Positions 1-64,000 of a DNA stretch of 64,000 bases are shown here, one piece after another; positions within the stretch are counted from its first letter, which is position 1; every line of letters starts with the position of its first letter. The stretch is from Candidatus Eiseniibacteriota bacterium (GTDB lineage Bacteria; Eisenbacteria; RBG-16-71-46). The position numbers and the translations under genes are program-made. The notes under the pieces were generated by a model. That model made no database searches. It was not told the DNA's origin and saw nothing but the letters and a program-made list of their open reading frames with translations. The stretch spans positions 2,912,001-2,976,000 of the forward strand of contig OY970178.1 in the NCBI GenBank assembly GCA_963707915.1, given 5' to 3'.

Positions 1-1
1 C

Positions 2-337
2 GCGCGGGACGTGGCGCGGATCGCCGGGCCCGCCGGCCGGCCGGGCCCGCTGTTCGTGCTCGACAACCCGCTGGTCTACCGGCTCGCGGGCCGCCCGGTG
101 TCGGCCGCCGCGTTCCACGGTGAGCTCTTCGCCCCGGAGATGGGCGCGGCGGAGTGGTCGGGGCTCGCGGCGCGGCTCGAGCGCGAACCGCCCGAGTACG
201 TCCTGGTCGAGCGGCACTACCTGCCGCTCGTGACCGGGGGAGCGCCCCGGGTGAGGCGCTTCGCCGCCTTCCTCGCCGGCGGCTACCGCGTGGCCTTCAC
301 CTCGACCTGCGGCGCCTGGTACGAGCGCGCGCGCTGA
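2..337 (+). CDS. C-terminal part of a hypothetical protein truncated by the window edge (possibly the periplasmic tail of a membrane glycosyltransferase)
   Basis: Frame open from the window start to TGA at 335-337; typical GC3-rich codons; no diagnostic motif. Confidence 0.45.
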   Translation, partial: ARDVARIAGPAGRPGPLFVLDNPLVYRLAGRPVSAAAFHGELFAPEMGAAEWSGLAARLEREPPEYVLVERHYLPLVTGGAPRVRRFAAFLAGGYRVAFTSTCGAWYERAR

Positions 338-389
338 GGCGGATGCGGGTAGACTCCGCCCGCGCCGCAGGGAACCCCGGGAGGACGAC

Positions 390-725
390 GTGACCGAGAT
401 GTTGCTCGTCTTCAGCAGCTTCGCCACCGAGGACGATGCCGTGCGCGTGGTGCGCGCACTGCTCGAGGAGCGCCTGGTCGCCTGCGCCAGCCTGTCGCCC
501 GGCGCCCGCTCGCTCTACCGCTGGCGGGGCGAGGTGGCGGACGAGCGCGAGGTGCTGGCCCTCCTCAAGACCCGCAGGCGGGACTGGCCGGCGCTGCTCG
601 CGCGCCTGCACGAGCTGCACCCCTACGAGGTCCCCGAGTGCGTCGCGGTGGAGGTCGCCGCGGTCGCGCCGAAGTACCTGGCGTGGCTCGAAGCGGCGCT
701 CGCCCCGCCGGCGGAGGGCGCGTGA
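390..725 (+). CDS. cutA: Divalent-cation tolerance protein CutA
   Basis: RBS GGAGG; motifs LEERLVAC, SLYRWRG, LHPYEVPE; 111 aa. Confidence 0.93.
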   Translation: MTEMLLVFSSFATEDDAVRVVRALLEERLVACASLSPGARSLYRWRGEVADEREVLALLKTRRRDWPALLARLHELHPYEVPECVAVEVAAVAPKYLAWLEAALAPPAEGA

Positions 726-1759
726 GCGCCGCCCGCCTGGTGCTCGGCATCGAGACCTCGTGCGACGACACCTCGGTCGCCGTGCTGGAGGAAGGGCGCA
801 CGCTGCGCGCGCACCTGATCGCCGCGCAGGACGTGCACCGGCTCTACGGCGGCGTGGTTCCCGAGCTGGCCTCACGCGCGCACCTCGAGTGGTTGCCGCG
901 GCTGGTCGCGCGCTGTCTCGCGGAGGCCCGGGTGGGCGCCGGCGAGCTCACCGGCATCGCGGTCACGCGCGCGCCGGGGCTGGTCGGCTCGCTGGTGGTG
1001 GGCGTGGCCTTCGCGCGCGCCTACGGCGCGGCCCTCGGCATCCCGGTGGTGGGGGTCAACCACATCGAGGCGCACCTGCACGCCGCGACGCTGGAGCACG
1101 GCGCGAGCCCGCTGCCCGCGGTGTCCCTGGTGGTCTCGGGAGGGCACACGGAGCTGGTGGAGGTGCGGGGCTTCGGCCGCTACCGCTGGCTCGGCAGCAC
1201 GCGCGACGACGCGGCGGGCGAGGCCTACGACAAGGTGGCGAAGCTCCTCGGGCTGGGCTTCCCGGGCGGACCGGCGATCGACCGCCTGGCCGCGCGGGGC
1301 AACCGGGCGGCGTTCGCGTTCCCGCGCCCGATGCTCGACCGCGCGGACCTCGACTTCTCCTTCTCGGGCCTCAAGACCGCGGTGGCGCTCGCGGTCGGCC
1401 GGCTCGGTCCGCCGCCGCACGGCGAGACGCTCCTCGCGGACCTCGCCGCCTCGTTCCAGGCCGCGGTGGTGGACACGCTGACCGGCAAGACGCTCCGCGC
1501 GGTGGACCAGGTGGGGGCCCGTGCGCTCGGCGTGGGCGGCGGCGTGGCGGCGAACCGGGAGTTGCGCGCGCGGCTCGCCGCGGGCTGCGACGAACGGGGC
1601 ATCCCGCTGCGGCTGCCTTCGTCGCGGCTCTGCGCGGACAACGCCGCGATGATCGCGCTGGTCGGTTCCTGGATGCTGGAGCAGGGCGCCGAGCCGGACG
1701 CGGACCTCGACGTGGTGGCCTCGCTCGAGGAGTCCGGCCTGCGGATGGACGGGAGCTGA
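722..1759 (+). CDS. tsaD: tRNA N6-threonylcarbamoyladenosine synthesis protein TsaD
   Basis: GTG overlaps the cutA stop (GTGA); LGIETSCDDT, GGVVPELASRAH, NHIEAH, SGGHT, DDAAGEAYDK, FSFSGLKT, DNAAMIA. Confidence 0.96.
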   Translation: MSAARLVLGIETSCDDTSVAVLEEGRTLRAHLIAAQDVHRLYGGVVPELASRAHLEWLPRLVARCLAEARVGAGELTGIAVTRAPGLVGSLVVGVAFARAYGAALGIPVVGVNHIEAHLHAATLEHGASPLPAVSLVVSGGHTELVEVRGFGRYRWLGSTRDDAAGEAYDKVAKLLGLGFPGGPAIDRLAARGNRAAFAFPRPMLDRADLDFSFSGLKTAVALAVGRLGPPPHGETLLADLAASFQAAVVDTLTGKTLRAVDQVGARALGVGGGVAANRELRARLAAGCDERGIPLRLPSSRLCADNAAMIALVGSWMLEQGAEPDADLDVVASLEESGLRMDGS

Positions 1760-2052
1760 GCTAACCCCCTCGTGGATGGCGACCTGCCCGGCGCGGCGGG
1801 GTCCCGGCGCGCCCGCGCCAGGCCGCCGCACCCCCCACGGCGTGCCGTGGCGGGCCGTGCCCCCCTCCAAAAGGCTGCAGCCCCGTCCATCGTCAGCCGA
1901 TACTCCTGGTGGTGCCGACCGTCGTGCCGGGATGCGCCGGTGGACGACGTGGGGCCGCAGATGGGAGCGCTCTCGTGCCCGCAGGGTGCGTGGTCGTTGC
2001 AGCGGCCCGCTGGAAGCGAACCGTGACCAGCCCTAGCCAGGAGTTCGTCGCA

Positions 2053-3018
2053 GTGGCCAAACTCAGGATCCTGATCGCGGAAGACGAGCCGAACCTGCGC
2101 GAGGTCCTGCGCATGCAACTCGAGCTGGAGGAATTCGAGGTGGTGGAGGCCTGCGACGGCGAGGCGGCCCTCGAGCTGGCCCAGCAGGTGCGTCCGGACG
2201 TCATCCTGCTCGACGTGATGATGCCCCGCATGGATGGCTACGAGGCCCTGCGACGGCTGCGCGCCTCGTACGCGACCCGCTTCATCCCGATCATCATGCT
2301 CACCGCCAAGCACGTGAAGCGGGACGTGATGACCGGCTTCGAGGGCGGGGCGAACGACTACATCACCAAGCCCTACGACCGCGGCGAGCTGCTGCTGCGG
2401 ATCAAGAACCAGCTGGGCTGGAGCCGCCAGCAGCGCGAGGCCAACCCGCTCACCGGGCTGCCCGGGAACCTCTCGATCAACGGCGAGACCGAGCGGCGCC
2501 TCGCCTCCCGCGAGCCGTTCGCCCTGCTCCAGGTGGACATCGACTTCTTCAAGGCCTACAACGACCACTACGGGTACCCGCGCGGCGACGAGGCCATCCA
2601 GACCCTGTCGCGCATCCTGGTCGAGGCCGCGGGCCGCCACGGCGAAGGGACCTTCGTCGGGCACATCGGCGGCGACGACTTCGTGCTGCTCACCGCCCCC
2701 GGGCACGCGGAGGCCATCGGCCGCGAGATCATCGACGCCTTCAACCGTGCCGTCCCGTCGCTCTACGACGCCGAGGATCGCGAGCGCGGCCACGTCGAGG
2801 TCAAGAACCGCCGCGGCGAGCTCGAGGACTTCCCGCTCATGAGCGTGACCATCGCCATGGTCAGCACGGACCGGGCCCAGGTCTCGCACCTGGCGCAGCT
2901 CACCGACATCGCGCAGGAATTGAAGGCCCACGGCAAGGGCATCCCCGGCAGCGTCCTGGTCGGGGAACGCCGACATGTCGACCCCGACGCGGCCGACGTG
3001 GAACGTCACGCAGCCTAG
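2053..3018 (+). CDS. Response regulator-diguanylate cyclase (REC-GGDEF; GGDDF variant)
   Basis: AGGAG before GTG 2053; REC motifs IAEDE, LLDVMMP, LTAK, KPY; GGDEF motifs NPLTGLPGN, DIDFFKAYNDHYG..GD, GHIGGDDF. Confidence 0.9.
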   Translation: MAKLRILIAEDEPNLREVLRMQLELEEFEVVEACDGEAALELAQQVRPDVILLDVMMPRMDGYEALRRLRASYATRFIPIIMLTAKHVKRDVMTGFEGGANDYITKPYDRGELLLRIKNQLGWSRQQREANPLTGLPGNLSINGETERRLASREPFALLQVDIDFFKAYNDHYGYPRGDEAIQTLSRILVEAAGRHGEGTFVGHIGGDDFVLLTAPGHAEAIGREIIDAFNRAVPSLYDAEDRERGHVEVKNRRGELEDFPLMSVTIAMVSTDRAQVSHLAQLTDIAQELKAHGKGIPGSVLVGERRHVDPDAADVERHAA

Positions 3019-3027
3019 GACGAACGC

Positions 3028-5751
3028 ATGAGCCGCAGCAGCGCGAAGTCGGGACCGTCCCAGAGCGAACTCCACATGAAGGGGGAGCTCGACCGGACGC
3101 GGCGCGAGCTGGCCAAGCTCAAGAAGGGTGCGGTCGCGGCCGCAGCGGCCGCCGCCGAGGCCGAATCGAGGACCGGGGTCCCCGCCGCCGAGGCCGGACC
3201 CGGAGCCGCGGTCCCCGCCATCGCCGCCGCCGGCGACGGTCCGCGCGAGCCGGCGCCCGGCCCGTCCGCGGAGACCGACGCGCTGCGCCAGCAGGTGACG
3301 GAGCTCACCGCCACCCGCCAGCGCCTGAGCCGTCTCTACTTCAGCCAGATCGAGGAGAACCGGCGGCGCGGCAAGCGGCTGCACCAGATCCTCGAGAGCA
3401 TCGGGCAGATCAACTCCGAGCTGGACCTCGACACCCTGCTGCCGCGCATCGCGGAGGTCGTCAGCGCGACCCTCGGGTTCCGCATCGTCCTGATCTACAT
3501 CCTCGACCCGGAGTCCGGCCGGTTCCGGGCCAGCGCCTTCGCCGGGATCGACGACGCCGGCCGCGCGCGGCTCGAGGCCGCCGACGTCACGGTCGAGGAG
3601 TTCGGCGAGTGGCTCCGCGAGGAGTGCCGGGTCAGCCGCTCGTACTACATCAACCACCGGCACGAGCCCGGCCGGCGGCCCTCGCAGGACTACCGGCCCG
3701 GCCTCGGGCCGCGCGAGGAGTGGGAGTGGCACGACGGGGACGTGCTGCTGGTGCCGCTGCAGAACCGCAACGGGGACCTGGCGGGCTACTTCTCGGTGGA
3801 TGACCCCGTGGACCGGCTGGTGCCCTCGACCGAGACGATCGAGCTGCTGGAGATCTTCGCCGGGCACGCCGTCGTCGCGATCGAGAACGCCCGGCTCTAC
3901 CACGAGCGCGAGGTGCAGGCCTGCCGGCTCCGGGAGGCCGGGCAGCGCGCCCAGGAACTGCACTCGCTCCGGACCAACTTCGTCTCGGCCGTCTCCCACG
4001 AGCTGCGCACGCCGCTCACCGCCATCCGGGCGTACCTGGACACCATGCTCGCCGCGCCGGAGGAGGGCCTCACCCACGAGCGCCTGCGCCACTTCCTGGG
4101 CATCATGAGCGAGGAGGCGCGGCGCCTGGCGCGGCTGGTCGAGTCGGTGCTCGACATCAACCGCTTCGACACGGAGGACATGCCCTCGCAGCACGTGCCC
4201 GTGGACCTCGGGGGGGTCGTCGCGGACACGGTGCGCCAGCTCGCTCCGTCCGCCGAGGCCGGGCAGGTATCCCTCAAGCTGGTGAACGATTGCGCCGATA
4301 CTTGGGCGGAAGCCGACCTGGAACAGATGCGGCAGCTGGTGCTGCACCTGGGGAGCAACGCGGTCAAGTTCACCCCGCCGGGGGGAACCGTGACCGTGTT
4401 CCTTTCGGGTTCGGCCGAGGAGATCGCCCTGCGGGTGGAAGACACCGGCATCGGGATCCCCGAGGCGGCGCTCGGGAACGTGTTCGAGCGCTTCTACCAG
4501 GTGGATTCGTCGCTGGCCCGCCGCTTCGGCGGAGCGGGACTGGGGCTGGCGGTGTGCAAGTCCATCGTCGAGTGGCACGGGGGGCGCATCACCGCCGAGA
4601 GCGCTCCCGGCCGCGGTTCGTGTTTCACCGTGGTGTTGCCGCGGCGGAGCGGACCGCGGGTGGCGTTGCAGTCGGAGCCTTCGGCGGCATCGGGGCCGGA
4701 GAGTCTCCTGAGGCTTGCGATCGAGATGGTGGCCGAGGTCATGGATGCGCGCGTGGTCTCCCTGCTGGTCCCCGGACCGGACGGGGACTTCGGCGTGCGC
4801 GCGGCCGTCGGTCTCGACGCGCGCGTGATGCGCGAGACGCGCATCCGTTCGGGGGAGGGCGTGGTCGGCTGGGTGGTCGAGAACCGGCGCCCGCTGTGCG
4901 TCTCGAACGCCCAGGTGCCGGGCGAGGCCGCCGGCTCGGATCACGGGCACTACCAGACCCGCACGTTCCTGTCGGTGCCGGTCGAGGGGGACGAGGGCCT
5001 GCTCGGCGTGCTCAACGTGACCGATCCCCGCTCCGGGAAGCCGTTCGAAGCGGAGGAATGCGCGTTGCTGCTCCACCTGGCCGAGCGGGTGGGCGACGCG
5101 TGGGCCGCGCTGCAGCGCGCGGACGAGCGCGTCTCCGGCCTGGACGGCACCGTGCGCGCGCTGCGCCAGATGCAGAGCCAGCCGGGCCGCGACGGCTCCG
5201 AGGCCGGCGCCGGCGTGCGGCTCGCCCGCGCGCTGGCGCAGGAACTGGGCCTGGACGAGGCCGAGGTCGCGAACGTCGCCTTCGCGGCCAGCGTGCACGA
5301 CATCGGCATGACCGGCCTGCCGGGCAGCCTGCGCGAGTGCGCCGCCTCCTTCTCCTCGGACGAGCGCGTCCTGATGGAGCGGCACGTCGAGATCGGGGCG
5401 GACCTGCTGAAGCCGCTCGACGTGGTCGGCGCGGTCCGCGAGATCGTGCTCTCGCACCACGAGTGGTGGGACGGCACCGGCTATCCGTGCGGGTTGCGCG
5501 CGGACGAGATCCCCATCGGGGCCCGCATCCTGGCCGTGGTGGACGCGTGGGAGAGCATGACGGTGGGCAGGCCCCACCGGCCCGCGCGCGCGGAAGACGA
5601 CGCCCGGCTCGAGCTGGGGCGTCTCGCGGGGCGGCAGTTCGAACCCCGTGTCGTCGAGGCCTTCGAGCGCGTGCTGGACGCTTCGCGTCCGGCGTCCGCG
5701 CCCGCGGGATCGAACACGAAGGACGACGCGAACGCCATCGCAGGGAGGTGA
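3028..5751 (+). CDS. Hybrid GAF-histidine kinase-GAF-HD-GYP signalling protein
   Basis: GAF ending AIENARLY; H-box SHELRTPL; NAVKF, DTGIGI, FERFYQ, GAGLGL; second GAF; HDIG, HHEWWDGTGYP, ARILAVVDAW. Confidence 0.88.
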   Translation: MSRSSAKSGPSQSELHMKGELDRTRRELAKLKKGAVAAAAAAAEAESRTGVPAAEAGPGAAVPAIAAAGDGPREPAPGPSAETDALRQQVTELTATRQRLSRLYFSQIEENRRRGKRLHQILESIGQINSELDLDTLLPRIAEVVSATLGFRIVLIYILDPESGRFRASAFAGIDDAGRARLEAADVTVEEFGEWLREECRVSRSYYINHRHEPGRRPSQDYRPGLGPREEWEWHDGDVLLVPLQNRNGDLAGYFSVDDPVDRLVPSTETIELLEIFAGHAVVAIENARLYHEREVQACRLREAGQRAQELHSLRTNFVSAVSHELRTPLTAIRAYLDTMLAAPEEGLTHERLRHFLGIMSEEARRLARLVESVLDINRFDTEDMPSQHVPVDLGGVVADTVRQLAPSAEAGQVSLKLVNDCADTWAEADLEQMRQLVLHLGSNAVKFTPPGGTVTVFLSGSAEEIALRVEDTGIGIPEAALGNVFERFYQVDSSLARRFGGAGLGLAVCKSIVEWHGGRITAESAPGRGSCFTVVLPRRSGPRVALQSEPSAASGPESLLRLAIEMVAEVMDARVVSLLVPGPDGDFGVRAAVGLDARVMRETRIRSGEGVVGWVVENRRPLCVSNAQVPGEAAGSDHGHYQTRTFLSVPVEGDEGLLGVLNVTDPRSGKPFEAEECALLLHLAERVGDAWAALQRADERVSGLDGTVRALRQMQSQPGRDGSEAGAGVRLARALAQELGLDEAEVANVAFAASVHDIGMTGLPGSLRECAASFSSDERVLMERHVEIGADLLKPLDVVGAVREIVLSHHEWWDGTGYPCGLRADEIPIGARILAVVDAWESMTVGRPHRPARAEDDARLELGRLAGRQFEPRVVEAFERVLDASRPASAPAGSNTKDDANAIAGR

Positions 5752-5756
5752 GTGAC

Positions 5757-6152
5757 ATGGCGAAGGGCAAGATCCTGGTCGTGGATGACGAGATCTACAT
5801 CGTGCACATCCTGGACTTCAGTCTGGGCATGGAAGGCTACGAGGTGCTGACCGCGCTGGACGGCGAACAGGCGCTGGAACGGGCGCGCGCCGAGCATCCG
5901 GACCTCATCGTGCTGGACATCATGATGCCCAAGCTGGACGGCTACGAGACCTGCAAGCTGCTCAAGGCCGATCCCGCCACGAGGGAGATCCCGGTGATCC
6001 TGCTGTCGGCCAAGGGCCGCAACGTGGATCAGAAGGTCGGCTTCGAAGTCGGGGCCAACGACTACATCACCAAGCCGTTCAGTCCGCGCAAGCTGGTCGA
6101 GCGCATCAACGCGCTGCTCGGCCAGGCCAGCCCTCACCGCATGCAGGCCTGA
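5757..6152 (+). CDS. Single-domain response regulator
   Basis: GGAGG before ATG 5757; ILVVDDE, VLDIMMP, LSAK, KPF; 131 aa with no output domain. Confidence 0.92.
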   Translation: MAKGKILVVDDEIYIVHILDFSLGMEGYEVLTALDGEQALERARAEHPDLIVLDIMMPKLDGYETCKLLKADPATREIPVILLSAKGRNVDQKVGFEVGANDYITKPFSPRKLVERINALLGQASPHRMQA

Positions 6153-6153
6153 A

Positions 6154-6190
6154 CCCCGGTCGGGAGTCTTCACCCCTCCTTCGACCGGGG
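6154..6190 (+). terminator. Stem-loop closing the signalling operon
   Basis: CCCCGGTCG...CGACCGGGG inverted repeat right after the stop; no U-tract. Confidence 0.45.
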
Positions 6191-6314
6191 GCAGGCCGCA
6201 GGCGTGGGCTGCCTCCCGGCGCCGCGCGCGCCGCGCGCTTGCCGCGCGCCCCCTGGCACGTCATGCTGACCCCGACGTCCACCAGCGCCACGCGCCCCCC
6301 ATCCCGATCCGGAC

Positions 6315-8312
6315 ATGCCCTTCGCCCACGTCGCCTTGCCGCTGCCCGTGCGGCAGACCTTTCTCTACCGCGTCCCCGACGCCCTCGTGGCGCGCGCCGT
6401 GCCCGGCGCCCAGGTCTCGGTGCCCTTCCACGGGCGCGCCCGGCGTGGCTTCGTCGTCGGCCTTTCGGCCACCTGTGACCTCGGGAAGGTGAACGAGTTG
6501 ACCGGCGTCCTGCCGGTGCCGCCGCTCTCGAGACACCAGCTCGAGCTGGCGCGCTGGATCGCGGAGTACTACCTCGCTCCGCTGGGCGAGGTGCTGGCGG
6601 CGGGCCTGCCGGGCGGGCTCGAGGGCTTCGCCCGCAGCCGCGCGCGACGCGGCGCCGAGGAGGAGCCGGTGATGACACTGCCGCTGCCGGAACGCGTGCG
6701 GCTCACCGGCGGGCAGGCCGCGGCGGTGCGCGAGGTGGTCGGCGCGGTCGCCCGGGGCGGGTTCGCGCCGCTGCTGCTGCACGGCGTCACGGCCAGCGGC
6801 AAGACCGAGGTGTACCTACGCGCCGCGCACGCCGCCCGCGAGGCCGGCGGCCAGACCTTGGTGCTGGTGCCCGAGGTGGCGCTGGGCTCGCAGGTGGTGG
6901 CGGCCTTCCGCAAGCGCTTCTCGTCGCGGATCGGGGTGCTGCACTCCTACCTCACGGTGGGGGAGCGGCGCCGCAACTGGGAGCTGGCGAGCCGCGGCGC
7001 GCTCGACGTGGTGGTGGGAGCGCGCTCGGCGGTCTTCGCGCCGCTGCCGGACCTCCGCCTGATCGTGGTGGACGAGGAACACGAGCCCGCCTACAAGCAG
7101 AGCGAGATGCTGCGCTACCACGGGCGCGACGTCGCCGTGCGGCGCGCCCAGCTGCTCGGCATCCCGGTGGTGCTGGGGTCGGCCACGCCGAGCCTGGAGT
7201 CGCTGGCCAACGCCGCGCGCGGCAAGTACCGCCTGCTGCGGCTGCCCGGGCGCGTGGACGCGCGTCCCCTGCCGGTGGTGCGCGTGGTGGACCTGAGACG
7301 CGACGGCGCGGACGGGGGGCTGCTCTCGCCCCCGCTGCGGAAGGCCATCGCCGAGCGGCTCGAGCGCCGCGAGCAGGTCGTGCTGTTCCTGAACCGCCGC
7401 GGGCACTCGCACTACACGCAGTGCCGCGCCTGCGGCTTCACGCCCGAGTGCCCGGACTGCGACATCACGCTCACGTTGCACCTCGCGCCCGACGAGTGGC
7501 GCTGCCACTACTGCGACCACCACCAGCCGGCCTCGCCGCGCTGCCCGTCCTGCCACGCCCCGATGCTGCGCTTCGCCGGCGCGGGCACCCAGCGCGCCGA
7601 GCGCGAGATCGCCGCGGCCTTCCCGGCGGCGCGCCTCCTGCGCCTCGACACCGACGTGGCGCGCGCGCAGGGCGGCACGCACCCGGTGCTGGCGGCCTTC
7701 GCGCGCGGCGCGGCCGACGTGCTGCTGGGCACCCAGATGATCGCCAAGGGGCTCGACTTCCCGCGCGTGACCCTGGTGGGCGTGCTCGACGCGGACGTGG
7801 CGCTCCACCTGCCCGACTTCCGCGCCGCCGAGCGCACCTTCCAGCTGCTGGTGCAGGTCTCGGGGCGCGCCGGCCGCGGGCCGGTCGCGGGCGAGGTGTT
7901 CGTGCAGACCTGCACGCCCGAACACCACGCGATCGCGGCGGCGGCGCTGAACGACGAGCGGCTGTTCCTCGACCGCGAGCTCGGGCAGCGCCGCGAGGCG
8001 GGCTACCCGCCGTTCCGCCGGCTCGCGACCGTCCTGTTCTCGGGAGCCGACGAGGGCCGGGTCGAGGCCGCCGCGACGCGCATCCGCGAGCGGATCGAGG
8101 CGCCGGCCGAGGCGGCGGGCGTCGAGGTGCTGGGCCCGGCGCCGCAGGCGCTGGCGCGGCTCAAGCGACGCTATCGCTGGCACCTGCTGCTCAAGGGCAC
8201 GAACGCCGCCCGCCTGCACGAGACGGTGGCGCTGGCGCTCGAGCAGGCGGACGCGGCCCGGCTTCAGGGGGTGAAGGTCATGGCGGACGTGGACCCGGTG
8301 GAGGTGCTGTGA
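6315..8312 (+). CDS. priA: Primosomal helicase PriA
   Basis: GVTASGKTEVY, DEEHE, SATPSLE, four CxxC pairs, GTQMIAKGLDF, QVSGRAGR, DVDP. Confidence 0.96.
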   Translation: MPFAHVALPLPVRQTFLYRVPDALVARAVPGAQVSVPFHGRARRGFVVGLSATCDLGKVNELTGVLPVPPLSRHQLELARWIAEYYLAPLGEVLAAGLPGGLEGFARSRARRGAEEEPVMTLPLPERVRLTGGQAAAVREVVGAVARGGFAPLLLHGVTASGKTEVYLRAAHAAREAGGQTLVLVPEVALGSQVVAAFRKRFSSRIGVLHSYLTVGERRRNWELASRGALDVVVGARSAVFAPLPDLRLIVVDEEHEPAYKQSEMLRYHGRDVAVRRAQLLGIPVVLGSATPSLESLANAARGKYRLLRLPGRVDARPLPVVRVVDLRRDGADGGLLSPPLRKAIAERLERREQVVLFLNRRGHSHYTQCRACGFTPECPDCDITLTLHLAPDEWRCHYCDHHQPASPRCPSCHAPMLRFAGAGTQRAEREIAAAFPAARLLRLDTDVARAQGGTHPVLAAFARGAADVLLGTQMIAKGLDFPRVTLVGVLDADVALHLPDFRAAERTFQLLVQVSGRAGRGPVAGEVFVQTCTPEHHAIAAAALNDERLFLDRELGQRREAGYPPFRRLATVLFSGADEGRVEAAATRIRERIEAPAEAAGVEVLGPAPQALARLKRRYRWHLLLKGTNAARLHETVALALEQADAARLQGVKVMADVDPVEVL

Positions 8313-8458
8313 GCCGGACCTCCCGCCGGGTCCCGACCCCTCCGACCTGGTTCCGGAATGCAACACCCTGTGGCGCGTAGGAGACTGGAGGGCGGGAACC
8401 TCGGGGAGGGGGCTCCCCGCAGGCCGGTCGGACCGGCCCGCCCGGATGGGCTTCCGCC

Positions 8459-8488
8459 TTGACGGGGTTGCGTTTGCGCCCCTAGAGT
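8459..8488 (+). promoter_or_regulatory. Sigma70-type promoter
   Basis: TTGACG-N18-TAGAGT upstream of the HD-domain gene. Confidence 0.55.
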
Positions 8489-8539
8489 CGGTTTGCTCGT
8501 CTGTCCGTTCCAGTCCGTCAGGGCTGGCACACAACCCGC

Positions 8540-9301
8540 ATGTCAGGGTCCTTCATGAACCATCGAAACGCCAGCAGCCGGCTGGCCGCCCCGGGGGCCC
8601 GGGGCGACCAGGCCCCCACCGACGGCACGCCCGGAAGCGCCCTCGTCACCTTCGAGATGGTCCGCGACAATCCCCGGGTCAAGGCCTTCATCCGGAGCGC
8701 CGACAGCGCCCTGGAAGTGATCGGCTACACCGAGCACGGCGAGCGGCATGTCGGCCTGGTGGCGCACATCGCCTACAACACGCTCAAGCGCCTGGGGCAC
8801 CCCGAGCGGGAGGCGGAGCTGGCGGCCATCGCGGGCTACCTGCACGACATCGGCAACGCGGTGAACCGGGAGGTCCACGCCCAGACCGGGGCGGTCATGG
8901 CCATGCGCATCCTCACCGACATGGGCATGCCGGACGACGAGATCGTCAAGGTGATGGGGGCGATCGGCAACCACCACGAGACCGACGGGTCGGCCATCAG
9001 CCCGGTGGCGGCCGCGGTCATCCTGGGCGACAAGAGCGACGTGCACCGCACCCGGGTGCGCAACCCGGACATGATCAAGTTCGACGTGCACGACCGCGTG
9101 AACTACGCGGTGGAGAAGAGTTTCCTGAACGTGGACGAGTCCAGGAAGGAGATCACCCTGGAGCTCACCATCGACACCAAGATCTCGCAGGTCATGGAGT
9201 ATTTCGAGATCTTCCTGACCCGGATGCTCGCCTGCCGCAAGGCCGCCATCTTCCTGGGGATGTCCTTCGGACTGACGGTGAACGGGAATCGTCTGACGTG
9301 A
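8540..9301 (+). CDS. HD-domain metal-dependent phosphohydrolase (start may be further downstream)
   Basis: TEHGERH, YLHDIGN, H, NHHE, GDKSD metal-ligand pattern. Confidence 0.8.
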   Translation: MSGSFMNHRNASSRLAAPGARGDQAPTDGTPGSALVTFEMVRDNPRVKAFIRSADSALEVIGYTEHGERHVGLVAHIAYNTLKRLGHPEREAELAAIAGYLHDIGNAVNREVHAQTGAVMAMRILTDMGMPDDEIVKVMGAIGNHHETDGSAISPVAAAVILGDKSDVHRTRVRNPDMIKFDVHDRVNYAVEKSFLNVDESRKEITLELTIDTKISQVMEYFEIFLTRMLACRKAAIFLGMSFGLTVNGNRLT

Positions 9302-9371
9302 GAACGCGCCGGGGATCCGGCCCGTCGGGAGCCGCGTCCGCGGTCCCCGGTGGCGAATGGAGGAGGGACCA

Positions 9372-10865
9372 GTGAGGCATCGTGCGATCACTCTCGGCGC
9401 CGGCCTGGCAACGCTGGCATTGGCGCTGGCGCTCGCCGGGACGGCCGAGGCGCGCAACCCCAACTGCGCGGGCGGGATCCAGTACGTCGTGCAGGCCATG
9501 CGTGACAAGGAGAAGGGCAACCTCGAGGACTACCAGCGCGAGATGCTCAAGGCGGTCGACCGGCTCACCATGTGCTCGAACGAGGACCCCGAGGACTTCG
9601 AGGCCCTGGCCTACCTGGGTTGGGCCTGCGCCGAGATCGACAGCGCCTGCCCGGCCGGACAGGCCTTCCAGAAGGCCATCGCGGGCCTGAAGGCCAGGAA
9701 CGACAAGAAGGTCGACTGGGCGATCAGCAACCGCGAGTCCTACTGGGCCAAGAACTTCAACCAGGGCGTGGCCGACATCCAGGCCGGCCAGGCCGCATAC
9801 GCCGAGTTCACCAAGGAGCCCGCGGACGACGGGGAGCGGGCGCTCAAGGCGGAGGCCGCCAACAAGTACGCCTCGGCCATCGCCGCCCTCGACCGCGCCG
9901 CCTGCCTGCGACCCGGCGATGGGCGCACCGCGCGCAACCTCGGGACGGTCTACGCGCTGATGGGCGACATGATGAAGGCCGACGCGGTCCTGCGCGAGGG
10001 GCTGGTGGCCGCCCCCGGAGACACCGACCTCGTCAACTCCCTGTCGCTGGTACGCCGCGGCCACGCGGGCAAGTTGCTGGACGAGAAGAAGTACGCCGAG
10101 GCCATCGGCTTCTACGTCGAACTGCTCAAGAGCAGCCCGGACGACGCGGGCCTGCACAGCGGCCTCGCGGACGCCTACTTCAAGCGTGCATTCACGCTCG
10201 ACGGCGACGCCCGAAAGCCGGACTTCAAGAGCGCCGGGGACGAGTATTCGAAGGCCGCCGCGCTCAAGGGTGGCGAGCCCGATCTGCTGTTCAACGCGGC
10301 ACTGGCCTACCAGAACGGCGGGGAATACGTGCTGGCCGAGGGCCAGTGGCGGGAGTTCGTGAAGGTCAAGCCCGACGAGACCGAGGCGCTCTCGGCGTTC
10401 GGCTCGACGCTGGCCGAGTTGAAGAAGTACGACGAGGCCGCCGCCGCGCTGCACCGGGCGGTGAACCTCAAGCCGATGGACAAGAACCTCCACCGCCAGC
10501 TGGGCGGCGTGTACTCGAAGGCCGGCAACAACGACGCGTCCAGCGGCGAGATCATGCTCTACCTGGCGCTCAGCGGCGGTGTCGCGGCGGAGAACCCCGC
10601 CGAGGCGGCGAAGAAGGCGCCGGCCAAGTCGGCGGCGGCCGCCACGCTGGCGTCGATGGGAGCGCCGGAGGAGCTGCGCTACTGGGAGAGCGAGGGCCAG
10701 AAGTTCGAGACCTGGGCCTACTGGCAGAAGAAGATCGCCTACTCCTTCACGGGCGGGGTCGAGGTCGCCAAGGCCAACTGGGGAGTGCCGCCGCCGAAGC
10801 TCGAGAAGCCCGCTCCGGCAACGCCGGCCAAGCCCACGTCCAGGGTCGTCGGGAAGAAGAAGTAG
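9372..10865 (+). CDS. Secreted tetratricopeptide-repeat protein
   Basis: RBS GGAGG before GTG 9372; signal peptide ending AEA; repeated TPR-like helices (NLGTVY, GLADAY, NAALAY, QLGGVY). Confidence 0.75.
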   Translation: MRHRAITLGAGLATLALALALAGTAEARNPNCAGGIQYVVQAMRDKEKGNLEDYQREMLKAVDRLTMCSNEDPEDFEALAYLGWACAEIDSACPAGQAFQKAIAGLKARNDKKVDWAISNRESYWAKNFNQGVADIQAGQAAYAEFTKEPADDGERALKAEAANKYASAIAALDRAACLRPGDGRTARNLGTVYALMGDMMKADAVLREGLVAAPGDTDLVNSLSLVRRGHAGKLLDEKKYAEAIGFYVELLKSSPDDAGLHSGLADAYFKRAFTLDGDARKPDFKSAGDEYSKAAALKGGEPDLLFNAALAYQNGGEYVLAEGQWREFVKVKPDETEALSAFGSTLAELKKYDEAAAALHRAVNLKPMDKNLHRQLGGVYSKAGNNDASSGEIMLYLALSGGVAAENPAEAAKKAPAKSAAAATLASMGAPEELRYWESEGQKFETWAYWQKKIAYSFTGGVEVAKANWGVPPPKLEKPAPATPAKPTSRVVGKKK

Positions 10866-10982
10866 GCGGGATCCACCGCGGGAGCGCCCGCGGGACCCGC
10901 ACGTCCATGAGCCGAGGCCACGGCCGGCCCGAGGGAAGCTCCTCCCGGGCCGGCCGTGGTGGCAGGTGGAGGGCATGAAGCG

Positions 10983-11942
10983 ATGACGACGCGGATGGCC
11001 GAGCGGACGATCGCCGTGCTGGGGTTCGGCAACCAGGGCGAGGCGCACGCGTTGAACCTGCGGGACGCCGGGCTCGAGGTCGTGGTCGGCGCGCGGGCCG
11101 GAGGCGCGGCCGAGGCCCGCTCCCGCCTGCTCGGCTTCCCCACGCTCGACCTGTCCGGAGCGGCCAGCCGCGCGGCCGTCGTCGCGGTGCTCCTGCCCGA
11201 CGAGGCGCTGCCCGGAACCTGGCCCGCGGTGGCGCCCGCGCTCGCGCCGGGCACGGCCCTGGTCTTCGCCCACGGCTACAACCTGGTCTACTCGGCGCTC
11301 GACTTCCCCGAGCGCGGCGACGTGGTGCTGGTGTCGCCGACCGCCCCGGGGCGCGTGCTGCGCGCGATGGCCGAGCGGGGCGAGACCCTGCCGGGCTACC
11401 TGGCGGTCCACCTCGACCGCAGCGGCACGGCCTGGGACCTCGCCGCGGAGTACGCCGAACGGCTGGGCTGCGCCCCGGTCTGGCGCACCACCGTGCGCGA
11501 GGAGACCGAGGTGGACCTCTTCGGCGAGCAGGCGGTGCTGTGCGGCGGCCTCCATTCCCTGCTGACCGCGGCCTTCGAGACCCTGGTCGAGAAGGGCTAC
11601 GCGCCGGAGATGGCCTACCTCGAGTGCATCCACCAGCTCCGCTACCTTGCCGAGTTGCTGCACGAGCGCGGCCTGGCGGGCGCGCGGCGCTCCATCAGCG
11701 CCACGGCGCTCTACGGCGATCTCACCCGCGGCCCCCGGGTGGTGGGCGAAGCCGCGCGCGCCGAGATGCGGGCCATGCTCGAAGAGATCCGCGATGGATC
11801 GTTCGCCCGCGAATGGGCCGCGGAGGTGGCGAAGGGGAAGCCCTGGCTGCGGGATCGGGTCGCGAAGGCGGAGACGCATCCGCTCGAAGAGGCACGACGG
11901 CGGGCGCTCGAGGCGGGAGAGGAGCACCCCGAGGCGGGATGA
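10983..11942 (+). CDS. ilvC: Ketol-acid reductoisomerase homologue (class I, divergent)
   Basis: GFGNQGEAHALNLRDAG, LLPDE, FAHG, ETEVDLFGEQAVLCGG, GYAPEMAYLEC, IRDGSFAREW. Confidence 0.85.
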   Translation: MTTRMAERTIAVLGFGNQGEAHALNLRDAGLEVVVGARAGGAAEARSRLLGFPTLDLSGAASRAAVVAVLLPDEALPGTWPAVAPALAPGTALVFAHGYNLVYSALDFPERGDVVLVSPTAPGRVLRAMAERGETLPGYLAVHLDRSGTAWDLAAEYAERLGCAPVWRTTVREETEVDLFGEQAVLCGGLHSLLTAAFETLVEKGYAPEMAYLECIHQLRYLAELLHERGLAGARRSISATALYGDLTRGPRVVGEAARAEMRAMLEEIRDGSFAREWAAEVAKGKPWLRDRVAKAETHPLEEARRRALEAGEEHPEAG

Positions 11943-11970
11943 ATCGCGCAACGCCTTGCGCAAAAACCGA

Positions 11971-12000
11971 TTGACAGGCTTTGCCCCGGGTTGCTAGCCT
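11971..12000 (+). promoter_or_regulatory. Strong sigma70-type promoter of the HU gene
   Basis: A-tract, then TTGACA-N18-TAGCCT with a TG extended -10. Confidence 0.7.
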
Positions 12001-12063
12001 GCGCATCGGAAGTGGCTGCCGGCCCCGAAGGTGTTGGCCCGGATGGCGTTGAGGAGGATGGAG

Positions 12064-12342
12064 ATGACCAAGGCGGATATCGTCGACCAGATCGCGGAGC
12101 GCACCGGGCTCACCAAGAAGGACGTGGCGGAGACCGTGGATCATTTCCTCAATGCGGTGGCGCGTGCTCTCGCCACCGGCAATCACATCGAGATCCGGGG
12201 CTTCGGCACGTTCCGGGTGAAGGACCGCAAGCAGCGGATCGCCCGGAACCCGCGCACCGGAGAGGCCGTCCCGGTCCCTCCGCGCAAGGTGCCGGTGTTC
12301 AAGGTGTCGAAGGAACTCAAGGACATGGTCGCCCAGAGCTGA
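12064..12342 (+). CDS. hup: HU/IHF family DNA-binding protein
   Basis: GAGGAGG RBS; MTKADIV, IEIRGFGTF, ARNPRTGE, PVFKVSKELK. Confidence 0.93.
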   Translation: MTKADIVDQIAERTGLTKKDVAETVDHFLNAVARALATGNHIEIRGFGTFRVKDRKQRIARNPRTGEAVPVPPRKVPVFKVSKELKDMVAQS

Positions 12343-12399
12343 CGGTCGTCCGACCGGTCCCGCGCCGCGAATGCCGCGGCGAGGGGCGAGCGAGACCGG

Positions 12400-12435
12400 G
12401 ACGGCGGGCAGGAGCCGAGGCTCCCGCCCGCCGTC
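12400..12435. terminator. Hairpin between convergent genes
   Basis: GACGGCGGGC-A-GGAGCC...GGCTCC-C-GCCCGCCGTC inverted repeat. Confidence 0.55.
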
Positions 12436-12454
12436 TTCGTGTCCGCTCGGGACG

Positions 12455-13150
12455 CTATCGCCGGCTGTTGCGGAGCAGCACCAGTCGCAGCAGCTGCAGC
12501 GCCGCCATGGCAGCGGCCGCGACGTAGGTGAGCGCGGCGGCGTCCAGCACCTTCTTCGCGCCCGCCACCTCCTGGGGGGCGATCGCCCCGGTCTCGGTCA
12601 GCTGGGCGAGCGCGCGCCGGGAGGCGTTGAACTCCACGGGCAGCGTGACGAACTGGAACAGCACCGCGCCCGAGAAGAAGAGGATGCCCAGGTCCATGAA
12701 GAACAGCGACATCCCCGAGCGGAAGAACATGCCGACCAGGAACAGCGGGAACGCCAGCGTGCTGGCGAAGCCCGCCACCGGCGCGATGGCCGAGCGGATC
12801 GCCAGCGGCGCGTAGCCGTTCGCGTGCTGGAGCGCGTGGCCCACCTCGTGTGCGGCCACCGCGATCGAGGCCAGCGAGTCGCCCTCGTAGTTGTTGACGG
12901 AGAGCCGCACCTTCCGCGCCCGCGGGTCGTAGTGGTCGGTGAGGACCCCGTCCACCTCCTCGATGCCCACGTCGGAGAGGCCGTTGCGGACCATGATCGA
13001 GCGCGCCATGTCCCGGCCGGTCATGCCGTTGGTCGCACGGACCTGGGACATCTTCTTGTAGGTGCTCTGCACCTTCCACTGCGCCCAGAAGGCGAAGATC
13101 ATCGCGGGGATGAGCAGGATGAATGTCGGGTCGAAGCCCATGAAGAACAT
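12455..13150 (-). CDS. Membrane neutral zinc metallopeptidase (YugP-like)
   Basis: GAGGAG RBS; LTDHYDP, AAHEVGHALQ, LPVEFNASRRA, VLDAAALTY; hydrophobic segments. Confidence 0.9.
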   Translation of the reverse strand: MFFMGFDPTFILLIPAMIFAFWAQWKVQSTYKKMSQVRATNGMTGRDMARSIMVRNGLSDVGIEEVDGVLTDHYDPRARKVRLSVNNYEGDSLASIAVAAHEVGHALQHANGYAPLAIRSAIAPVAGFASTLAFPLFLVGMFFRSGMSLFFMDLGILFFSGAVLFQFVTLPVEFNASRRALAQLTETGAIAPQEVAGAKKVLDAAALTYVAAAAMAALQLLRLVLLRNSRR

Positions 13151-13453
13151 GACGTGGATGACTCCTCTGCGTGGCCGCGCAGCGACGGCGGGTGCCGGCG
13201 CGCTCGGCCAGTCGATCGTTCGGTCGGATAGGGTCCGCTCCGCCGCGGCGCGCGAATGGTATCGTGCGGGGCGCGGAGCTCTCGCCGCTCTCGAAGGGAA
13301 CGGTAGCAGCCCTGGCGGGTCGAAGCTACCGGGTCTGGTGCTCGTGTCAGGGAACGGTCACGCCCACGCTGCGGGGCGCCATGATCCAGGGGTGGCGGAG
13401 CGGAAACGGCACGGCGACCGCCGCCCCGTGCCCGGTGTCGACCGGAGGGAACC

Positions 13454-15268
13454 ATGAGAACGTCCGTCGTCCTGATCGTCCTGGTCCTGCTGCTGGGCGC
13501 GTCCGCGGCACCGGGCCGGGCGTCGCAATACCTTTCCCTCCGCGGCCTCCACGGTGGCCTGGCCGGGATCGCCGCCGACCGGCCGACGGACGTGAGCCTC
13601 AGGATCTACGACGCCCGCACGGGTGGGCGCCTCCTCGCGGGTCCGTTCCAGCCGCTCGAGCTCACCTCGTCGGGCGGCGAGATCTCCGCGGTCTTCGGTC
13701 CCGTTCCGGACGAGGTCCTCGCCGCCGCCACCCAGTGGCTGGAGGTGAGCCTGGGCGGGGCCCCGCAGCCGCGCGAAGAGTTGGAGACGGTCTACTACGA
13801 CGAGGCGGACGAGCAGGGTCGACTGACCGGCGGCCGGACCCTGGAACTGCGCCCGTCGGCGGGTCGCGCGCTCGCCCCGGCGGCATCCTCCGTCACCACG
13901 ATCCTCGAGAACGGCCCGGTGTCCCGCCGGATCGACCTGGTCTTCGTGGGGGACGGCTACCGGTCGACGGATCTCCCGGCCTACGCGGTGCACGTCCAGA
14001 ACGCGCTCGACGCCCTGCTCGCGCAGGAGCCGTACGCGACCTACCGGACGTTCTTCAACGCCCACCGGGTCGACGTGATCTCGACCGATTCGGGGGTGGA
14101 CAACGATCCGACGCAGGGGATTTACCGCAACACCGCGATGGACATGGCCTTCTGGTGCGGGGGCACCGAGCGGCTGCTGTGCGTGAACGTGGGCAAGGCT
14201 CAGGCCTTCGCGGCCGAAGCCCCGCAGGCCGACCACGTGCTGGCGGTGGCGAACTCCACGAAGTACGGCGGAGCGGGGTACACGGCCTCGGACCTGGCGA
14301 CCTTCTCCGGCGGGAACAGCTCCTCGGCGGGAGTGGCCATCCACGAGCTGGGCCACAGCCTGGGCAACCTGGCCGACGAGTACGACTACGGCGGCAGCAC
14401 CTACTACACGGGCGGCGAGCCCGCCGCGCCGAACGTGTCCGTCCTCGACGCGACCGCCATGGCCGCGGCCGGCACGAAGTGGGCGCCCTGGCTCGGCGCC
14501 GCGGGCGTCGGCTTCGACGGGCCGGTGTCCGCGTTCGAAGGCGCGAACTACAGCCTGTATGGCATCTACCGGCCGACCTGGAACTCCGTGATGCGTTCGC
14601 TCTTCCGGCCGTTCAACCCGCCGTCGGTCGAGAACCTGATCCTCGAGTTCTACGCCCTGGTCTGCCCGATCGACACCTCGGGCGTGGTCGGAGGGGGCCC
14701 GGTCGGCCAGTCGTCGGTCGTCTACGTCGATCCCGTGGACCCGATCGGCCACCCGCTGGACATCCAGTGGTCGGTGGACGGGATCCCCGTCCCCGCCGCG
14801 AACCAGGAGAGCCTTCGCATCGCGCCGCTGCTCGGGTCGCTGGGTCTGTCCCCCGGGGAGCACTCGTTGTCGGTGCGCGTGACGGACAACACCGCCCTGG
14901 TCCGGAGCGAGACCGCGCGCGCGGCCCGGATGACGGCGACCCGCTCCTGGGCCTGGTCCGTCGCGCCCTGGGCGGCGGTGGAGGATCCCGGCGGCCGCGG
15001 AGGCTCGAACTCCCTGCGACTCTCGATCGCGCCCTCCCCGTTCACGCACGCGACCGTGCTCCACTACCGGATCCCCGCGGCGTCACGGGTGAGGGTCGCG
15101 GTGTACGATCCCTTCGGACGCGAGGTCGAGACGCTCTGCGACCGCGTGCAGGCGGCCGGCCCGCACCAGGTCACGTTCGACGGACGCGGCCGGCCAGCCG
15201 GCATCTACGTCGTCCGCCTGGCCACGGAGCATGGCAGCGTCACCCGCAAGGCGCTGCTGCTGCGCTAG
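13454..15268 (+). CDS. Secreted M64 (IgA peptidase family) metallopeptidase with C-terminal FlgD/T9SS-CTD-like domain
   Basis: Signal peptide; NGPVSRRIDLVFVGDGY, YGGAG, HELGHSLGNLADEY, FEGA, YRP..NSVMR; CTD VYDPFGREV...GIYVVRL. Confidence 0.85.
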   Translation: MRTSVVLIVLVLLLGASAAPGRASQYLSLRGLHGGLAGIAADRPTDVSLRIYDARTGGRLLAGPFQPLELTSSGGEISAVFGPVPDEVLAAATQWLEVSLGGAPQPREELETVYYDEADEQGRLTGGRTLELRPSAGRALAPAASSVTTILENGPVSRRIDLVFVGDGYRSTDLPAYAVHVQNALDALLAQEPYATYRTFFNAHRVDVISTDSGVDNDPTQGIYRNTAMDMAFWCGGTERLLCVNVGKAQAFAAEAPQADHVLAVANSTKYGGAGYTASDLATFSGGNSSSAGVAIHELGHSLGNLADEYDYGGSTYYTGGEPAAPNVSVLDATAMAAAGTKWAPWLGAAGVGFDGPVSAFEGANYSLYGIYRPTWNSVMRSLFRPFNPPSVENLILEFYALVCPIDTSGVVGGGPVGQSSVVYVDPVDPIGHPLDIQWSVDGIPVPAANQESLRIAPLLGSLGLSPGEHSLSVRVTDNTALVRSETARAARMTATRSWAWSVAPWAAVEDPGGRGGSNSLRLSIAPSPFTHATVLHYRIPAASRVRVAVYDPFGREVETLCDRVQAAGPHQVTFDGRGRPAGIYVVRLATEHGSVTRKALLLR

Positions 15269-15289
15269 TACCGCCAGCTCCCGGCCGGA

Positions 15290-15323
15290 TCCCGTTCCCC
15301 GATCGCCCGACCGGGGAACGGGA
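15290..15323 (+). terminator. Stem-loop after the M64 gene
   Basis: TCCCGTTCCCCG...CGGGGAACGGGA 12-bp stem. Confidence 0.5.
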
Positions 15324-15463
15324 CCGGGCCGGACGCCCGGTGGCGCCCGCACGGCTTCGCGCCCGGGCCCCCGGGTCCCTTCCCGCGCCGCGGGGGTTCC
15401 CCTACACTGCCGCGAGCGGCACCCGTCTACGTTGTCTTCCACCCACCCGAGCGAAAGCCCGCC

Positions 15464-16525
15464 ATGAGTCCCGCCGACCCCGCCGTCGACCTGCGCAGCG
15501 ACACCGTCACCCGTCCGACCCCGGCCATGCGGCGGGCCATCATGGACGCCGAGGTCGGCGACGACGTCTTCGGCGATGACCCCACCGTGCAGGCACTCGA
15601 GCGCCGGGTCGCGGAGCTGGCGGGCAAGGAGGCGGCGCTCTTCGTGACCAGCGGCACGATGGGCAACCAGCTGGCCATCAAGTGCCACACCGAGCCCGGG
15701 GACGAGGTGTTGCTCGAGCCGGAGTCGCACATCTTCCTCTACGAGCAGGGCGGGCTGGGGGCGAACTCCGGCTGCCTCGCGCACCTGGTCCCCGCGGAAC
15801 GCGGGCTGATCGCGCCCGGGCAGGTCGCTGCCGCGGTGCGCGACCCGGCGGACGACCACGCGGCGCGGGTGCGCCTGCTGTGCCTGGAGAACACGCACAA
15901 CCGCCAGGGCGGCGTGGTCGTGCCGCTCGCGGGCCTGCAGGCCGTGGCCGTGACGGCCCGCGCACACGGCGTCGCGGTGCACCTCGACGGCGCGCGGCTG
16001 TGGAACGCCAGCGTGGCCAGCGGTGTGCCGGTGCGCGACTGGGCGGCCGCGGCCGACAGCGTGATGATGTGCTTCTCGAAGGGCCTCGGCGCGCCGGTGG
16101 GCTCCATCCTCACCGGGCCCGGCGACTTCATCCGCCGGGCCCGGCGCGTGCGCAAGCGCTGGGGCGGCGGCATGCGCCAGGTCGGCATCCTCGCGGCGGC
16201 CTGCCTGCACGCGCTCGACCACCACGTCGAACGGCTGGCGGAGGACCACCGCCGCGCCCGGACGCTCGCGGCCGGCTTCGCCGCGGCACCGGGGGTGCGG
16301 GTCCCCGAGCCGGAGACCAACATCGTCATCGTCACGCTGGAGCACCCGGCGCTCGACCCGGCCGCGGTGCTGCGCGCGCTCGAGGCGCGCGGCGTGCGCA
16401 TGGTGTCCTTCGGGGCGCGCCGGCTGCGCGCGATCACGCACCTCGACGTGGACGACGCGGGCGTGGCGCGGGCGGTGGCGGGCTTCGGCGAGGCGGTGCG
16501 GGGTGCGATCGGCAAGGGCGCTTGA
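15464..16525 (+). CDS. ltaE: Low-specificity L-threonine aldolase
   Basis: [56 protein letters not shown]. Confidence 0.93.
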
Positions 16526-16660
16526 GCGGGGGCGGCCCGGGGCTCGACCGCCGTCCGGCGCGTCCGGTGGACGCTCGAATCGGGCGCGTGCTACTTTGCG
16601 ACGGTTTCAGCAGGTGGGCCCGTGCCCGGGAACGAACGATTGACTGAAGCGACCGCCCCG

Positions 16661-17356
16661 ATGGGGACGCTGTACCTCGTGGCCACGCCGATCGGCAACC
16701 TCGAGGACATCACGCACCGCGCCCTGCGCATCCTCTCCGAGGCGGATCTCGTGGCGGCCGAAGACACGCGCCACACGCGGCGGCTGCTCCAGCATTTCGG
16801 CATCTCCGTCCCGGTGACGAGCCTGTTCGAGCACAACGAGCGCACCCGGGTGCCGGGGCTCGTCCGCAAGCTGAAGGAAGGTCTCGCGGTCGCCCTGGTG
16901 ACCGACGCCGGCTCGCCGGGGGTGGCCGATCCGGGCTTCCCGCTGGTGCGCGCGGCGGTGGCGGAGGGGGTGCGGGTGGAGAGCATCCCGGGGCCGAGCG
17001 CGGCGATCGCGGCACTGCAGGTGAGCGGGTTGCCGACCGACGCGTTCACCTTCGTGGGGTTTCTGCCGGTCAAGCCGGGGGCGCGGCGCCGCCGGCTGGA
17101 GGAGTTGCACGAGCGGCGCGAGACGGTGGTGGCGTTCGAGTCGCCCCACCGCATCGATGCCTGCCTCGCGGAGCTCGAGGCGATCTGGGGCGAGCGCCCC
17201 GTCGCGCTGGCCCGCGAGCTGACCAAGGCGTTCGAAGAGGTGCTGCGGGGCACGGCGCGCGAGGTGCGGGCGGCGCTCACGCCGGAGAGGAGACGGGGCG
17301 AGATGGTGCTGGTGCTGGGTGGGCGTCTGCGCGGCGAGGGCGGGGCGCAGCCGTGA
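16661..17356 (+). CDS. rsmI: 16S rRNA C1402 2'-O-methyltransferase RsmI
   Basis: GTLYLVATPIGNLEDIT, AEDTRHT, TDAGSPGVADPG, FESPHR, ARELTK; alternative starts upstream (16622, 16640). Confidence 0.95.
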   Translation: MGTLYLVATPIGNLEDITHRALRILSEADLVAAEDTRHTRRLLQHFGISVPVTSLFEHNERTRVPGLVRKLKEGLAVALVTDAGSPGVADPGFPLVRAAVAEGVRVESIPGPSAAIAALQVSGLPTDAFTFVGFLPVKPGARRRRLEELHERRETVVAFESPHRIDACLAELEAIWGERPVALARELTKAFEEVLRGTAREVRAALTPERRRGEMVLVLGGRLRGEGGAQP

Positions 17357-18084
17357 GCGCGACGCCGGAGACCGGCGCAGCGGGCGCGGCGTCCGGGCGT
17401 GTCGCCCGGATCAAGCGCCGGGTGCAGGACGGCGCGCACGCGGCGGTGGAGCCGCTCGTGACGCTGCTCGCCAGGCTGGGCGTGCACGCCGACCACCTCA
17501 CGATCGCCGGGCTGGTGCTGAGCGCGCTCTCGGGGCTGGCGCTGTTCGAGGGCCACACGCGCTCCGGGGCGCTCGCACTGCTGCTCGCAGGCCTGTGCGA
17601 CATCCTCGACGGCGAGCTGGCGCGCCGCTCCGGCCAGGAGTCGCGCTTCGGCGCGTTCCTCGACTCGACCCTCGACCGGCTCTCCGAGGCCCTCGTGCTG
17701 CTGGGCATCCTCGGGTTCTACCTGCGCAACCTGTACGCGCTGGTGATGCACCCGGAACGGGCGCTGCAGCAGATCAGCACCGGGCTCGATCCGCTCACCT
17801 GGGCGGTGATGGCCTTCACGGCCGCGCTGGCGATGGTCGGCTCGTTCATGGTCTCGTACACGCGGGCGCGGGCCGAAGGGCTCGGGCTCGACTGCAAGGT
17901 CGGATGGTTCGAACGTCCCGAGCGCCTGCTGTTGCTCGTGGTGGCGGGACTGCTCCGGGTATTCTGGGCGATGTCGGCGGCCCTGTTGCTGCTCGCCATC
18001 CTTTCGTTCGCCACCGCGGCGCAGCGCGTGGCGCATGTGCACAGGAACACCCGCCGCGCGGGCGTGGATCAGCTAGGAGGCTAG
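17353..18084 (+). CDS. CDP-alcohol phosphatidyltransferase, phosphatidylinositol-phosphate synthase-like
   Basis: [25 protein letters not shown] family motif; [12 protein letters not shown] and GWFERPER typical of PIP synthases; directly upstream of ino1. Confidence 0.8.
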
Positions 18085-18088
18085 GCTC

Positions 18089-19342
18089 ATGGGCAAGGTT
18101 CGGGTGGCGATCATCGGCGTGGGGAACTGCGCATCGTCCTTCGTGCAGGGGCTGCACTATTACCGCAACGCGAAGGAGAGCGAGCGGGTCCCGGGGATCA
18201 TGCACGTCAACCTCGGCGGGTACCACATCAAGGACGTGGAGATCGTCGCGGCCATCGACATCGACAAGAACAAGGTGGGCAAGGACCTCTCCGAGGCCAT
18301 CGTCACCTGGCCGAACAACACCTTCGTCTTCGCCAAGGTGCCGAAGACCGGCGTCGTGGTGCAGCGCGGCATGACCCACGACGGGCTCGGCAAGTACCTC
18401 TCGAAGATCATCCAGAAGGCGCCCGGCTCCACGGTGGACATCGTCAAGCTGCTCAGGGACACGAAGACCGACGTGGTGGTGAACTACCTGCCGGTGGGCT
18501 CCGAGGAGGCCACCAAGTGGTACGTCGAGCAGGTCCTCGAGGCCGGTTGCGCGTTCGTCAACTGCATCCCGGTGTTCATCGCGCGCGAGCGCTACTGGCA
18601 GGAGCGCTTCGAGAAGCGCGGGCTGCCGGTGATCGGTGACGACATCAAGTCGCAGGTCGGCGCCACCATCACGCACCGCATCCTGTCGCGGTTGTTCGTC
18701 GAGCGCGGCGTGCGCATCGACCGCACCTACCAGCTCAACTTCGGCGGCAACACCGACTTCCTCAACATGCTCGAGCGCGAGCGGCTGGAGTCCAAGAAGA
18801 TCTCCAAGACCTCGGCGGTGACCAGCATCATCCCGTACCCGATCGCCGAGGAGGACATCCACGTCGGCCCGAGCGACTACATCCCGTGGCTCAAGGACCG
18901 CAAGTGGTGTCACATCCGCATGGAGGGCACGACCTTCGGTGACGTGCCTCTCAACCTGGAGATGAAGCTCGAGGTCTGGGACTCGCCCAACTCCGCCGGC
19001 GTGGTGATCGATTCGGTGCGCTGCGCCAAGCTCGGTCTCGACCACGGCCTCAAGGGCGCCCTGGTGGGCCCGTCGTCCTATTTCAAGAAGTCCCCGCCCT
19101 GGCAGTTCCCCGACGAGCAGGCGCACGCCTACACCGAGGAGTTCATTCGCGACCCGAAGTCGGACGCGCTGCTCAAGGAGCGCCTGCGGAAGGCCGGGGT
19201 CGAGCCCGCGCGGTACGTCGCCGGGGCCGGGGCGAAGGCGGTCCGGGCGTCGAAGATGGTCGAGGCCGCCAAGCCCGCCGCGAAGCGCGCGAAGGCCGCA
19301 CCCGTGGCGAAGCCGAAGGCCCGACGGGCGAAGAAGAAGTAG
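18089..19342 (+). CDS. ino1: myo-Inositol-1(3)-phosphate synthase
   Basis: [63 protein letters not shown]. Confidence 0.95.
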
Positions 19343-19362
19343 CGCGCGCAGCGAGGGTCCGG

Positions 19363-19995
19363 ATGACCGGCCTGTTCGTGACGTTCGAGGGGGGCGAGGG
19401 CTCGGGCAAGTCCACGCAGCTCGCCCGCCTCGCCGCCCGCCTGCGCGCACGCGGCATCGAGCCGGTCGTCGCGCGCGAGCCCGGCGGCACGCCGCTCGCG
19501 GAGCGCATCCGCGAGTTGCTGCTCGATCCCGCCCGTCGTCCCGGCGCGGTCTCCGAGGTCCTGCTCATGGAGGCCGCGCGCGCCGACCTGGTCGCGAACC
19601 TCGTGCGCCCGGCGCTGGCGGCCGGCCGCGTCGTCCTCTGCGACCGTTACGACGACTCGACGCTCGCCTACCAGGGCGCCGGCCGCGGGCTCGACCCCGG
19701 CCTGCTCGCGACCTTGAACGAGGTGGCCACGGACGGGCTGGTGCCCGCCCTCACGCTGCTCTACGACGTGCCGACGGGAGTGGGGCTCGCGCGCCGGGAG
19801 AACGCGGCGGGCGGGACCAACCGGCTGGACCGCGAGCCCGAGGACTTCCACCACCGCGTGCGCCGCCGCTTCCTCGAGCTGGCGGCGGCGGAGCCGGAGC
19901 GCTGGGTGGTGCTCGACGCCACGGCCACGCCCGAGGAGTTGGAACGGCTCGGCTGGGCGGCGCTCGAGGAGCGGCTGACCGCGGCGGGCCGCTGA
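19363..19995 (+). CDS. tmk: Thymidylate kinase
   Basis: FVTFEGGEGSGKST, REPGGT, CDRYDDSTLAYQG. Confidence 0.95.
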   Translation: MTGLFVTFEGGEGSGKSTQLARLAARLRARGIEPVVAREPGGTPLAERIRELLLDPARRPGAVSEVLLMEAARADLVANLVRPALAAGRVVLCDRYDDSTLAYQGAGRGLDPGLLATLNEVATDGLVPALTLLYDVPTGVGLARRENAAGGTNRLDREPEDFHHRVRRRFLELAAAEPERWVVLDATATPEELERLGWAALEERLTAAGR

Positions 19996-20000
19996 GGTCG

Positions 20001-20030
20001 CCGGGCGTGGCCGGGCGTGGCCGGGCGGGG
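20001..20030 (+). repeat. Three tandem 10-bp direct repeats (CCGGGCGTGG x2, CCGGGCGGGG)
   Basis: Read directly; followed by TG-C-TATATT (20038-20046). Confidence 0.8.
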
Positions 20031-20131
20031 ATCGCGATGCTATATTCGGTCGTTCGCAGGCCGTTCCTGAACATCCCCTGCGCCATCCCGGCCCGCTCGA
20101 GACACCGGCCGGCGCACTCGAAGGACGTGCC

Positions 20132-21754
20132 GTGATCCGACGCCGCCTCGTCATCGCCATCCTCCTCGTTGTCCTCTTCGCCATCGGCTGGTGGAGCGGA
20201 CGGGTCGCTTCGCGCGACCTGTACGCGGACCTCGACCTGTTCGTCGAGGTGCTGCACAAGGTCGAGGCGAACTACGTGGACCCGGTGGACCCGCGGTCCC
20301 TGATGGATGGCGCCATCAAGGGGATGCTGCGGCAGCTCGACCCGCACTCGCAGTACCTCGACGAGAAGGCCTACGCCGAACTGCTGAGCATGACCGAGGG
20401 CACGTTCGGGGGCATCGGCGTCGAGGTGAACGTGCGCGACGGGTATCCCACCGTGATCGCCCCGATCGAGGGCACACCCGCCTGGGAGGCCGGCCTGCGC
20501 TCGGGCGACGTCATCGTCCAGATCGACGGCAAGTCCACCTACGGGCTGACCGTCACGGACGCCGCCGACCGGCTGCGCGGCCCCGACGGGAGCGAGGTCC
20601 GCGTCAAGGTGAGCCGGGAGGGCGAGGAGGAGGAGCCCGAGGTCACGCTCGTCCGCCGCGTCATCGAGCGCAAGGCGGTCCCCTACGCCTTCGTGGCGCC
20701 GGACAGCATCGGCTACCTGAGGATCACGGCCTTCTCGGAGCGCACCGCCGAGGAGACGCGCACCATGATCGCCCGCCTGGAGACCGAGGGGGCGAAGAGC
20801 CTGGTGCTGGACCTGCGGATGAACCCCGGCGGCCTGCTCGACCAGGCGGTGGGGGTGTCCGAGGCGCTGCTGCCGCGCGGGACGATGGTGGTCTACACGC
20901 ACGGCCGCACCCGCAGCGAAGACAGCCGCTACTACGCGGACGAGCCGCGGCCGAACCTGCGCTGGCCGGTGGTCGTGCTGGTGGATGGCGGCAGTGCCTC
21001 GGCCTCCGAGATCGTGGCCGGGGCGCTCCAGGACCTGGACCGGGCGCTGCTGGTGGGCAGCACGACCTTCGGCAAGGGATCGGTGCAGCGGCTCTTCCCG
21101 CTGCCCGACGAGAAGGCCGCGCTCAAGCTCACCACCGCGCTCTACTACACGCCGAGCGGCCGCTCGATCGACCGCGCCGTCCGCGATTCGTCCCTGGACG
21201 AGGAGGACGCGGGGGACGGCCCGGCCCCGCCGTCCGCGCCCGACACCACGCCCCCACCGCGGTTCCGCACGCGGTCCGGCCGCATCGTGTACGGCGGCGG
21301 CGGCATCGCGCCCGACGTGGTCGTCGCGCCGGACACGCTCGCCGGTCTGCCGCGCCGGGTCGAGGCGCGCAACCTCGCCTTCCGCTTCGCCAACCGCTGG
21401 CTCAACCTGCACCCCCAGCCGCAGCCCGACGCGAGCGCGCCGGTACCCTGGACGGAATTCCTCGACTGGCTGCGCGAGGAGAAGGTGGAGTTCACGGCGG
21501 CCGAGGCGGCGTCCGGGCGCGCCGTGCTGGAGCGCGCGGTGCGCCGCGAGATGGCGCGCCGGATGCTGGGCGCCGGTGCTGCGGCGCGCGTGGCGCTCGA
21601 GGGCGACCCGGTGTGGGCGCGGGCCTGCGCGGTGCTGGCCCGGGCGCGCGAGCCGCGCGACGTGTTCGCCGCGGCGGCGCCGGCGGCGCCGAAGGCGGCG
21701 GCTTCGCGCCGGGCGCCGGCGAAGCCGGCGGCGCACCGGGCCGTGGCGCGCTGA
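20132..21754 (+). CDS. ctpA: Carboxyl-terminal processing protease (S41, CtpA/Prc family)
   Basis: N-terminal hydrophobic segment; LDPHS, PDZ (FGGIG), LDLRMNPGGLL, SASASEI, TFGKGSVQ, YYTPSGRSI. Confidence 0.92.
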   Translation: MIRRRLVIAILLVVLFAIGWWSGRVASRDLYADLDLFVEVLHKVEANYVDPVDPRSLMDGAIKGMLRQLDPHSQYLDEKAYAELLSMTEGTFGGIGVEVNVRDGYPTVIAPIEGTPAWEAGLRSGDVIVQIDGKSTYGLTVTDAADRLRGPDGSEVRVKVSREGEEEEPEVTLVRRVIERKAVPYAFVAPDSIGYLRITAFSERTAEETRTMIARLETEGAKSLVLDLRMNPGGLLDQAVGVSEALLPRGTMVVYTHGRTRSEDSRYYADEPRPNLRWPVVVLVDGGSASASEIVAGALQDLDRALLVGSTTFGKGSVQRLFPLPDEKAALKLTTALYYTPSGRSIDRAVRDSSLDEEDAGDGPAPPSAPDTTPPPRFRTRSGRIVYGGGGIAPDVVVAPDTLAGLPRRVEARNLAFRFANRWLNLHPQPQPDASAPVPWTEFLDWLREEKVEFTAAEAASGRAVLERAVRREMARRMLGAGAAARVALEGDPVWARACAVLARAREPRDVFAAAAPAAPKAAASRRAPAKPAAHRAVAR

Positions 21755-21755
21755 G

Positions 21756-22409
21756 ATGGCGCGTGCCTTCCTCTGCGACTTCGACGGCACCATCTCCCCG
21801 ACCGACATCGGCGCGGCCTTCGCCCGCGCCTTCTCGCCGGGGGGCGCGGCCGAGCACGACGACCTCATCGGCCCCTGGGCGAGCGGCGAGATCGGGCACC
21901 GCGAGCTGACCGCGCTGCAGTGCCGGCTGATCCGGGCGACGGCCGCGGAGGCGCTGGCCTACACGCGCGGCTTCGCGCTGGACCCGCACTTCGCGCCCTT
22001 CGTGGACGAGGCACGGGCGCGCGGCGATCAGGTGATGGTGGTGAGCGAGGGCTTCGACTTCTACCTCGCCGACCAGTTGGCGCGCGCCGGGCTGCAGGAC
22101 GTGCCCTTCGCCGCGAACCGCCTGCGCTTCGAGCCGGACCGCGTGGTCCCGGAGTTCCCGTGGAGTGCCGACGGCTGCGGGCGCTGTGGCAACTGCAAGG
22201 GGCAGCACGTGCGCGCCTGGCGCGCCCGGGGCTTCGAGACGGTGCTGGTGGGGGACGGGTTCTCGGACCGCTGCGGGGCCCGCGAGGCGGACCGGGTGGT
22301 CGCGCGCGGCGACCTGCTCGAGTGGTGCGCCCGCGAGGGCATCGCCGCCGTCCCGTTCCGCGACTTCGCCGACGTGGCCACGATCGCCCGGGAATGGGCG
22401 CGACCGTGA
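21756..22409 (+). CDS. HAD-IB phosphatase, MtnX-like
   Basis: CDFDGTI motif I, VVSEG, CGRCGNCK, VGDGFSD. Confidence 0.8.
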   Translation: MARAFLCDFDGTISPTDIGAAFARAFSPGGAAEHDDLIGPWASGEIGHRELTALQCRLIRATAAEALAYTRGFALDPHFAPFVDEARARGDQVMVVSEGFDFYLADQLARAGLQDVPFAANRLRFEPDRVVPEFPWSADGCGRCGNCKGQHVRAWRARGFETVLVGDGFSDRCGAREADRVVARGDLLEWCAREGIAAVPFRDFADVATIAREWARP

Positions 22410-22415
22410 TCGCGT

Positions 22416-22601
22416 GCCGGGCGAGGCAGGGGACCCAGGGCCCTCCGCGAGGACGCTGCGCGCCGCCACCGCCCGCCCCGCGCCGCGGGTCGGGCTTTCC
22501 GTGGCGGTGCTCGCTCCCCGGCAATTCCCCGCCCGCCACATCCTGTGGCGGCCGGGGCCGGGACCCTCGCTGTGGGCCCTGGGTCCCCTGCCCCGCCCGG
22601 C
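22416..22601. other. Structured intergenic element bounded by 28-bp inverted repeats (candidate ncRNA or MITE)
   Basis: Arms 22416-22443 and 22574-22601 are complementary with one mismatch; two internal hairpins. Confidence 0.55.
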
Positions 22602-22659
22602 CGCCGTTCCACCCGGCACCGGGCAGCGCGGGCTGACGGCAAGCGTTACACTGGGCCCC

Positions 22660-23727
22660 ATGCGCATCGGCGACATCCTCTTCGACTCCCCGTTCCTGCT
22701 GGCCCCGCTCGCCGGGGTGAGCGACTCGCCGTTCCGCCGGCTGGTGCGCGAGCAGGGCGCCTCCGGGGTCGTGAGCGAGATGGTCTCGGCCGACGGGCTG
22801 GTCCGCGGGCAGCGGGCCACGCTCGAGTACCTGCGCTTCGAGGCGGTGGAGCGTCCCATCGGCCTGCAGATCTTCGGCGCGGACCCCGCCGTGATGGCGG
22901 ACGCGGCGCGCGTGGTGTGCGCGCTGCCCACCGCCGAGCGCCCCGACTGGATCGACGTCAACATGGGCTGCCCGGTGCGCAAGGTGGTGAACCGCCGGGC
23001 CGGCGCCGCCCTGCTCACCGACCTGCCGCTGCTCTCGGAGATCGTGCGGCGCATGGCGGAGGCGAGCACGCTGCCGGTCACCGCCAAGACCCGCCTCGGC
23101 TGGGACGGGAGCTCGTCGAACGTGGCCGAGGTGACGCGGGCGCTCGAGGGCGCCGGTGCGCAGGCCGTGGCGATCCACGCCCGCACCCGCGCCGAGAAGT
23201 TCGGGGGCGAGGCGCGCTGGGAGCTGATCGGCGAGGCGAAGCGGGCGGTGGGCATCCCGGTCATCGGCAACGGCGACGTGCGCACGCCGGACGACGCGAT
23301 GCGGATGCTCGAGACCACCGGCTGCGACGGCGTGATGATCGGGCGCGCGGCGTTCGGGGACCCATGGCTCTTCCGGCGGGTGCGCGCGTTCTGGGAGAAC
23401 GGGGAGCGGCTGCCGCCGGCCACCGCCGCCGAGCGGATCGGGGTGGGCCTGCGGCACCTGCGCCTGCTGGTCGAGTGGGCCGGCCCCGACGCCGCCACCC
23501 GCGAGATGCGCAAGCACGTGGCCTGGTACGTCAAGGGGCTGCCGCACAGCTCGCGCGTGCGCGAGCAGGTCAACCGCACCCGCACGGCGGACGAGCTGGC
23601 GGCGCTGCTGCGCGCCTATCTCGACGAACTCGAGTGCGGCGGAGCGAAGGCGCTCCCCGCGAGCGCGCCGCCCGCCGCCGCCGCGGACGATGCCATCCGT
23701 CCGGAGGCCCCGCATGCGGCCCGCTGA
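22660..23727 (+). CDS. dusB: tRNA-dihydrouridine synthase B
   Basis: LAPLAGVSD, QIFG, IDVNMGCP, IHARTR, IGNGDV, GVMIGR, RKHVAWY. Confidence 0.93.
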   Translation: MRIGDILFDSPFLLAPLAGVSDSPFRRLVREQGASGVVSEMVSADGLVRGQRATLEYLRFEAVERPIGLQIFGADPAVMADAARVVCALPTAERPDWIDVNMGCPVRKVVNRRAGAALLTDLPLLSEIVRRMAEASTLPVTAKTRLGWDGSSSNVAEVTRALEGAGAQAVAIHARTRAEKFGGEARWELIGEAKRAVGIPVIGNGDVRTPDDAMRMLETTGCDGVMIGRAAFGDPWLFRRVRAFWENGERLPPATAAERIGVGLRHLRLLVEWAGPDAATREMRKHVAWYVKGLPHSSRVREQVNRTRTADELAALLRAYLDELECGGAKALPASAPPAAAADDAIRPEAPHAAR

Positions 23728-24487
23728 GCTGAAGCGCCTGCTCGAGGGCGTGCGGCGCGGGCGCGTGAGCCCCGCGGAAGCGGCCCGGCGGATCGACGAG
23801 GCGCCGCTCGAGCAGCTCGCCTTCGCCACGATCGACCACCAGCGCGCGCAGCGGAGCGGCTTCCCCGAGGTCGTCTTCGGCCAGGGCAAGACGCCGGCGC
23901 AACTGGTGGCGATCGCCGGCCGCCTGCTCGCCCGGGGCGGCCCGGTGCTGGCCACCCGCGTGGACGAGGCGGGCCGGGCCGCGCTCGCCCGGGCCTTTCC
24001 GCGGGCGGTGCTGCACGAGCTGGCGCGCTGCGTGGTGCTGCCGCGCGCCGGCGCGCGGGGCGCGCGCCGGCCCCGGGCCGCCGGATCGGTACTGGTGGTC
24101 TGCGCGGGCACCGCCGACCTGCCGGTGGCCGAAGAGGCGCTGGTCACCGCCCGGGTGATGGGCAGCCGCGCCGAGTTGATCGCCGACGTGGGGGTGGCGG
24201 GACTGCACCGCCTGCTGGCGCACCGGCAGCGCCTGCGGGACGCCCGGGTGATCGTGGTGGTGGCGGGGCTCGAGGGCGCGCTGGCGAGCGTGGTGGGCGG
24301 GCTCGTGGACCGCCCAGTCATCGCGGTCCCCACCAGCGTGGGCTACGGTGCGCACTTCCGGGGCCTCGCGCCGCTGCTGGCCATGCTCAACTCCTGCGCG
24401 GCGGGGGTCACGGTGGTGAACGTGGACAACGGCTTCGGAGCGGGCTACGCGGCCCACCTGGTGAACGTGGCGGCCCGGCGGCGCTAG
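23714..24487 (+). CDS. larB: Nickel-pincer cofactor biosynthesis protein LarB
   Basis: GGAGG RBS; RSGFPEVVFGQGKT, AGTADLPVAEE, DVGVAGLHR, AGLEGAL, PTSVGYG, VVNVDNGFGAG. Confidence 0.93.
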   Translation: MRPAELKRLLEGVRRGRVSPAEAARRIDEAPLEQLAFATIDHQRAQRSGFPEVVFGQGKTPAQLVAIAGRLLARGGPVLATRVDEAGRAALARAFPRAVLHELARCVVLPRAGARGARRPRAAGSVLVVCAGTADLPVAEEALVTARVMGSRAELIADVGVAGLHRLLAHRQRLRDARVIVVVAGLEGALASVVGGLVDRPVIAVPTSVGYGAHFRGLAPLLAMLNSCAAGVTVVNVDNGFGAGYAAHLVNVAARRR

Positions 24488-24512
24488 TCCGGGCCAAGGG
24501 GAGACGGAGAGC

Positions 24513-25712
24513 ATGCGCATCGCCTGGTTCGACTGCTTCTCGGGCATCAGCGGCGACATGACGCTGGGAGCCCTGGTCTCGGCGGGCTGGCCGGCCGGGG
24601 AGCTCCAGTCGCTGCCGGCGCGGCTCGGCCTCGAAGGCGTGCGGATCGGCGTGAAGGACGTGCGCCGCGGCCCGCTGGCCGCCCTCCAGGTCGAGGTCGC
24701 GGTCGGGTCGGCGCGGCAGCCGCATCGCCACCTGCGCCACGTCGAGGAAGTGCTCGCCCGCGCGGACCTGCCGGGGGCGGTGCGCGAACGCTCGCTCGCG
24801 GTCTTCCGCCGCCTGGCTGCGGCGGAGGCCGAGGTGCACGGCACCAGCGTCGAGCAGGTCCACTTCCACGAAGTGGGCGCGGTCGACGCGTTGGTGGACG
24901 TGACCGGCGCCCTGCTCGGGCTCGACCGCCTGGGGGTCGCGCGGGTCCACGCCTCGCCCCCCCGGCTGGGGCGGGGCAGCGTGCGCTCCGAGCACGGCCT
25001 GATCCCGGTCCCGGCCCCGGCGACCGCGCTGCTGCTGCGGGGCGCGCCCGTGGAGATCGGCGAGGTGGAGGCCGAGCTCACCACCCCCACCGGCGCGGCC
25101 CTGCTCGCCACGCTGGTCGAGGACTGGGCGCCGCCGCCCGCGTTCCGGCTCGAGCGGGTGGGCACCGGCGCCGGCGCGCGCGAGCTGGCCGGCCAGCCCA
25201 ACGTGCTGCGGCTGTTCCTCGGCGAGTCCGGGGAGACGGCCGGCGCGGGGCCGTTGCGGCACCGCCGGGTGGCCGTGCTCGAGACCGCGCTGGACGACGA
25301 GAACCCCCAGTACGTGGGGGCCCTGGTCCCGCGCCTGCTGGCGGCGGGCGCGCTGGACGCTATGGTGGTGCCGAGCGTGATGAAGAAGGGCCGGCCCGGG
25401 ATGTGGCTGGTCGTCATCGCCGAGCCGGAGGGCGCGGGCGCGCTGGCGCAGCTGCTCCTGACCGAGACCACCAGCCTGGGCGTGCGGGTGCGCCACGAGG
25501 AGCGCGTGGAGCTGGAGCGCAGGGCGGAGCCGGTCGCGACCCCGTTCGGGAGCGTCCTGCTCAAGGTGGCGTCGCTGCCCGGCGGGGGCGAGCGGGCCGT
25601 GCCCGAGTTCGAGTCGGTGCGTGAAGCGGCCGAGCGCGCCGGCCGGCCGCTGCGCGAAGTGGCCGAGGCGGCGCTGGCCGCCTGGCGCGAGCAGGGCGGA
25701 GCCGGGCGGTGA
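24513..25712 (+). CDS. larC: Nickel insertase LarC
   Basis: DCFSGISGDMTLGAL, HRHLRH, VHFHEVGAVD, HGLIPVPAPAT, ELTTPTGAA, MKKGRPG, ETTSLGVR, PEFE. Confidence 0.94.
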   Translation: MRIAWFDCFSGISGDMTLGALVSAGWPAGELQSLPARLGLEGVRIGVKDVRRGPLAALQVEVAVGSARQPHRHLRHVEEVLARADLPGAVRERSLAVFRRLAAAEAEVHGTSVEQVHFHEVGAVDALVDVTGALLGLDRLGVARVHASPPRLGRGSVRSEHGLIPVPAPATALLLRGAPVEIGEVEAELTTPTGAALLATLVEDWAPPPAFRLERVGTGAGARELAGQPNVLRLFLGESGETAGAGPLRHRRVAVLETALDDENPQYVGALVPRLLAAGALDAMVVPSVMKKGRPGMWLVVIAEPEGAGALAQLLLTETTSLGVRVRHEERVELERRAEPVATPFGSVLLKVASLPGGGERAVPEFESVREAAERAGRPLREVAEAALAAWREQGGAGR

Positions 25713-27103
25713 GCCTGCTCTCGGCCCGGGACCTGTGGGTGGCCCCGCCCGCCGAGGGAACGCAGCGCGGGGGGGTCGCCGAGGCGGTCATCCGGGGGCT
25801 CTCGCTCGAGCTGGGGGCCGGCGAATGGCTGGCCGTGCGCGGGGCGAACGGCTGCGGCAAGACCAGCCTGCTCCTCGCGCTCGCGGGCCTCTGGCCGGTG
25901 CGCTCGGGCGAGGTGCGGTTCGAGGGCCGGACCTTCGGCCCCGGAACGCCGGCGGAACGGCGTGCCCGCATGGCGGTGATCCTGCAGGACCCCTCGAGCC
26001 AGCTGCTGCAGCCGACGGTGCGGGAGGAGCTGGCCTTCTCGGCCCTGAACCTGGGACACGCGCCGGACGAAGTGTCCGGCGAGGTCGCGCGCTGGAGCGA
26101 TCGGCTGGGGCTGGCCGACGACCTGGCCAGGGACCCGCAGCAGCTCTCGGCGGGGCGGCAGCAGTTGGTGCTCGTCGGGGCGGCGCTCGTCGCGCAACCG
26201 ACTTTGTTGCTGGCGGATGAGCCCGCCGCGCACTTCGACCGCGAGACCCGGCGCCGGGTGCTCGAGCTGGTGCGCGGAGAGGTGGATCGCGGGCTCTCGG
26301 TGGTCTGGGTGACGCAGGACGACGACGAACTGGCGAGTTCCGATCGCAGCCTGGACCTGGGCGCCGGCGAAACGGTGGAGATAGCTCGCAACGCGCCATT
26401 CCCGAAGACCTTGGAAGGTCCGACCGAGACGCTCCTCACGCTGCGCGTATCCCCGTGGGACGGCCGCGGCGGCCCCGCCGTGAGGACCTCCGTCGCGCTG
26501 GCGATCCCGGTATGGAAGACCGGTGTGACGGCGATCGAAGGGCCCAACGCCGTCGGCAAGAGCGTGCTGCTCGGAGCCGCGGCGGGCATCCTGGCGCTGG
26601 AGCAGGTCCGGGTGGACGGCGGGCCGGACCCAGCGTCCCCACCGATTCTCTGCTCCCAGTACCCGGAACTCGAGATCTTCGAGGAAAGGGCCAGGGACGA
26701 AGTGATTTACGCCGCTGTCAGCCGTGGGGTCGCGCCGGCGCGCGCCCTGGGGGAAGCGACCCAACTCCTCGAGCGGCTCGGGCCCGGGTCGGGCGCGATG
26801 CTCGAGCGCCACACCTGGGGACTCTCGGGCGGCGAGAAACGCCTGCTTTCGCTGGTCGCCGCGCTCGTCGCCCCGGCCTCGATGTACGTGCTGGACGAAC
26901 CTACCGCCGGGCTCGATTCCCGCCGCCGCCTCGCCCTGGCGGGGATCGTCGCGGAATGGTCCCGGCGGGCCGCCGTGCTGCTCGCCAGCCAGGACGGCGC
27001 CTGGCTGGATGGGCTCGCCGCCGGCCGTAACCGCCTGGGGGCCCGACCCGGTCAACCGCTGGAAGTCACGGCGAAAAAACGGATTGACAAGACCCTGTCG
27101 TAA
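25709..27103 (+). CDS. Fused double ABC ATPase, ECF-transporter type (divergent)
   Basis: Two Walker A (GANGCGKT, GPNAVGKS), QDP..Q..TVREE loop, LSAG/LSGG signatures, two DEP Walker B. Confidence 0.8.
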   Translation: MSLLSARDLWVAPPAEGTQRGGVAEAVIRGLSLELGAGEWLAVRGANGCGKTSLLLALAGLWPVRSGEVRFEGRTFGPGTPAERRARMAVILQDPSSQLLQPTVREELAFSALNLGHAPDEVSGEVARWSDRLGLADDLARDPQQLSAGRQQLVLVGAALVAQPTLLLADEPAAHFDRETRRRVLELVRGEVDRGLSVVWVTQDDDELASSDRSLDLGAGETVEIARNAPFPKTLEGPTETLLTLRVSPWDGRGGPAVRTSVALAIPVWKTGVTAIEGPNAVGKSVLLGAAAGILALEQVRVDGGPDPASPPILCSQYPELEIFEERARDEVIYAAVSRGVAPARALGEATQLLERLGPGSGAMLERHTWGLSGGEKRLLSLVAALVAPASMYVLDEPTAGLDSRRRLALAGIVAEWSRRAAVLLASQDGAWLDGLAAGRNRLGARPGQPLEVTAKKRIDKTLS

Positions 27104-27112
27104 GCCTAGCCT
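27084..27112 (+). promoter_or_regulatory. Strong sigma70-type promoter of the 1464-aa gene
   Basis: AAAAAA tract, then TTGACA-N17-TAGCCT; upstream context nearly identical to the HU promoter. Confidence 0.7.
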
Positions 27113-27465
27113 TTCCTTTGGCTGGGGAGGATGGTGCGTCCTTTTTGAAACCCCCAGGAGCACCTCAAGTTCCGCGGTCATGGGTGGCGCAGGAGCTGGC
27201 AGCGGTTCCGGCGCGGCCTTATGGCTCACGACGAGATCACACATAAGAATGTGCCGTACGTCACCTGAACTGCCTAAGGGCGACGTCGGCAGCGGGAAGG
27301 GGGGATTCGCACTCGACTGGCGCTGTAATCAGCCGTCGGAGCCCGGACCCATGGTCCGTGGGCGTTCCGTCGGCCGATTCGTTTCTGGCGACACCTCGCT
27401 CGCAATCCGTTCCGGAAGACTTCGCATTGCCCAAGCACTAGCATTGCGACGACGGAGGTAGTCAA

Positions 27466-30400
27466 ATGAGAAAGTCGTTTGTCGCGCTCGCCCTTCTCGT
27501 GGGGGCAGCGACGATGTTGACGACCCTGGCTTTTGCCCAGGAAGGAAGCACCCAGGATCAGGGCGCGATTCTCAAGATCAGGTCGAGCCTTGTCACCAAG
27601 GCCGCCCGTCTTGGGACGTCGGCAGCCACGGATACCCTGTGGGTCGGCCACACCACGGCCGCGACTCACAGCCATCCGTGGAACGTCGGCGTCGGCCCGA
27701 ACCGCCCTGGCGCGGGCGGGTCGTACAACGGCACGTGGGACTTCGACACCTTCGACAATGGCGCCGCGAGCGACTCGGCTCAGGGCTGGGTTCCGATGAA
27801 CTCGCCCAATCCCCGTACGAGCGGCACCATCTCTGACGACCTGCGTTCGTGGAACTGCCTCGACTGGGGCAACCGAATGAACGCCGCGGAGCGTCAGGGC
27901 CGTACGCCTGGCATCATCAGCGCGTGGCATGCGGACAACGGCGCGTACCCCGCGTACGTTGCCCCGATCTGCCCCACGTGCCCGCCGAACTCGTGGACCC
28001 CGCTCGCCGGCGCGAAGTCGGCGTGGTGCGGCCTGCGCGCCGGTGACGACTTCTCCGTCGTCGATGCGATTGCCTACGGCGGCACCGGCAACCACATCAA
28101 CGGCAACGCCCTGATCGGCCGCTTCGGAACGAACCTGAACTCGCAGGGCGGCAAGCAGACGCAGAAGAACTTCCCGGGCTACGCCAATCAGTGGGACCAG
28201 ATGATGTACCGGGACATCCGCGTCGCTTCCAGCACGCCGGTCACCGTCAGCTTCCTCTACGAGACCCAGATGGACACGCGGGCTGACGTTGCTCCGGCCA
28301 CGACGTCCGGCTGGTTCGACAAGGATCCGCTGAGCCTCCAGCAGGGCGGGTTCGGTGTCGCCGCGAACAACTTCATCAGCGCCTCGGCGGCCGGTGCCGC
28401 CAACGCGCCCGTCGATTCGTTCATGGTCTACGTGGGCGTGCCCACCGACCCGGCGGACTGCCGTTACACCGACTGGCTCTCGGGCGACCCGGCGCGGCCG
28501 ATCTTCGACCTGAAGCGCCGCTGGTTCTCGGAAGTCATCGCCGTCGACAAGCCGTATCACGAGATCCTCAGCACGTTCGGTCGTGACTCGGCGTTTGCGG
28601 CCTTGCCCTACTCGGCGACCGTGACCGCAGGGCAGATCGACGCCATGATCGCCGCCCAGGGCGGCGTTGGCGGCGGCGTGATCCGCGTCGTCTTCCGCGT
28701 CAAGACCAACGCGAACTACGCCGACGAGCAGAACACCGGCGGTTCGTTCAACTCGACCAACAAGGGCGCCGCCCGCATCGACCAGGTGGCGATCACGGGT
28801 GCCACGCCCGCCTTCACCACCAGCGGCTTCGAAACCGACGGCGAGATCGACAACACGATCGAAGGGGCCAACTCGGCCTCGCCCGGTCCGGCCGTCGGCG
28901 CGGGCTACGCGTTCGCGGCCTGGCACACGACCGGCAAGTCGCCGAAGATCATGCCTCACCTCCACCCGATCGCGGGCGGCGACATCGGCCCGGGCAACTC
29001 CTACACCGCGCTGGCCTACGCTGACCTGTGCGGCGTCTGGAATTCGCCCATCCGCGGGTGCAACATCAACGGCATCGTCGTCTCGATGACCGACCACGAC
29101 CTCCTCGAGGCCGCGGGCGGCGCGGACGGCACTCCGTTCAAGGAGGTCCGTCAGGGCTTCATCTCGCCGACCATCAACCTGGTCACGCCGGCGATGCCCG
29201 GGACCAACGACGTCGGCCTCGACGCGCAGCACGTCGCGACGAACCAGCCCTGGCTGCTCTTCAACGACCTGTACACCGGCATCTACGCCGACGTGTACGC
29301 CCAGGGCAACCTGTACGCGCTCACGCTGATCAGCTACCCGACGTTGCAGAAGAACGGTGCGACGATCTGGGGCGACCTCGGCGTCATCAGCTCCGTGTCC
29401 TGGTGGGGCGATTACTACTGCCTCCAGGATCAGAATACGGTGTCGGAGTTCATCAACACGTCGAACCCCACCGGTATCCCCGATTCGGTCAAGGTCGTGT
29501 TCTACCGCGAGCAGCGCTGCATCAGCTTCGGTGCGACGAACTGCTCTTCGACGGACGGTCACTACGTCGACAACATCGCGCTGGGGTTCCCCCCGCCGAC
29601 GACCGGTAGCTCCGACAACATCTCCATCGATATCTGGGATTGGTACACGGATGCCTTCCCGCGCAACGAGACGGTGGCGCTTCCTGGCACCGCCGGCTTC
29701 GACACCTGCGCGGCGAACATCTACAGCGCGTTCCAGCGCGCGACCGCTTCCACCGACGGCGTCCGGAGCAACATCGCCTCCGATACCATGTTCATCAAGG
29801 GGACGAACAGCACCGGCACCCCGGCGCGGATGGATGCCGTCTTCCGTGTCTACCCTGGTCCTGGCAACTACGTGATCCCCGGCAACCGGTCGTCGGGTCT
29901 GCGTCAGGTGCCGACCAGCACGACGCCCGCCGTCTCGGGTGATGCCTCGTTCTGGGGCCAGTACATGGCGGACCCGGGCACGTTCAGCAAGGGCGTGCAC
30001 ACGGGCGCTCCGTCGGGCTGGAACGTGGACACGTGGAACAGCGTCCGCGTCGACACGGTCGAGAACAACATCTTCCCGGCGATGGCGAACAACGCGAATC
30101 TTCCCGCCATCACGGCAGAGAACTGGGCAAGCATGATCTATGACGGTTCCGAGGGCGGAGTGGAGCCGAAGTTCGCCACCCTGGGAATCCTCAAGAACCG
30201 CTGCTTCCTGATCGATCCTTCTGCCGGCGCCGTGGTGAACCACACCAACATCGACTGCGCCACCGTGCCCGCCTGGGTGCTTCTGCCCGGGACCGGGTAT
30301 GACGGCAACCAGCAGACCCGGGAGTACACCTCGATCTTCCCGAGCGGGTTGCTGACGCCCGGATCGAGCATCGAGTACTTCTACCGCTTCTCCAAGCTCG

Positions 30401-31860
30401 CGAGCCCGGGCGTCATCGCCACGATGAACCCGGACACGGACGTGGTCTTCGTCCAGAAGGGCGGCCACTGGAACTACGACGGTCTGCGCTGGGCGAGCAT
30501 CTTCGTCCTGCCGGACAAGTGGAAGTCCATCGAGTACGGCGGCCTCGGCTCGGCCTGCATGCTGGTCGTGAACCAGCAGGCGCGTCGTGGAAACCTCAGA
30601 GGCTGGGCGGGCATCGCGGACTCCATCGGCGCCACCAGAGCCGCCAAGTACGGCGCGGGCAATGGCTGGCACTGCCAGGGTGGCTACATCGCGAGCGATG
30701 GTTCCGGCAACTACACGTCGGAGAAGAACTGCGGCACCGATCCCAACATCGCCGTGTGGCCGAACCGTGGCCAGATGGGCTCCACGTGGGATCGCTACAA
30801 CGTGACGTCGGCGGAGTCGCCGAGCGGCAACGCGGCTCACCTCGGCGGTCGTCTGGCGATCCTGGCCAGCGGCTACCAGCTGGGCAAGGACGCGAAGATC
30901 GGTCCGACGCCCGAAATGCTGAGCACCTACTACAACATGCTGTTCTTCCTCGCTGGCGACATGTCGGGTGTCTGGCTTGGCCCGAACACGAACCAGGGTT
31001 CGCAGGAAATGCTGATCATCGACGACTTCCTGAATGCCAGTGGCCAGAGAGGTGTCTGGATCATGGGTAACGGGTTCGTCGAGGGTCACGACGGTGCTTC
31101 CGCTGCGCACGACATCTTCCTGAACACGACGCTGGGCGTCGCGCTTCGGAGCCCGTCGTACTTCGCGCTGTCGGGCAGCAACGTCCTCTATCCGGACCTG
31201 ATTCCCCAGGGCACGATCATCAACTCGACGGGAGTCCGGTACTCGGTGGTGAATTCCTGCACGTGGACGAACGACGTCCTGACCGAGCAGTCGCCGGTCG
31301 GCGCCGTGCCCGCGACGATGTACCAGAATCTGGGTGCTTGCGTGAGTTGCGTCGCCGGCGTCTACACGCCCTACAACGCGACCCTGCATCCGTACACGAC
31401 GCTCGTGGACGGCTGGGACCTGGCGAACCTGACGAACAAGGGCGGTGGCAGCAGCCTGGGCCGCCTGGGTTACGTCATGGACGTCCTGGTGAACACGTTC
31501 GCTTCGGTCTGTGCGTTCACTGCCGCTCCGACCGTCGACGTGTTCCAGCCGAACGAGACCAGCGCCAGCTACATCAACCTGCTCGGCAACGTGGTGAACA
31601 ACCCGTTGTCGGTGGGCATGGCGACGGTCAACTTCACTCTCGCGAAGAACGATCTGGTGGACGTCAGGGTGTATGACGTCACGGGTCGTCTGGTGAAGAC
31701 GCTGGCGAACCGCCAGGCGTTCAAGGCCGGTCCGAGCAAGCTCGCTTGGGACGGACGGAACGACCAGGGTCAGGTGGTCGCGCGCGGTGTGTACTTCACC
31801 CAGGTGAAGTTCATCAACAGCGGCTTCGTGGACGCCAAGAAGGTCACGGTCCTGAAGTAA
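27466..31860 (+). CDS. Large secreted protein with C-terminal FlgD-Ig/T9SS-CTD-like domain (candidate major surface protein)
   Basis: GGAGG RBS; signal peptide ending AFA; G/N/T/S/W/Y-rich with Cys pairs; CTD VRVYDVTGRLVKTL...WDGRNDQG...GVYF...KKVTVLK. Confidence 0.8.
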   Translation: MRKSFVALALLVGAATMLTTLAFAQEGSTQDQGAILKIRSSLVTKAARLGTSAATDTLWVGHTTAATHSHPWNVGVGPNRPGAGGSYNGTWDFDTFDNGAASDSAQGWVPMNSPNPRTSGTISDDLRSWNCLDWGNRMNAAERQGRTPGIISAWHADNGAYPAYVAPICPTCPPNSWTPLAGAKSAWCGLRAGDDFSVVDAIAYGGTGNHINGNALIGRFGTNLNSQGGKQTQKNFPGYANQWDQMMYRDIRVASSTPVTVSFLYETQMDTRADVAPATTSGWFDKDPLSLQQGGFGVAANNFISASAAGAANAPVDSFMVYVGVPTDPADCRYTDWLSGDPARPIFDLKRRWFSEVIAVDKPYHEILSTFGRDSAFAALPYSATVTAGQIDAMIAAQGGVGGGVIRVVFRVKTNANYADEQNTGGSFNSTNKGAARIDQVAITGATPAFTTSGFETDGEIDNTIEGANSASPGPAVGAGYAFAAWHTTGKSPKIMPHLHPIAGGDIGPGNSYTALAYADLCGVWNSPIRGCNINGIVVSMTDHDLLEAAGGADGTPFKEVRQGFISPTINLVTPAMPGTNDVGLDAQHVATNQPWLLFNDLYTGIYADVYAQGNLYALTLISYPTLQKNGATIWGDLGVISSVSWWGDYYCLQDQNTVSEFINTSNPTGIPDSVKVVFYREQRCISFGATNCSSTDGHYVDNIALGFPPPTTGSSDNISIDIWDWYTDAFPRNETVALPGTAGFDTCAANIYSAFQRATASTDGVRSNIASDTMFIKGTNSTGTPARMDAVFRVYPGPGNYVIPGNRSSGLRQVPTSTTPAVSGDASFWGQYMADPGTFSKGVHTGAPSGWNVDTWNSVRVDTVENNIFPAMANNANLPAITAENWASMIYDGSEGGVEPKFATLGILKNRCFLIDPSAGAVVNHTNIDCATVPAWVLLPGTGYDGNQQTREYTSIFPSGLLTPGSSIEYFYRFSKLASPGVIATMNPDTDVVFVQKGGHWNYDGLRWASIFVLPDKWKSIEYGGLGSACMLVVNQQARRGNLRGWAGIADSIGATRAAKYGAGNGWHCQGGYIASDGSGNYTSEKNCGTDPNIAVWPNRGQMGSTWDRYNVTSAESPSGNAAHLGGRLAILASGYQLGKDAKIGPTPEMLSTYYNMLFFLAGDMSGVWLGPNTNQGSQEMLIIDDFLNASGQRGVWIMGNGFVEGHDGASAAHDIFLNTTLGVALRSPSYFALSGSNVLYPDLIPQGTIINSTGVRYSVVNSCTWTNDVLTEQSPVGAVPATMYQNLGACVSCVAGVYTPYNATLHPYTTLVDGWDLANLTNKGGGSSLGRLGYVMDVLVNTFASVCAFTAAPTVDVFQPNETSASYINLLGNVVNNPLSVGMATVNFTLAKNDLVDVRVYDVTGRLVKTLANRQAFKAGPSKLAWDGRNDQGQVVARGVYFTQVKFINSGFVDAKKVTVLK

Positions 31861-31872
31861 GCTGATCAGTAC

Positions 31873-31955
31873 GGTGGCCGTCCCGCCTTCGGGCGGGCCG
31901 GCCGCCCAGTCGACAAGCCGGCGGGCGGGGGTCCAACCCCCGCCCGCCGGCGTTT
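31873..31955 (+). terminator. Tandem hairpins including an intrinsic terminator
   Basis: TTCG-loop hairpin 31873-31906, then perfect 15-bp stem 31917-31951 followed by GTTT. Confidence 0.7.
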
Positions 31956-32118
31956 GGCCGGGCGATCCAGGACCCGGACCGGCGCGCGGCGCCATCGGTC
32001 CGGCGGGTCCACCGGCCGGCCGCGGGGGGGGGCGGAGGGCGCCCGGGTGGCGGGCCGGCGAAGGGCCCGCCGGGTTGCGCCTGGAGCCTCTTCAGCGTAC
32101 CCTACGCGCTCTTCCGGC

Positions 32119-32148
32119 TTGACGATTACTGGATACTGTTGCTAACCT
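32119..32148 (+). promoter_or_regulatory. Sigma70-type promoter of the lipoprotein operon
   Basis: TTGACG-N18-TAACCT with a TG extended -10. Confidence 0.6.
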
Positions 32149-32193
32149 CTCGTTACTTCCCTCCAACATGACTGGGCGTTCCAGGGGGCGCGG

Positions 32194-34413
32194 ATGCGCT
32201 TGAGTGCACGGGTCGTTCTGTGTTTGCTGGCGTTGTCGTTGGGAGCAGGTTCGGGGTGCCGCAAGCCGTTGGCCCCGAACATCGACAGGAACGAACCCCC
32301 CGAGACGTGGATCACGGCAGCGCCGCTGGACACGCTGACGCTCGAGGACAAGGACGGCCGGCCGGTCGACAAGGACGGCAACCTGATCACGGTGCCGGTC
32401 TCCCCCATGGAGATCCCGGTCCGCTTCCACCTGTACTGGGCGGGCTCCGACAAGGACGGCGCCGTCTCGGGGTTCTACTACGCGGTGGTGGAGACCTCGG
32501 TGATCGCGACCGACGGCTTCCTCCCGCCGCTGCCTGGACCGAATCCCGGCCAGTACCGGTTCACGACCAAGACCGACTCGACCTTCGTGTTCAAGGTCTC
32601 GGAGTTGTTCGCCTACCGGAAGCACGCCTTCTACATCTACTCGGTGGACAACCTGGGCAAGCCGGACCCCACGCCGGCCCGATTCATCTTCAGCGCCCTG
32701 GACAAGTTCCCGCCGCGGCCGGTCTTCGACCTCGCCCGGGCCACCGGCGAGATCGTCAGCCTCACGCCTGGCGGCGAGCCGGTCTCCGAATGGCAGACCT
32801 TCGACGTCACCGACACGCTGAAGCACGGGACGGTCACGAGGGACACGGTGCCGGTCTTCAGCCGGCTGGACTTCCGCTGGCATGGCGAGATCACCCAGCC
32901 CGGGACCTTCGTGGCGGGCTACAGTTACAAGCTCGACGAGCTCGAGTTCCAGCATGCGGACTCCTCGGTGAGGGCGGTTTCGTACGGCACGGGCCTGCCG
33001 GGCTCCTCGCCGGTCGCCCCGGGGCTGAAGATCTTCACGCTTCGTGCGCTCGACCAGGCCGAAGGCGCGGGTGAGACGACCCGGCGTTTCTTCATGAACT
33101 TCACGCCCGACACCTGGTGGGCCGGGCCCGCCCCCGAGGACTTCCCCGTGTCCACGGACGGGGAGTATGGCTCGCGCAGCGTGGACGTCATCAGTTGGCC
33201 GAGCCCGATCAGCCCGGCGTTCGTGACGAATCCTCCGCTGCCGGCAGGTTCCACGTTCGGTTCGGACTCGTTTGCGTACCGGCCCTCCAAGCGGTTCCCG
33301 CCGCGCCGGGACTTCGAGCGGCCCGGGACCTTCTACGAGATCTACAAGAACCGCTTCTATGCCCGCACCGAGGGCGACACCGTCCACATGAACTCGTGGA
33401 TCCTCCTGTGGAACGGTGGCTACGACAAGGACTCGCGTTACATCCCCAGGGTGGACAGCACGGACCAGCACCTGCAGAACCCGGACGGCAGCCTCGCCAC
33501 CGGAGAGGTGCTCGCGTCCGCGGGCCGGGTCGGTTCTCCGATCGGGTTCCGTTCCCAGGTCCCTTCCCGCCTGACTCCGGCTGGCCTGAAGAGCGTCCCG
33601 GCGCAGACCTCGATCTACCCGGTCTTCGAGCCCGCGTCGGTCTTCCGTTCCCCGCGGCTGGGGGGGTACTGGCGCATGCGGTCGGCGGGGAAGGCCTTCG
33701 CCCTGGCCCGTGCCGAGGACGCGGACGGCGGCCTCGACCAGACCGTGGTGGACCCGCTGCGGCTGGCCGAGACCGTGGACAACGGCGGAGGCACGCCGGC
33801 GGAACGCGCGCTGCGGCGCAAGGTGCTGGTCTTCTACGTAAACAAGGCGCCCGCGCTGGTCAGGACCGGGTCCCCGCCCTTCCAGCCCACCGACGGCCAG
33901 CTCATCAACTCCGTCCAGTGGACCTTCCTCCTGCGCGGCATGGACCTCGACCCGTTCGATTCCGAAGACGTCAACACCGGGGGCGGTGGTCCCACTCCGA
34001 AGACGATCATCCGCTACAAGATCACGCTCTACGGACAAGGATGGGTGGCACCCGACGGTCCCACGGGCCGCGACACGTCCTGGACCTACCTCCAGCCGAC
34101 GGGCCTGCCGTACATCCAGACCCTGGGCGGGGACCAGTCCCTGCTCTTCACCCCCGGCGGGACCATGGCGAAGAACATGTTCGCCTCGGGCCCGATCCGG
34201 GTGAGCATCCAGATCTGCGACTGCGCCGAGTGCGAGAGTGCGCCGGGACAGGGCCGCTGCGTCGAAGGCATCGACCCGTTCACCAAGCAGGTTCTCAACC
34301 CTGGAAACGTCATCACCGTCAATTACGAGAGGCCGCCAAGCGAGCCGGGACTTGGAGCCAGTTCATCGACCGGGGGCCAGCCGGGGCCCGACGCGTCGGG
34401 CAGGAGAGACTGA
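32194..34413 (+). CDS. Predicted lipoprotein with Ig/Fn3-like beta modules
   Basis: Lipobox-like GSGC (Cys22); NEPPETWI, WAGSDKDGAV..FYY, H.FYIYSVDNLG; C-terminal CDCAEC..C. Confidence 0.7.
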   Translation: MRLSARVVLCLLALSLGAGSGCRKPLAPNIDRNEPPETWITAAPLDTLTLEDKDGRPVDKDGNLITVPVSPMEIPVRFHLYWAGSDKDGAVSGFYYAVVETSVIATDGFLPPLPGPNPGQYRFTTKTDSTFVFKVSELFAYRKHAFYIYSVDNLGKPDPTPARFIFSALDKFPPRPVFDLARATGEIVSLTPGGEPVSEWQTFDVTDTLKHGTVTRDTVPVFSRLDFRWHGEITQPGTFVAGYSYKLDELEFQHADSSVRAVSYGTGLPGSSPVAPGLKIFTLRALDQAEGAGETTRRFFMNFTPDTWWAGPAPEDFPVSTDGEYGSRSVDVISWPSPISPAFVTNPPLPAGSTFGSDSFAYRPSKRFPPRRDFERPGTFYEIYKNRFYARTEGDTVHMNSWILLWNGGYDKDSRYIPRVDSTDQHLQNPDGSLATGEVLASAGRVGSPIGFRSQVPSRLTPAGLKSVPAQTSIYPVFEPASVFRSPRLGGYWRMRSAGKAFALARAEDADGGLDQTVVDPLRLAETVDNGGGTPAERALRRKVLVFYVNKAPALVRTGSPPFQPTDGQLINSVQWTFLLRGMDLDPFDSEDVNTGGGGPTPKTIIRYKITLYGQGWVAPDGPTGRDTSWTYLQPTGLPYIQTLGGDQSLLFTPGGTMAKNMFASGPIRVSIQICDCAECESAPGQGRCVEGIDPFTKQVLNPGNVITVNYERPPSEPGLGASSSTGGQPGPDASGRRD

Positions 34414-34414
34414 G

Positions 34415-37042
34415 ATGAAGACTCGTGCGATTGTCCCGGTGCTGGCGGTCCTGATTGGGATCGGGGGCGCGGGCTGCGGCAAGGCGTTGAGACTCACGAA
34501 GCTCCAGAACCAGCCACCGACCGTGAGCCTGACCTGGGCCCCGATCGCCTCGGACAGCAAGGTGTTCTACATCTACAAGTTGAACTGGGTGGGGTACGAC
34601 CCGGACGGGCGCGTGGTCCGCTTCGAATACGCGATCGACGCGCCGACCGCGACCGGCGCCGCGATCAACTGGCGGAGCACGACGAGGAACGAAGAGACCA
34701 TCCGATTCGAGTCCGCCACGCCCGAGCCCGGGTTCGAGCACACCCCGGTCCCCCGCAGCGAGGATTTCCACCGGTTCAGGATCCGCGCGGTGGACAACCA
34801 GGGCGCGGTGTCCGAGCCGGTCGAGCGCGCGTTCTATTCCTACGGCGTCGCGCCCACGGTGAACATCCTGGCGCCCGTGCCCCAGACGCTGCTCGTGGCC
34901 AGGGTGACGCCCGCAGTTCGCGTCAGCTGGTCTGGCAGGGACTTCATCGACCCGTACGGCAGCGCGTTCGACAAGCCGCTCTACTACAAGTACACGCTAT
35001 TCAAGCGGGGGAGCCCCGGCGTCAACTGGGACGCCTGGCTGCAGGACCCCGACTCGCTGCGCAGGGAGGTCGCCCCGGCCTTCACGGACTGGGACTCGAT
35101 CGGGCCCGAGAACCCGGAAGTGCAGTTCACGAACCTCACGACGGGCAGCGAGTACCTGTTCGTGGTCGTGGCCTTCGGGCGCTCGGGCGCGTACTCGTCG
35201 ATCTTCGGCCTCACCTCGAACATGCTGCGCATGCGCGTCGAGCTCGCCGGCGTGTTCGGGCCCAAGATCACGCTCTTCAACTCGTTCTTCCAGTACACGT
35301 ATTCGAGCGGCGGCTTCTCGCTGGATCCCGCCCGGGCCATCCAGCTGCAGGTGCCCGCCGCGGTGCCCATCACGTTCAACTGGACCGCCGAGCCGCCGCA
35401 GGGCTCGGTCATGAAGCGCTATCGCTGGGTGCTCGACCTCGTGGCCCTGGACGACGAGACGCCGCGCGTCAACCAGAACGACTGGTATCACTGGAGTCCG
35501 TGGAGCGGAGCCCTCTCGGCGACGATCGGCCCGTTCACCGGGTCGGAAGGGGACACCGGCGAGATCCACAACTTCTACCTCGAGGCCGAGGACATCAATG
35601 GCCTCGTGAGCCTGGGGTGGGTGCAGTTCCGCGTCTATCGGCCGGTGTTCGACCGGGACATCCTGGTCGTGAACGACACCCGGTTCCAGGCCGACCAGGT
35701 GTCGGGGATCCAGCCGCCGGGGCGGACCGACAGCCTGCGGGCTCCGACCGGCGTCTGGCCCTCCCGCGCCGAGCTGGACACGTTCCTCTTCGCCGTGGGC
35801 GGCGTGCCCTGGAGGATGAAGACCCCCGGCCTGTTGAGTCCGCGGGGGATCTTCAAGGGCTACAGCTTCGACACCCTGGGGACGCGCTACGGCCTGACGA
35901 ACCCGACGATCCCGCTCGGGTTGCTCGGCCACTACCGGCACATCGTGTGGATGAGTGATCGGGCCGGTTCCTACACGCTTGGGCCGAATTCCAACACGCT
36001 GCCCATGCCGACCCTGTACTACATGTCCGATCGCAACCGGCAGAACACGCTGGCGACCTGGGTGGGCCAGGGCGGCCAGTTGTGGGCGCTGGGTGGCGGG
36101 TTCGGCCACCAGACGAACGCGGTCTGGAACCGGGTGCCCAACGACGCCAACCAGGTCCGGACCTACAACTACGACGCCAACCCCTCGCTCTCCGACCTCA
36201 ATCCCGGGCTGTTCATGTACGACCTGACCCACTGGCGCTCGCAGTTCCGGGTCTACGGGCCGGTCTTCGTGCGGGTCGCGCGCTTCGACCAGCCGGACCC
36301 GACGGCGGTGGGGCAGCCGAACTACTGGAAGGGCGGGGTCTTCACCAACCCCGACGTGAACTACACGAGCCTGCCGACGACGCTCGGGTTCCGTACGCCG
36401 GCGACGGATCCGATCTGGCCGTTCCGCACGCCCACCGAGTTCTACATCGGCAACACCGGCAACACGCTCGGCGTCTACGTCGAGTACCTCACGCTGGAGA
36501 ACCGCATCCTCGAGATGGTGCCGGCGCCCACCGAGGCGAACCCGGACGCGACGATCGAGGTCTCCAAGCTCGACAGCCTGTACCTGGTGTACGGCAGGTC
36601 CTACCCCAAGCAGATGAACCAGTCGTACAACGGGGAGGGCGTGAACGTGATGATGACGTACTACCACGGGCAGGATAACGCGCCGCTGGTCTTCACCGGC
36701 ATGGCGATCTGGGACTTCCGCCGGACGGATTGTCAGTCGCTGGTGGACTTCGTCCTGGGCCGCCTGTGGGGACTGCAGAATAACTCCGTCAACAGCGCCG
36801 CCTCACGCGCCACGACGCCCAACTTCGTCCGGCGGGCCGCCGTCGCTGCGTCGCCCGTTCAGCGATCATTCGTGCCGGTGGATCAGCCGGCCGGTCAGCC
36901 GGTCTGGCAGCCGGTCGGGTCCGCGACCCGACAGCCGGTCGGTCAGCCCTCCCGGCCCGCGGTCGGTCAGCCGTCCCGGCAGCCAGTCCGGCAGCCGGTC
37001 GGCAAGCCGGCCGGCACCTCAACAATCCAGCGCTGGCGCTAA
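34415..37042 (+). CDS. Predicted lipoprotein, paralogue of the upstream gene, with an alpha/beta C-terminal domain and QP-repeat tail
   Basis: ATG one base after the previous stop; lipobox-like GAGC (Cys21); NQPPTVSL, WVGYDPDGRV..FEY, H.FRIRAVDNQG. Confidence 0.7.
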   Translation: MKTRAIVPVLAVLIGIGGAGCGKALRLTKLQNQPPTVSLTWAPIASDSKVFYIYKLNWVGYDPDGRVVRFEYAIDAPTATGAAINWRSTTRNEETIRFESATPEPGFEHTPVPRSEDFHRFRIRAVDNQGAVSEPVERAFYSYGVAPTVNILAPVPQTLLVARVTPAVRVSWSGRDFIDPYGSAFDKPLYYKYTLFKRGSPGVNWDAWLQDPDSLRREVAPAFTDWDSIGPENPEVQFTNLTTGSEYLFVVVAFGRSGAYSSIFGLTSNMLRMRVELAGVFGPKITLFNSFFQYTYSSGGFSLDPARAIQLQVPAAVPITFNWTAEPPQGSVMKRYRWVLDLVALDDETPRVNQNDWYHWSPWSGALSATIGPFTGSEGDTGEIHNFYLEAEDINGLVSLGWVQFRVYRPVFDRDILVVNDTRFQADQVSGIQPPGRTDSLRAPTGVWPSRAELDTFLFAVGGVPWRMKTPGLLSPRGIFKGYSFDTLGTRYGLTNPTIPLGLLGHYRHIVWMSDRAGSYTLGPNSNTLPMPTLYYMSDRNRQNTLATWVGQGGQLWALGGGFGHQTNAVWNRVPNDANQVRTYNYDANPSLSDLNPGLFMYDLTHWRSQFRVYGPVFVRVARFDQPDPTAVGQPNYWKGGVFTNPDVNYTSLPTTLGFRTPATDPIWPFRTPTEFYIGNTGNTLGVYVEYLTLENRILEMVPAPTEANPDATIEVSKLDSLYLVYGRSYPKQMNQSYNGEGVNVMMTYYHGQDNAPLVFTGMAIWDFRRTDCQSLVDFVLGRLWGLQNNSVNSAASRATTPNFVRRAAVAASPVQRSFVPVDQPAGQPVWQPVGSATRQPVGQPSRPAVGQPSRQPVRQPVGKPAGTSTIQRWR
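36884..37015 (+). repeat. About 11 degenerate 12-bp tandem repeats (CAGCCGGTCGGT-like) encoding QPxx tetrapeptides
   Basis: QPAG QPVW QPVG SATR QPVG QPSR PAVG QPSR QPVR QPVG KPAG. Confidence 0.85.
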
Positions 37043-37055
37043 CGGGAGCCGTCGA

Positions 37056-38153
37056 ATGACTCGAACTGGTCGCGATCACCGCATCCCCGTCCTCGTCCTC
37101 CTGGCGCTGGCCCTCATGGCCGGCGCCGGGAGCGTGTCCGCCGCCCACGCCCAGTCGGGCGAGACTCCGCAGCAGTTCTGGCATATCCCGGTCTGGGCCA
37201 TGCCGGGGGCGTGGCAGGACAACACGGCCCGCGACTCCACCCGCTGCGTCGGGAGGGTGGAGCCCCGGCTGGACAGCCTGACTCAGAGGTCACGAACCAT
37301 CACGGTGCGCTTCCTGCGCAGCCGGCGGGTCGAGGCGCGGGCCGACTTCGGGGGGTACCGGATCTACCGCTGCACCAACACGCGGGACACCACCACCGCG
37401 ATGCTGCTGCGACGCTACTCGGTGAACGACTTCGACGAGCCGTTGTGGCACTTCTCGCGCGTGGACACGACGGTCGCCGACAGCCTCCCGTTCCGGTGCG
37501 GCTCGGCGCCGGCCTACTACGACAGCGTCCTGACGTTCGTGGACCCGGATTCCAGCGGGGCCCTGGTCAAGGTGTGTCGCTACGCGACCCCGGGCGAATG
37601 CATCGCCAAGCGTGACTCGGTCTGGGCGCTGATGACGGTGCCGGGCCCGCACGACGGCTTCCGTACCTGGTACTCGGTCACCTACGAGGCCAGGAACACG
37701 ATCGACAACACCTACGAGGACATGTTCGTCCCGGACACGGGCGACGACTACGCCCGCTGCGGCCAGTACGGGGACCCGCGGACCTGCCCGAACCTGAACA
37801 ACAAGCTCGCGAACATGATGGCCGAGGCCGACTACGTCGAGCCGACCAAGGGGCCCACCCAGAACCTGCAGGCCGTGACGGTGGTGCCCAACCCGTTCCG
37901 GGGCCGGGAATCGTGGGACCGACCGGACGGCAACGAGGTGCACTTCAACAACCTTCCGTCCAAGGCGAGGATCCGGGTCTACACGGTCGCCGGGGACCTC
38001 GTCCGCGATCTGAACCACGACGATCCGGTGCGTGACTTCGAGCGCTGGGATCTCAAGAACGCGAATGGCCGGGACGTCGTCTCGGGGATCTACATGTACC
38101 GGGTCGAGTCGGGCAGCTTCTTCGCCCAGGGTCGTTTCACCGTCATTCGCTAG
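37056..38153 (+). CDS. Secreted Cys-containing protein with C-terminal CTD-like domain
   Basis: Signal peptide ending AHA; DFGGYRIYR; VVPNPF, FNNLP, IRVYTVAGDLV, WDLKNANG..VSGIY, FTVIR. Confidence 0.75.
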   Translation: MTRTGRDHRIPVLVLLALALMAGAGSVSAAHAQSGETPQQFWHIPVWAMPGAWQDNTARDSTRCVGRVEPRLDSLTQRSRTITVRFLRSRRVEARADFGGYRIYRCTNTRDTTTAMLLRRYSVNDFDEPLWHFSRVDTTVADSLPFRCGSAPAYYDSVLTFVDPDSSGALVKVCRYATPGECIAKRDSVWALMTVPGPHDGFRTWYSVTYEARNTIDNTYEDMFVPDTGDDYARCGQYGDPRTCPNLNNKLANMMAEADYVEPTKGPTQNLQAVTVVPNPFRGRESWDRPDGNEVHFNNLPSKARIRVYTVAGDLVRDLNHDDPVRDFERWDLKNANGRDVVSGIYMYRVESGSFFAQGRFTVIR

Positions 38154-38352
38154 GCTTCAGCGGGCCGGCGAGGCCCTGGAACGGACGGCGCGGCCGCGGG
38201 TTGGCGAAGAGCTCCCGCGGCCGCGGTCTTCCTCCCCCCCGGGGCCCGCGACGCCGGCGTGCGGCGGCGCGGGGTTCCACGGCATGGGGGCGGACAGGCT
38301 ACAATGGACGCACCGGCGCGTGGTCCAGGAGCCGGTGGAGGTTGAAGGCGCG

Positions 38353-40203
38353 ATGGTCCAGAGAATGACGGCCGCGCTGCGCGGGGTCCCGGGCGTCGCC
38401 GCGCTGCTGCTGGTCTCCTGCCTGGCCGGCCCGGCTGCGGCCGTGGCGCTCCAGGGCGAGCCGGCCTCGAAGCTCGATCCACGCCTGTGGTCCGCGCTGT
38501 CGGCCGGCGAGGCCGAGCCGGTGAGCGCGTGGGTCACCTTCGGGGACAAGGGCGAGACCGGTCCCGGCGACCTCGTCCGGCGACTCGCCGAGGCCGGGGC
38601 CGCGCTCGAACCGCGCGCGCGCGCGCGCCGCGAACGGGCCGGGGTCACGCCGCTGGTGGACTACCTCGACCTGCCCGTGCACGCGCCCTACGTCGCTGCG
38701 GTCCGGGCGCTGGGACTCGCGCCCTACGGGACCTCGCGCTGGTTCAACCGCGTGGCGGTGCGGGCCGACGGCGCCCAGCTGGCGGCCCTGGCTGGGCTGC
38801 CCTGCGTCGCGGCGCTGACTCCGGTGGACCGGGCGATGCCGATGCGGGACGTGCCCGCCGGCCCGGGCCCGGGAGCGCGCGGAGCGGCGCCGGCCTCGGT
38901 GCGGGCGGCCACGGCGCTCGACTACGGGCTCGCCGCCCCGCAACTCGCGCAGATCGGCGTGCCCGCGCTGCACGACTCGGGCTACACCGGCGCCGGTGTG
39001 CTGGTCTGCGTGCTCGACGAAGGCTTCAACCACTACCGCACGCACCCCGCCCTCCGGGACGCCGAGGTCCTGGCGACGCGCGACTTCGTGCGGGGCGTGG
39101 AGGATCCGACCGACCCCGCGCACGACAGCTGGTTCTCCCACGGGACCCACACGCTGAGCTGCATCGCCGGCGACCAGCCGGGCCGCTACCTCGGCGCCGC
39201 GCCGGGCGCGGCGTTCATGCTCGGGCGCACCGAATACCACCCCACCGAGACGCCGGTCGAGATGGTCTACTGGGGCATGGGCGCGGAGTGGGCCGACAGC
39301 GCGGGCGCCGACATCATCAGCTCGTCCCTCGGGTACGGCCCGTTCGACTACCCGGAGACCTCCTACACCTACGCCTCGATGGACGGCCACACCACCGTCG
39401 TCAGCCGGGCGGCGGAGATCGCCGCCAGCAAGGGCATCCTGGTCGTGAACTCGGCGGGCAACTACGGCAACCAGGCCTGGCACTACATCCTCGCGCCGGC
39501 CGACGTGGACGGCGACAGCCTGATCGCCGCGGGCGCCGTGGACGCGAACGGCACGCCCGCCGGCTTCAGCTCGTACGGTCCCAGCGCCGACGGGCGGGTG
39601 AAGCCCGACCTCGCAGCGCTCGGCGTGGCCGCGTGGGTCGCGATGGCCGCCGACACGGGCTACGTGCAGCAGAGCGGCACCTCGTTCTCCTGTCCGCTCC
39701 TCGCCGGGCTCGCCGCCTGCCTGATGCAGGCGCGACCCGGCTGGCCACCGAGGCTCATCATCCGCGGCCTGCGGCTCACCGCCTCGCAGGCCCTGGAGCC
39801 CGACGATCGCGTGGGCTACGGCATCCCCGACGGGGCCGCCGCGCTGCGCTGGATCCCGGACACCGCCTCGGTTCCCGGTCCGCCGCCCTTCACGCTGGGA
39901 TTGCGCCTCACCGGGGCGAATCCCATCACCCCCCGCGCACCCGTGACCCGCGTGGACTTCGGTGTGGGGGCCGGGGTGGGCGAGCCGCGGTTGCGCGTCT
40001 ACGACGCCCAGGGCCGCCTGGTTGTGCGGGACCTCGAGAGCAAGCGCAATCCCCAGGTCGCCGGGAACGGGCTCGCGCGGACCGCGACCTGGGACGGCCG
40101 CGACAGCGACGGCAGGCGGTTGCGGAGCGGGATCTACTTCATCACGCTCGAAGCCGGCGGCCGGCGCGCCGCGCTCCGCGTGATCTCCCTGCTTTCGCGT
40201 TGA
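38353..40203 (+). CDS. Secreted subtilisin-like (S8) serine protease with FlgD/CTD-like domain
   Basis: Signal peptide; triad VLDEG, SHGT, GTSFSCP; NSAGN, FSSYGP, KPDL; CTD WDGRDSDG..SGIYF. Confidence 0.9.
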   Translation: MVQRMTAALRGVPGVAALLLVSCLAGPAAAVALQGEPASKLDPRLWSALSAGEAEPVSAWVTFGDKGETGPGDLVRRLAEAGAALEPRARARRERAGVTPLVDYLDLPVHAPYVAAVRALGLAPYGTSRWFNRVAVRADGAQLAALAGLPCVAALTPVDRAMPMRDVPAGPGPGARGAAPASVRAATALDYGLAAPQLAQIGVPALHDSGYTGAGVLVCVLDEGFNHYRTHPALRDAEVLATRDFVRGVEDPTDPAHDSWFSHGTHTLSCIAGDQPGRYLGAAPGAAFMLGRTEYHPTETPVEMVYWGMGAEWADSAGADIISSSLGYGPFDYPETSYTYASMDGHTTVVSRAAEIAASKGILVVNSAGNYGNQAWHYILAPADVDGDSLIAAGAVDANGTPAGFSSYGPSADGRVKPDLAALGVAAWVAMAADTGYVQQSGTSFSCPLLAGLAACLMQARPGWPPRLIIRGLRLTASQALEPDDRVGYGIPDGAAALRWIPDTASVPGPPPFTLGLRLTGANPITPRAPVTRVDFGVGAGVGEPRLRVYDAQGRLVVRDLESKRNPQVAGNGLARTATWDGRDSDGRRLRSGIYFITLEAGGRRAALRVISLLSR

Positions 40204-40259
40204 CCCGCACTCGGTCTCCTCTTCCCATGTTCCGACTCCAGACGAAAGGACCCCTGCGC

Positions 40260-41693
40260 ATGAAGACACCAGGACTGTTCCTGCTCCTCGCGACCGTGGC
40301 GGCGCTCGCGCCCGCGTCCCGGGCGCCAGCTGCGGCGCCGGTGCCGGCGCCCGTGGTCCCCGCGGTCGCCCCGGCCACCGACGTCCGGCTGGTGACGCTC
40401 AAGAACGGCTTGCGGCTCCTGCTGGCGCCCGACTCGACGTCGGTCGCGGTGGACGTGGCCGTCTGGTACCGGGCCGGCGCGGTGCACGAGCGTGCGGGCA
40501 TCAGCGGCATCTCCCGGCTGTTCGAGCGGCTCCTGTTCGCCGGCTCGGGGAGCTTCGGTCCGCAGGAGCACGCCCGCCTGGTGCAGGCCGAGGGCGGCTC
40601 GGTCGGCGCGTACACCACGTCCGACTACGCGTGCACCTACCAGACCATCCCGTCCGGCGCGCTCGAGCTGGTCCTGAAGCTCGAGGCGGACCGCATCGGC
40701 TCGCTCAAGCTGACGGACGCGGCGGTGGAAGCCGCGAAGCGCACGACCCGCGCGGAGAAGCGCCAGCGGGACGAGGCGTCGCTGATCGGCGGGGCGTTCG
40801 AGGGGCTCGGGCGGCTCGCGTGGCCGGGGCACCCCTACCGCTGGCCCGTCATGGGGCTCGACGAAGACCTCGTGCGCATCAGCCTGGCGGACTGCCAGGC
40901 CTACTACCTGGAGCATTTCGCGCCCAACAACGCCACCGTGACCATCGTCGGCCGGTTCGACCCGGACCAGGCGCTGCTCGCGGCGAAGCGCTGGCTCGAG
41001 CCGGTCAAGCGCCGTCGCCTCGCGGGCGATGCCGCGCGGCCCGAGCCGGCGCAGACGACCGCGCGCCGGGCGTTCGAGCGCATGGACGTGCCGCTCGGCC
41101 TGGTGCTCGTCGGGTGGCGGGCCCCGGGTCACGGGGACCCGGACAGCCCTGCCCTCGGCCTGCTCTCCCGCATCCTCACCCGGGGGCCGGCCTCGCGGCT
41201 GCAGCGCGCCCTGAAGGCCGAGCCGCTGCGGTGCGTCCTGGTCCAGGGGGTCCTGGACGACCGGCGTGACGACGCCCTGCTCTGTGCCGTCGCCGTCACC
41301 AGGCCGGGCGCCGACAGCGCAACGGTCGAGCGCGTGCTGGTCGAGGAGGTCGAGAAGCTCGGCCGGGAGCCGGTCGGGGAGGAGGAGCTGGAACGTGCCC
41401 GGCGGCAGGAGGAGATCGCCACCCTGCTCGCGTGGCAGACGGTCCGCGGCCGCGCCGACGCGCTGGGCTCGGCCCAGATGCTCCAGGGCGACTGGCGCGC
41501 CGCCGCGCTCCGTCTCGACCGCGTGCTCCGGCTCACGCCGGCCGACCTGCAGCGCGCCGCGGCGCGCGTGCTCGTCCCCGGCGGGCGCGACGTGCTGTGG
41601 GTCGCGCCCGTGAACCCGGCGGCGGTGGCTCCGGCGGGCTCCGTTGGCGGAGCGCCCGGTTCCGGTGCGCCGCCTGCCGAGGGAGGACGATGA
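40260..41693 (+). CDS. M16 (pitrilysin/insulinase) peptidase homologue with HxxEH replaced by RLFER
   Basis: Signal peptide; LKNGLR, WYRAGAVHE..G.SG, AYTT.DY, LEADR, HPYRWPVMG, PNNATV.IVG. Confidence 0.85.
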   Translation: MKTPGLFLLLATVAALAPASRAPAAAPVPAPVVPAVAPATDVRLVTLKNGLRLLLAPDSTSVAVDVAVWYRAGAVHERAGISGISRLFERLLFAGSGSFGPQEHARLVQAEGGSVGAYTTSDYACTYQTIPSGALELVLKLEADRIGSLKLTDAAVEAAKRTTRAEKRQRDEASLIGGAFEGLGRLAWPGHPYRWPVMGLDEDLVRISLADCQAYYLEHFAPNNATVTIVGRFDPDQALLAAKRWLEPVKRRRLAGDAARPEPAQTTARRAFERMDVPLGLVLVGWRAPGHGDPDSPALGLLSRILTRGPASRLQRALKAEPLRCVLVQGVLDDRRDDALLCAVAVTRPGADSATVERVLVEEVEKLGREPVGEEELERARRQEEIATLLAWQTVRGRADALGSAQMLQGDWRAAALRLDRVLRLTPADLQRAAARVLVPGGRDVLWVAPVNPAAVAPAGSVGGAPGSGAPPAEGGR

Positions 41694-43873
41694 CCATGAC
41701 CACGCTCACCAGAACGCTCGCCCGCAGCCTTGCGGCGGCCCTCGTTTCCCTGCTGTCGGCGGGATCCGCCGGGGCCTTCGCCGCCGAGACCAACGCCTTC
41801 GTTCCGCCGGCCCCGATCGTGCGCACGATGCCGAACGGGCTCCGGGTGGCCGTCTTCCGGGACGGCCGTCTTCCCCTGGTCCAGATGCAACTGCTCCTGC
41901 CCGCCGGTGGGGCCCAGGACCCGGCGGAGGCGCCCGGCGTGGCCAACGCCACGGCCCTGCTCCTGCGCTCCGGCACCAGTTCGCGCACGGCAGAGGGCTT
42001 CATGGCCGACGTGGACTTCCTCGGCGGAAGCATCAGCGGTGCCGCGACGCGGGACTACTCCGACGTGAGCGGGACGTTCCTCTCGGCCGACTTCGAGGCG
42101 GGACTGGAGTTGTTCGCGGACGTCGTCGTGAATCCCATCTTCCCGCCCGAGGAAGTGGAACGCTTCCGGACCCAGGCCGCCGAGCAGCTGGTGCCCCTGC
42201 ATCGGAACCCCGTCGGCGAGGCGGAGGACCAGCTCTGGGCCCTGGCCTTCCCGGGGCATCCGTACGGGCGGAGCCCGGTGGGCACGCTCGAGTCGCTGTC
42301 ACGCCTGGACCGCGAGGCGGTGAGGGCGTTCCACCGCGACTACTACCGGCCCGACCGGGCGGTCCTCGCGATCGCGGGGGACGTGGACCCCGAACGCGCC
42401 TTTGCCGCGGTGAACGACCGCTTCGGCAGCTGGGCGGGCCGGTCGGCAAGGACGATCCGCCCGCCCCTGCCCACGGCGCCGGCCGCGATGCGGATCCAGA
42501 TCGTGGACCGCCCGGGCCTGGCCCGCAGCGAAGTCCGCGTCGGACTGGTCTGCCCGCCGCGCACCGACCCCGACGCCCTGCCGCTGCAGGCGGCGAGCTA
42601 CATCCTCGTCGGCGGGCCCGTGTCGAGGTTCGCCCGGTCCCAGCGCGCGGAGGGCGGACTGCCCTTCGAAGTGGCCGGCAGCCAGACCGTCCTGCGCGAC
42701 GCCGGCCTGGTGAGTCTCGGGGGCGCGGTCCGCAACGATTCCGCCGCCGCCCTGGTCACCCGCGTTCGCGACGAGCTCGCCCGCCTGCGCACGCAGCCTC
42801 CGGACGAGGCGGAAGTGGCGGCCGCGCGGCGCAGCTTCGTGAACACCTACCCGCTCCAGTTCCAGACGCCGGGGGCGCTCGCGGCGCAGTGGCTGGGAGC
42901 GGACTTCTATGGCCTCACCGCGGACTGGCTCGACCACTACGTCGCGAGCGTCGGTGCCGTGACCGCCGGCGGGGTGGACTCCGCCGCCTCGCGCTGGCTG
43001 GATCCCTCGCGCTGCGTGGTGGTCGTGGTCGGCCCCGCGGACGAGCTGAAGGGGCAACTCGAGGTCCTCGGCCCGGTGGAGGTCGCCGGCGCCGCGGGAG
43101 ATGTCGCCAGCCGGGCCCCGGTCGCGCCGGCGCAGGCCACTGCCGAACAGAAGAAGCGCGGACGCGAGTTGCTGGCCCAGGCACTGGTTGCACACGGCGG
43201 CCTGGAGCGGCTGCGCAAGGTGACGGACACGACGGTGGAGGGCGACATGGTCCTCCAGGTGGAAGGCCGGAGCCTCACGATCCTGGTGCGCCAGGTCCGC
43301 AAGGAGCCCTTCCGCATGAGGTACAGCACGCGCATCTCGAGCATGGAGAACGGCCAGATCCTCAACGGCGCGCGGGGCTGGCTCTACTCGAGCCTCGACT
43401 CGGTGCGGGTGACGAGCCTGGACAGCACGGGTGTCGAAGCGCTGCGGTCGGTCTTCCGCTCGGATATCGTGCATTCGCTGCTGGCCGCCGCCGGGCCGAC
43501 CGTCGAGGTCGCCTGGCTCGGGACGGGCCGTGCCGACGGACGCACGGCCGAGGTGATCGAGGTGACCTCCCCGGCGCCTCTGGGCGGGGGGCGCCGGGAG
43601 CAGCGGCTCCTCTACCTGGACGCCACGGACCACCGGCTGATCGCCGAGGACCTGGGTGACGCCGCGGCGCGGGCGAGCGCCATGGCGGTGCGCCGCGTCT
43701 ACCGCGACTACCGTCCCGTGGCGGGCGTGTCGTGGCCGTACCACGAGGAGCGCATGCTCGGCGGCACGAAGACCATGACCCTCAGCCTGGAGAGCGTGAC
43801 CATCAACACCGGCGTGAGCGACGCGACGTTCGAGCCGCCCAAGCCGGCGCCGAAGGGCGTGCCGCTCCACTAG
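41690..43873 (+). CDS. Non-catalytic M16 subunit fused to a C-terminal LolA-like beta domain
   Basis: GGAGG RBS with ATGA overlap; signal peptide; PNGLRV, GVANATA.LLRSGT, HPYGR, YYRP; C-terminal AHGG..RL, YLDATDHRL, YRDYR.V.GV.WP, INTGVSDATF. Confidence 0.8.
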   Translation: MTMTTLTRTLARSLAAALVSLLSAGSAGAFAAETNAFVPPAPIVRTMPNGLRVAVFRDGRLPLVQMQLLLPAGGAQDPAEAPGVANATALLLRSGTSSRTAEGFMADVDFLGGSISGAATRDYSDVSGTFLSADFEAGLELFADVVVNPIFPPEEVERFRTQAAEQLVPLHRNPVGEAEDQLWALAFPGHPYGRSPVGTLESLSRLDREAVRAFHRDYYRPDRAVLAIAGDVDPERAFAAVNDRFGSWAGRSARTIRPPLPTAPAAMRIQIVDRPGLARSEVRVGLVCPPRTDPDALPLQAASYILVGGPVSRFARSQRAEGGLPFEVAGSQTVLRDAGLVSLGGAVRNDSAAALVTRVRDELARLRTQPPDEAEVAAARRSFVNTYPLQFQTPGALAAQWLGADFYGLTADWLDHYVASVGAVTAGGVDSAASRWLDPSRCVVVVVGPADELKGQLEVLGPVEVAGAAGDVASRAPVAPAQATAEQKKRGRELLAQALVAHGGLERLRKVTDTTVEGDMVLQVEGRSLTILVRQVRKEPFRMRYSTRISSMENGQILNGARGWLYSSLDSVRVTSLDSTGVEALRSVFRSDIVHSLLAAAGPTVEVAWLGTGRADGRTAEVIEVTSPAPLGGGRREQRLLYLDATDHRLIAEDLGDAAARASAMAVRRVYRDYRPVAGVSWPYHEERMLGGTKTMTLSLESVTINTGVSDATFEPPKPAPKGVPLH

Positions 43874-43921
43874 CGGGAAGGCGTCTCCGGGCGCTGCGGG
43901 GCGCGTCGAACCCGGGGTGCG

Positions 43922-43953
43922 GGGGCCCGGCCGTGGATCGGCCGGGCCTCTTT
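43922..43953 (+). terminator. Intrinsic terminator
   Basis: GGCCCGGCCG...CGGCCGGGCC stem followed by TCTTT. Confidence 0.6.
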
Positions 43954-43989
43954 GTGCCCCGCGCGGAACCCGGCTATCCTACACGCCAT

Positions 43990-46878
<2,889 letters not shown>

Positions 46879-47012
46879 AGCGAAGCACGGAACGGCGGCG
46901 GGGGCCGGGGCGCGAGCTCCGGCCCCCGGTTGCTGCGCCCGGCGTCCGGCCCTTATCCTGCCGCGGTGTCGACCTCTCCGGCTCCAGGCCGGAGCGACCC
47001 TGCGGAGGCCCC

Positions 47013-47927
47013 GTGTACGTCGAGGAGTACCTGCAGGATCTGCGCCGGGACCGCTTCGCGCCGGGCGCCATCGCGCGCTACGTGCGGCGGGCCTTCGCGC
47101 GGGCGCGCGAGAGCATGATCGCCAACCCCGGGGCGGCCCGCTCGATCTGGAGCGTGGGGCTGGTCTTCTTCGCCCTGTGTTTCGTGGGATCGGCGGCCAT
47201 CGCCCTGTGGGACGAGCGGCGCCTCGCCCTCGACTTCTTCCTCTGGACCACGCTGGCGATGCTGCCCGTCCTGGCGATCGTCACGCTGCACCTCGACCTG
47301 CTGCGCGACCGCGAAGGCTTCCGGCTCTCGGCCGTGAACCTCCCGACCGCCATCACGCTGCTGCGCTTCTGCCTCGCGCCGGGCGTCGCGATCTGTCTCG
47401 GCCGGCAGCACTACGCGCTGGCCCTGGGCCTCTACCTTGCCGCCGAGCTGTCCGACGTCGCCGACGGCTGGCTCGCGCGGCGGCTCAAGCAGATCACCCG
47501 GCTCGGCACGGTGCTCGACCCGATCGTGGACATCCTGTTCAACGTCATCGTCTTCAGCGGCCTCTACCTGGGCCGCGTCATCCCGGCCTGGGTGCTGGGC
47601 GTGGCGCTGCTGCGCTACGCGATCTTCCTGCTCGGCGGGGCGTGCCTGTACCTGTTCGTCGGTCCGGTGACCATCCGGCCCACGCTGTTCGGGCGGCTGA
47701 GCGGCGTGGTGATGGTGGGGTTCACCGCCTTCCTGCTGCTGCTCCACGTGGTGCGCGCGCAGTGGCTGGACCGCCTCGCCGCGCTCACCACCCTGGCGCT
47801 GGGGGCGCTGCTGGTGGCGGCGGTGGGGCAGGTGGTGGCGCTCGGCTGGTACAACCTGCGGCTGCTGAAGGGCCAGGCCGCGGCGCAGGGCAGCGTGGTG
47901 GGCGACGTGCGCTGGGGGAAGCGTTGA
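47013..47927 (+). CDS. CDP-alcohol phosphatidyltransferase with N-terminal extension
   Basis: GGAGG before GTG; NLPTAITLLR, SDVADGWLARR..QITRLGTVLDPIVD; many TM segments. Confidence 0.82.
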   Translation: MYVEEYLQDLRRDRFAPGAIARYVRRAFARARESMIANPGAARSIWSVGLVFFALCFVGSAAIALWDERRLALDFFLWTTLAMLPVLAIVTLHLDLLRDREGFRLSAVNLPTAITLLRFCLAPGVAICLGRQHYALALGLYLAAELSDVADGWLARRLKQITRLGTVLDPIVDILFNVIVFSGLYLGRVIPAWVLGVALLRYAIFLLGGACLYLFVGPVTIRPTLFGRLSGVVMVGFTAFLLLLHVVRAQWLDRLAALTTLALGALLVAAVGQVVALGWYNLRLLKGQAAAQGSVVGDVRWGKR

Positions 47928-48454
47928 GCCAGGCCGTGCTCAAGGGCGACCTGGGCCGGTTCCAGCCGGCCGAGGTCCTCCAGTTCCTGCAGCTCGCGCA
48001 GGTCACCGGGCGGCTGGAGCTCTCGCGCCTCGCGGCCGGCCCGGGGGCGGTGCCGGGCGCCGAGGAGAGCGTGGACGTGTTCTTCGTCCAGGGCCGTCCG
48101 GTGTTCGCCCGCACCAGCGGGCAGTCGGTGAGGACCGGCGAGATCCTGGTCCATCGCGGCCACGCCACGCACGGGGCGGTGGTCGGCGCGCTCGAGGCTC
48201 AGCGCCGCGGGGCCCGGGGCCGCATCGGCGAGGTGCTGGCGGAGCGCGGGTCGGTCGCGCCCGCGCTGGTGGTGCAGGCCGTGCACGAGTGCGTGCGGCG
48301 CATCCTCTACGGCATGCTCCTGTGGCGCGAGGGGCGCTTCCGCTTCTACGCCGACGAGCGCGCCGACGACGACCTGCCGCTCGACCTCGACCTCGACCGG
48401 CTGATCCTCGAGGGCCTGCGGCTCGCCGACCAGGCGCGCGCCGAATCCCGCTAG
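47924..48454 (+). CDS. DUF4388 (PatA N-terminal-like) domain protein
   Basis: TTG overlaps the previous stop; LKGDL..F...EVLQFL....TGRL, RIGEVL, WREGRFRF, LILEGLRLAD. Confidence 0.75.
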   Translation: MSQAVLKGDLGRFQPAEVLQFLQLAQVTGRLELSRLAAGPGAVPGAEESVDVFFVQGRPVFARTSGQSVRTGEILVHRGHATHGAVVGALEAQRRGARGRIGEVLAERGSVAPALVVQAVHECVRRILYGMLLWREGRFRFYADERADDDLPLDLDLDRLILEGLRLADQARAESR

Positions 48455-48470
48455 CTCCCGACCGGACCCC

Positions 48471-50624
48471 GTGACCGACCTCTCCCTGCACCTCGCTCCG
48501 CACGCACCGTGGCTGCTGCTGGCCGCGACCAGCCTCGTCATCCTGGCGCTGGGCGCCTGGGCCTACCGCATCGCGGTGCCGCCGCTGCCGCGCGGGGCGC
48601 GGCGCCTGCTGCCCGCGCTGCGCATCGCCGCGCTGCTGCTGCTCGCCTGGCTGCTCGGCCAGCCCGTGCTGGAGCACGCGGCGGGCGGGCGGACCCGGGT
48701 GGTCGTGCTGCTGGACCGCTCGGCGAGCATGGATCTGCCGGCGGGGCCGGGCGAGGGGCCACGCAGCGCCTCGGCCGCTCGCGCGGTGAAGGCGCTCGAA
48801 CAGGCGTGGCGCGGCCGGGCGAACGTGAGCGTGCTGCACTTCGCGGCCCGGCTCGGGTCCGATTCGGCGCGCACCGGCGCAGCGCTGGCGGCCGGCGCCA
48901 CGGCGCTGGGCGATGCGCTCGCCGCGCTGGCGGCCGCGCCGGCCGGATCGGACGCGGGCGCGGTCGTGGTGGTGAGCGACGGGGCGGTGAACGCGGGTGA
49001 GGACCCGGTGGCGGCCGCGGGCGCCCTCGGCCTGCCCGTGCACGCGGTGGTCGTGGGCCGCGGTGGAGCGCCCGACCGCGTGGTCACCGAGGTCGAGACG
49101 CCGGACGTGGCGCGCGTGGGGCGGCCCACGATGGTGCGCGCGCGGGTGACCAGCACCGAGGAGCGCGGCGCGCCCATGACCGTGCGCCTGCTGGAGGACG
49201 GCCGCGAGCTGGCGCGCGCGACGGCGGTCGCGCCGGGGAGCGGCGCCGAGGCCACGGCCGAGTTCCAGGTCGTGCCGACGCGGCCCGGGCTCGTGCTCTG
49301 GACCGCGCGCGTGGACTCGCTGTCGGGCGAGCTGACCGTCGCCAACAATGCGCGGCAGCTGGCGGTCGAGGTCGCGCCGGGCCGGCTCGGCGTGCTGCTG
49401 GTGAGCGGTGGCCTCAACTGGGACCTCGCCTTCCTGCGGCGCGGCCTGCTCGGCGACTCGAGCCTGGCGGTGACCACCTTCGTTCGCGAGCGCGGCGGCT
49501 GGCGCGCGCTCGAGCGGCGCGCGGGGCCGGGGGGGGAGCCCTCGGCGGCGAGCCTGCGCGGCCAGGCGGTCGTGGTGCTGGACGCCGTCGCGCCGCTCGA
49601 GGTCGGCGCGGACTTCGACCGGGCGCTGGCGGGTTTCGTGCGCGGGGGCGGCGGGCTGCTGGTGCTCGGCGGCCCCGAGCCGGGCCTCGCCCGCTACGGC
49701 ACGGGGGAGCTGGGGGCCGATCTCGCGGTGAGGCTCGGCGGCTCGCGCGCCGCGCGCGGCGGCACGCCGCAGCCCGCCCTCGAGGCGCGCGAGCTGCTCG
49801 ACTGGGATCCGGACCCGGCGCGCGGGGCGCGGGCGTGGAGCGCGGTCGCGCCGCTGGGCGAAGTGGCGCCGGTGAGCCCGGGGGCGGGCGACCGGGTGCT
49901 GATCGGCTCGGTAGGCGGCGGGCCGCCGCTGCTGATCGGTCGCCACATCGGGCGGGGCCAGGCGTTGCTGGTGAACGGCACGGGCCTGTGGCGCTGGTCG
50001 CTCTCGGGCGTGGACGAGCTCACCGCGGAGCGCGGGCGCGCGCTGTGGCGCCGGCTCGCCCACTGGCTGGCCGAGCCCGCGCAGGCGGAGCCCCTGCGGG
50101 TGCGGCCCGACCGCTGGCTCGCGCCGGGCGGCGAGCCGGTGCGGCTGTTTGCCACGCTGCAGGACTCGGCGTTCCGCCCGGTCGCGGGTGGCGAGGTGAC
50201 GGGCGAGGTGCAGGACGACGCCGGACGGTCGCGCCGGGTGCGGTTCGAGTCGCGCTCGCGCGGCTCGTACGAGGCGGTGCTCGAGGACCTGCCTGCGGCG
50301 CGCTACCGGTTGAGCGCGCGTGCGCTCCGCGGCGGCCGCGAGCTGGGGCGCGCCGCCACCGAGTTCGCCGTGGACCGCTGGAGCCTCGAGCTGGCGCGCA
50401 GCCTGCCCGACAGTGCCGCACTCGCGGCGGTCGCCGTGGCGACCGGCGGGCGCGTCACGGACGCTTCCCGGGTGGAGCGCTGGGCGCGCACGCTGCCGAC
50501 GCGCGCCCTGGCCCGCGGCCGCGTCGAGTCGCGCCGGCTCTGGGAGTCCCCCTGGGTGTTCGCGCTGGTCGTCGCGCTGCTGAGCGTGGAGTGGTTCTGG
50601 CGCCGGCGGCGGGGACTGCCGTAG
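48471..50624 (+). CDS. Membrane protein with vWA (MIDAS), Ig-like and GATase-like domains
   Basis: N-terminal TMs; LLDRSASM, TALGDAL, VVSDG; GGGLLVLGG; LWRW; C-terminal TM ending EWFWRRRRGLP. Confidence 0.75.
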   Translation: MTDLSLHLAPHAPWLLLAATSLVILALGAWAYRIAVPPLPRGARRLLPALRIAALLLLAWLLGQPVLEHAAGGRTRVVVLLDRSASMDLPAGPGEGPRSASAARAVKALEQAWRGRANVSVLHFAARLGSDSARTGAALAAGATALGDALAALAAAPAGSDAGAVVVVSDGAVNAGEDPVAAAGALGLPVHAVVVGRGGAPDRVVTEVETPDVARVGRPTMVRARVTSTEERGAPMTVRLLEDGRELARATAVAPGSGAEATAEFQVVPTRPGLVLWTARVDSLSGELTVANNARQLAVEVAPGRLGVLLVSGGLNWDLAFLRRGLLGDSSLAVTTFVRERGGWRALERRAGPGGEPSAASLRGQAVVVLDAVAPLEVGADFDRALAGFVRGGGGLLVLGGPEPGLARYGTGELGADLAVRLGGSRAARGGTPQPALEARELLDWDPDPARGARAWSAVAPLGEVAPVSPGAGDRVLIGSVGGGPPLLIGRHIGRGQALLVNGTGLWRWSLSGVDELTAERGRALWRRLAHWLAEPAQAEPLRVRPDRWLAPGGEPVRLFATLQDSAFRPVAGGEVTGEVQDDAGRSRRVRFESRSRGSYEAVLEDLPAARYRLSARALRGGRELGRAATEFAVDRWSLELARSLPDSAALAAVAVATGGRVTDASRVERWARTLPTRALARGRVESRRLWESPWVFALVVALLSVEWFWRRRRGLP

Positions 50625-50767
50625 GCGAGCGCGGCCACGATCCGCCGCGGCCCACGGCCCTCCCGCGCACCCGCGACCTGACCGGGACCGAGCCCGGCCG
50701 GACGCCCGCCCGCCCGGCACGCGCGTTGCGATAGACCCGCCGCGTACCGCCCCCGAGGGGAGAGTCC

Positions 50768-52459
50768 ATGCTCCACGGGGGTGTCCTGGCGTGCGCCGCC
50801 GCGAGCGCGCTGGCCGCGTGCGGCGCCGCGGCGATCGCGCCGAAGGGCGCGGCCGCGGCCTGCGCGCCGACGCAGCATCCGCAGGTCGCCGAGGTGCTCT
50901 ACGACGCGATCGGCGACGACACCGGCTGGGAGTTCGTCGAGTTCCACAACCCCTTCGACCGCGCCCTGCCGCTCGCGGGGGCCCGGCTCGAGGCGGGCGA
51001 CGGCTCGGGCCCCGGCCGCTGGACGCTGCGCTGGACCGGCAACGCCGTGGACAGTGTCCCCGCCGGTGGACGCTTCGTCGTGGGCGGCGCGAAGGTCCTG
51101 CCGTATCCGCAGGCGGTCGTGACCCTCGAGCTGCAGAACGGGCCCGACGCGCTCCGCGTGGTCTGGCCGGACGGCACGGTCGAGGTGGTGGGCTACGGCG
51201 CGCACGAGTTCGCCGAGTACTCCTGCGGCGCGCCGGCCGTCGACGTCGCCCCGGGGCAGTCGCTGGCCCGCGTCCCGGACGGCGCCGACCTGGGGAGCAA
51301 CGCGGCCGACTTCCGCGCCGCCGTGCCCTCGCCCGGGCGGCCGAACCAGCCGCAGCGTGACCTGGCGGTGCCGGCCGGCTCGCTGGCGCTGACTCCCGGG
51401 CAGCCGGAGCCCGGGGCCGCCGCGCGGCTCACGGGCCGGATCGAGAACCGCGGCGCCACCGCGGTCGCGGCCGGCGAGGCGATGCTGGTCGCGGCCGCGA
51501 CCGCCCCCCCGGCGGCGGGCGAGGTGCCGCTCTTCGCACGCGCCGTCGGCGTGGCGCTGGCTTCCGGCGACACCGTCGTGTTCGACGAGCCGCTGGCGCT
51601 CGAGGCGGGCAAGTGGCGGTTGCGGCTCGCGGTGGCGCTGCCGGGTGACGAAACCCCGGCCAACGACGCCGACTCGCTGCTGGTGCGCGCGGGGGCGGGC
51701 CCGCTCGAGGCGACCGAGATCCAGTTCCACCCGGCCGCGGGCGAGGGCGAGTGGGTCGAGGTGCGGAACCGCTCCGGGGCGCCGCTCGACCTGCGCGGCT
51801 TCACGCTCGCGGACCGCGGGAGCGCGCGCGGGGTCCCGGCGGACGGCGAGGGCGCGCTCGCGCCCGAGAGCCTCGCCGTGCTGGCGCAGGACCGCGCGGC
51901 GCTGCTGGGGATGTTCCCCGCGCTCGACGCGCGCCGGGTGTGGAGCGCGCGACCCTGGTCGACCCTCAACAACTCGGACGACTCCACGGGCTTCGCCGAC
52001 GCGGTGGTCCTGCGCGAGGTGGACGGCACGCTCTGCCAGCGCGTGGACTACTCGGCGGCCGGCGTGCCGGCGGGCGTGCCGCTCGAGTGGCGCGACGGCG
52101 GCTGGTGGCCGGCCTCCGAACCGGCGGGCACGCCGCTGCGTCCCCCGCAGTCCCGCGCGCCGCTCGCGCGGCGCTTCGAGCTCGCGCCGCGGCGGTTGCG
52201 CGTGGGCGGATCGGCGACGCTGACCTGGGACCTGCCCTGGTCGCGCGCCCGTATCGCGTTGGAGCTCTACGACTTGGCAGGGCGCCTCGTGGCCCGTCCG
52301 CTGGGCGAGTCGCTGGTCCCGCCGCGCGGGGAGCGGGCGTGGTCGCCCGGCGCGGTGGCTCCCGGGCTCTATGTCGCGCTGGCCCGTGCGCGGCCGGACG
52401 GGAGCGGGGACTGGATCGTCGAGCGCAGCGCGGTGCACATCGACGGGAGCGCGCGATGA
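50768..52459 (+). CDS. Secreted lamin-tail-domain protein (2 LTD + CARDB-like + CTD-like)
   Basis: EVLYD...EFVEFHN and EIQF...EWVEVRN LTD motifs; LQNG.D, LNNS.D; IENRG; LYDLAGRLV, PGLY. Confidence 0.72.
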   Translation: MLHGGVLACAAASALAACGAAAIAPKGAAAACAPTQHPQVAEVLYDAIGDDTGWEFVEFHNPFDRALPLAGARLEAGDGSGPGRWTLRWTGNAVDSVPAGGRFVVGGAKVLPYPQAVVTLELQNGPDALRVVWPDGTVEVVGYGAHEFAEYSCGAPAVDVAPGQSLARVPDGADLGSNAADFRAAVPSPGRPNQPQRDLAVPAGSLALTPGQPEPGAAARLTGRIENRGATAVAAGEAMLVAAATAPPAAGEVPLFARAVGVALASGDTVVFDEPLALEAGKWRLRLAVALPGDETPANDADSLLVRAGAGPLEATEIQFHPAAGEGEWVEVRNRSGAPLDLRGFTLADRGSARGVPADGEGALAPESLAVLAQDRAALLGMFPALDARRVWSARPWSTLNNSDDSTGFADAVVLREVDGTLCQRVDYSAAGVPAGVPLEWRDGGWWPASEPAGTPLRPPQSRAPLARRFELAPRRLRVGGSATLTWDLPWSRARIALELYDLAGRLVARPLGESLVPPRGERAWSPGAVAPGLYVALARARPDGSGDWIVERSAVHIDGSAR

Positions 52460-53262
52460 CGCCGGCGCGCGTGGCGCTGCTCGCGCTGGCCGTGTCGCTG
52501 GCGCCGGTGGCGCGCGCCGGAGCACAGGACTTCTTGGGCGTCGCGCCGCCGGGGCCGGTGTCTGCCCCGGGCGCCTTCATCGAGAGCGGCCTGCCTGGCG
52601 CAAGCGCGGGATCCGCGCTCGACGCGACGTACACGAGCTGGTTCGGCCTGCCCGAGCTCGAGACCCGCGCGCTGGCCGGCGGCGCCGGCTGGCGGCCGGT
52701 GCGCGTCGCGGCCGGCGTCTCGCAGACCGGCGCGCCGGATCTCGGCTGGAGCGCCGTCGGGCTGGCGGGCGGCGTGGCGCGCCCCGCCGGCGGCGCGGGC
52801 CTGCGCGCGGTGGCGCGACGGGAACGCGCGATCGCGCCGGGCAGCGCGGCGGCCGCGCGGCTCGACGCCCGGGTGGGCGTGGAGGTGGGCTGGGGAGCGT
52901 GGCTCGAGGCGGCGCGCGGATGGCGGGTCTGGGCCGCGGTGCCGCAGTCGTGGTGCGCGGGCACCGCGCCGCCGCTCGATCGTCCACTCGAGATCGGCGG
53001 GCAGTACGAGAGTGACGGCCTTGCCCTCTGGCTGACGCGCTCGGCCCCGTCCGGCGGGGCGGAGGCCGACCACGGTGCGGGCGTTGCGCTGCGCTCGGGG
53101 CCCCTGCTCGCGTGGGCCTCGGTGCGTGACCGGCCGCTGCGCGGCGGCGTGGGGCTGACGGCGTCGGTCCGGCGGCTGTCCGTGGCCGCGATGGTCGAGA
53201 GCCATCCCGAGCTGGGCGAGACGCTGCGACTCGCGCTCGGTCTCGCCGGCGCGGCACGGTGA
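52456..53262 (+). CDS. Hypothetical exported protein, predicted outer-membrane beta-rich
   Basis: ATGA overlap; signal peptide; alternating beta pattern; YTSWFGLPEL, HPELG motifs. Confidence 0.55.
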   Translation: MTPARVALLALAVSLAPVARAGAQDFLGVAPPGPVSAPGAFIESGLPGASAGSALDATYTSWFGLPELETRALAGGAGWRPVRVAAGVSQTGAPDLGWSAVGLAGGVARPAGGAGLRAVARRERAIAPGSAAAARLDARVGVEVGWGAWLEAARGWRVWAAVPQSWCAGTAPPLDRPLEIGGQYESDGLALWLTRSAPSGGAEADHGAGVALRSGPLLAWASVRDRPLRGGVGLTASVRRLSVAAMVESHPELGETLRLALGLAGAAR

Positions 53263-54713
53263 CGGGCGTGTTCCCGGCCGCGGTGCGGGCGAGCACCGTC
53301 CGTCGCGGGGCGGCCCGCGCGGCGCCGCTCACGCTCGCGCTCGCCACCGCGATGCTCGCCGCGCTCCTCGGCGCGGACGCCGCCCGCGCGCAGCTCGCGC
53401 CCGACTCCACCGGGTACGTCGAGCCGCCACCCGAGGAGCCCGAGGGGGCGGACTACGAGGTCGAGTCCGCCGACTCGCTGGCCGAGGGCGCGATCGAGCT
53501 GGGCATGGGCGCTTCGGGCCGCGCGGGATCGAGGCCGCGACAGACGCGGCGCGTGCGCTTCAACGACCGCACGCTGGGCGGCTCGGTGCGCGAGGGCGAG
53601 GGCGATCCGCTCGCCGGTGGCTCGATCGAGACCGGCGTTCCGGCCGGACGCGCGGGCGTGGGACGCCTCGCACCGCGCTGGGGACGCGGCCTGCTGCTGG
53701 GCGCGGCGGCCGAGCCGTGGAGCACGGCCGCCAGCGATCGCGGCGCCGGCGCGCCGTTCCGCGGTCGCGCGGGGCGCGGCGCCTGGTACCGGGTGGGGGA
53801 GAGCGGGGCGCTCGAGACGCTCTACGGGCGCTTCGGGAAGCGCGACCTCGCGGGCGGCCGCGTGCGAGCCGGCCCGCTCGGCCTCGGTGTCCTCGCCGAC
53901 CGCGGTGGCGACGCGCAGGCCAGCCTCAGCGTCTGCCGGGGCGCGGCCGAGCACGAGCTGGCGCTCGACCGTTCCGGCCGGTGGCGCGCCGAGGCGGCGC
54001 TCGAGCGGAGCGCGGGCACGCGCGCGCTGGCGGCCCGGGTGCGCGGCGGAACGCCGGGCCTGCGCTCGCTGGCCGAGCCGCTCCGCAGCGGACCGGCGAG
54101 CGCGCTCGCCGTGGAGCTGCGCGACGACGTGCGCTGGGGCCGCGTGTGCGCGCAGGCCGCGCTCTGGCGCTTCGCCCCGGGCCGCGGCGGCGCTCGCGCG
54201 GCGCTCGAGGTGCGGCGTCGCCTCGGGCCGCGCGGGTCCGTCGCGGCGGGCTTCGAGGAACGGCACGGCACGCCGCGCGAGAGCGGGCGCATCCCGGGAT
54301 TCCGCCAGGGCGGCTGGGGCGAGTGGCGGGGCGAAGCGGCCGGCCTCGCGCTCGCGCTGCGCCACGAGGTGCTGGGCGCCGAGCGGCTCGGCCGGGACGC
54401 GGTGCGCACCGTGACGGCGGCGCTGGCCGAGATCGCGGGACCGGCCGGGAGCGGGCTGCGCATCACCCACTGCGTCTATCGCGTGCGGTCCGGCGAGAGC
54501 CTCTACCTGATCGAGACCGCGAGCGATCGGGTCGTCCTGCGGGCGGTCTCCGGCACCGGGCGGCGCACGCGCGTGGAGCTGCGCGCGCCGGGTGCCGGGG
54601 GCCGCGTCCAGGCGACGCTCGAGCTGCAGGGCGTCGCCGGTGTCCCGGCCGGAGCGGTACGACCACGCTGGACGCTGGACTGGACACGGCGTGCTCAGGG
54701 CGCCGGCCGGTAG
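53259..54713 (+). CDS. Hypothetical exported protein, predicted outer-membrane beta-barrel
   Basis: GTGA overlap; signal-like hydrophobic stretch; amphipathic beta strands; WGRGLLLG. Confidence 0.55.
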   Translation: MTGVFPAAVRASTVRRGAARAAPLTLALATAMLAALLGADAARAQLAPDSTGYVEPPPEEPEGADYEVESADSLAEGAIELGMGASGRAGSRPRQTRRVRFNDRTLGGSVREGEGDPLAGGSIETGVPAGRAGVGRLAPRWGRGLLLGAAAEPWSTAASDRGAGAPFRGRAGRGAWYRVGESGALETLYGRFGKRDLAGGRVRAGPLGLGVLADRGGDAQASLSVCRGAAEHELALDRSGRWRAEAALERSAGTRALAARVRGGTPGLRSLAEPLRSGPASALAVELRDDVRWGRVCAQAALWRFAPGRGGARAALEVRRRLGPRGSVAAGFEERHGTPRESGRIPGFRQGGWGEWRGEAAGLALALRHEVLGAERLGRDAVRTVTAALAEIAGPAGSGLRITHCVYRVRSGESLYLIETASDRVVLRAVSGTGRRTRVELRAPGAGGRVQATLELQGVAGVPAGAVRPRWTLDWTRRAQGAGR

Positions 54714-54875
54714 CGAACGAAGCGTCGAGGCACCCGCGCTCCGCCCGACGATGGCAGCCGCCGCGCCGCCACGCCACTTCGGGGCGAGCGCCGGGCATCG
54801 CACCGACGGTGGTACGGGGCGTGCAGGACTCGGCGGACGTCACGCCCCCGTCACCTGCCCCCGTGGGGATGCACC

Positions 54876-55514
54876 ATGCACCTGGCCGTCGCGTACCTCG
54901 CTCTCGTCATCGCGATCCTCCGCCCGCCCGTTGGCCCCACCCCACTCGCGCAGGCCGGGTCCGGCCTGCTGCTCAACGAGTTCGTCGCCGGACCGGCGCG
55001 GGACTGGGACGGCAACGGGACGGTCTCGACCCGTGACGACGAGTGGATCGAGGTCTACAACGCCGGACCCGAGACGCTCGACCTCTCGTCCTTCCTGCTC
55101 ACCGACGGCGACCGGCTGCCGCGCTACGCCTTCGGCGGTACGCTGGCGGTCGGCGAACGGCGGGTGGTGTTCGGCAAGCAGTCCTACGACTGGGAGAAGG
55201 CCAACGGCCACCCGGCCTACGGGCTCTCGCTCTCGAACACCAGCGACACCGTGATGCTCTGGCAGGTCACCGGGACCGACACGCTGCTGGTGGACTCCTA
55301 CGCCTACCTGAGCCACGAGGCCGCCGCCGACCGCTCCGTGGGGCGCAGGCCGGACGGCGGGCCCTGGGCGCTCTTCGACGGGCTCAACCCCTACGTCGGC
55401 ACCACGCCGCCGCTGGGCACGAACTGCATGCCCACGCCCGGGCTCGCCAACGTCTGCGACGACACCCCGGCACAGGCCCCGACCTGGGGGAGGCTCAAGA
55501 GCCGGTACCGGTGA
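54876..55514 (+). CDS. Lamin-tail-domain protein ending in TWGRLKSRYR
   Basis: Signal peptide; LLNEF, DWDGNG, DEWIEVYN, LSNTSD, SVGRRPDG, PTPG..N. Confidence 0.78.
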   Translation: MHLAVAYLALVIAILRPPVGPTPLAQAGSGLLLNEFVAGPARDWDGNGTVSTRDDEWIEVYNAGPETLDLSSFLLTDGDRLPRYAFGGTLAVGERRVVFGKQSYDWEKANGHPAYGLSLSNTSDTVMLWQVTGTDTLLVDSYAYLSHEAAADRSVGRRPDGGPWALFDGLNPYVGTTPPLGTNCMPTPGLANVCDDTPAQAPTWGRLKSRYR

Positions 55515-55678
55515 TCGGATACGTCCCGCCGGCAAACGGAGCGGGCCGCGCACGGGGCTCATGATGGCTCCGGGGGACGGCTCGATGCCGACGCTGATCG
55601 TGGGGTACGCCATCGAGCGGGCCGAGCCCTGAGCGGGCGGGCCCACGGGGCCTGCCCGGGAGCGGCTCCGGATGACAT

Positions 55679-55717
55679 GGCGAGGGCGTCGCGAACCCGG
55701 TCCGCGACGCCCTCGCC
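55679..55717. terminator. Hairpin between convergent genes
   Basis: Perfect 15-bp stem GGCGAGGGCGTCGCG / CGCGACGCCCTCGCC. Confidence 0.6.
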
Positions 55718-55733
55718 CCATCCTTCGATCGAG

Positions 55734-56702
55734 CTACTTGTACAGCGCCTTGAGCTGACCCCAGGTGGTGGTCTTCGCGGCCACCGGGATCGTGCCGAAC
55801 ACCTGGATGCGGTGATTGCCGCTGTCCGACACGAAGATGTTGCCGCTGGCATCCACGGCCACGCCGGTCGGGGTCCGGAGCTGGCCGTCCCCGCTGCCCA
55901 GGACGCCCCACTTGGCGACGAAGGCGCCGCTGCTGCTGAGCTTCTGGATCCGGTTGTTGCCGCTGTCCGCGACGTAGAGGTTGCCCTCGGCGTCCACCGC
56001 CATGCCCCGCGGGCTGTAGAACTTCCCGTCGGTGGAGCCCGGACCCGGGTAGCCCCAGTAGTCGAGTTCATTGCCGTCGCCGTCGAAGATCTCGATGTAG
56101 TGGGTGTTCGAGCACGAGACGAAGACGTTGCCGGATCCATCCGCCGCCACGCCCCACGGGTTCTCGCCGAACACGCCCCACTGCGTCACGTAGACGCCTT
56201 CGCCGGTGAACCGCTGGATGCGCTTGTTGTAGTAGTCCGCGACGTAGACGTTGGTCCCGCTGGGATCGACCGCCACGCCCCTGGGGTAGTTGAACTGCCC
56301 GTTCCCCGTGCCGCGGGAGCCCCACTGGGTCAGACGGGTGCCACTGCTGGTGTACTTCACGATGCGATTGTTGTAGGTGTCCGCGACGTAGACGTTGCCG
56401 CTGCCGTCGATCGCCACGGCCGAGGGGTAGTTGAACTGCCCGATCCCGGTGCCGGGCATGCCCCACTGGGTCAGGAAGCCGCCCAGGGCGTCGAACTCCT
56501 GGATGCGGTAGTTGCTGGCGTCTGCCACGTAGAGGTTGCCGGTCGCGTCGATGGCCACCCCCTGCGGGCTGTTGAACTGCCCGGCCCCGCTACCGAGGGT
56601 GCCCCACTGCCTCAGGTAGTCGTACTGTGCGTTCGCCACGGCGGGAAGCAGTGCGGCGGCGAGGACCAGGGTGAGCAGAAGACGAGTAGCGCGCGTTTTC
56701 AT
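55734..56702 (-). CDS. Secreted NHL-repeat beta-propeller protein ending in TTWGQLKALYK
   Basis: GGAGG RBS; signal peptide ending ANA; six GQFNxPxGVAxDxxGNxYVADxxNxRI repeats. Confidence 0.9.
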   Translation of the reverse strand: MKTRATRLLLTLVLAAALLPAVANAQYDYLRQWGTLGSGAGQFNSPQGVAIDATGNLYVADASNYRIQEFDALGGFLTQWGMPGTGIGQFNYPSAVAIDGSGNVYVADTYNNRIVKYTSSGTRLTQWGSRGTGNGQFNYPRGVAVDPSGTNVYVADYYNKRIQRFTGEGVYVTQWGVFGENPWGVAADGSGNVFVSCSNTHYIEIFDGDGNELDYWGYPGPGSTDGKFYSPRGMAVDAEGNLYVADSGNNRIQKLSSSGAFVAKWGVLGSGDGQLRTPTGVAVDASGNIFVSDSGNHRIQVFGTIPVAAKTTTWGQLKALYK

Positions 56703-57180
56703 GGCGACCTCCGAGGGGTAGAAGTAGGAGTGGACCGGCCGAACTGGCCCGGTCGATGAACCAATTGTTGCACGCCCGATGCTGGGGCCTGTCCGAGTAG
56801 TGCCCGGCGCAGGAAAACGGCCACCAAGATGGCCTGATGCGCTACGACCGCGGGTCGGGGGTGCCCGGTTGCCCGGCGCCGAAGCGCCGGGAGTCAGTCC
56901 GTGTCCGTCCGCGGGCAATTGCCGGGTCCCGTCTCCCGGCATCATCGCGCTGTTGATCCGCCCGGAACGACTTCGACTCAGCTTGCGCCGACGGTCAGGG
57001 GGTGCCGTGGGACGCGGCCGCGGCCGAGGAGAGGGAGGGCCAAACCCTGGCCGTTGGGCCAATGATACACCCCGGTTGAGTGCGGTACCAGCCCAATCTC
57101 CCCCGATCTGCCCCGACCGGCGGATCGCGCGGCGCCGTCCGGAGCCCCTCCGGCGGTGGGCGGGGCCGGCCCGGCCCGCG

Positions 57181-57210
57181 TTGACGCTCGGCGCCCCGAG
57201 ACCCTATAGT
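57181..57210 (+). promoter_or_regulatory. Sigma70-type promoter of tRNA-Leu
   Basis: TTGACG-N18-TATAGT, 18 nt before the tRNA. Confidence 0.7.
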
Positions 57211-57228
57211 CCTGCCCGCCGTTCATCT

Positions 57229-57315
57229 GCGGAAGTGGCGGAACTGGCAGACGCACATGATTCAGGGTCATGCGCCCGCAAGGGTGTGGGGGTTCAAATC
57301 CCCCCTTCCGCACCA
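57229..57315 (+). tRNA. tRNA-Leu(CAG)
   Basis: Acceptor GCGGAAG/CTTCCGC + ACCA; D-arm TGGCGGAACTGGCAGACGC; anticodon stem CATGA/TCATG with loop TT-CAG-GG; long variable arm; GGTTCAAATCC. Confidence 0.97.
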
Positions 57316-57408
57316 AACTCCCACCTCTCGGGTGGACGCCTTCCCGCCACCGGGCGGGTCAAGGCGGTCGTGTCCGTCCCACCGCCGGACCCGCGGACGG
57401 TTCCTGCC

Positions 57409-57912
57409 ATGACTCGTGAAGAACGCAGACCGGCCACCGAGCGGACCCGGGGACCCTCGCCCGAGGACCGCCTGGTCGCGCAGAACCGGCGCGCAAGCCA
57501 CGACTATTTCATCCTCGAGACCTACGAAGCGGGCCTGGTGCTGCGCGGCACCGAGGTCAAGAGCCTGCGCGGGGGCAAGGCCAGCCTGGCCGAGGCCTAC
57601 GCCACGGTGGATGGCAGCGAGGCCTGGGTGCTGCAGCTGCACATCCCGCCCTACGAGCAGGGCAACCGCGCGAACCCCGACCCGCTGCGCAAGCGCAAGC
57701 TCCTGCTGCACCGCGCGCAGATCGCCGAGCTGAAGGACGCGGTGGCGCGCAAGGGCCAGACGCTGGTGCCGCTCAAGCTCTACTTCGCGCGGGGCAACGC
57801 CAAGCTCCTGATCGGCGTGGGCAAGGGCAAGAAGAACGTCGACAAGCGCCACGCGATCGCCGAGCGTGACGCGAAGCGCGAGATGGACCGCGCACGGCGA
57901 GGCTCGCGCTGA
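57409..57912 (+). CDS. smpB: SsrA-binding protein SmpB
   Basis: NRRASHDY, EAGLVLRGTEVKSLR, HIPPY, RKRKLLLH, LVPLKLYF, KGKK..DKR. Confidence 0.96.
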   Translation: MTREERRPATERTRGPSPEDRLVAQNRRASHDYFILETYEAGLVLRGTEVKSLRGGKASLAEAYATVDGSEAWVLQLHIPPYEQGNRANPDPLRKRKLLLHRAQIAELKDAVARKGQTLVPLKLYFARGNAKLLIGVGKGKKNVDKRHAIAERDAKREMDRARRGSR

Positions 57913-59411
57913 CCGCGAACGCGGCGCCGCCGGGACCCCCGGACCCGCGCATCGCGCGGGCACGCCGAGCGCGGGCGAGGGCGCCGCGCCGCCTCGCGCT
58001 CGGCGCGGGCGCGCTGCTGCTCGCGCTGGCGGCCGGTGCGCCGCCGGCGGCGCGGACCGCCCCGCCGGCCACCGCCGGGGCCCCGCAGATCCCGTTCCCG
58101 GCGCTGGAGTCGGCGCCGGTGTCACGCACCGGGGACGTGGCGCACATCGGTGCGAACGACCTCGCGCGCCTGCTCGAGGCGACCAAGTTCTGGCGCTCCG
58201 ATCTGCGCAAGCTCGTGCTGCGTGCGGGCCCGCACCGGGTGACGCTCGCCGCGGACAATCCCTTCGCCGTCGTGGACGACCGCACCGTGTGGCTGCGCGC
58301 CCCGGTGACGTCGCGGCGCGGCGAGCTGCAGGTGCCGGTCGCGCTGCTCGACCAGCTGCCCCGCGACAGCACGCTCGCGCGGCTGATCTTCGAGCCCCGC
58401 CGCGGCGTCGTGGTCCGGGTGCCGCGCGGCGGCCTGGTGCGGAGTCCCGAGGTGACCGCCGGCGACACGCTGACGCGCGTGGTGTTCCCGGCCGAGCGCG
58501 TGCCGGAGCTCGCGGTGGTGGGCCGGGCGCGGGGCCACTTCCGCGTGCGCCTGGCCGGGACGTTCGTGGGCGCGGTGCCCGAGTCGCTGCCGCCCGCCAG
58601 CCTGGTGCGGCGGATCACCGCGCTCGGGTCGGCCTCGGGCAGCGTCTTCGAGCTGGAGGTGGCGTCCGGCGCGGCGGGCTACCGGCTGCGGCCCGCCGCG
58701 ACCGATGCCGCACCCGGTGCGCTGACCCTCGAGTTCCCGCGCGCGTGGCGCGCCGGGCTCGAGGAATTCGCACTCGAGGCCCGGCCGTCGCGCGTGCGGG
58801 TGATCGTGCTCGACCCGGGCCACGGCGGCCCCGACGCGGGCGTGACGGTGGGGACCGACGTCGAGAAGGACCTCGCGCTGGCGCTCGCGCGGCTGGTGCG
58901 CACCGAGCTCGCGCTCCGTCTCGGGGCGCAGGTCGTGCTGACGCGCGACCAGGACCGGGCGCTGACGCCCGAGCAGCGCGCCGAGATCGCGAACCGCGCG
59001 CGCGCCGACCTGGTGGTGTCGCTCCACTTCGACGCGGTACCGGGCACCCAGCGCTCGGGCGCGACGGCGTGGTGCCCGCCCGCCGGGGTCGGCGCGCGCG
59101 ACGGTCCGCTCTCGCCGCGCGCGCCCCTGGTGCTGCTGCCGTGGCGCGAGGTCGCGCTGCGCCGGGCGGTGCTGGGCCGCGCGGCCGCGGAGGCGGTCCT
59201 GGGCGCGCTGGACGCGGCCGGCGCGGGGCCGGTGCGGCTGCGCGAGCGACTCATGGTGCCCCTGCTCGGGGTGGACGCGGCAGGCCTCGTGCTCGACTGC
59301 GCGACGCTCAGCGCGATCCCCGACCGGCTCCGCGTGGAGGACCCGCGCGGGCTGCAGGAACTGGCCGCCGCCATCGCCGCGGGCGTGGCGCGCTGGGCGG
59401 CGGGCGGATGA
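57909..59411 (+). CDS. N-acetylmuramoyl-L-alanine amidase (Amidase_3); start uncertain (CTG 57909 or GTG 58119)
   Basis: IVLDPGHGG.D.G, EKDLAL, LTRDQD, RAEIAN, VSLH; a signal peptide exists only if translation starts upstream of 58119. Confidence 0.8.
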   Translation: MTANAAPPGPPDPRIARARRARARAPRRLALGAGALLLALAAGAPPAARTAPPATAGAPQIPFPALESAPVSRTGDVAHIGANDLARLLEATKFWRSDLRKLVLRAGPHRVTLAADNPFAVVDDRTVWLRAPVTSRRGELQVPVALLDQLPRDSTLARLIFEPRRGVVVRVPRGGLVRSPEVTAGDTLTRVVFPAERVPELAVVGRARGHFRVRLAGTFVGAVPESLPPASLVRRITALGSASGSVFELEVASGAAGYRLRPAATDAAPGALTLEFPRAWRAGLEEFALEARPSRVRVIVLDPGHGGPDAGVTVGTDVEKDLALALARLVRTELALRLGAQVVLTRDQDRALTPEQRAEIANRARADLVVSLHFDAVPGTQRSGATAWCPPAGVGARDGPLSPRAPLVLLPWREVALRRAVLGRAAAEAVLGALDAAGAGPVRLRERLMVPLLGVDAAGLVLDCATLSAIPDRLRVEDPRGLQELAAAIAAGVARWAAGG

Positions 59412-60001
59412 GCCGGGTCCCCGCGAGCGAGACTCCCGTGCGCCCACGGCGTGGCGCGCGCGTGGCGTGGCTCATCCTTGGCGGGCTGATTCTCGCTGTG
59501 CTAGCGTGGGCCGCGTGGCGCTGGAGCCGTCGCGACGGCGAGGTGACGGTCGTGGATACCGCGGCCGCGGACTCCGCGGGCACCGGCTTCCAGTCGGCGC
59601 GGCTCTGGTTCGTGACGCGCGAAGGCGAGGCGCTGGTGAGCGAGCCGCGCGAGGTCATCCAGCAGGCCGGGCTGCACGACCGCGTCGCGACGCTGCTGGA
59701 GGAGCTGGTGCGGGGGCCGACGGGCGCGGGCCTGACGCTGCTGCCCGCGGGGACGACGCTGCGGCACGCCTACCTGGACGACCGCGGGCTGCTCACGCTG
59801 GACCTGTCGGGCGCGTTCCGCACCGGGTTCCGCGGCGGAGCGGGGGCCGAGGAACTGGCGGTGGGCGCGCTGGTGCGCACGCTGGGCGACAACCTGCCCG
59901 AGGTGAAGCGCGTGACGATCGTGTGCGAGGGCGTCCCGCTGGCGAGCCTGGGCGGGCACCTGCCGCTCGACCGGCCGCTCGAGCTCGCGGACTGGCCATG
60001 A
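59408..60001 (+). CDS. GerMN-domain membrane protein
   Basis: ATGA overlap; single TM; LWF, LVSE.R, ELVRGP, LPAGT, LDLS, LVRTL..N.P.V..V.I, L.GH. Confidence 0.8.
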   Translation: MSRVPASETPVRPRRGARVAWLILGGLILAVLAWAAWRWSRRDGEVTVVDTAAADSAGTGFQSARLWFVTREGEALVSEPREVIQQAGLHDRVATLLEELVRGPTGAGLTLLPAGTTLRHAYLDDRGLLTLDLSGAFRTGFRGGAGAEELAVGALVRTLGDNLPEVKRVTIVCEGVPLASLGGHLPLDRPLELADWP

Positions 60002-60020
60002 GAGCTGGGGGAGGAGCGGC

Positions 60021-60896
60021 GTGAGCGAGACCGGCGATCCACGGCCCATCGGGGTGTTCGACTCGGGCCTCGGCGGGTTGACCGCCGTGCGCGAGTTGTT
60101 CCGCGTGCTGCCCGGCGAGAGCGTGGTCTACTTCGGTGACACGGCGCGCGTGCCCTACGGCAGCAAGTCGCGCGAGACGGTGACGCGCTTCAGCCTCGAG
60201 ATCGCGCGCTTCCTCCTGCGCCAGGACATCAAGTGCCTGCTGGTGGCGTGCAACACCGCCTCCTCGTACGCGCTCGACACGCTCAAGCAGCGCTTCGAGA
60301 TCCCGGTGGTGGGGGTGATCGACCCGGCCGCGGGCGTCGCGGTCACCGGGGACGGCCGCGCGGCGCCGGTCGCGGGCGGCGCGCCGCCGCCGCGCATCGG
60401 TGTCATCGGCACGCAGGCCACGGTCGCCAGTGGCGCCTACGCCCGCGCGCTGGAGCAACTCGCCCCCGGCGTCACGGTGCTCTCGCGGGCCTGCCCGCTG
60501 TTCGTGCCGCTCATCGAGGAGGGCTGGCTCGACCACCCGGTGCTGCGCCAGGTGGCCGAGGAGTATCTCGGCGCCCTGCGCGACGAGCGGCTCGACGGCC
60601 TGATCCTCGGCTGCACGCACTACCCGCTGATCGCGCCCCTGCTGCAGGACGTCATCGGGGCCCGCGTGCGGCTCATCGACTCGGGCGCGGAGGCCGCGCT
60701 CGCCACCGCCGGCCTGTTGCGCCGCCGCGGCCTGCTCGCCGGTGCGGACCGCGCGCCGCGACACCACTTCTACCTGAGCGACCAGCGGCTCGACTTCGAG
60801 CGCGTCGCCCGGGCCTTCCTGGGACGCGAACTGCCGCCCACCGCGATCGTGGACCAGACCGACCTGCCGTGGTTCGAGCGTTCGATCCCGCATTGA
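60021..60896 (+). CDS. murI: Glutamate racemase
   Basis: [35 protein letters not shown]. Confidence 0.96.
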
Positions 60897-60957
60897 GCGG
60901 TACCGGCGCCCGTCCGGCCGCCGCCTGGCGCGGGCCCCCGCAAGAGAGGAGTCCTTC

Positions 60958-61731
60958 GTGACCGAGATGCCCGGGCCCGACCCCGCCGGCGCCGAGTCCG
61001 TCCGGGTCCGCCCCGACGGCCGCGCGCCGCGCGCGATGCGCCCGCTGAAGATCGAGCGCGGCGCCCTGCCCACCGCGGAGGGCTCGGCGCTGGTGACGAT
61101 GGGGCGCACGCGCGTGCTGTGCAGCGCGACGGTCGAGGACCGCGTCCCGGGATGGATGCGCGGCAAGAGCGGCGGCTGGGTGACCGCCGAGTACGGCATG
61201 CTGCCGCGGGCGACCACCGACCGCACGCCGCGCAGCGCGCAGGCCGGCGGCCGCACCCACGAGATCCAGCGCCTGATCGGGCGCTCGCTGCGCGCGGTCA
61301 CCGACCTCAAGGCCTTCGGCGAGCGCACCGTCATCCTCGACTGCGACGTGCTCGAGGCCGACGCCGGGACGCGGACGGCGGCGATCAACGGCGCCTTCGT
61401 CGCGCTGCACGACGCGTTCCTGAAGCTCTCGAACGCGGGCCAGCTGAAGCGCCCGCCGTTCCGGGACACGGTCGCGGCGATCTCGGTGGGCCTGGTCGCG
61501 GGCGTGCCCTGCCTGGACCTCTGCTATGCCGAGGACTCGAAGGCCGAGGTGGACATGAACGTGGTGATGACCGGGGCGGGGCGCTTCGTCGAGGTCCAGG
61601 GCACGGGGGAGAGCACCACCTTCGACGCGGCGGAGCTGCGCGCGCTGCTCGCGCTCGCGCGTCTCGGCATCCGCCGGGTCACCGCCTCCCAGCGCCGGCT
61701 GCTCGGGGACTCCGGGCTGCTGCCGGGCTGA
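60958..61731 (+). CDS. rph: Ribonuclease PH
   Basis: [60 protein letters not shown]. Confidence 0.96.
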
Positions 61732-61781
61732 GCGCGGGCATCCCGGCGCCGGGACCGCCGGCGCGCACCCGGAGGGACCTC

Positions 61782-62387
61782 GTGGACTTCGTCCTCGCCA
61801 CCTTCAACCGTGACAAGCTGCGGGAGCTCGCCGTACTGCTGGACCTGCCCGGCGTCGCGCTGCACGCGCTCTACGACGTGCCCGGTGCGGTCGCGCCCGA
61901 GGAGACCGGGACCACGCTGCGCGAGAACGCGCTGCTGAAGGCGCGCGCGGCGCTGGCGCTCACGGGCCGGCCGGCGCTCGCCGACGACACCGGCCTCGAG
62001 GTGGACGCGCTCGGCGGACGGCCCGGCCTCCACGCCGCGCGCTACGCCGGCCCGCGCGCCACCTATGCCGACAACCGCGCGAAGCTGCTGGCCGAGCTGG
62101 ACGGGGTCGAGCCCGCGCGCCGTACCGCGCGCTTCCGCTGCGCCTGCGTGGCCTGCCTGCCGGACGGGCGCGAGCTGGTGGCCGAGGGCGTGCTCGAGGG
62201 CCGCATCGCGGCGGCGCCGCGCGGGGAGAGCGGGTTCGGCTACGATTCCCTGTTCGAGGTCGGGGACCTGGGCCGCACCATGGCCGAGCTGTCCGAGGCC
62301 GAGAAGAACGCGCTGTCGCACCGCGCCCGCGCGGTGCACGCGCTGGCGGCACTGCTGACGCGGGCGCTGCCCGGGCTCGGGGGCTGA
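61782..62387 (+). CDS. rdgB: Non-canonical purine NTP pyrophosphatase RdgB/HAM1
   Basis: GGAGG before GTG; LAT.N..KLRE, ENALLKA, ADDTGL, GFGYD..F, KNALSHR. Confidence 0.94.
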   Translation: MDFVLATFNRDKLRELAVLLDLPGVALHALYDVPGAVAPEETGTTLRENALLKARAALALTGRPALADDTGLEVDALGGRPGLHAARYAGPRATYADNRAKLLAELDGVEPARRTARFRCACVACLPDGRELVAEGVLEGRIAAAPRGESGFGYDSLFEVGDLGRTMAELSEAEKNALSHRARAVHALAALLTRALPGLGG

Positions 62388-62400
62388 GCGGGGGGCTTCG

Positions 62401-62461
62401 CGCGCAGAAGAGACGAGCCCGCGGCGGGGATCCCCTGTCGCGGGCTCGTCTCTTCTGCGCG
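62401..62461. terminator. Long palindromic hairpin between convergent genes
   Basis: 23-bp perfect inverted repeat CGCGCAGAAGAGACGAGCCCGCG extended inward by G-T pairs. Confidence 0.7.
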
Positions 62462-62469
62462 TCCGCGCG

Positions 62470-64000
62470 CTACCTGATCACCGCCACCCGCGTCACTCGC
62501 GCGTTCGCGCCCTGCGTCAGCCGCACCAGGTAAAGCCCGGGCGCGAGCCGTGCGCCCTCGCCGAGGTCGAGCGCGTGGGGGCCGGCGCCGAGCGAGCCGA
62601 CCTCGCGGGCGGCCACGCGCCGGCCGGCGACGTCGAGCAGCTCGAGCGCGGCGGGCGCGTCGCCCGCGAGCGCGAAGCGCACGGTCAGCGCGCTGCCGCT
62701 GCGCGCGGGGTTCGGGCGCACCGGCTCGAGCGCGAACGCGGGCGCGGCGCCGTGCGTGCCCGGGACGTCGGCGGTGCCGGGATTGCCGTCCTGGTCCACC
62801 CGCTGGGCGTAGATGTCGCCGCCGCCGCTGCGCCCGTCGGCCCAGGCGGCGATGATCCCGCGCGCGCCGTCCGACACCGCGCTCCCCAGCACCTGCGAGC
62901 CCGCGGCGGAGCAGACCGGCATGCCGCCGGCGCCCCACAGCACGGTGCCGTCGCCGGCGACCTGCTGGGCGTAGACGTCCTGGGTCGCGTTGCGCGAGTC
63001 GGTCCAGGCGACGAGCGCGCCGCCCGCGCCGTTCGCGACGATGGCGGGGTACCACTGGGTGCCGGGGGCGGTGCACAGCGCCACGCCGTTGGCGGCCCAC
63101 TGGACCGCGCCGGCGGCCGAGAGCTTCTGCGCGTAGATGTCGTAGCTGGCGCCGCGCTGGTCGAACCACGCGACGATGGCCGTGCCCGAGGCATCGGCCA
63201 CGATGGCCGGGTAGTACTGGTGGCCGGCGGCGGTACAGAGCGCCACGCCGTTGGCGGTCCACTGGACCGTGCCGGCGGGCGAGATCCGCTGGGCGTAGAC
63301 GTCGTAGTCGCTGCCGCGCTGGTCGAACCAGGTGACGATCGCCCCGGACCCGGCGGCCGGGCTGTCGGCGGCGATGGCGGGGGAGTACTGGCCGCCGGCC
63401 GCGGCGCAGATGGCCACGCCGCCGGCGGTCCACTGGACCGCGCCGGCGGCCGAGACCTTCTGCGCGTAGATGTCGTAGTTGCCGGCGCGGTAGTCGTCCC
63501 ACGCGACGATGGCCCCGCCCGCGCCGTCCGCGGTCATGGCGAGGCTCTCCTGCCAGCCGGCGGCGGTGCAGAGCGCCACGCCGTCGGCGGTCCACTGGAC
63601 CGCGCCGGCGGCCGAGATGCGCTGGGCGTAGACGTCGTCGTCGCTGCTGCTGCGCTGGTCCTGCCAGGCGACGATGGCCCCGCCCGCGCCGTCGGGAGCG
63701 ATGACCGGGCTCCACTGGTTGCCGGCGGCGGCGCAGAGGGCCACGCCGTCGGCGGTCCACTGGATCGCGCCGCCGGCCGAGACGCGCTGGGCGTAGACGT
63801 CGTACCCGGCGCCGCCGCGGTCGTCCTGCCAGGCGACGATGGCGCCTCCCGTGCCGTCCGGGGCGATGGCGGGGGCCAGCTGGTTGCCGACGATGGTGCA
63901 CAAGGCGACACCGTCGGCGGTCCACAGCACCGTGCCCGTGGCCGAGATCCGCTGGGCGTAGATGCCGCCGTAACCGTTGCGGCGGTCGACCCAGGTGACG
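62470..64000 (-). CDS. Repeat (beta-propeller-like) protein with C-terminal CTD-like domain; 5' end lies outside the window
   Basis: At least six ~64-aa repeats W(T/A)AxGVALCxxxGxQxxPxIxxDGxGGAIVxWxDxR..D(V/I)YAQ; CTD RPNP..LLDVAGRRV..PGLY..VAVIR. Confidence 0.85.
   Translation of the reverse strand, partial: VTWVDRRNGYGGIYAQRISATGTVLWTADGVALCTIVGNQLAPAIAPDGTGGAIVAWQDDRGGAGYDVYAQRVSAGGAIQWTADGVALCAAAGNQWSPVIAPDGAGGAIVAWQDQRSSSDDDVYAQRISAAGAVQWTADGVALCTAAGWQESLAMTADGAGGAIVAWDDYRAGNYDIYAQKVSAAGAVQWTAGGVAICAAAGGQYSPAIAADSPAAGSGAIVTWFDQRGSDYDVYAQRISPAGTVQWTANGVALCTAAGHQYYPAIVADASGTAIVAWFDQRGASYDIYAQKLSAAGAVQWAANGVALCTAPGTQWYPAIVANGAGGALVAWTDSRNATQDVYAQQVAGDGTVLWGAGGMPVCSAAGSQVLGSAVSDGARGIIAAWADGRSGGGDIYAQRVDQDGNPGTADVPGTHGAAPAFALEPVRPNPARSGSALTVRFALAGDAPAALELLDVAGRRVAAREVGSLGAGPHALDLGEGARLAPGLYLVRLTQGANARVTRVAVIR

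Follow-up and report, generated by a model that had tools for sequence, protein, structure and literature searches.

Type A cargo of the Bacteroidota type IX secretion system (T9SS), as in the PorU/PorV-dependent system of Porphyromonas gingivalis, combines a Sec signal peptide with an Ig-like beta-sandwich tail of about 70-90 residues at the very C terminus; among the proteins exported in this way are proteases and jelly-roll proteins of adhesin-like character. The mirolase of Tannerella forsythia is a subtilase. It is mentioned as T9SS cargo in a published study (PMC11285876). Surface retention of such cargo has been addressed in Cytophaga hutchinsonii, where one report describes LPS-dependent outer-membrane anchoring of T9SS substrates (PMC12860637). 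Bacterial two-gene M16B peptidases, with adjacent, overlapping genes, and the alpha/beta form of mitochondrial processing peptidase (MPP) have two homologous M16 subunits, one of which never has the zinc motif; a further paper describes the two-gene alpha/beta arrangement for prokaryotic MPP homologues (PMC11266112). Non-catalytic GATase1/ThuA-like (flavodoxin-like) domains are known from the GH42 middle domain, ThuA-like proteins (4jqs, 1t0b), 3rht, 2gk3, Agd3 (6nwz) and the IFT52 N-terminal domain. In GH42 oligomers, homologous domains of this type pair with one another.

The locus considered here belongs to an uncultured member of the Eisenbacteria. Within the analysed window (the whole stretch of DNA, 64,000 nucleotides), GC3 frame analysis and reading of open reading frames (ORFs) placed seven adjacent genes, G1 to G7, at 27466-43873 on the plus strand (Table 1). 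All seven products begin with a hydrophobic signal sequence (7/7, read by eye and kept in orthologues), which bears out the initial annotation in its description of seven consecutive same-strand genes for exported proteins. The internal promoters and terminators that it also described gained no support: a consensus scan turned up a single promoter-like site against 1.0 expected, and that one on the minus strand, and a single terminator-like site against 5.6 expected. No characterised enzyme family was matched by G1-G4 in Pfam/NCBIfam or in PDB sequence and profile searches. The PDB searches, run with G1-G4 singly or as profiles, returned only C-terminal domain (CTD) matches (FlgD, PorU) and low-complexity matches, and Pfam searches to an E of 5 found nothing meaningful in G2, the N-terminal parts of G1 and G4 or the G7 tail. 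The locus has the appearance of ordinary T9SS cargo accompanied by lipoproteins and proteases, and not of one new assembly machine. On balance, we favour a reading as two adjacent, separable modules: a lineage-specific, T9SS-dependent surface binding set and an independent protease module. G+C content is lower across 27-38 kb. With GC3 still close to 0.9 there, the decrease comes from the first two codon positions and so reflects amino-acid composition; horizontal transfer was rejected as its cause on this ground.

Table 1 Genes, domains and motifs of the locus, in window coordinates or, for G3 domains, protein residues.
Feature	Position	Strand	Description and basis
G1	27466-31860	+	1464 aa, secreted, signal peptide; lineage-specific T9SS cargo candidate (ORF, GC3 frame, FlgD_ig)
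G1 MAM/CBM-like beta jelly roll	28936-29592	+	residues ~491-709; AF2 model
G1 GATase1/ThuA-like alpha/beta domain	30535-31527	+	residues ~1024-1354; VIA Z to known folds
G1 FlgD-Ig/T9SS-type CTD	31600-31860	+	PF13860; profile match to PorU CTD, 6za2
G2	32194-34413	+	739 aa, lipoprotein, lipobox LGAGSGC
G3	34415-37042	+	875 aa, lipoprotein, lipobox IGGAGC
G3 fn3/Ig-like domains (x4)	residues 30-410		AF2 model, Foldseek fn3 tandems
G3 GATase1/ThuA-like domain	residues 413-792		AF2 model, VIA Z
G3 C-terminal tail			Pro-rich, disordered; AF2 model
G4	37056-38153	+	365 aa, secreted, CTD-like tail
G4 CTD-like tail	37851-38153	+	residues ~266-365; PorZ-/PorU-tail matches
G5	38353-40203	+	616 aa, S8 subtilase, CTD-like tail; alternative start 38365
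G5 CTD-like tail	39964-40203	+	FlgD_ig, below cut-off
G6	40260-41693	+	477 aa, M16 homologue; alternative start 40227
G6 zinc-motif position	40515-40529	+	residues 86-90 = RLFER in place of HxxEH
G7	41690-43873	+	727 aa, non-catalytic M16 homologue
G7 C-terminal domain	43052-43870	+	conserved, 270 aa; no Pfam match

The genome encodes T9SS components. Profile searches for PorK/L/M/N, SprA, PorU and PorV recovered the last three. SprA (SprA/Sov) was over its cut-off (501 bits summed) and occurs in 60 of 61 sampled genomes of the phylum; PorU (464.9 bits, cut-off 420) carries Peptidase_C25 and a FlgD_ig tail of its own; and the adjoining gene matches PorV (PF19572, 36.2 bits, cut-off 27; NF033710, 81 bits, cut-off 250). 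Unlike in Bacteroidota, PorL/M/N went undetected, the GldL, GldM and GldN TIGRFAMs, searched without a positive control, matching nothing in the genome; the GldK match (85 bits, cut-off 350) falls on a protein with an FGE-sulfatase domain that has no LMN-like gene beside it. Our literature search found no paper joining Eisenbacteria with T9SS or 'type IX secretion', which agrees with the earlier statement that no such system is described in the lineage; that statement is only half right, since T9SS genes beyond Bacteroidota, in other FCB phyla, are already noted in PMC11285876.

As initially annotated, G1, G4 and the subtilase G5 end in FlgD-Ig/CTD-like domains, the latter two at scores below curated cut-offs. 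The G1 tail matches FlgD_ig (PF13860) at 31.4 bits over residues 1391-1448 (cut-off 27) and TIGR04183 at 17.3 bits (cut-off 23), its PorU-tail match also being below cut-off. The G4 tail, in which orthologues align as VVPNP...GIYMYRVE...VVIR, resembles the C-terminal tail of PorZ (E 3e-7) and that of PorU, with 16 bits for TIGR04183 (cut-off 23) and no Pfam match, and the G5 tail scores 24.2 bits for FlgD_ig (cut-off 27) and 19.5 for TIGR04183 (cut-off 23). In contrast to Bacteroidota, the tails here score better against FlgD_ig than against TIGR04183. All three proteins also have Sec signal peptides (read by eye; orthologues agree), as type A cargo does. With SprA, a C25-type PorU and an adjacent PorV in the genome, the suggested link from these CTDs to a T9SS is plausible.

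About 99 ORFs in the genome carry a CTD tail at the C terminus, where the tails of G1, G4 and G5 also sit; an uncultured soil and sediment phylum is thus seen to devote this many ORFs to type IX-style cargo. Triples of CTD ORFs number 20, against 4.6 expected, in 11 clusters. When 99 CTD ORFs were placed at random, at least one such triple arose in 98.7% of placements, and three close CTD genes are not beyond chance in this genome. Given SprA, PorU, PorV and these 11 clusters, CTD clustering is therefore routine here. An M64 peptidase with a CTD also lies within the window, and many CTD-tagged hydrolases are encoded elsewhere in the genome.

G1 and G3 have a predicted fold in common. An AF2 model of G1 residues 440-1375 (pLDDT 69.5) contains a jelly roll with VIA Z scores of 8.5 to pro-meprin MAM (7uab) and 8.1 to Bacova_02650. 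Foldseek linked it weakly, at E values between 6e-4 and 4e-2, with the sugar-binding domain of Fbs1, with CBM16/22/27/28 and with the K3 adhesin domain of Kgp. The alpha/beta domain of G1 has VIA Z scores of 14.4 to 2gk3 (rmsd 3.3, 208 aligned), 14.0 to 3rht, 13.6 to Agd3 (6nwz), 13.4 to ThuA-like 4jqs and 12.5 to the IFT52 N-terminal domain; an ESM Atlas search with residues 985-1375 yielded nothing usable. The corresponding G3 domain (AF2 model, pLDDT 81.3) scores 11-13 to 5xb7, 4jqs, 3rht and 1t0b. The top structural matches of the two domains are largely the same, although hhalign gave no sequence-level relation between G3 and G1 (probability 0.5%). Both modelled domains (Z 11-13 for G3, 13-14 for G1) resemble the known GATase1/ThuA-like set and differ from it in low sequence identity (8-14%) with no Pfam match, in large insertions (~380 residues in G3 and ~330 in G1 against ~210 aligned) and in their location within a lipoprotein and a CTD-tagged secreted protein. 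The G3 domain has no invariant or near-invariant Cys or His, and hence no conserved Cys-His-Glu triad of the class I glutamine amidotransferase kind.

The paralogous lipoproteins G2 and G3, initially annotated as twins, are homologous in the lipobox region and first domain (~112 aligned columns; hhalign probability 98.7%, E 2.8e-16; BLASTP 25% identity across 180 columns) and are not twins over their full length. The lipobox Cys is invariant in 12 G2 and 45 G3 sequences, as in bacterial lipoproteins. Beyond its first domain, G2 has no detectable relatives; searches of Pfam, NCBIfam and PDB sequences matched it to nothing, and the ESM Atlas offered only generic Ig/fn3 leads. G1-G4 represent four unannotated, lineage-restricted envelope protein families with recognisable predicted folds, and their definition makes them concrete candidates for the surface cover of these cells.

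The subtilase proved intact, as described before, with a Peptidase_S8 match (E 1.6e-37), an Asp-His-Ser triad (D222, H263, S444) invariant in all 11 aligned sequences and the oxyanion Asn retained in 9 of them. G6 and G7 each match Peptidase_M16 and M16_C, are 31% identical and overlap by 4 bp, in the manner of two-gene M16B systems. The absence of the Zn motif from both M16 homologues was likewise confirmed, G7 having no HxxEH. Among 11 aligned G6 sequences, HxxEH is intact only in locus L035 (HLFEH), the sole orthologue aligned from another family (f2); seven keep HxxE and have lost the second His, and both His are lost in the window's G6, in L027 and in L037. The motif thus decays stepwise within the family of this genome (f1). 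Since zinc ligands were lost from a formerly catalytic subunit, the pair here can at most bind peptides. Besides this loss in the second subunit, with intermediates in relatives, the pair differs from M16B/MPP in the signal peptides on both proteins and in the extra G7 domain, which has no family assignment and occurs in 106 of 151 phylum genomes and 13 of 17 families.

Gene order proved conserved across relatives: of the 20 relatives' loci fetched, 11 keep G1-G7 in order, and these 11 represent 9 genera and 2 families. The flanks are equally syntenic, with pyruvate phosphate dikinase (PPDK) downstream in 10/11 loci and ABC-F upstream in 7/11. Between G4 and G5, 8 of 10 relatives' loci hold a same-strand ORF of 337-514 aa, a cytoplasmic Asparaginase_II as confirmed in L025 (E 2.5e-108) and L035; L035 also has an aminotransferase gene there. 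Measured at the window's own locus and 11 relatives' loci, gaps are -4 to 47 bp for G2-G3 (overlapping in 8 of 11 relatives' loci), -4 to 24 bp for G3-G4 and mostly -4 bp for G6-G7, against 185-407 bp for G1-G2 and 184-2559 bp for G4-G5. Tight coupling is limited to G2-G3-G4 and G5-G6-G7.

Only f1 and f2, two families of one order, have G1, G4 and full-length G2, save for one weak G4 match in family f3. The non-CTD part of G1 occurs in 57/59 f1 and 6/6 f2 genomes (0/86 elsewhere) and the N-terminal part of G4 in 53/59 f1, 6/6 f2 and, as the weak match, 1/3 f3 genomes (0/83 elsewhere); full-length G2 matches fall in f1 and f2 only. The G3 family is multicopy and present in 144 of 151 phylum genomes. 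Extra G1 copies lie in tandem arrays with the partner genes absent beside them. The copy numbers of G1 and G3 have grown independently, neither following the other nor G2 and G4. Nine fetched loci hold lone G3 paralogues without partner genes, among neighbours such as DXP synthase, PDH E1 and kinases, with an Asp-protease/PDZ gene in three and a FlgD_ig protein nearby only in L026. The idea that G3 paralogues always accompany CTD genes was rejected on these unrelated neighbours.

In the favoured two-module reading, G1 and a translationally coupled G2-G3-G4 would together serve for binding at the cell surface, as a set specific to the lineage. G1 and G4 would cross the inner membrane by Sec, have their FlgD-Ig-type CTDs recognised, pass the outer membrane through SprA and be processed by PorV-PorU, and G2 and G3 would be lipid-anchored in the outer membrane. 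G1, with its jelly roll and predicted non-catalytic GATase1/ThuA-like domain, and G3, with an fn3 stalk plus the same type of domain, may act as scaffolds that bind glycans or polymers and not as enzymes, a role suggested by fold resemblance at modest scores, given the weak jelly-roll matches and the G1 pLDDT. G5-G6-G7 would make up a second module, with a subtilase exported through the T9SS and, as its other two members, a pair of M16B type; it would adjoin the first because the whole block is syntenic and not because of one machine. The link of G1 to G2-G4 is suggested by conserved adjacency and common distribution, which, the genomes being related, are not independent support.

It is unlikely, if still the best-surviving alternative, that nothing beyond the two tightly coupled triplets forms a functional unit and that G1 is one more T9SS cargo gene kept by family-wide synteny. 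The wide G1-G2 gaps, the solitary tandem G1 paralogues, the genome-wide excess of CTD triples and the syntenic flanks would all fit; the narrow distribution common to G1, G2 and G4, and the uncommon type of domain found in both G1 and G3, with identical best structural matches, argue for a tie between them. We find rather unlikely an extracellular foraging locus in which G1-G4 capture a glycan or glycoprotein polymer and the surface subtilase and periplasmic M16 pair degrade its protein part for uptake. The CBM/MAM-like jelly roll, GATase1-like domains of the kind in glycoside hydrolases and Agd3, the intact secreted S8 protease and the many CTD-tagged hydrolases elsewhere, together with the M64 peptidase in the window, are consistent with foraging, but the 23 proteins scanned at 13385-57203 include no TonB-dependent transporter, SusC/D pair (neither SusC-like nor SusD-like protein, as in Sus-like polysaccharide utilisation loci) or glycoside hydrolase, G1-G4 showed no catalytic domain, and the M16 pair of this genome cannot bind zinc.

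A lipoprotein-based docking complex of G1 with G2-G4 for T9SS cargo, in which the GATase1/ThuA-like domains of G1 and G3 pair and hold the giant protein at the surface without LPS attachment, seems quite improbable. If it were true, type IX cargo would have a second means of retention, one based on proteins, and the phylum concerned may in addition have a T9SS devoid of the PorKLMN motor. The Cytophaga hutchinsonii anchoring described in PMC12860637 likewise concerns surface retention, as considered for G1 and G4, whereas the locus here would suggest lipoprotein partners instead of LPS. The value of the locus lies in its annotation and in the testable idea of lipoproteins holding T9SS cargo on the surface, not in a new kind of machine.

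The single dedicated seven-gene surface-assembly system of the initial annotation (G1 as structural subunit, G2/G3 as anchors, G5 as maturation protease, G6/G7 as periplasmic chaperone) would suit seven exported products, an order kept across 9 genera and 2 families and an M16 pair fit for a binding-only role, but it is quite improbable given the Asparaginase_II gene that splits the set, the equally conserved housekeeping flanks, a G7 tail domain found in many families without G1, G2 and G4, independently varying copy numbers of G1 and G3, and the HxxEH kept in the single f2 orthologue of G6 in the alignment, so that a chaperone role is not ancestral. Across the relatives, the zinc site of the M16 protein is lost step by step, which offers a neat natural series of pseudo-enzyme formation.

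Seven consecutive plus-strand genes (G1–G7) encode exported proteins, as the initial annotation had rightly observed: every product carries a hydrophobic N-terminal signal sequence, read by eye, and domain matches accompany the signal sequences (see table). Real frames were chosen by third-position G+C, with a window G+C of 70–79%. Neither G2, G3 nor the bodies of G1 and G4 had a Pfam or NCBIfam match. Lipoboxes, also read by eye, mark G2 and G3 as putative lipoproteins, but the two resemble each other only around the lipobox and in the first fn3-like domain, so the earlier description of twins does not hold over the full length. A second G2-like gene lies elsewhere in the same genome (G000:C1:1784128-1785750, minus strand; 53% identity over residues 177–724, one in-frame TAG). 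Housekeeping genes flank the block, with a LarB-like gene (weak AIRC match), LarC (Ni_insertion) and an ABC-type ATPase, which we read as ABC-F, upstream, and pyruvate phosphate dikinase (PPDK) downstream. G+C is lower (0.65–0.68) between 27 and 38 kb; because the drop is confined to codon positions 1 and 2 and GC3 is still ~0.9, it reflects amino-acid composition, and a foreign origin was ruled out.

Features of the G1–G7 block and of the surrounding window, in window coordinates
Feature	Position	Strand	Length (aa)	Pfam/NCBIfam or other match
G1	27466-31860	+	1464	FlgD_ig, above cut-off
G2	32194-34413	+	739	
G3	34415-37042	+	875	
G4	37056-38153	+	365	PorZ and PorU tails
G5	38353-40203	+	616	Peptidase_S8; FlgD_ig slightly below cut-off
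G6	40260-41693	+	477	Peptidase_M16/M16_C
G7	41690-43873	+	727	Peptidase_M16/M16_C
M64 protein	13385-15268	+	627	Peptidase_M64 (IgA peptidase family); FlgD_ig-type tail, 23 bits, below cut-off
Large ORF	48405-50624			No Pfam match
Lamin Tail Domain protein	50735-52459	+		Lamin Tail Domain
Large ORF	53130-54713			No Pfam match
Lamin Tail Domain protein	54714-55514	+		Lamin Tail Domain
ORF truncated by window end	62470-63999	-		C-terminus matches CTD HMM, E 9e-10

The best-supported reading of the locus is two modules kept together by block synteny. Among 20 fetched loci around G3 homologues, 11 keep the order G1 to G7 as far as contigs extend; these come from 11 genomes in nine genera, ten from the window's own family (f1) and one from a second family (f2), with PPDK downstream in ten and the ABC-F gene upstream in seven. 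In the remaining nine, a G3 paralogue stands alone among unrelated genes. The G1–G4 order was also found on single contigs of further genomes (for example, G059:C147 and G005:C127) and of f2 genomes (for example, G085:C188, G150:C275 and G065:C86). Conserved gene order thus upholds part of the single system initially proposed, but the idea of one machine fares less well: a same-strand ORF of 337–514 aa separates G4 from G5 in eight of the ten loci in which both genes were called. This ORF is Asparaginase_II by Pfam in L025 and in the f2 locus L035, where a class III aminotransferase also intervenes, and was assigned to Asparaginase_II from common sequence motifs only in the other six.

Intergenic distances in the window's own locus and the 11 relatives' loci range from 185 to 407 bp (G1–G2), -4 to 47 bp (G2–G3), -4 to 24 bp (G3–G4), 184 to 2559 bp (G4–G5), -4 to 59 bp (G5–G6) and -4 to 41 bp (G6–G7), and therefore make it likely that G1 alone, G2-G3-G4 and G5-G6-G7 are the transcription units. 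The first module (G1 with G2-G3-G4) would be a lineage-specific surface set dependent on a pathway resembling type IX secretion (T9SS) and on the Lol pathway, and the second (G5-G6-G7) an independent exported protease set. The S8 triad of G5 is unbroken in all 11 aligned sequences. Outside the syntenic block, a G3 paralogue subfamily lies directly 3' of, and overlaps by 4 bp, the gene for a secreted Asp_protease_2 plus PDZ protein (L039 12046-14196 and L040 12034-13989), and at L041 9785-13999 the two genes seemingly share one 1404-aa frame without a Pfam match. In a genome of the same genus (G120:C4:872458-882811; 5-contig assembly), orthologous G1 and G3 are each in two pieces, in different frames or divided by a stop, which are frameshifts or assembly errors.

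Names carried by homologues assign the lineage to Candidatus Eisenbacteria (Eiseniibacteriota). We searched 150 other genomes of the phylum (151 with the window's own). G1 without its tail occurs in 57 of 59 f1 and 6 of 6 f2 genomes and in 0 of 86 from other families. The N-terminal part of G4 is present in 53/59 f1 and 6/6 f2 genomes, weakly in one of three from a third family (f3) and in 0/83 elsewhere. G2 shows the same f1 and f2 counts (53/59 and 6/6) and is full-length only in these families, with just residues about 77–315 matched elsewhere. The f2 tallies count an unpublished genome (G015) whose sequences were left unused. G2 and G4 are essentially single-copy; several genomes carry more than one copy of G1, tandemly arrayed in, for example, G066:C293 and G084:C1. 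The G3 family, often multicopy, is found in 144 of 151 genomes, and a library of 1.84 billion proteins contains 2313 of its representatives at E <= 0.001. In G123:C181, G068:C171 and G127:C157, the G4 match is split (residues about 4–144 and about 135–263), its parts ~0.9–1 kb apart inside a single 700–788-aa open frame, which suggests a large in-frame inserted domain.

SprA, PorU and PorV, which the initial annotation had named as components to look for, were all found in the window's own genome (3.62 Mb, one contig): SprA scores above cut-off, PorU combines Peptidase_C25 with its own FlgD_ig tail, and PorV follows PorU immediately. Of the 61 phylum genomes sampled, 60 encode SprA. In searches run without a positive control, GldL, GldM and GldN models had no match in the genome and the sole GldK-like match was a lone FGE-sulfatase protein. 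An HMM of the FlgD-Ig/T9SS-type C-terminal domain (CTD), built from the G1, G4 and G5 tails together with those of orthologues, matches 100 ORFs, 99 of them C-terminally (93/99 at E <= 1e-5). SprA, PorU and PorV with ~99 CTD ORFs and without GldL/M/N matches point either to a T9SS that has been reduced or to motor proteins that have diverged strongly. CTD genes cluster in the genome generally, with 20 triples within 12.7 kb versus 4.6 +/- 2.3 under random placement; the G1–G7 cluster is one of 11 containing at least three genes. Elsewhere in the window, the M64 protein is likely another T9SS cargo, and the truncated terminal ORF (genome coordinates 2974470-2976350) is a fifth CTD gene. The two large ORFs without a Pfam match adjoin the Lamin Tail Domain genes. 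T9SS may exist in other FCB phyla, according to the introduction of PMC11285876; in the literature searched we found no paper joining Eisenbacteria with T9SS or 'type IX secretion'.

Predicted structures bear on the first module. The G3 model (45-sequence alignment, pLDDT 81.3) comprises four fn3/Ig-like domains (residues 30–410), an alpha/beta domain resembling GATase1/ThuA-like structures (residues 413–792) and a Pro-rich, disordered C-terminal tail. The alpha/beta domain best matches the GH42 middle domain 5xb7 (Z 13.1, rmsd 3.6, 208 aligned), followed by 4jqs (Z 11.8), 3rht (Z 11.5) and 1t0b (Z 11.3), and the G3-family alignment contains no invariant Cys or His within it. The G1 model (residues 440–1375, 30 sequences, pLDDT 69.5) predicts another such domain, spanning roughly residues 1024–1354 (2gk3, Z 14.4; 3rht, Z 14.0; Agd3 6nwz, Z 13.6; IFT52, Z 12.5), and, across roughly residues 491–709, a MAM/CBM-like jelly roll (7uab, Z 8.5; Foldseek matches weak). 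The G1 and G3 sequence profiles do not match each other. Both models predict folds suited to binding or scaffolding, with no recognisable enzyme among them, and from these folds we infer that the first module may bind glycan, another polymer or the cell's own envelope.

In the M16 pair of the second module, G6 has RLFER at the HxxEH position, and the motif is absent from G7 and from every G7 orthologue. An alignment of 11 G6 sequences shows HLFEH retained in the f2 orthologue, HxxE with the second His replaced by R, Q or G in seven f1 orthologues, and neither His left in the window's G6 or in two further sequences. The intact f2 motif and stepwise loss in f1 therefore indicate that the ancestor was a conventional M16B pair of one active and one inactive subunit, as PMC11266112 describes; the predicted inactivity of G6/G7 is a recent trait of f1. 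Residues 455–727 of G7 form a conserved 270-aa domain without a Pfam match, fused to the non-catalytic M16 subunit. This tail domain also occurs in 250–400-aa open frames of the phylum, twice more in the window's own genome, and is present in 106 of 151 genomes and 13 of 17 families.
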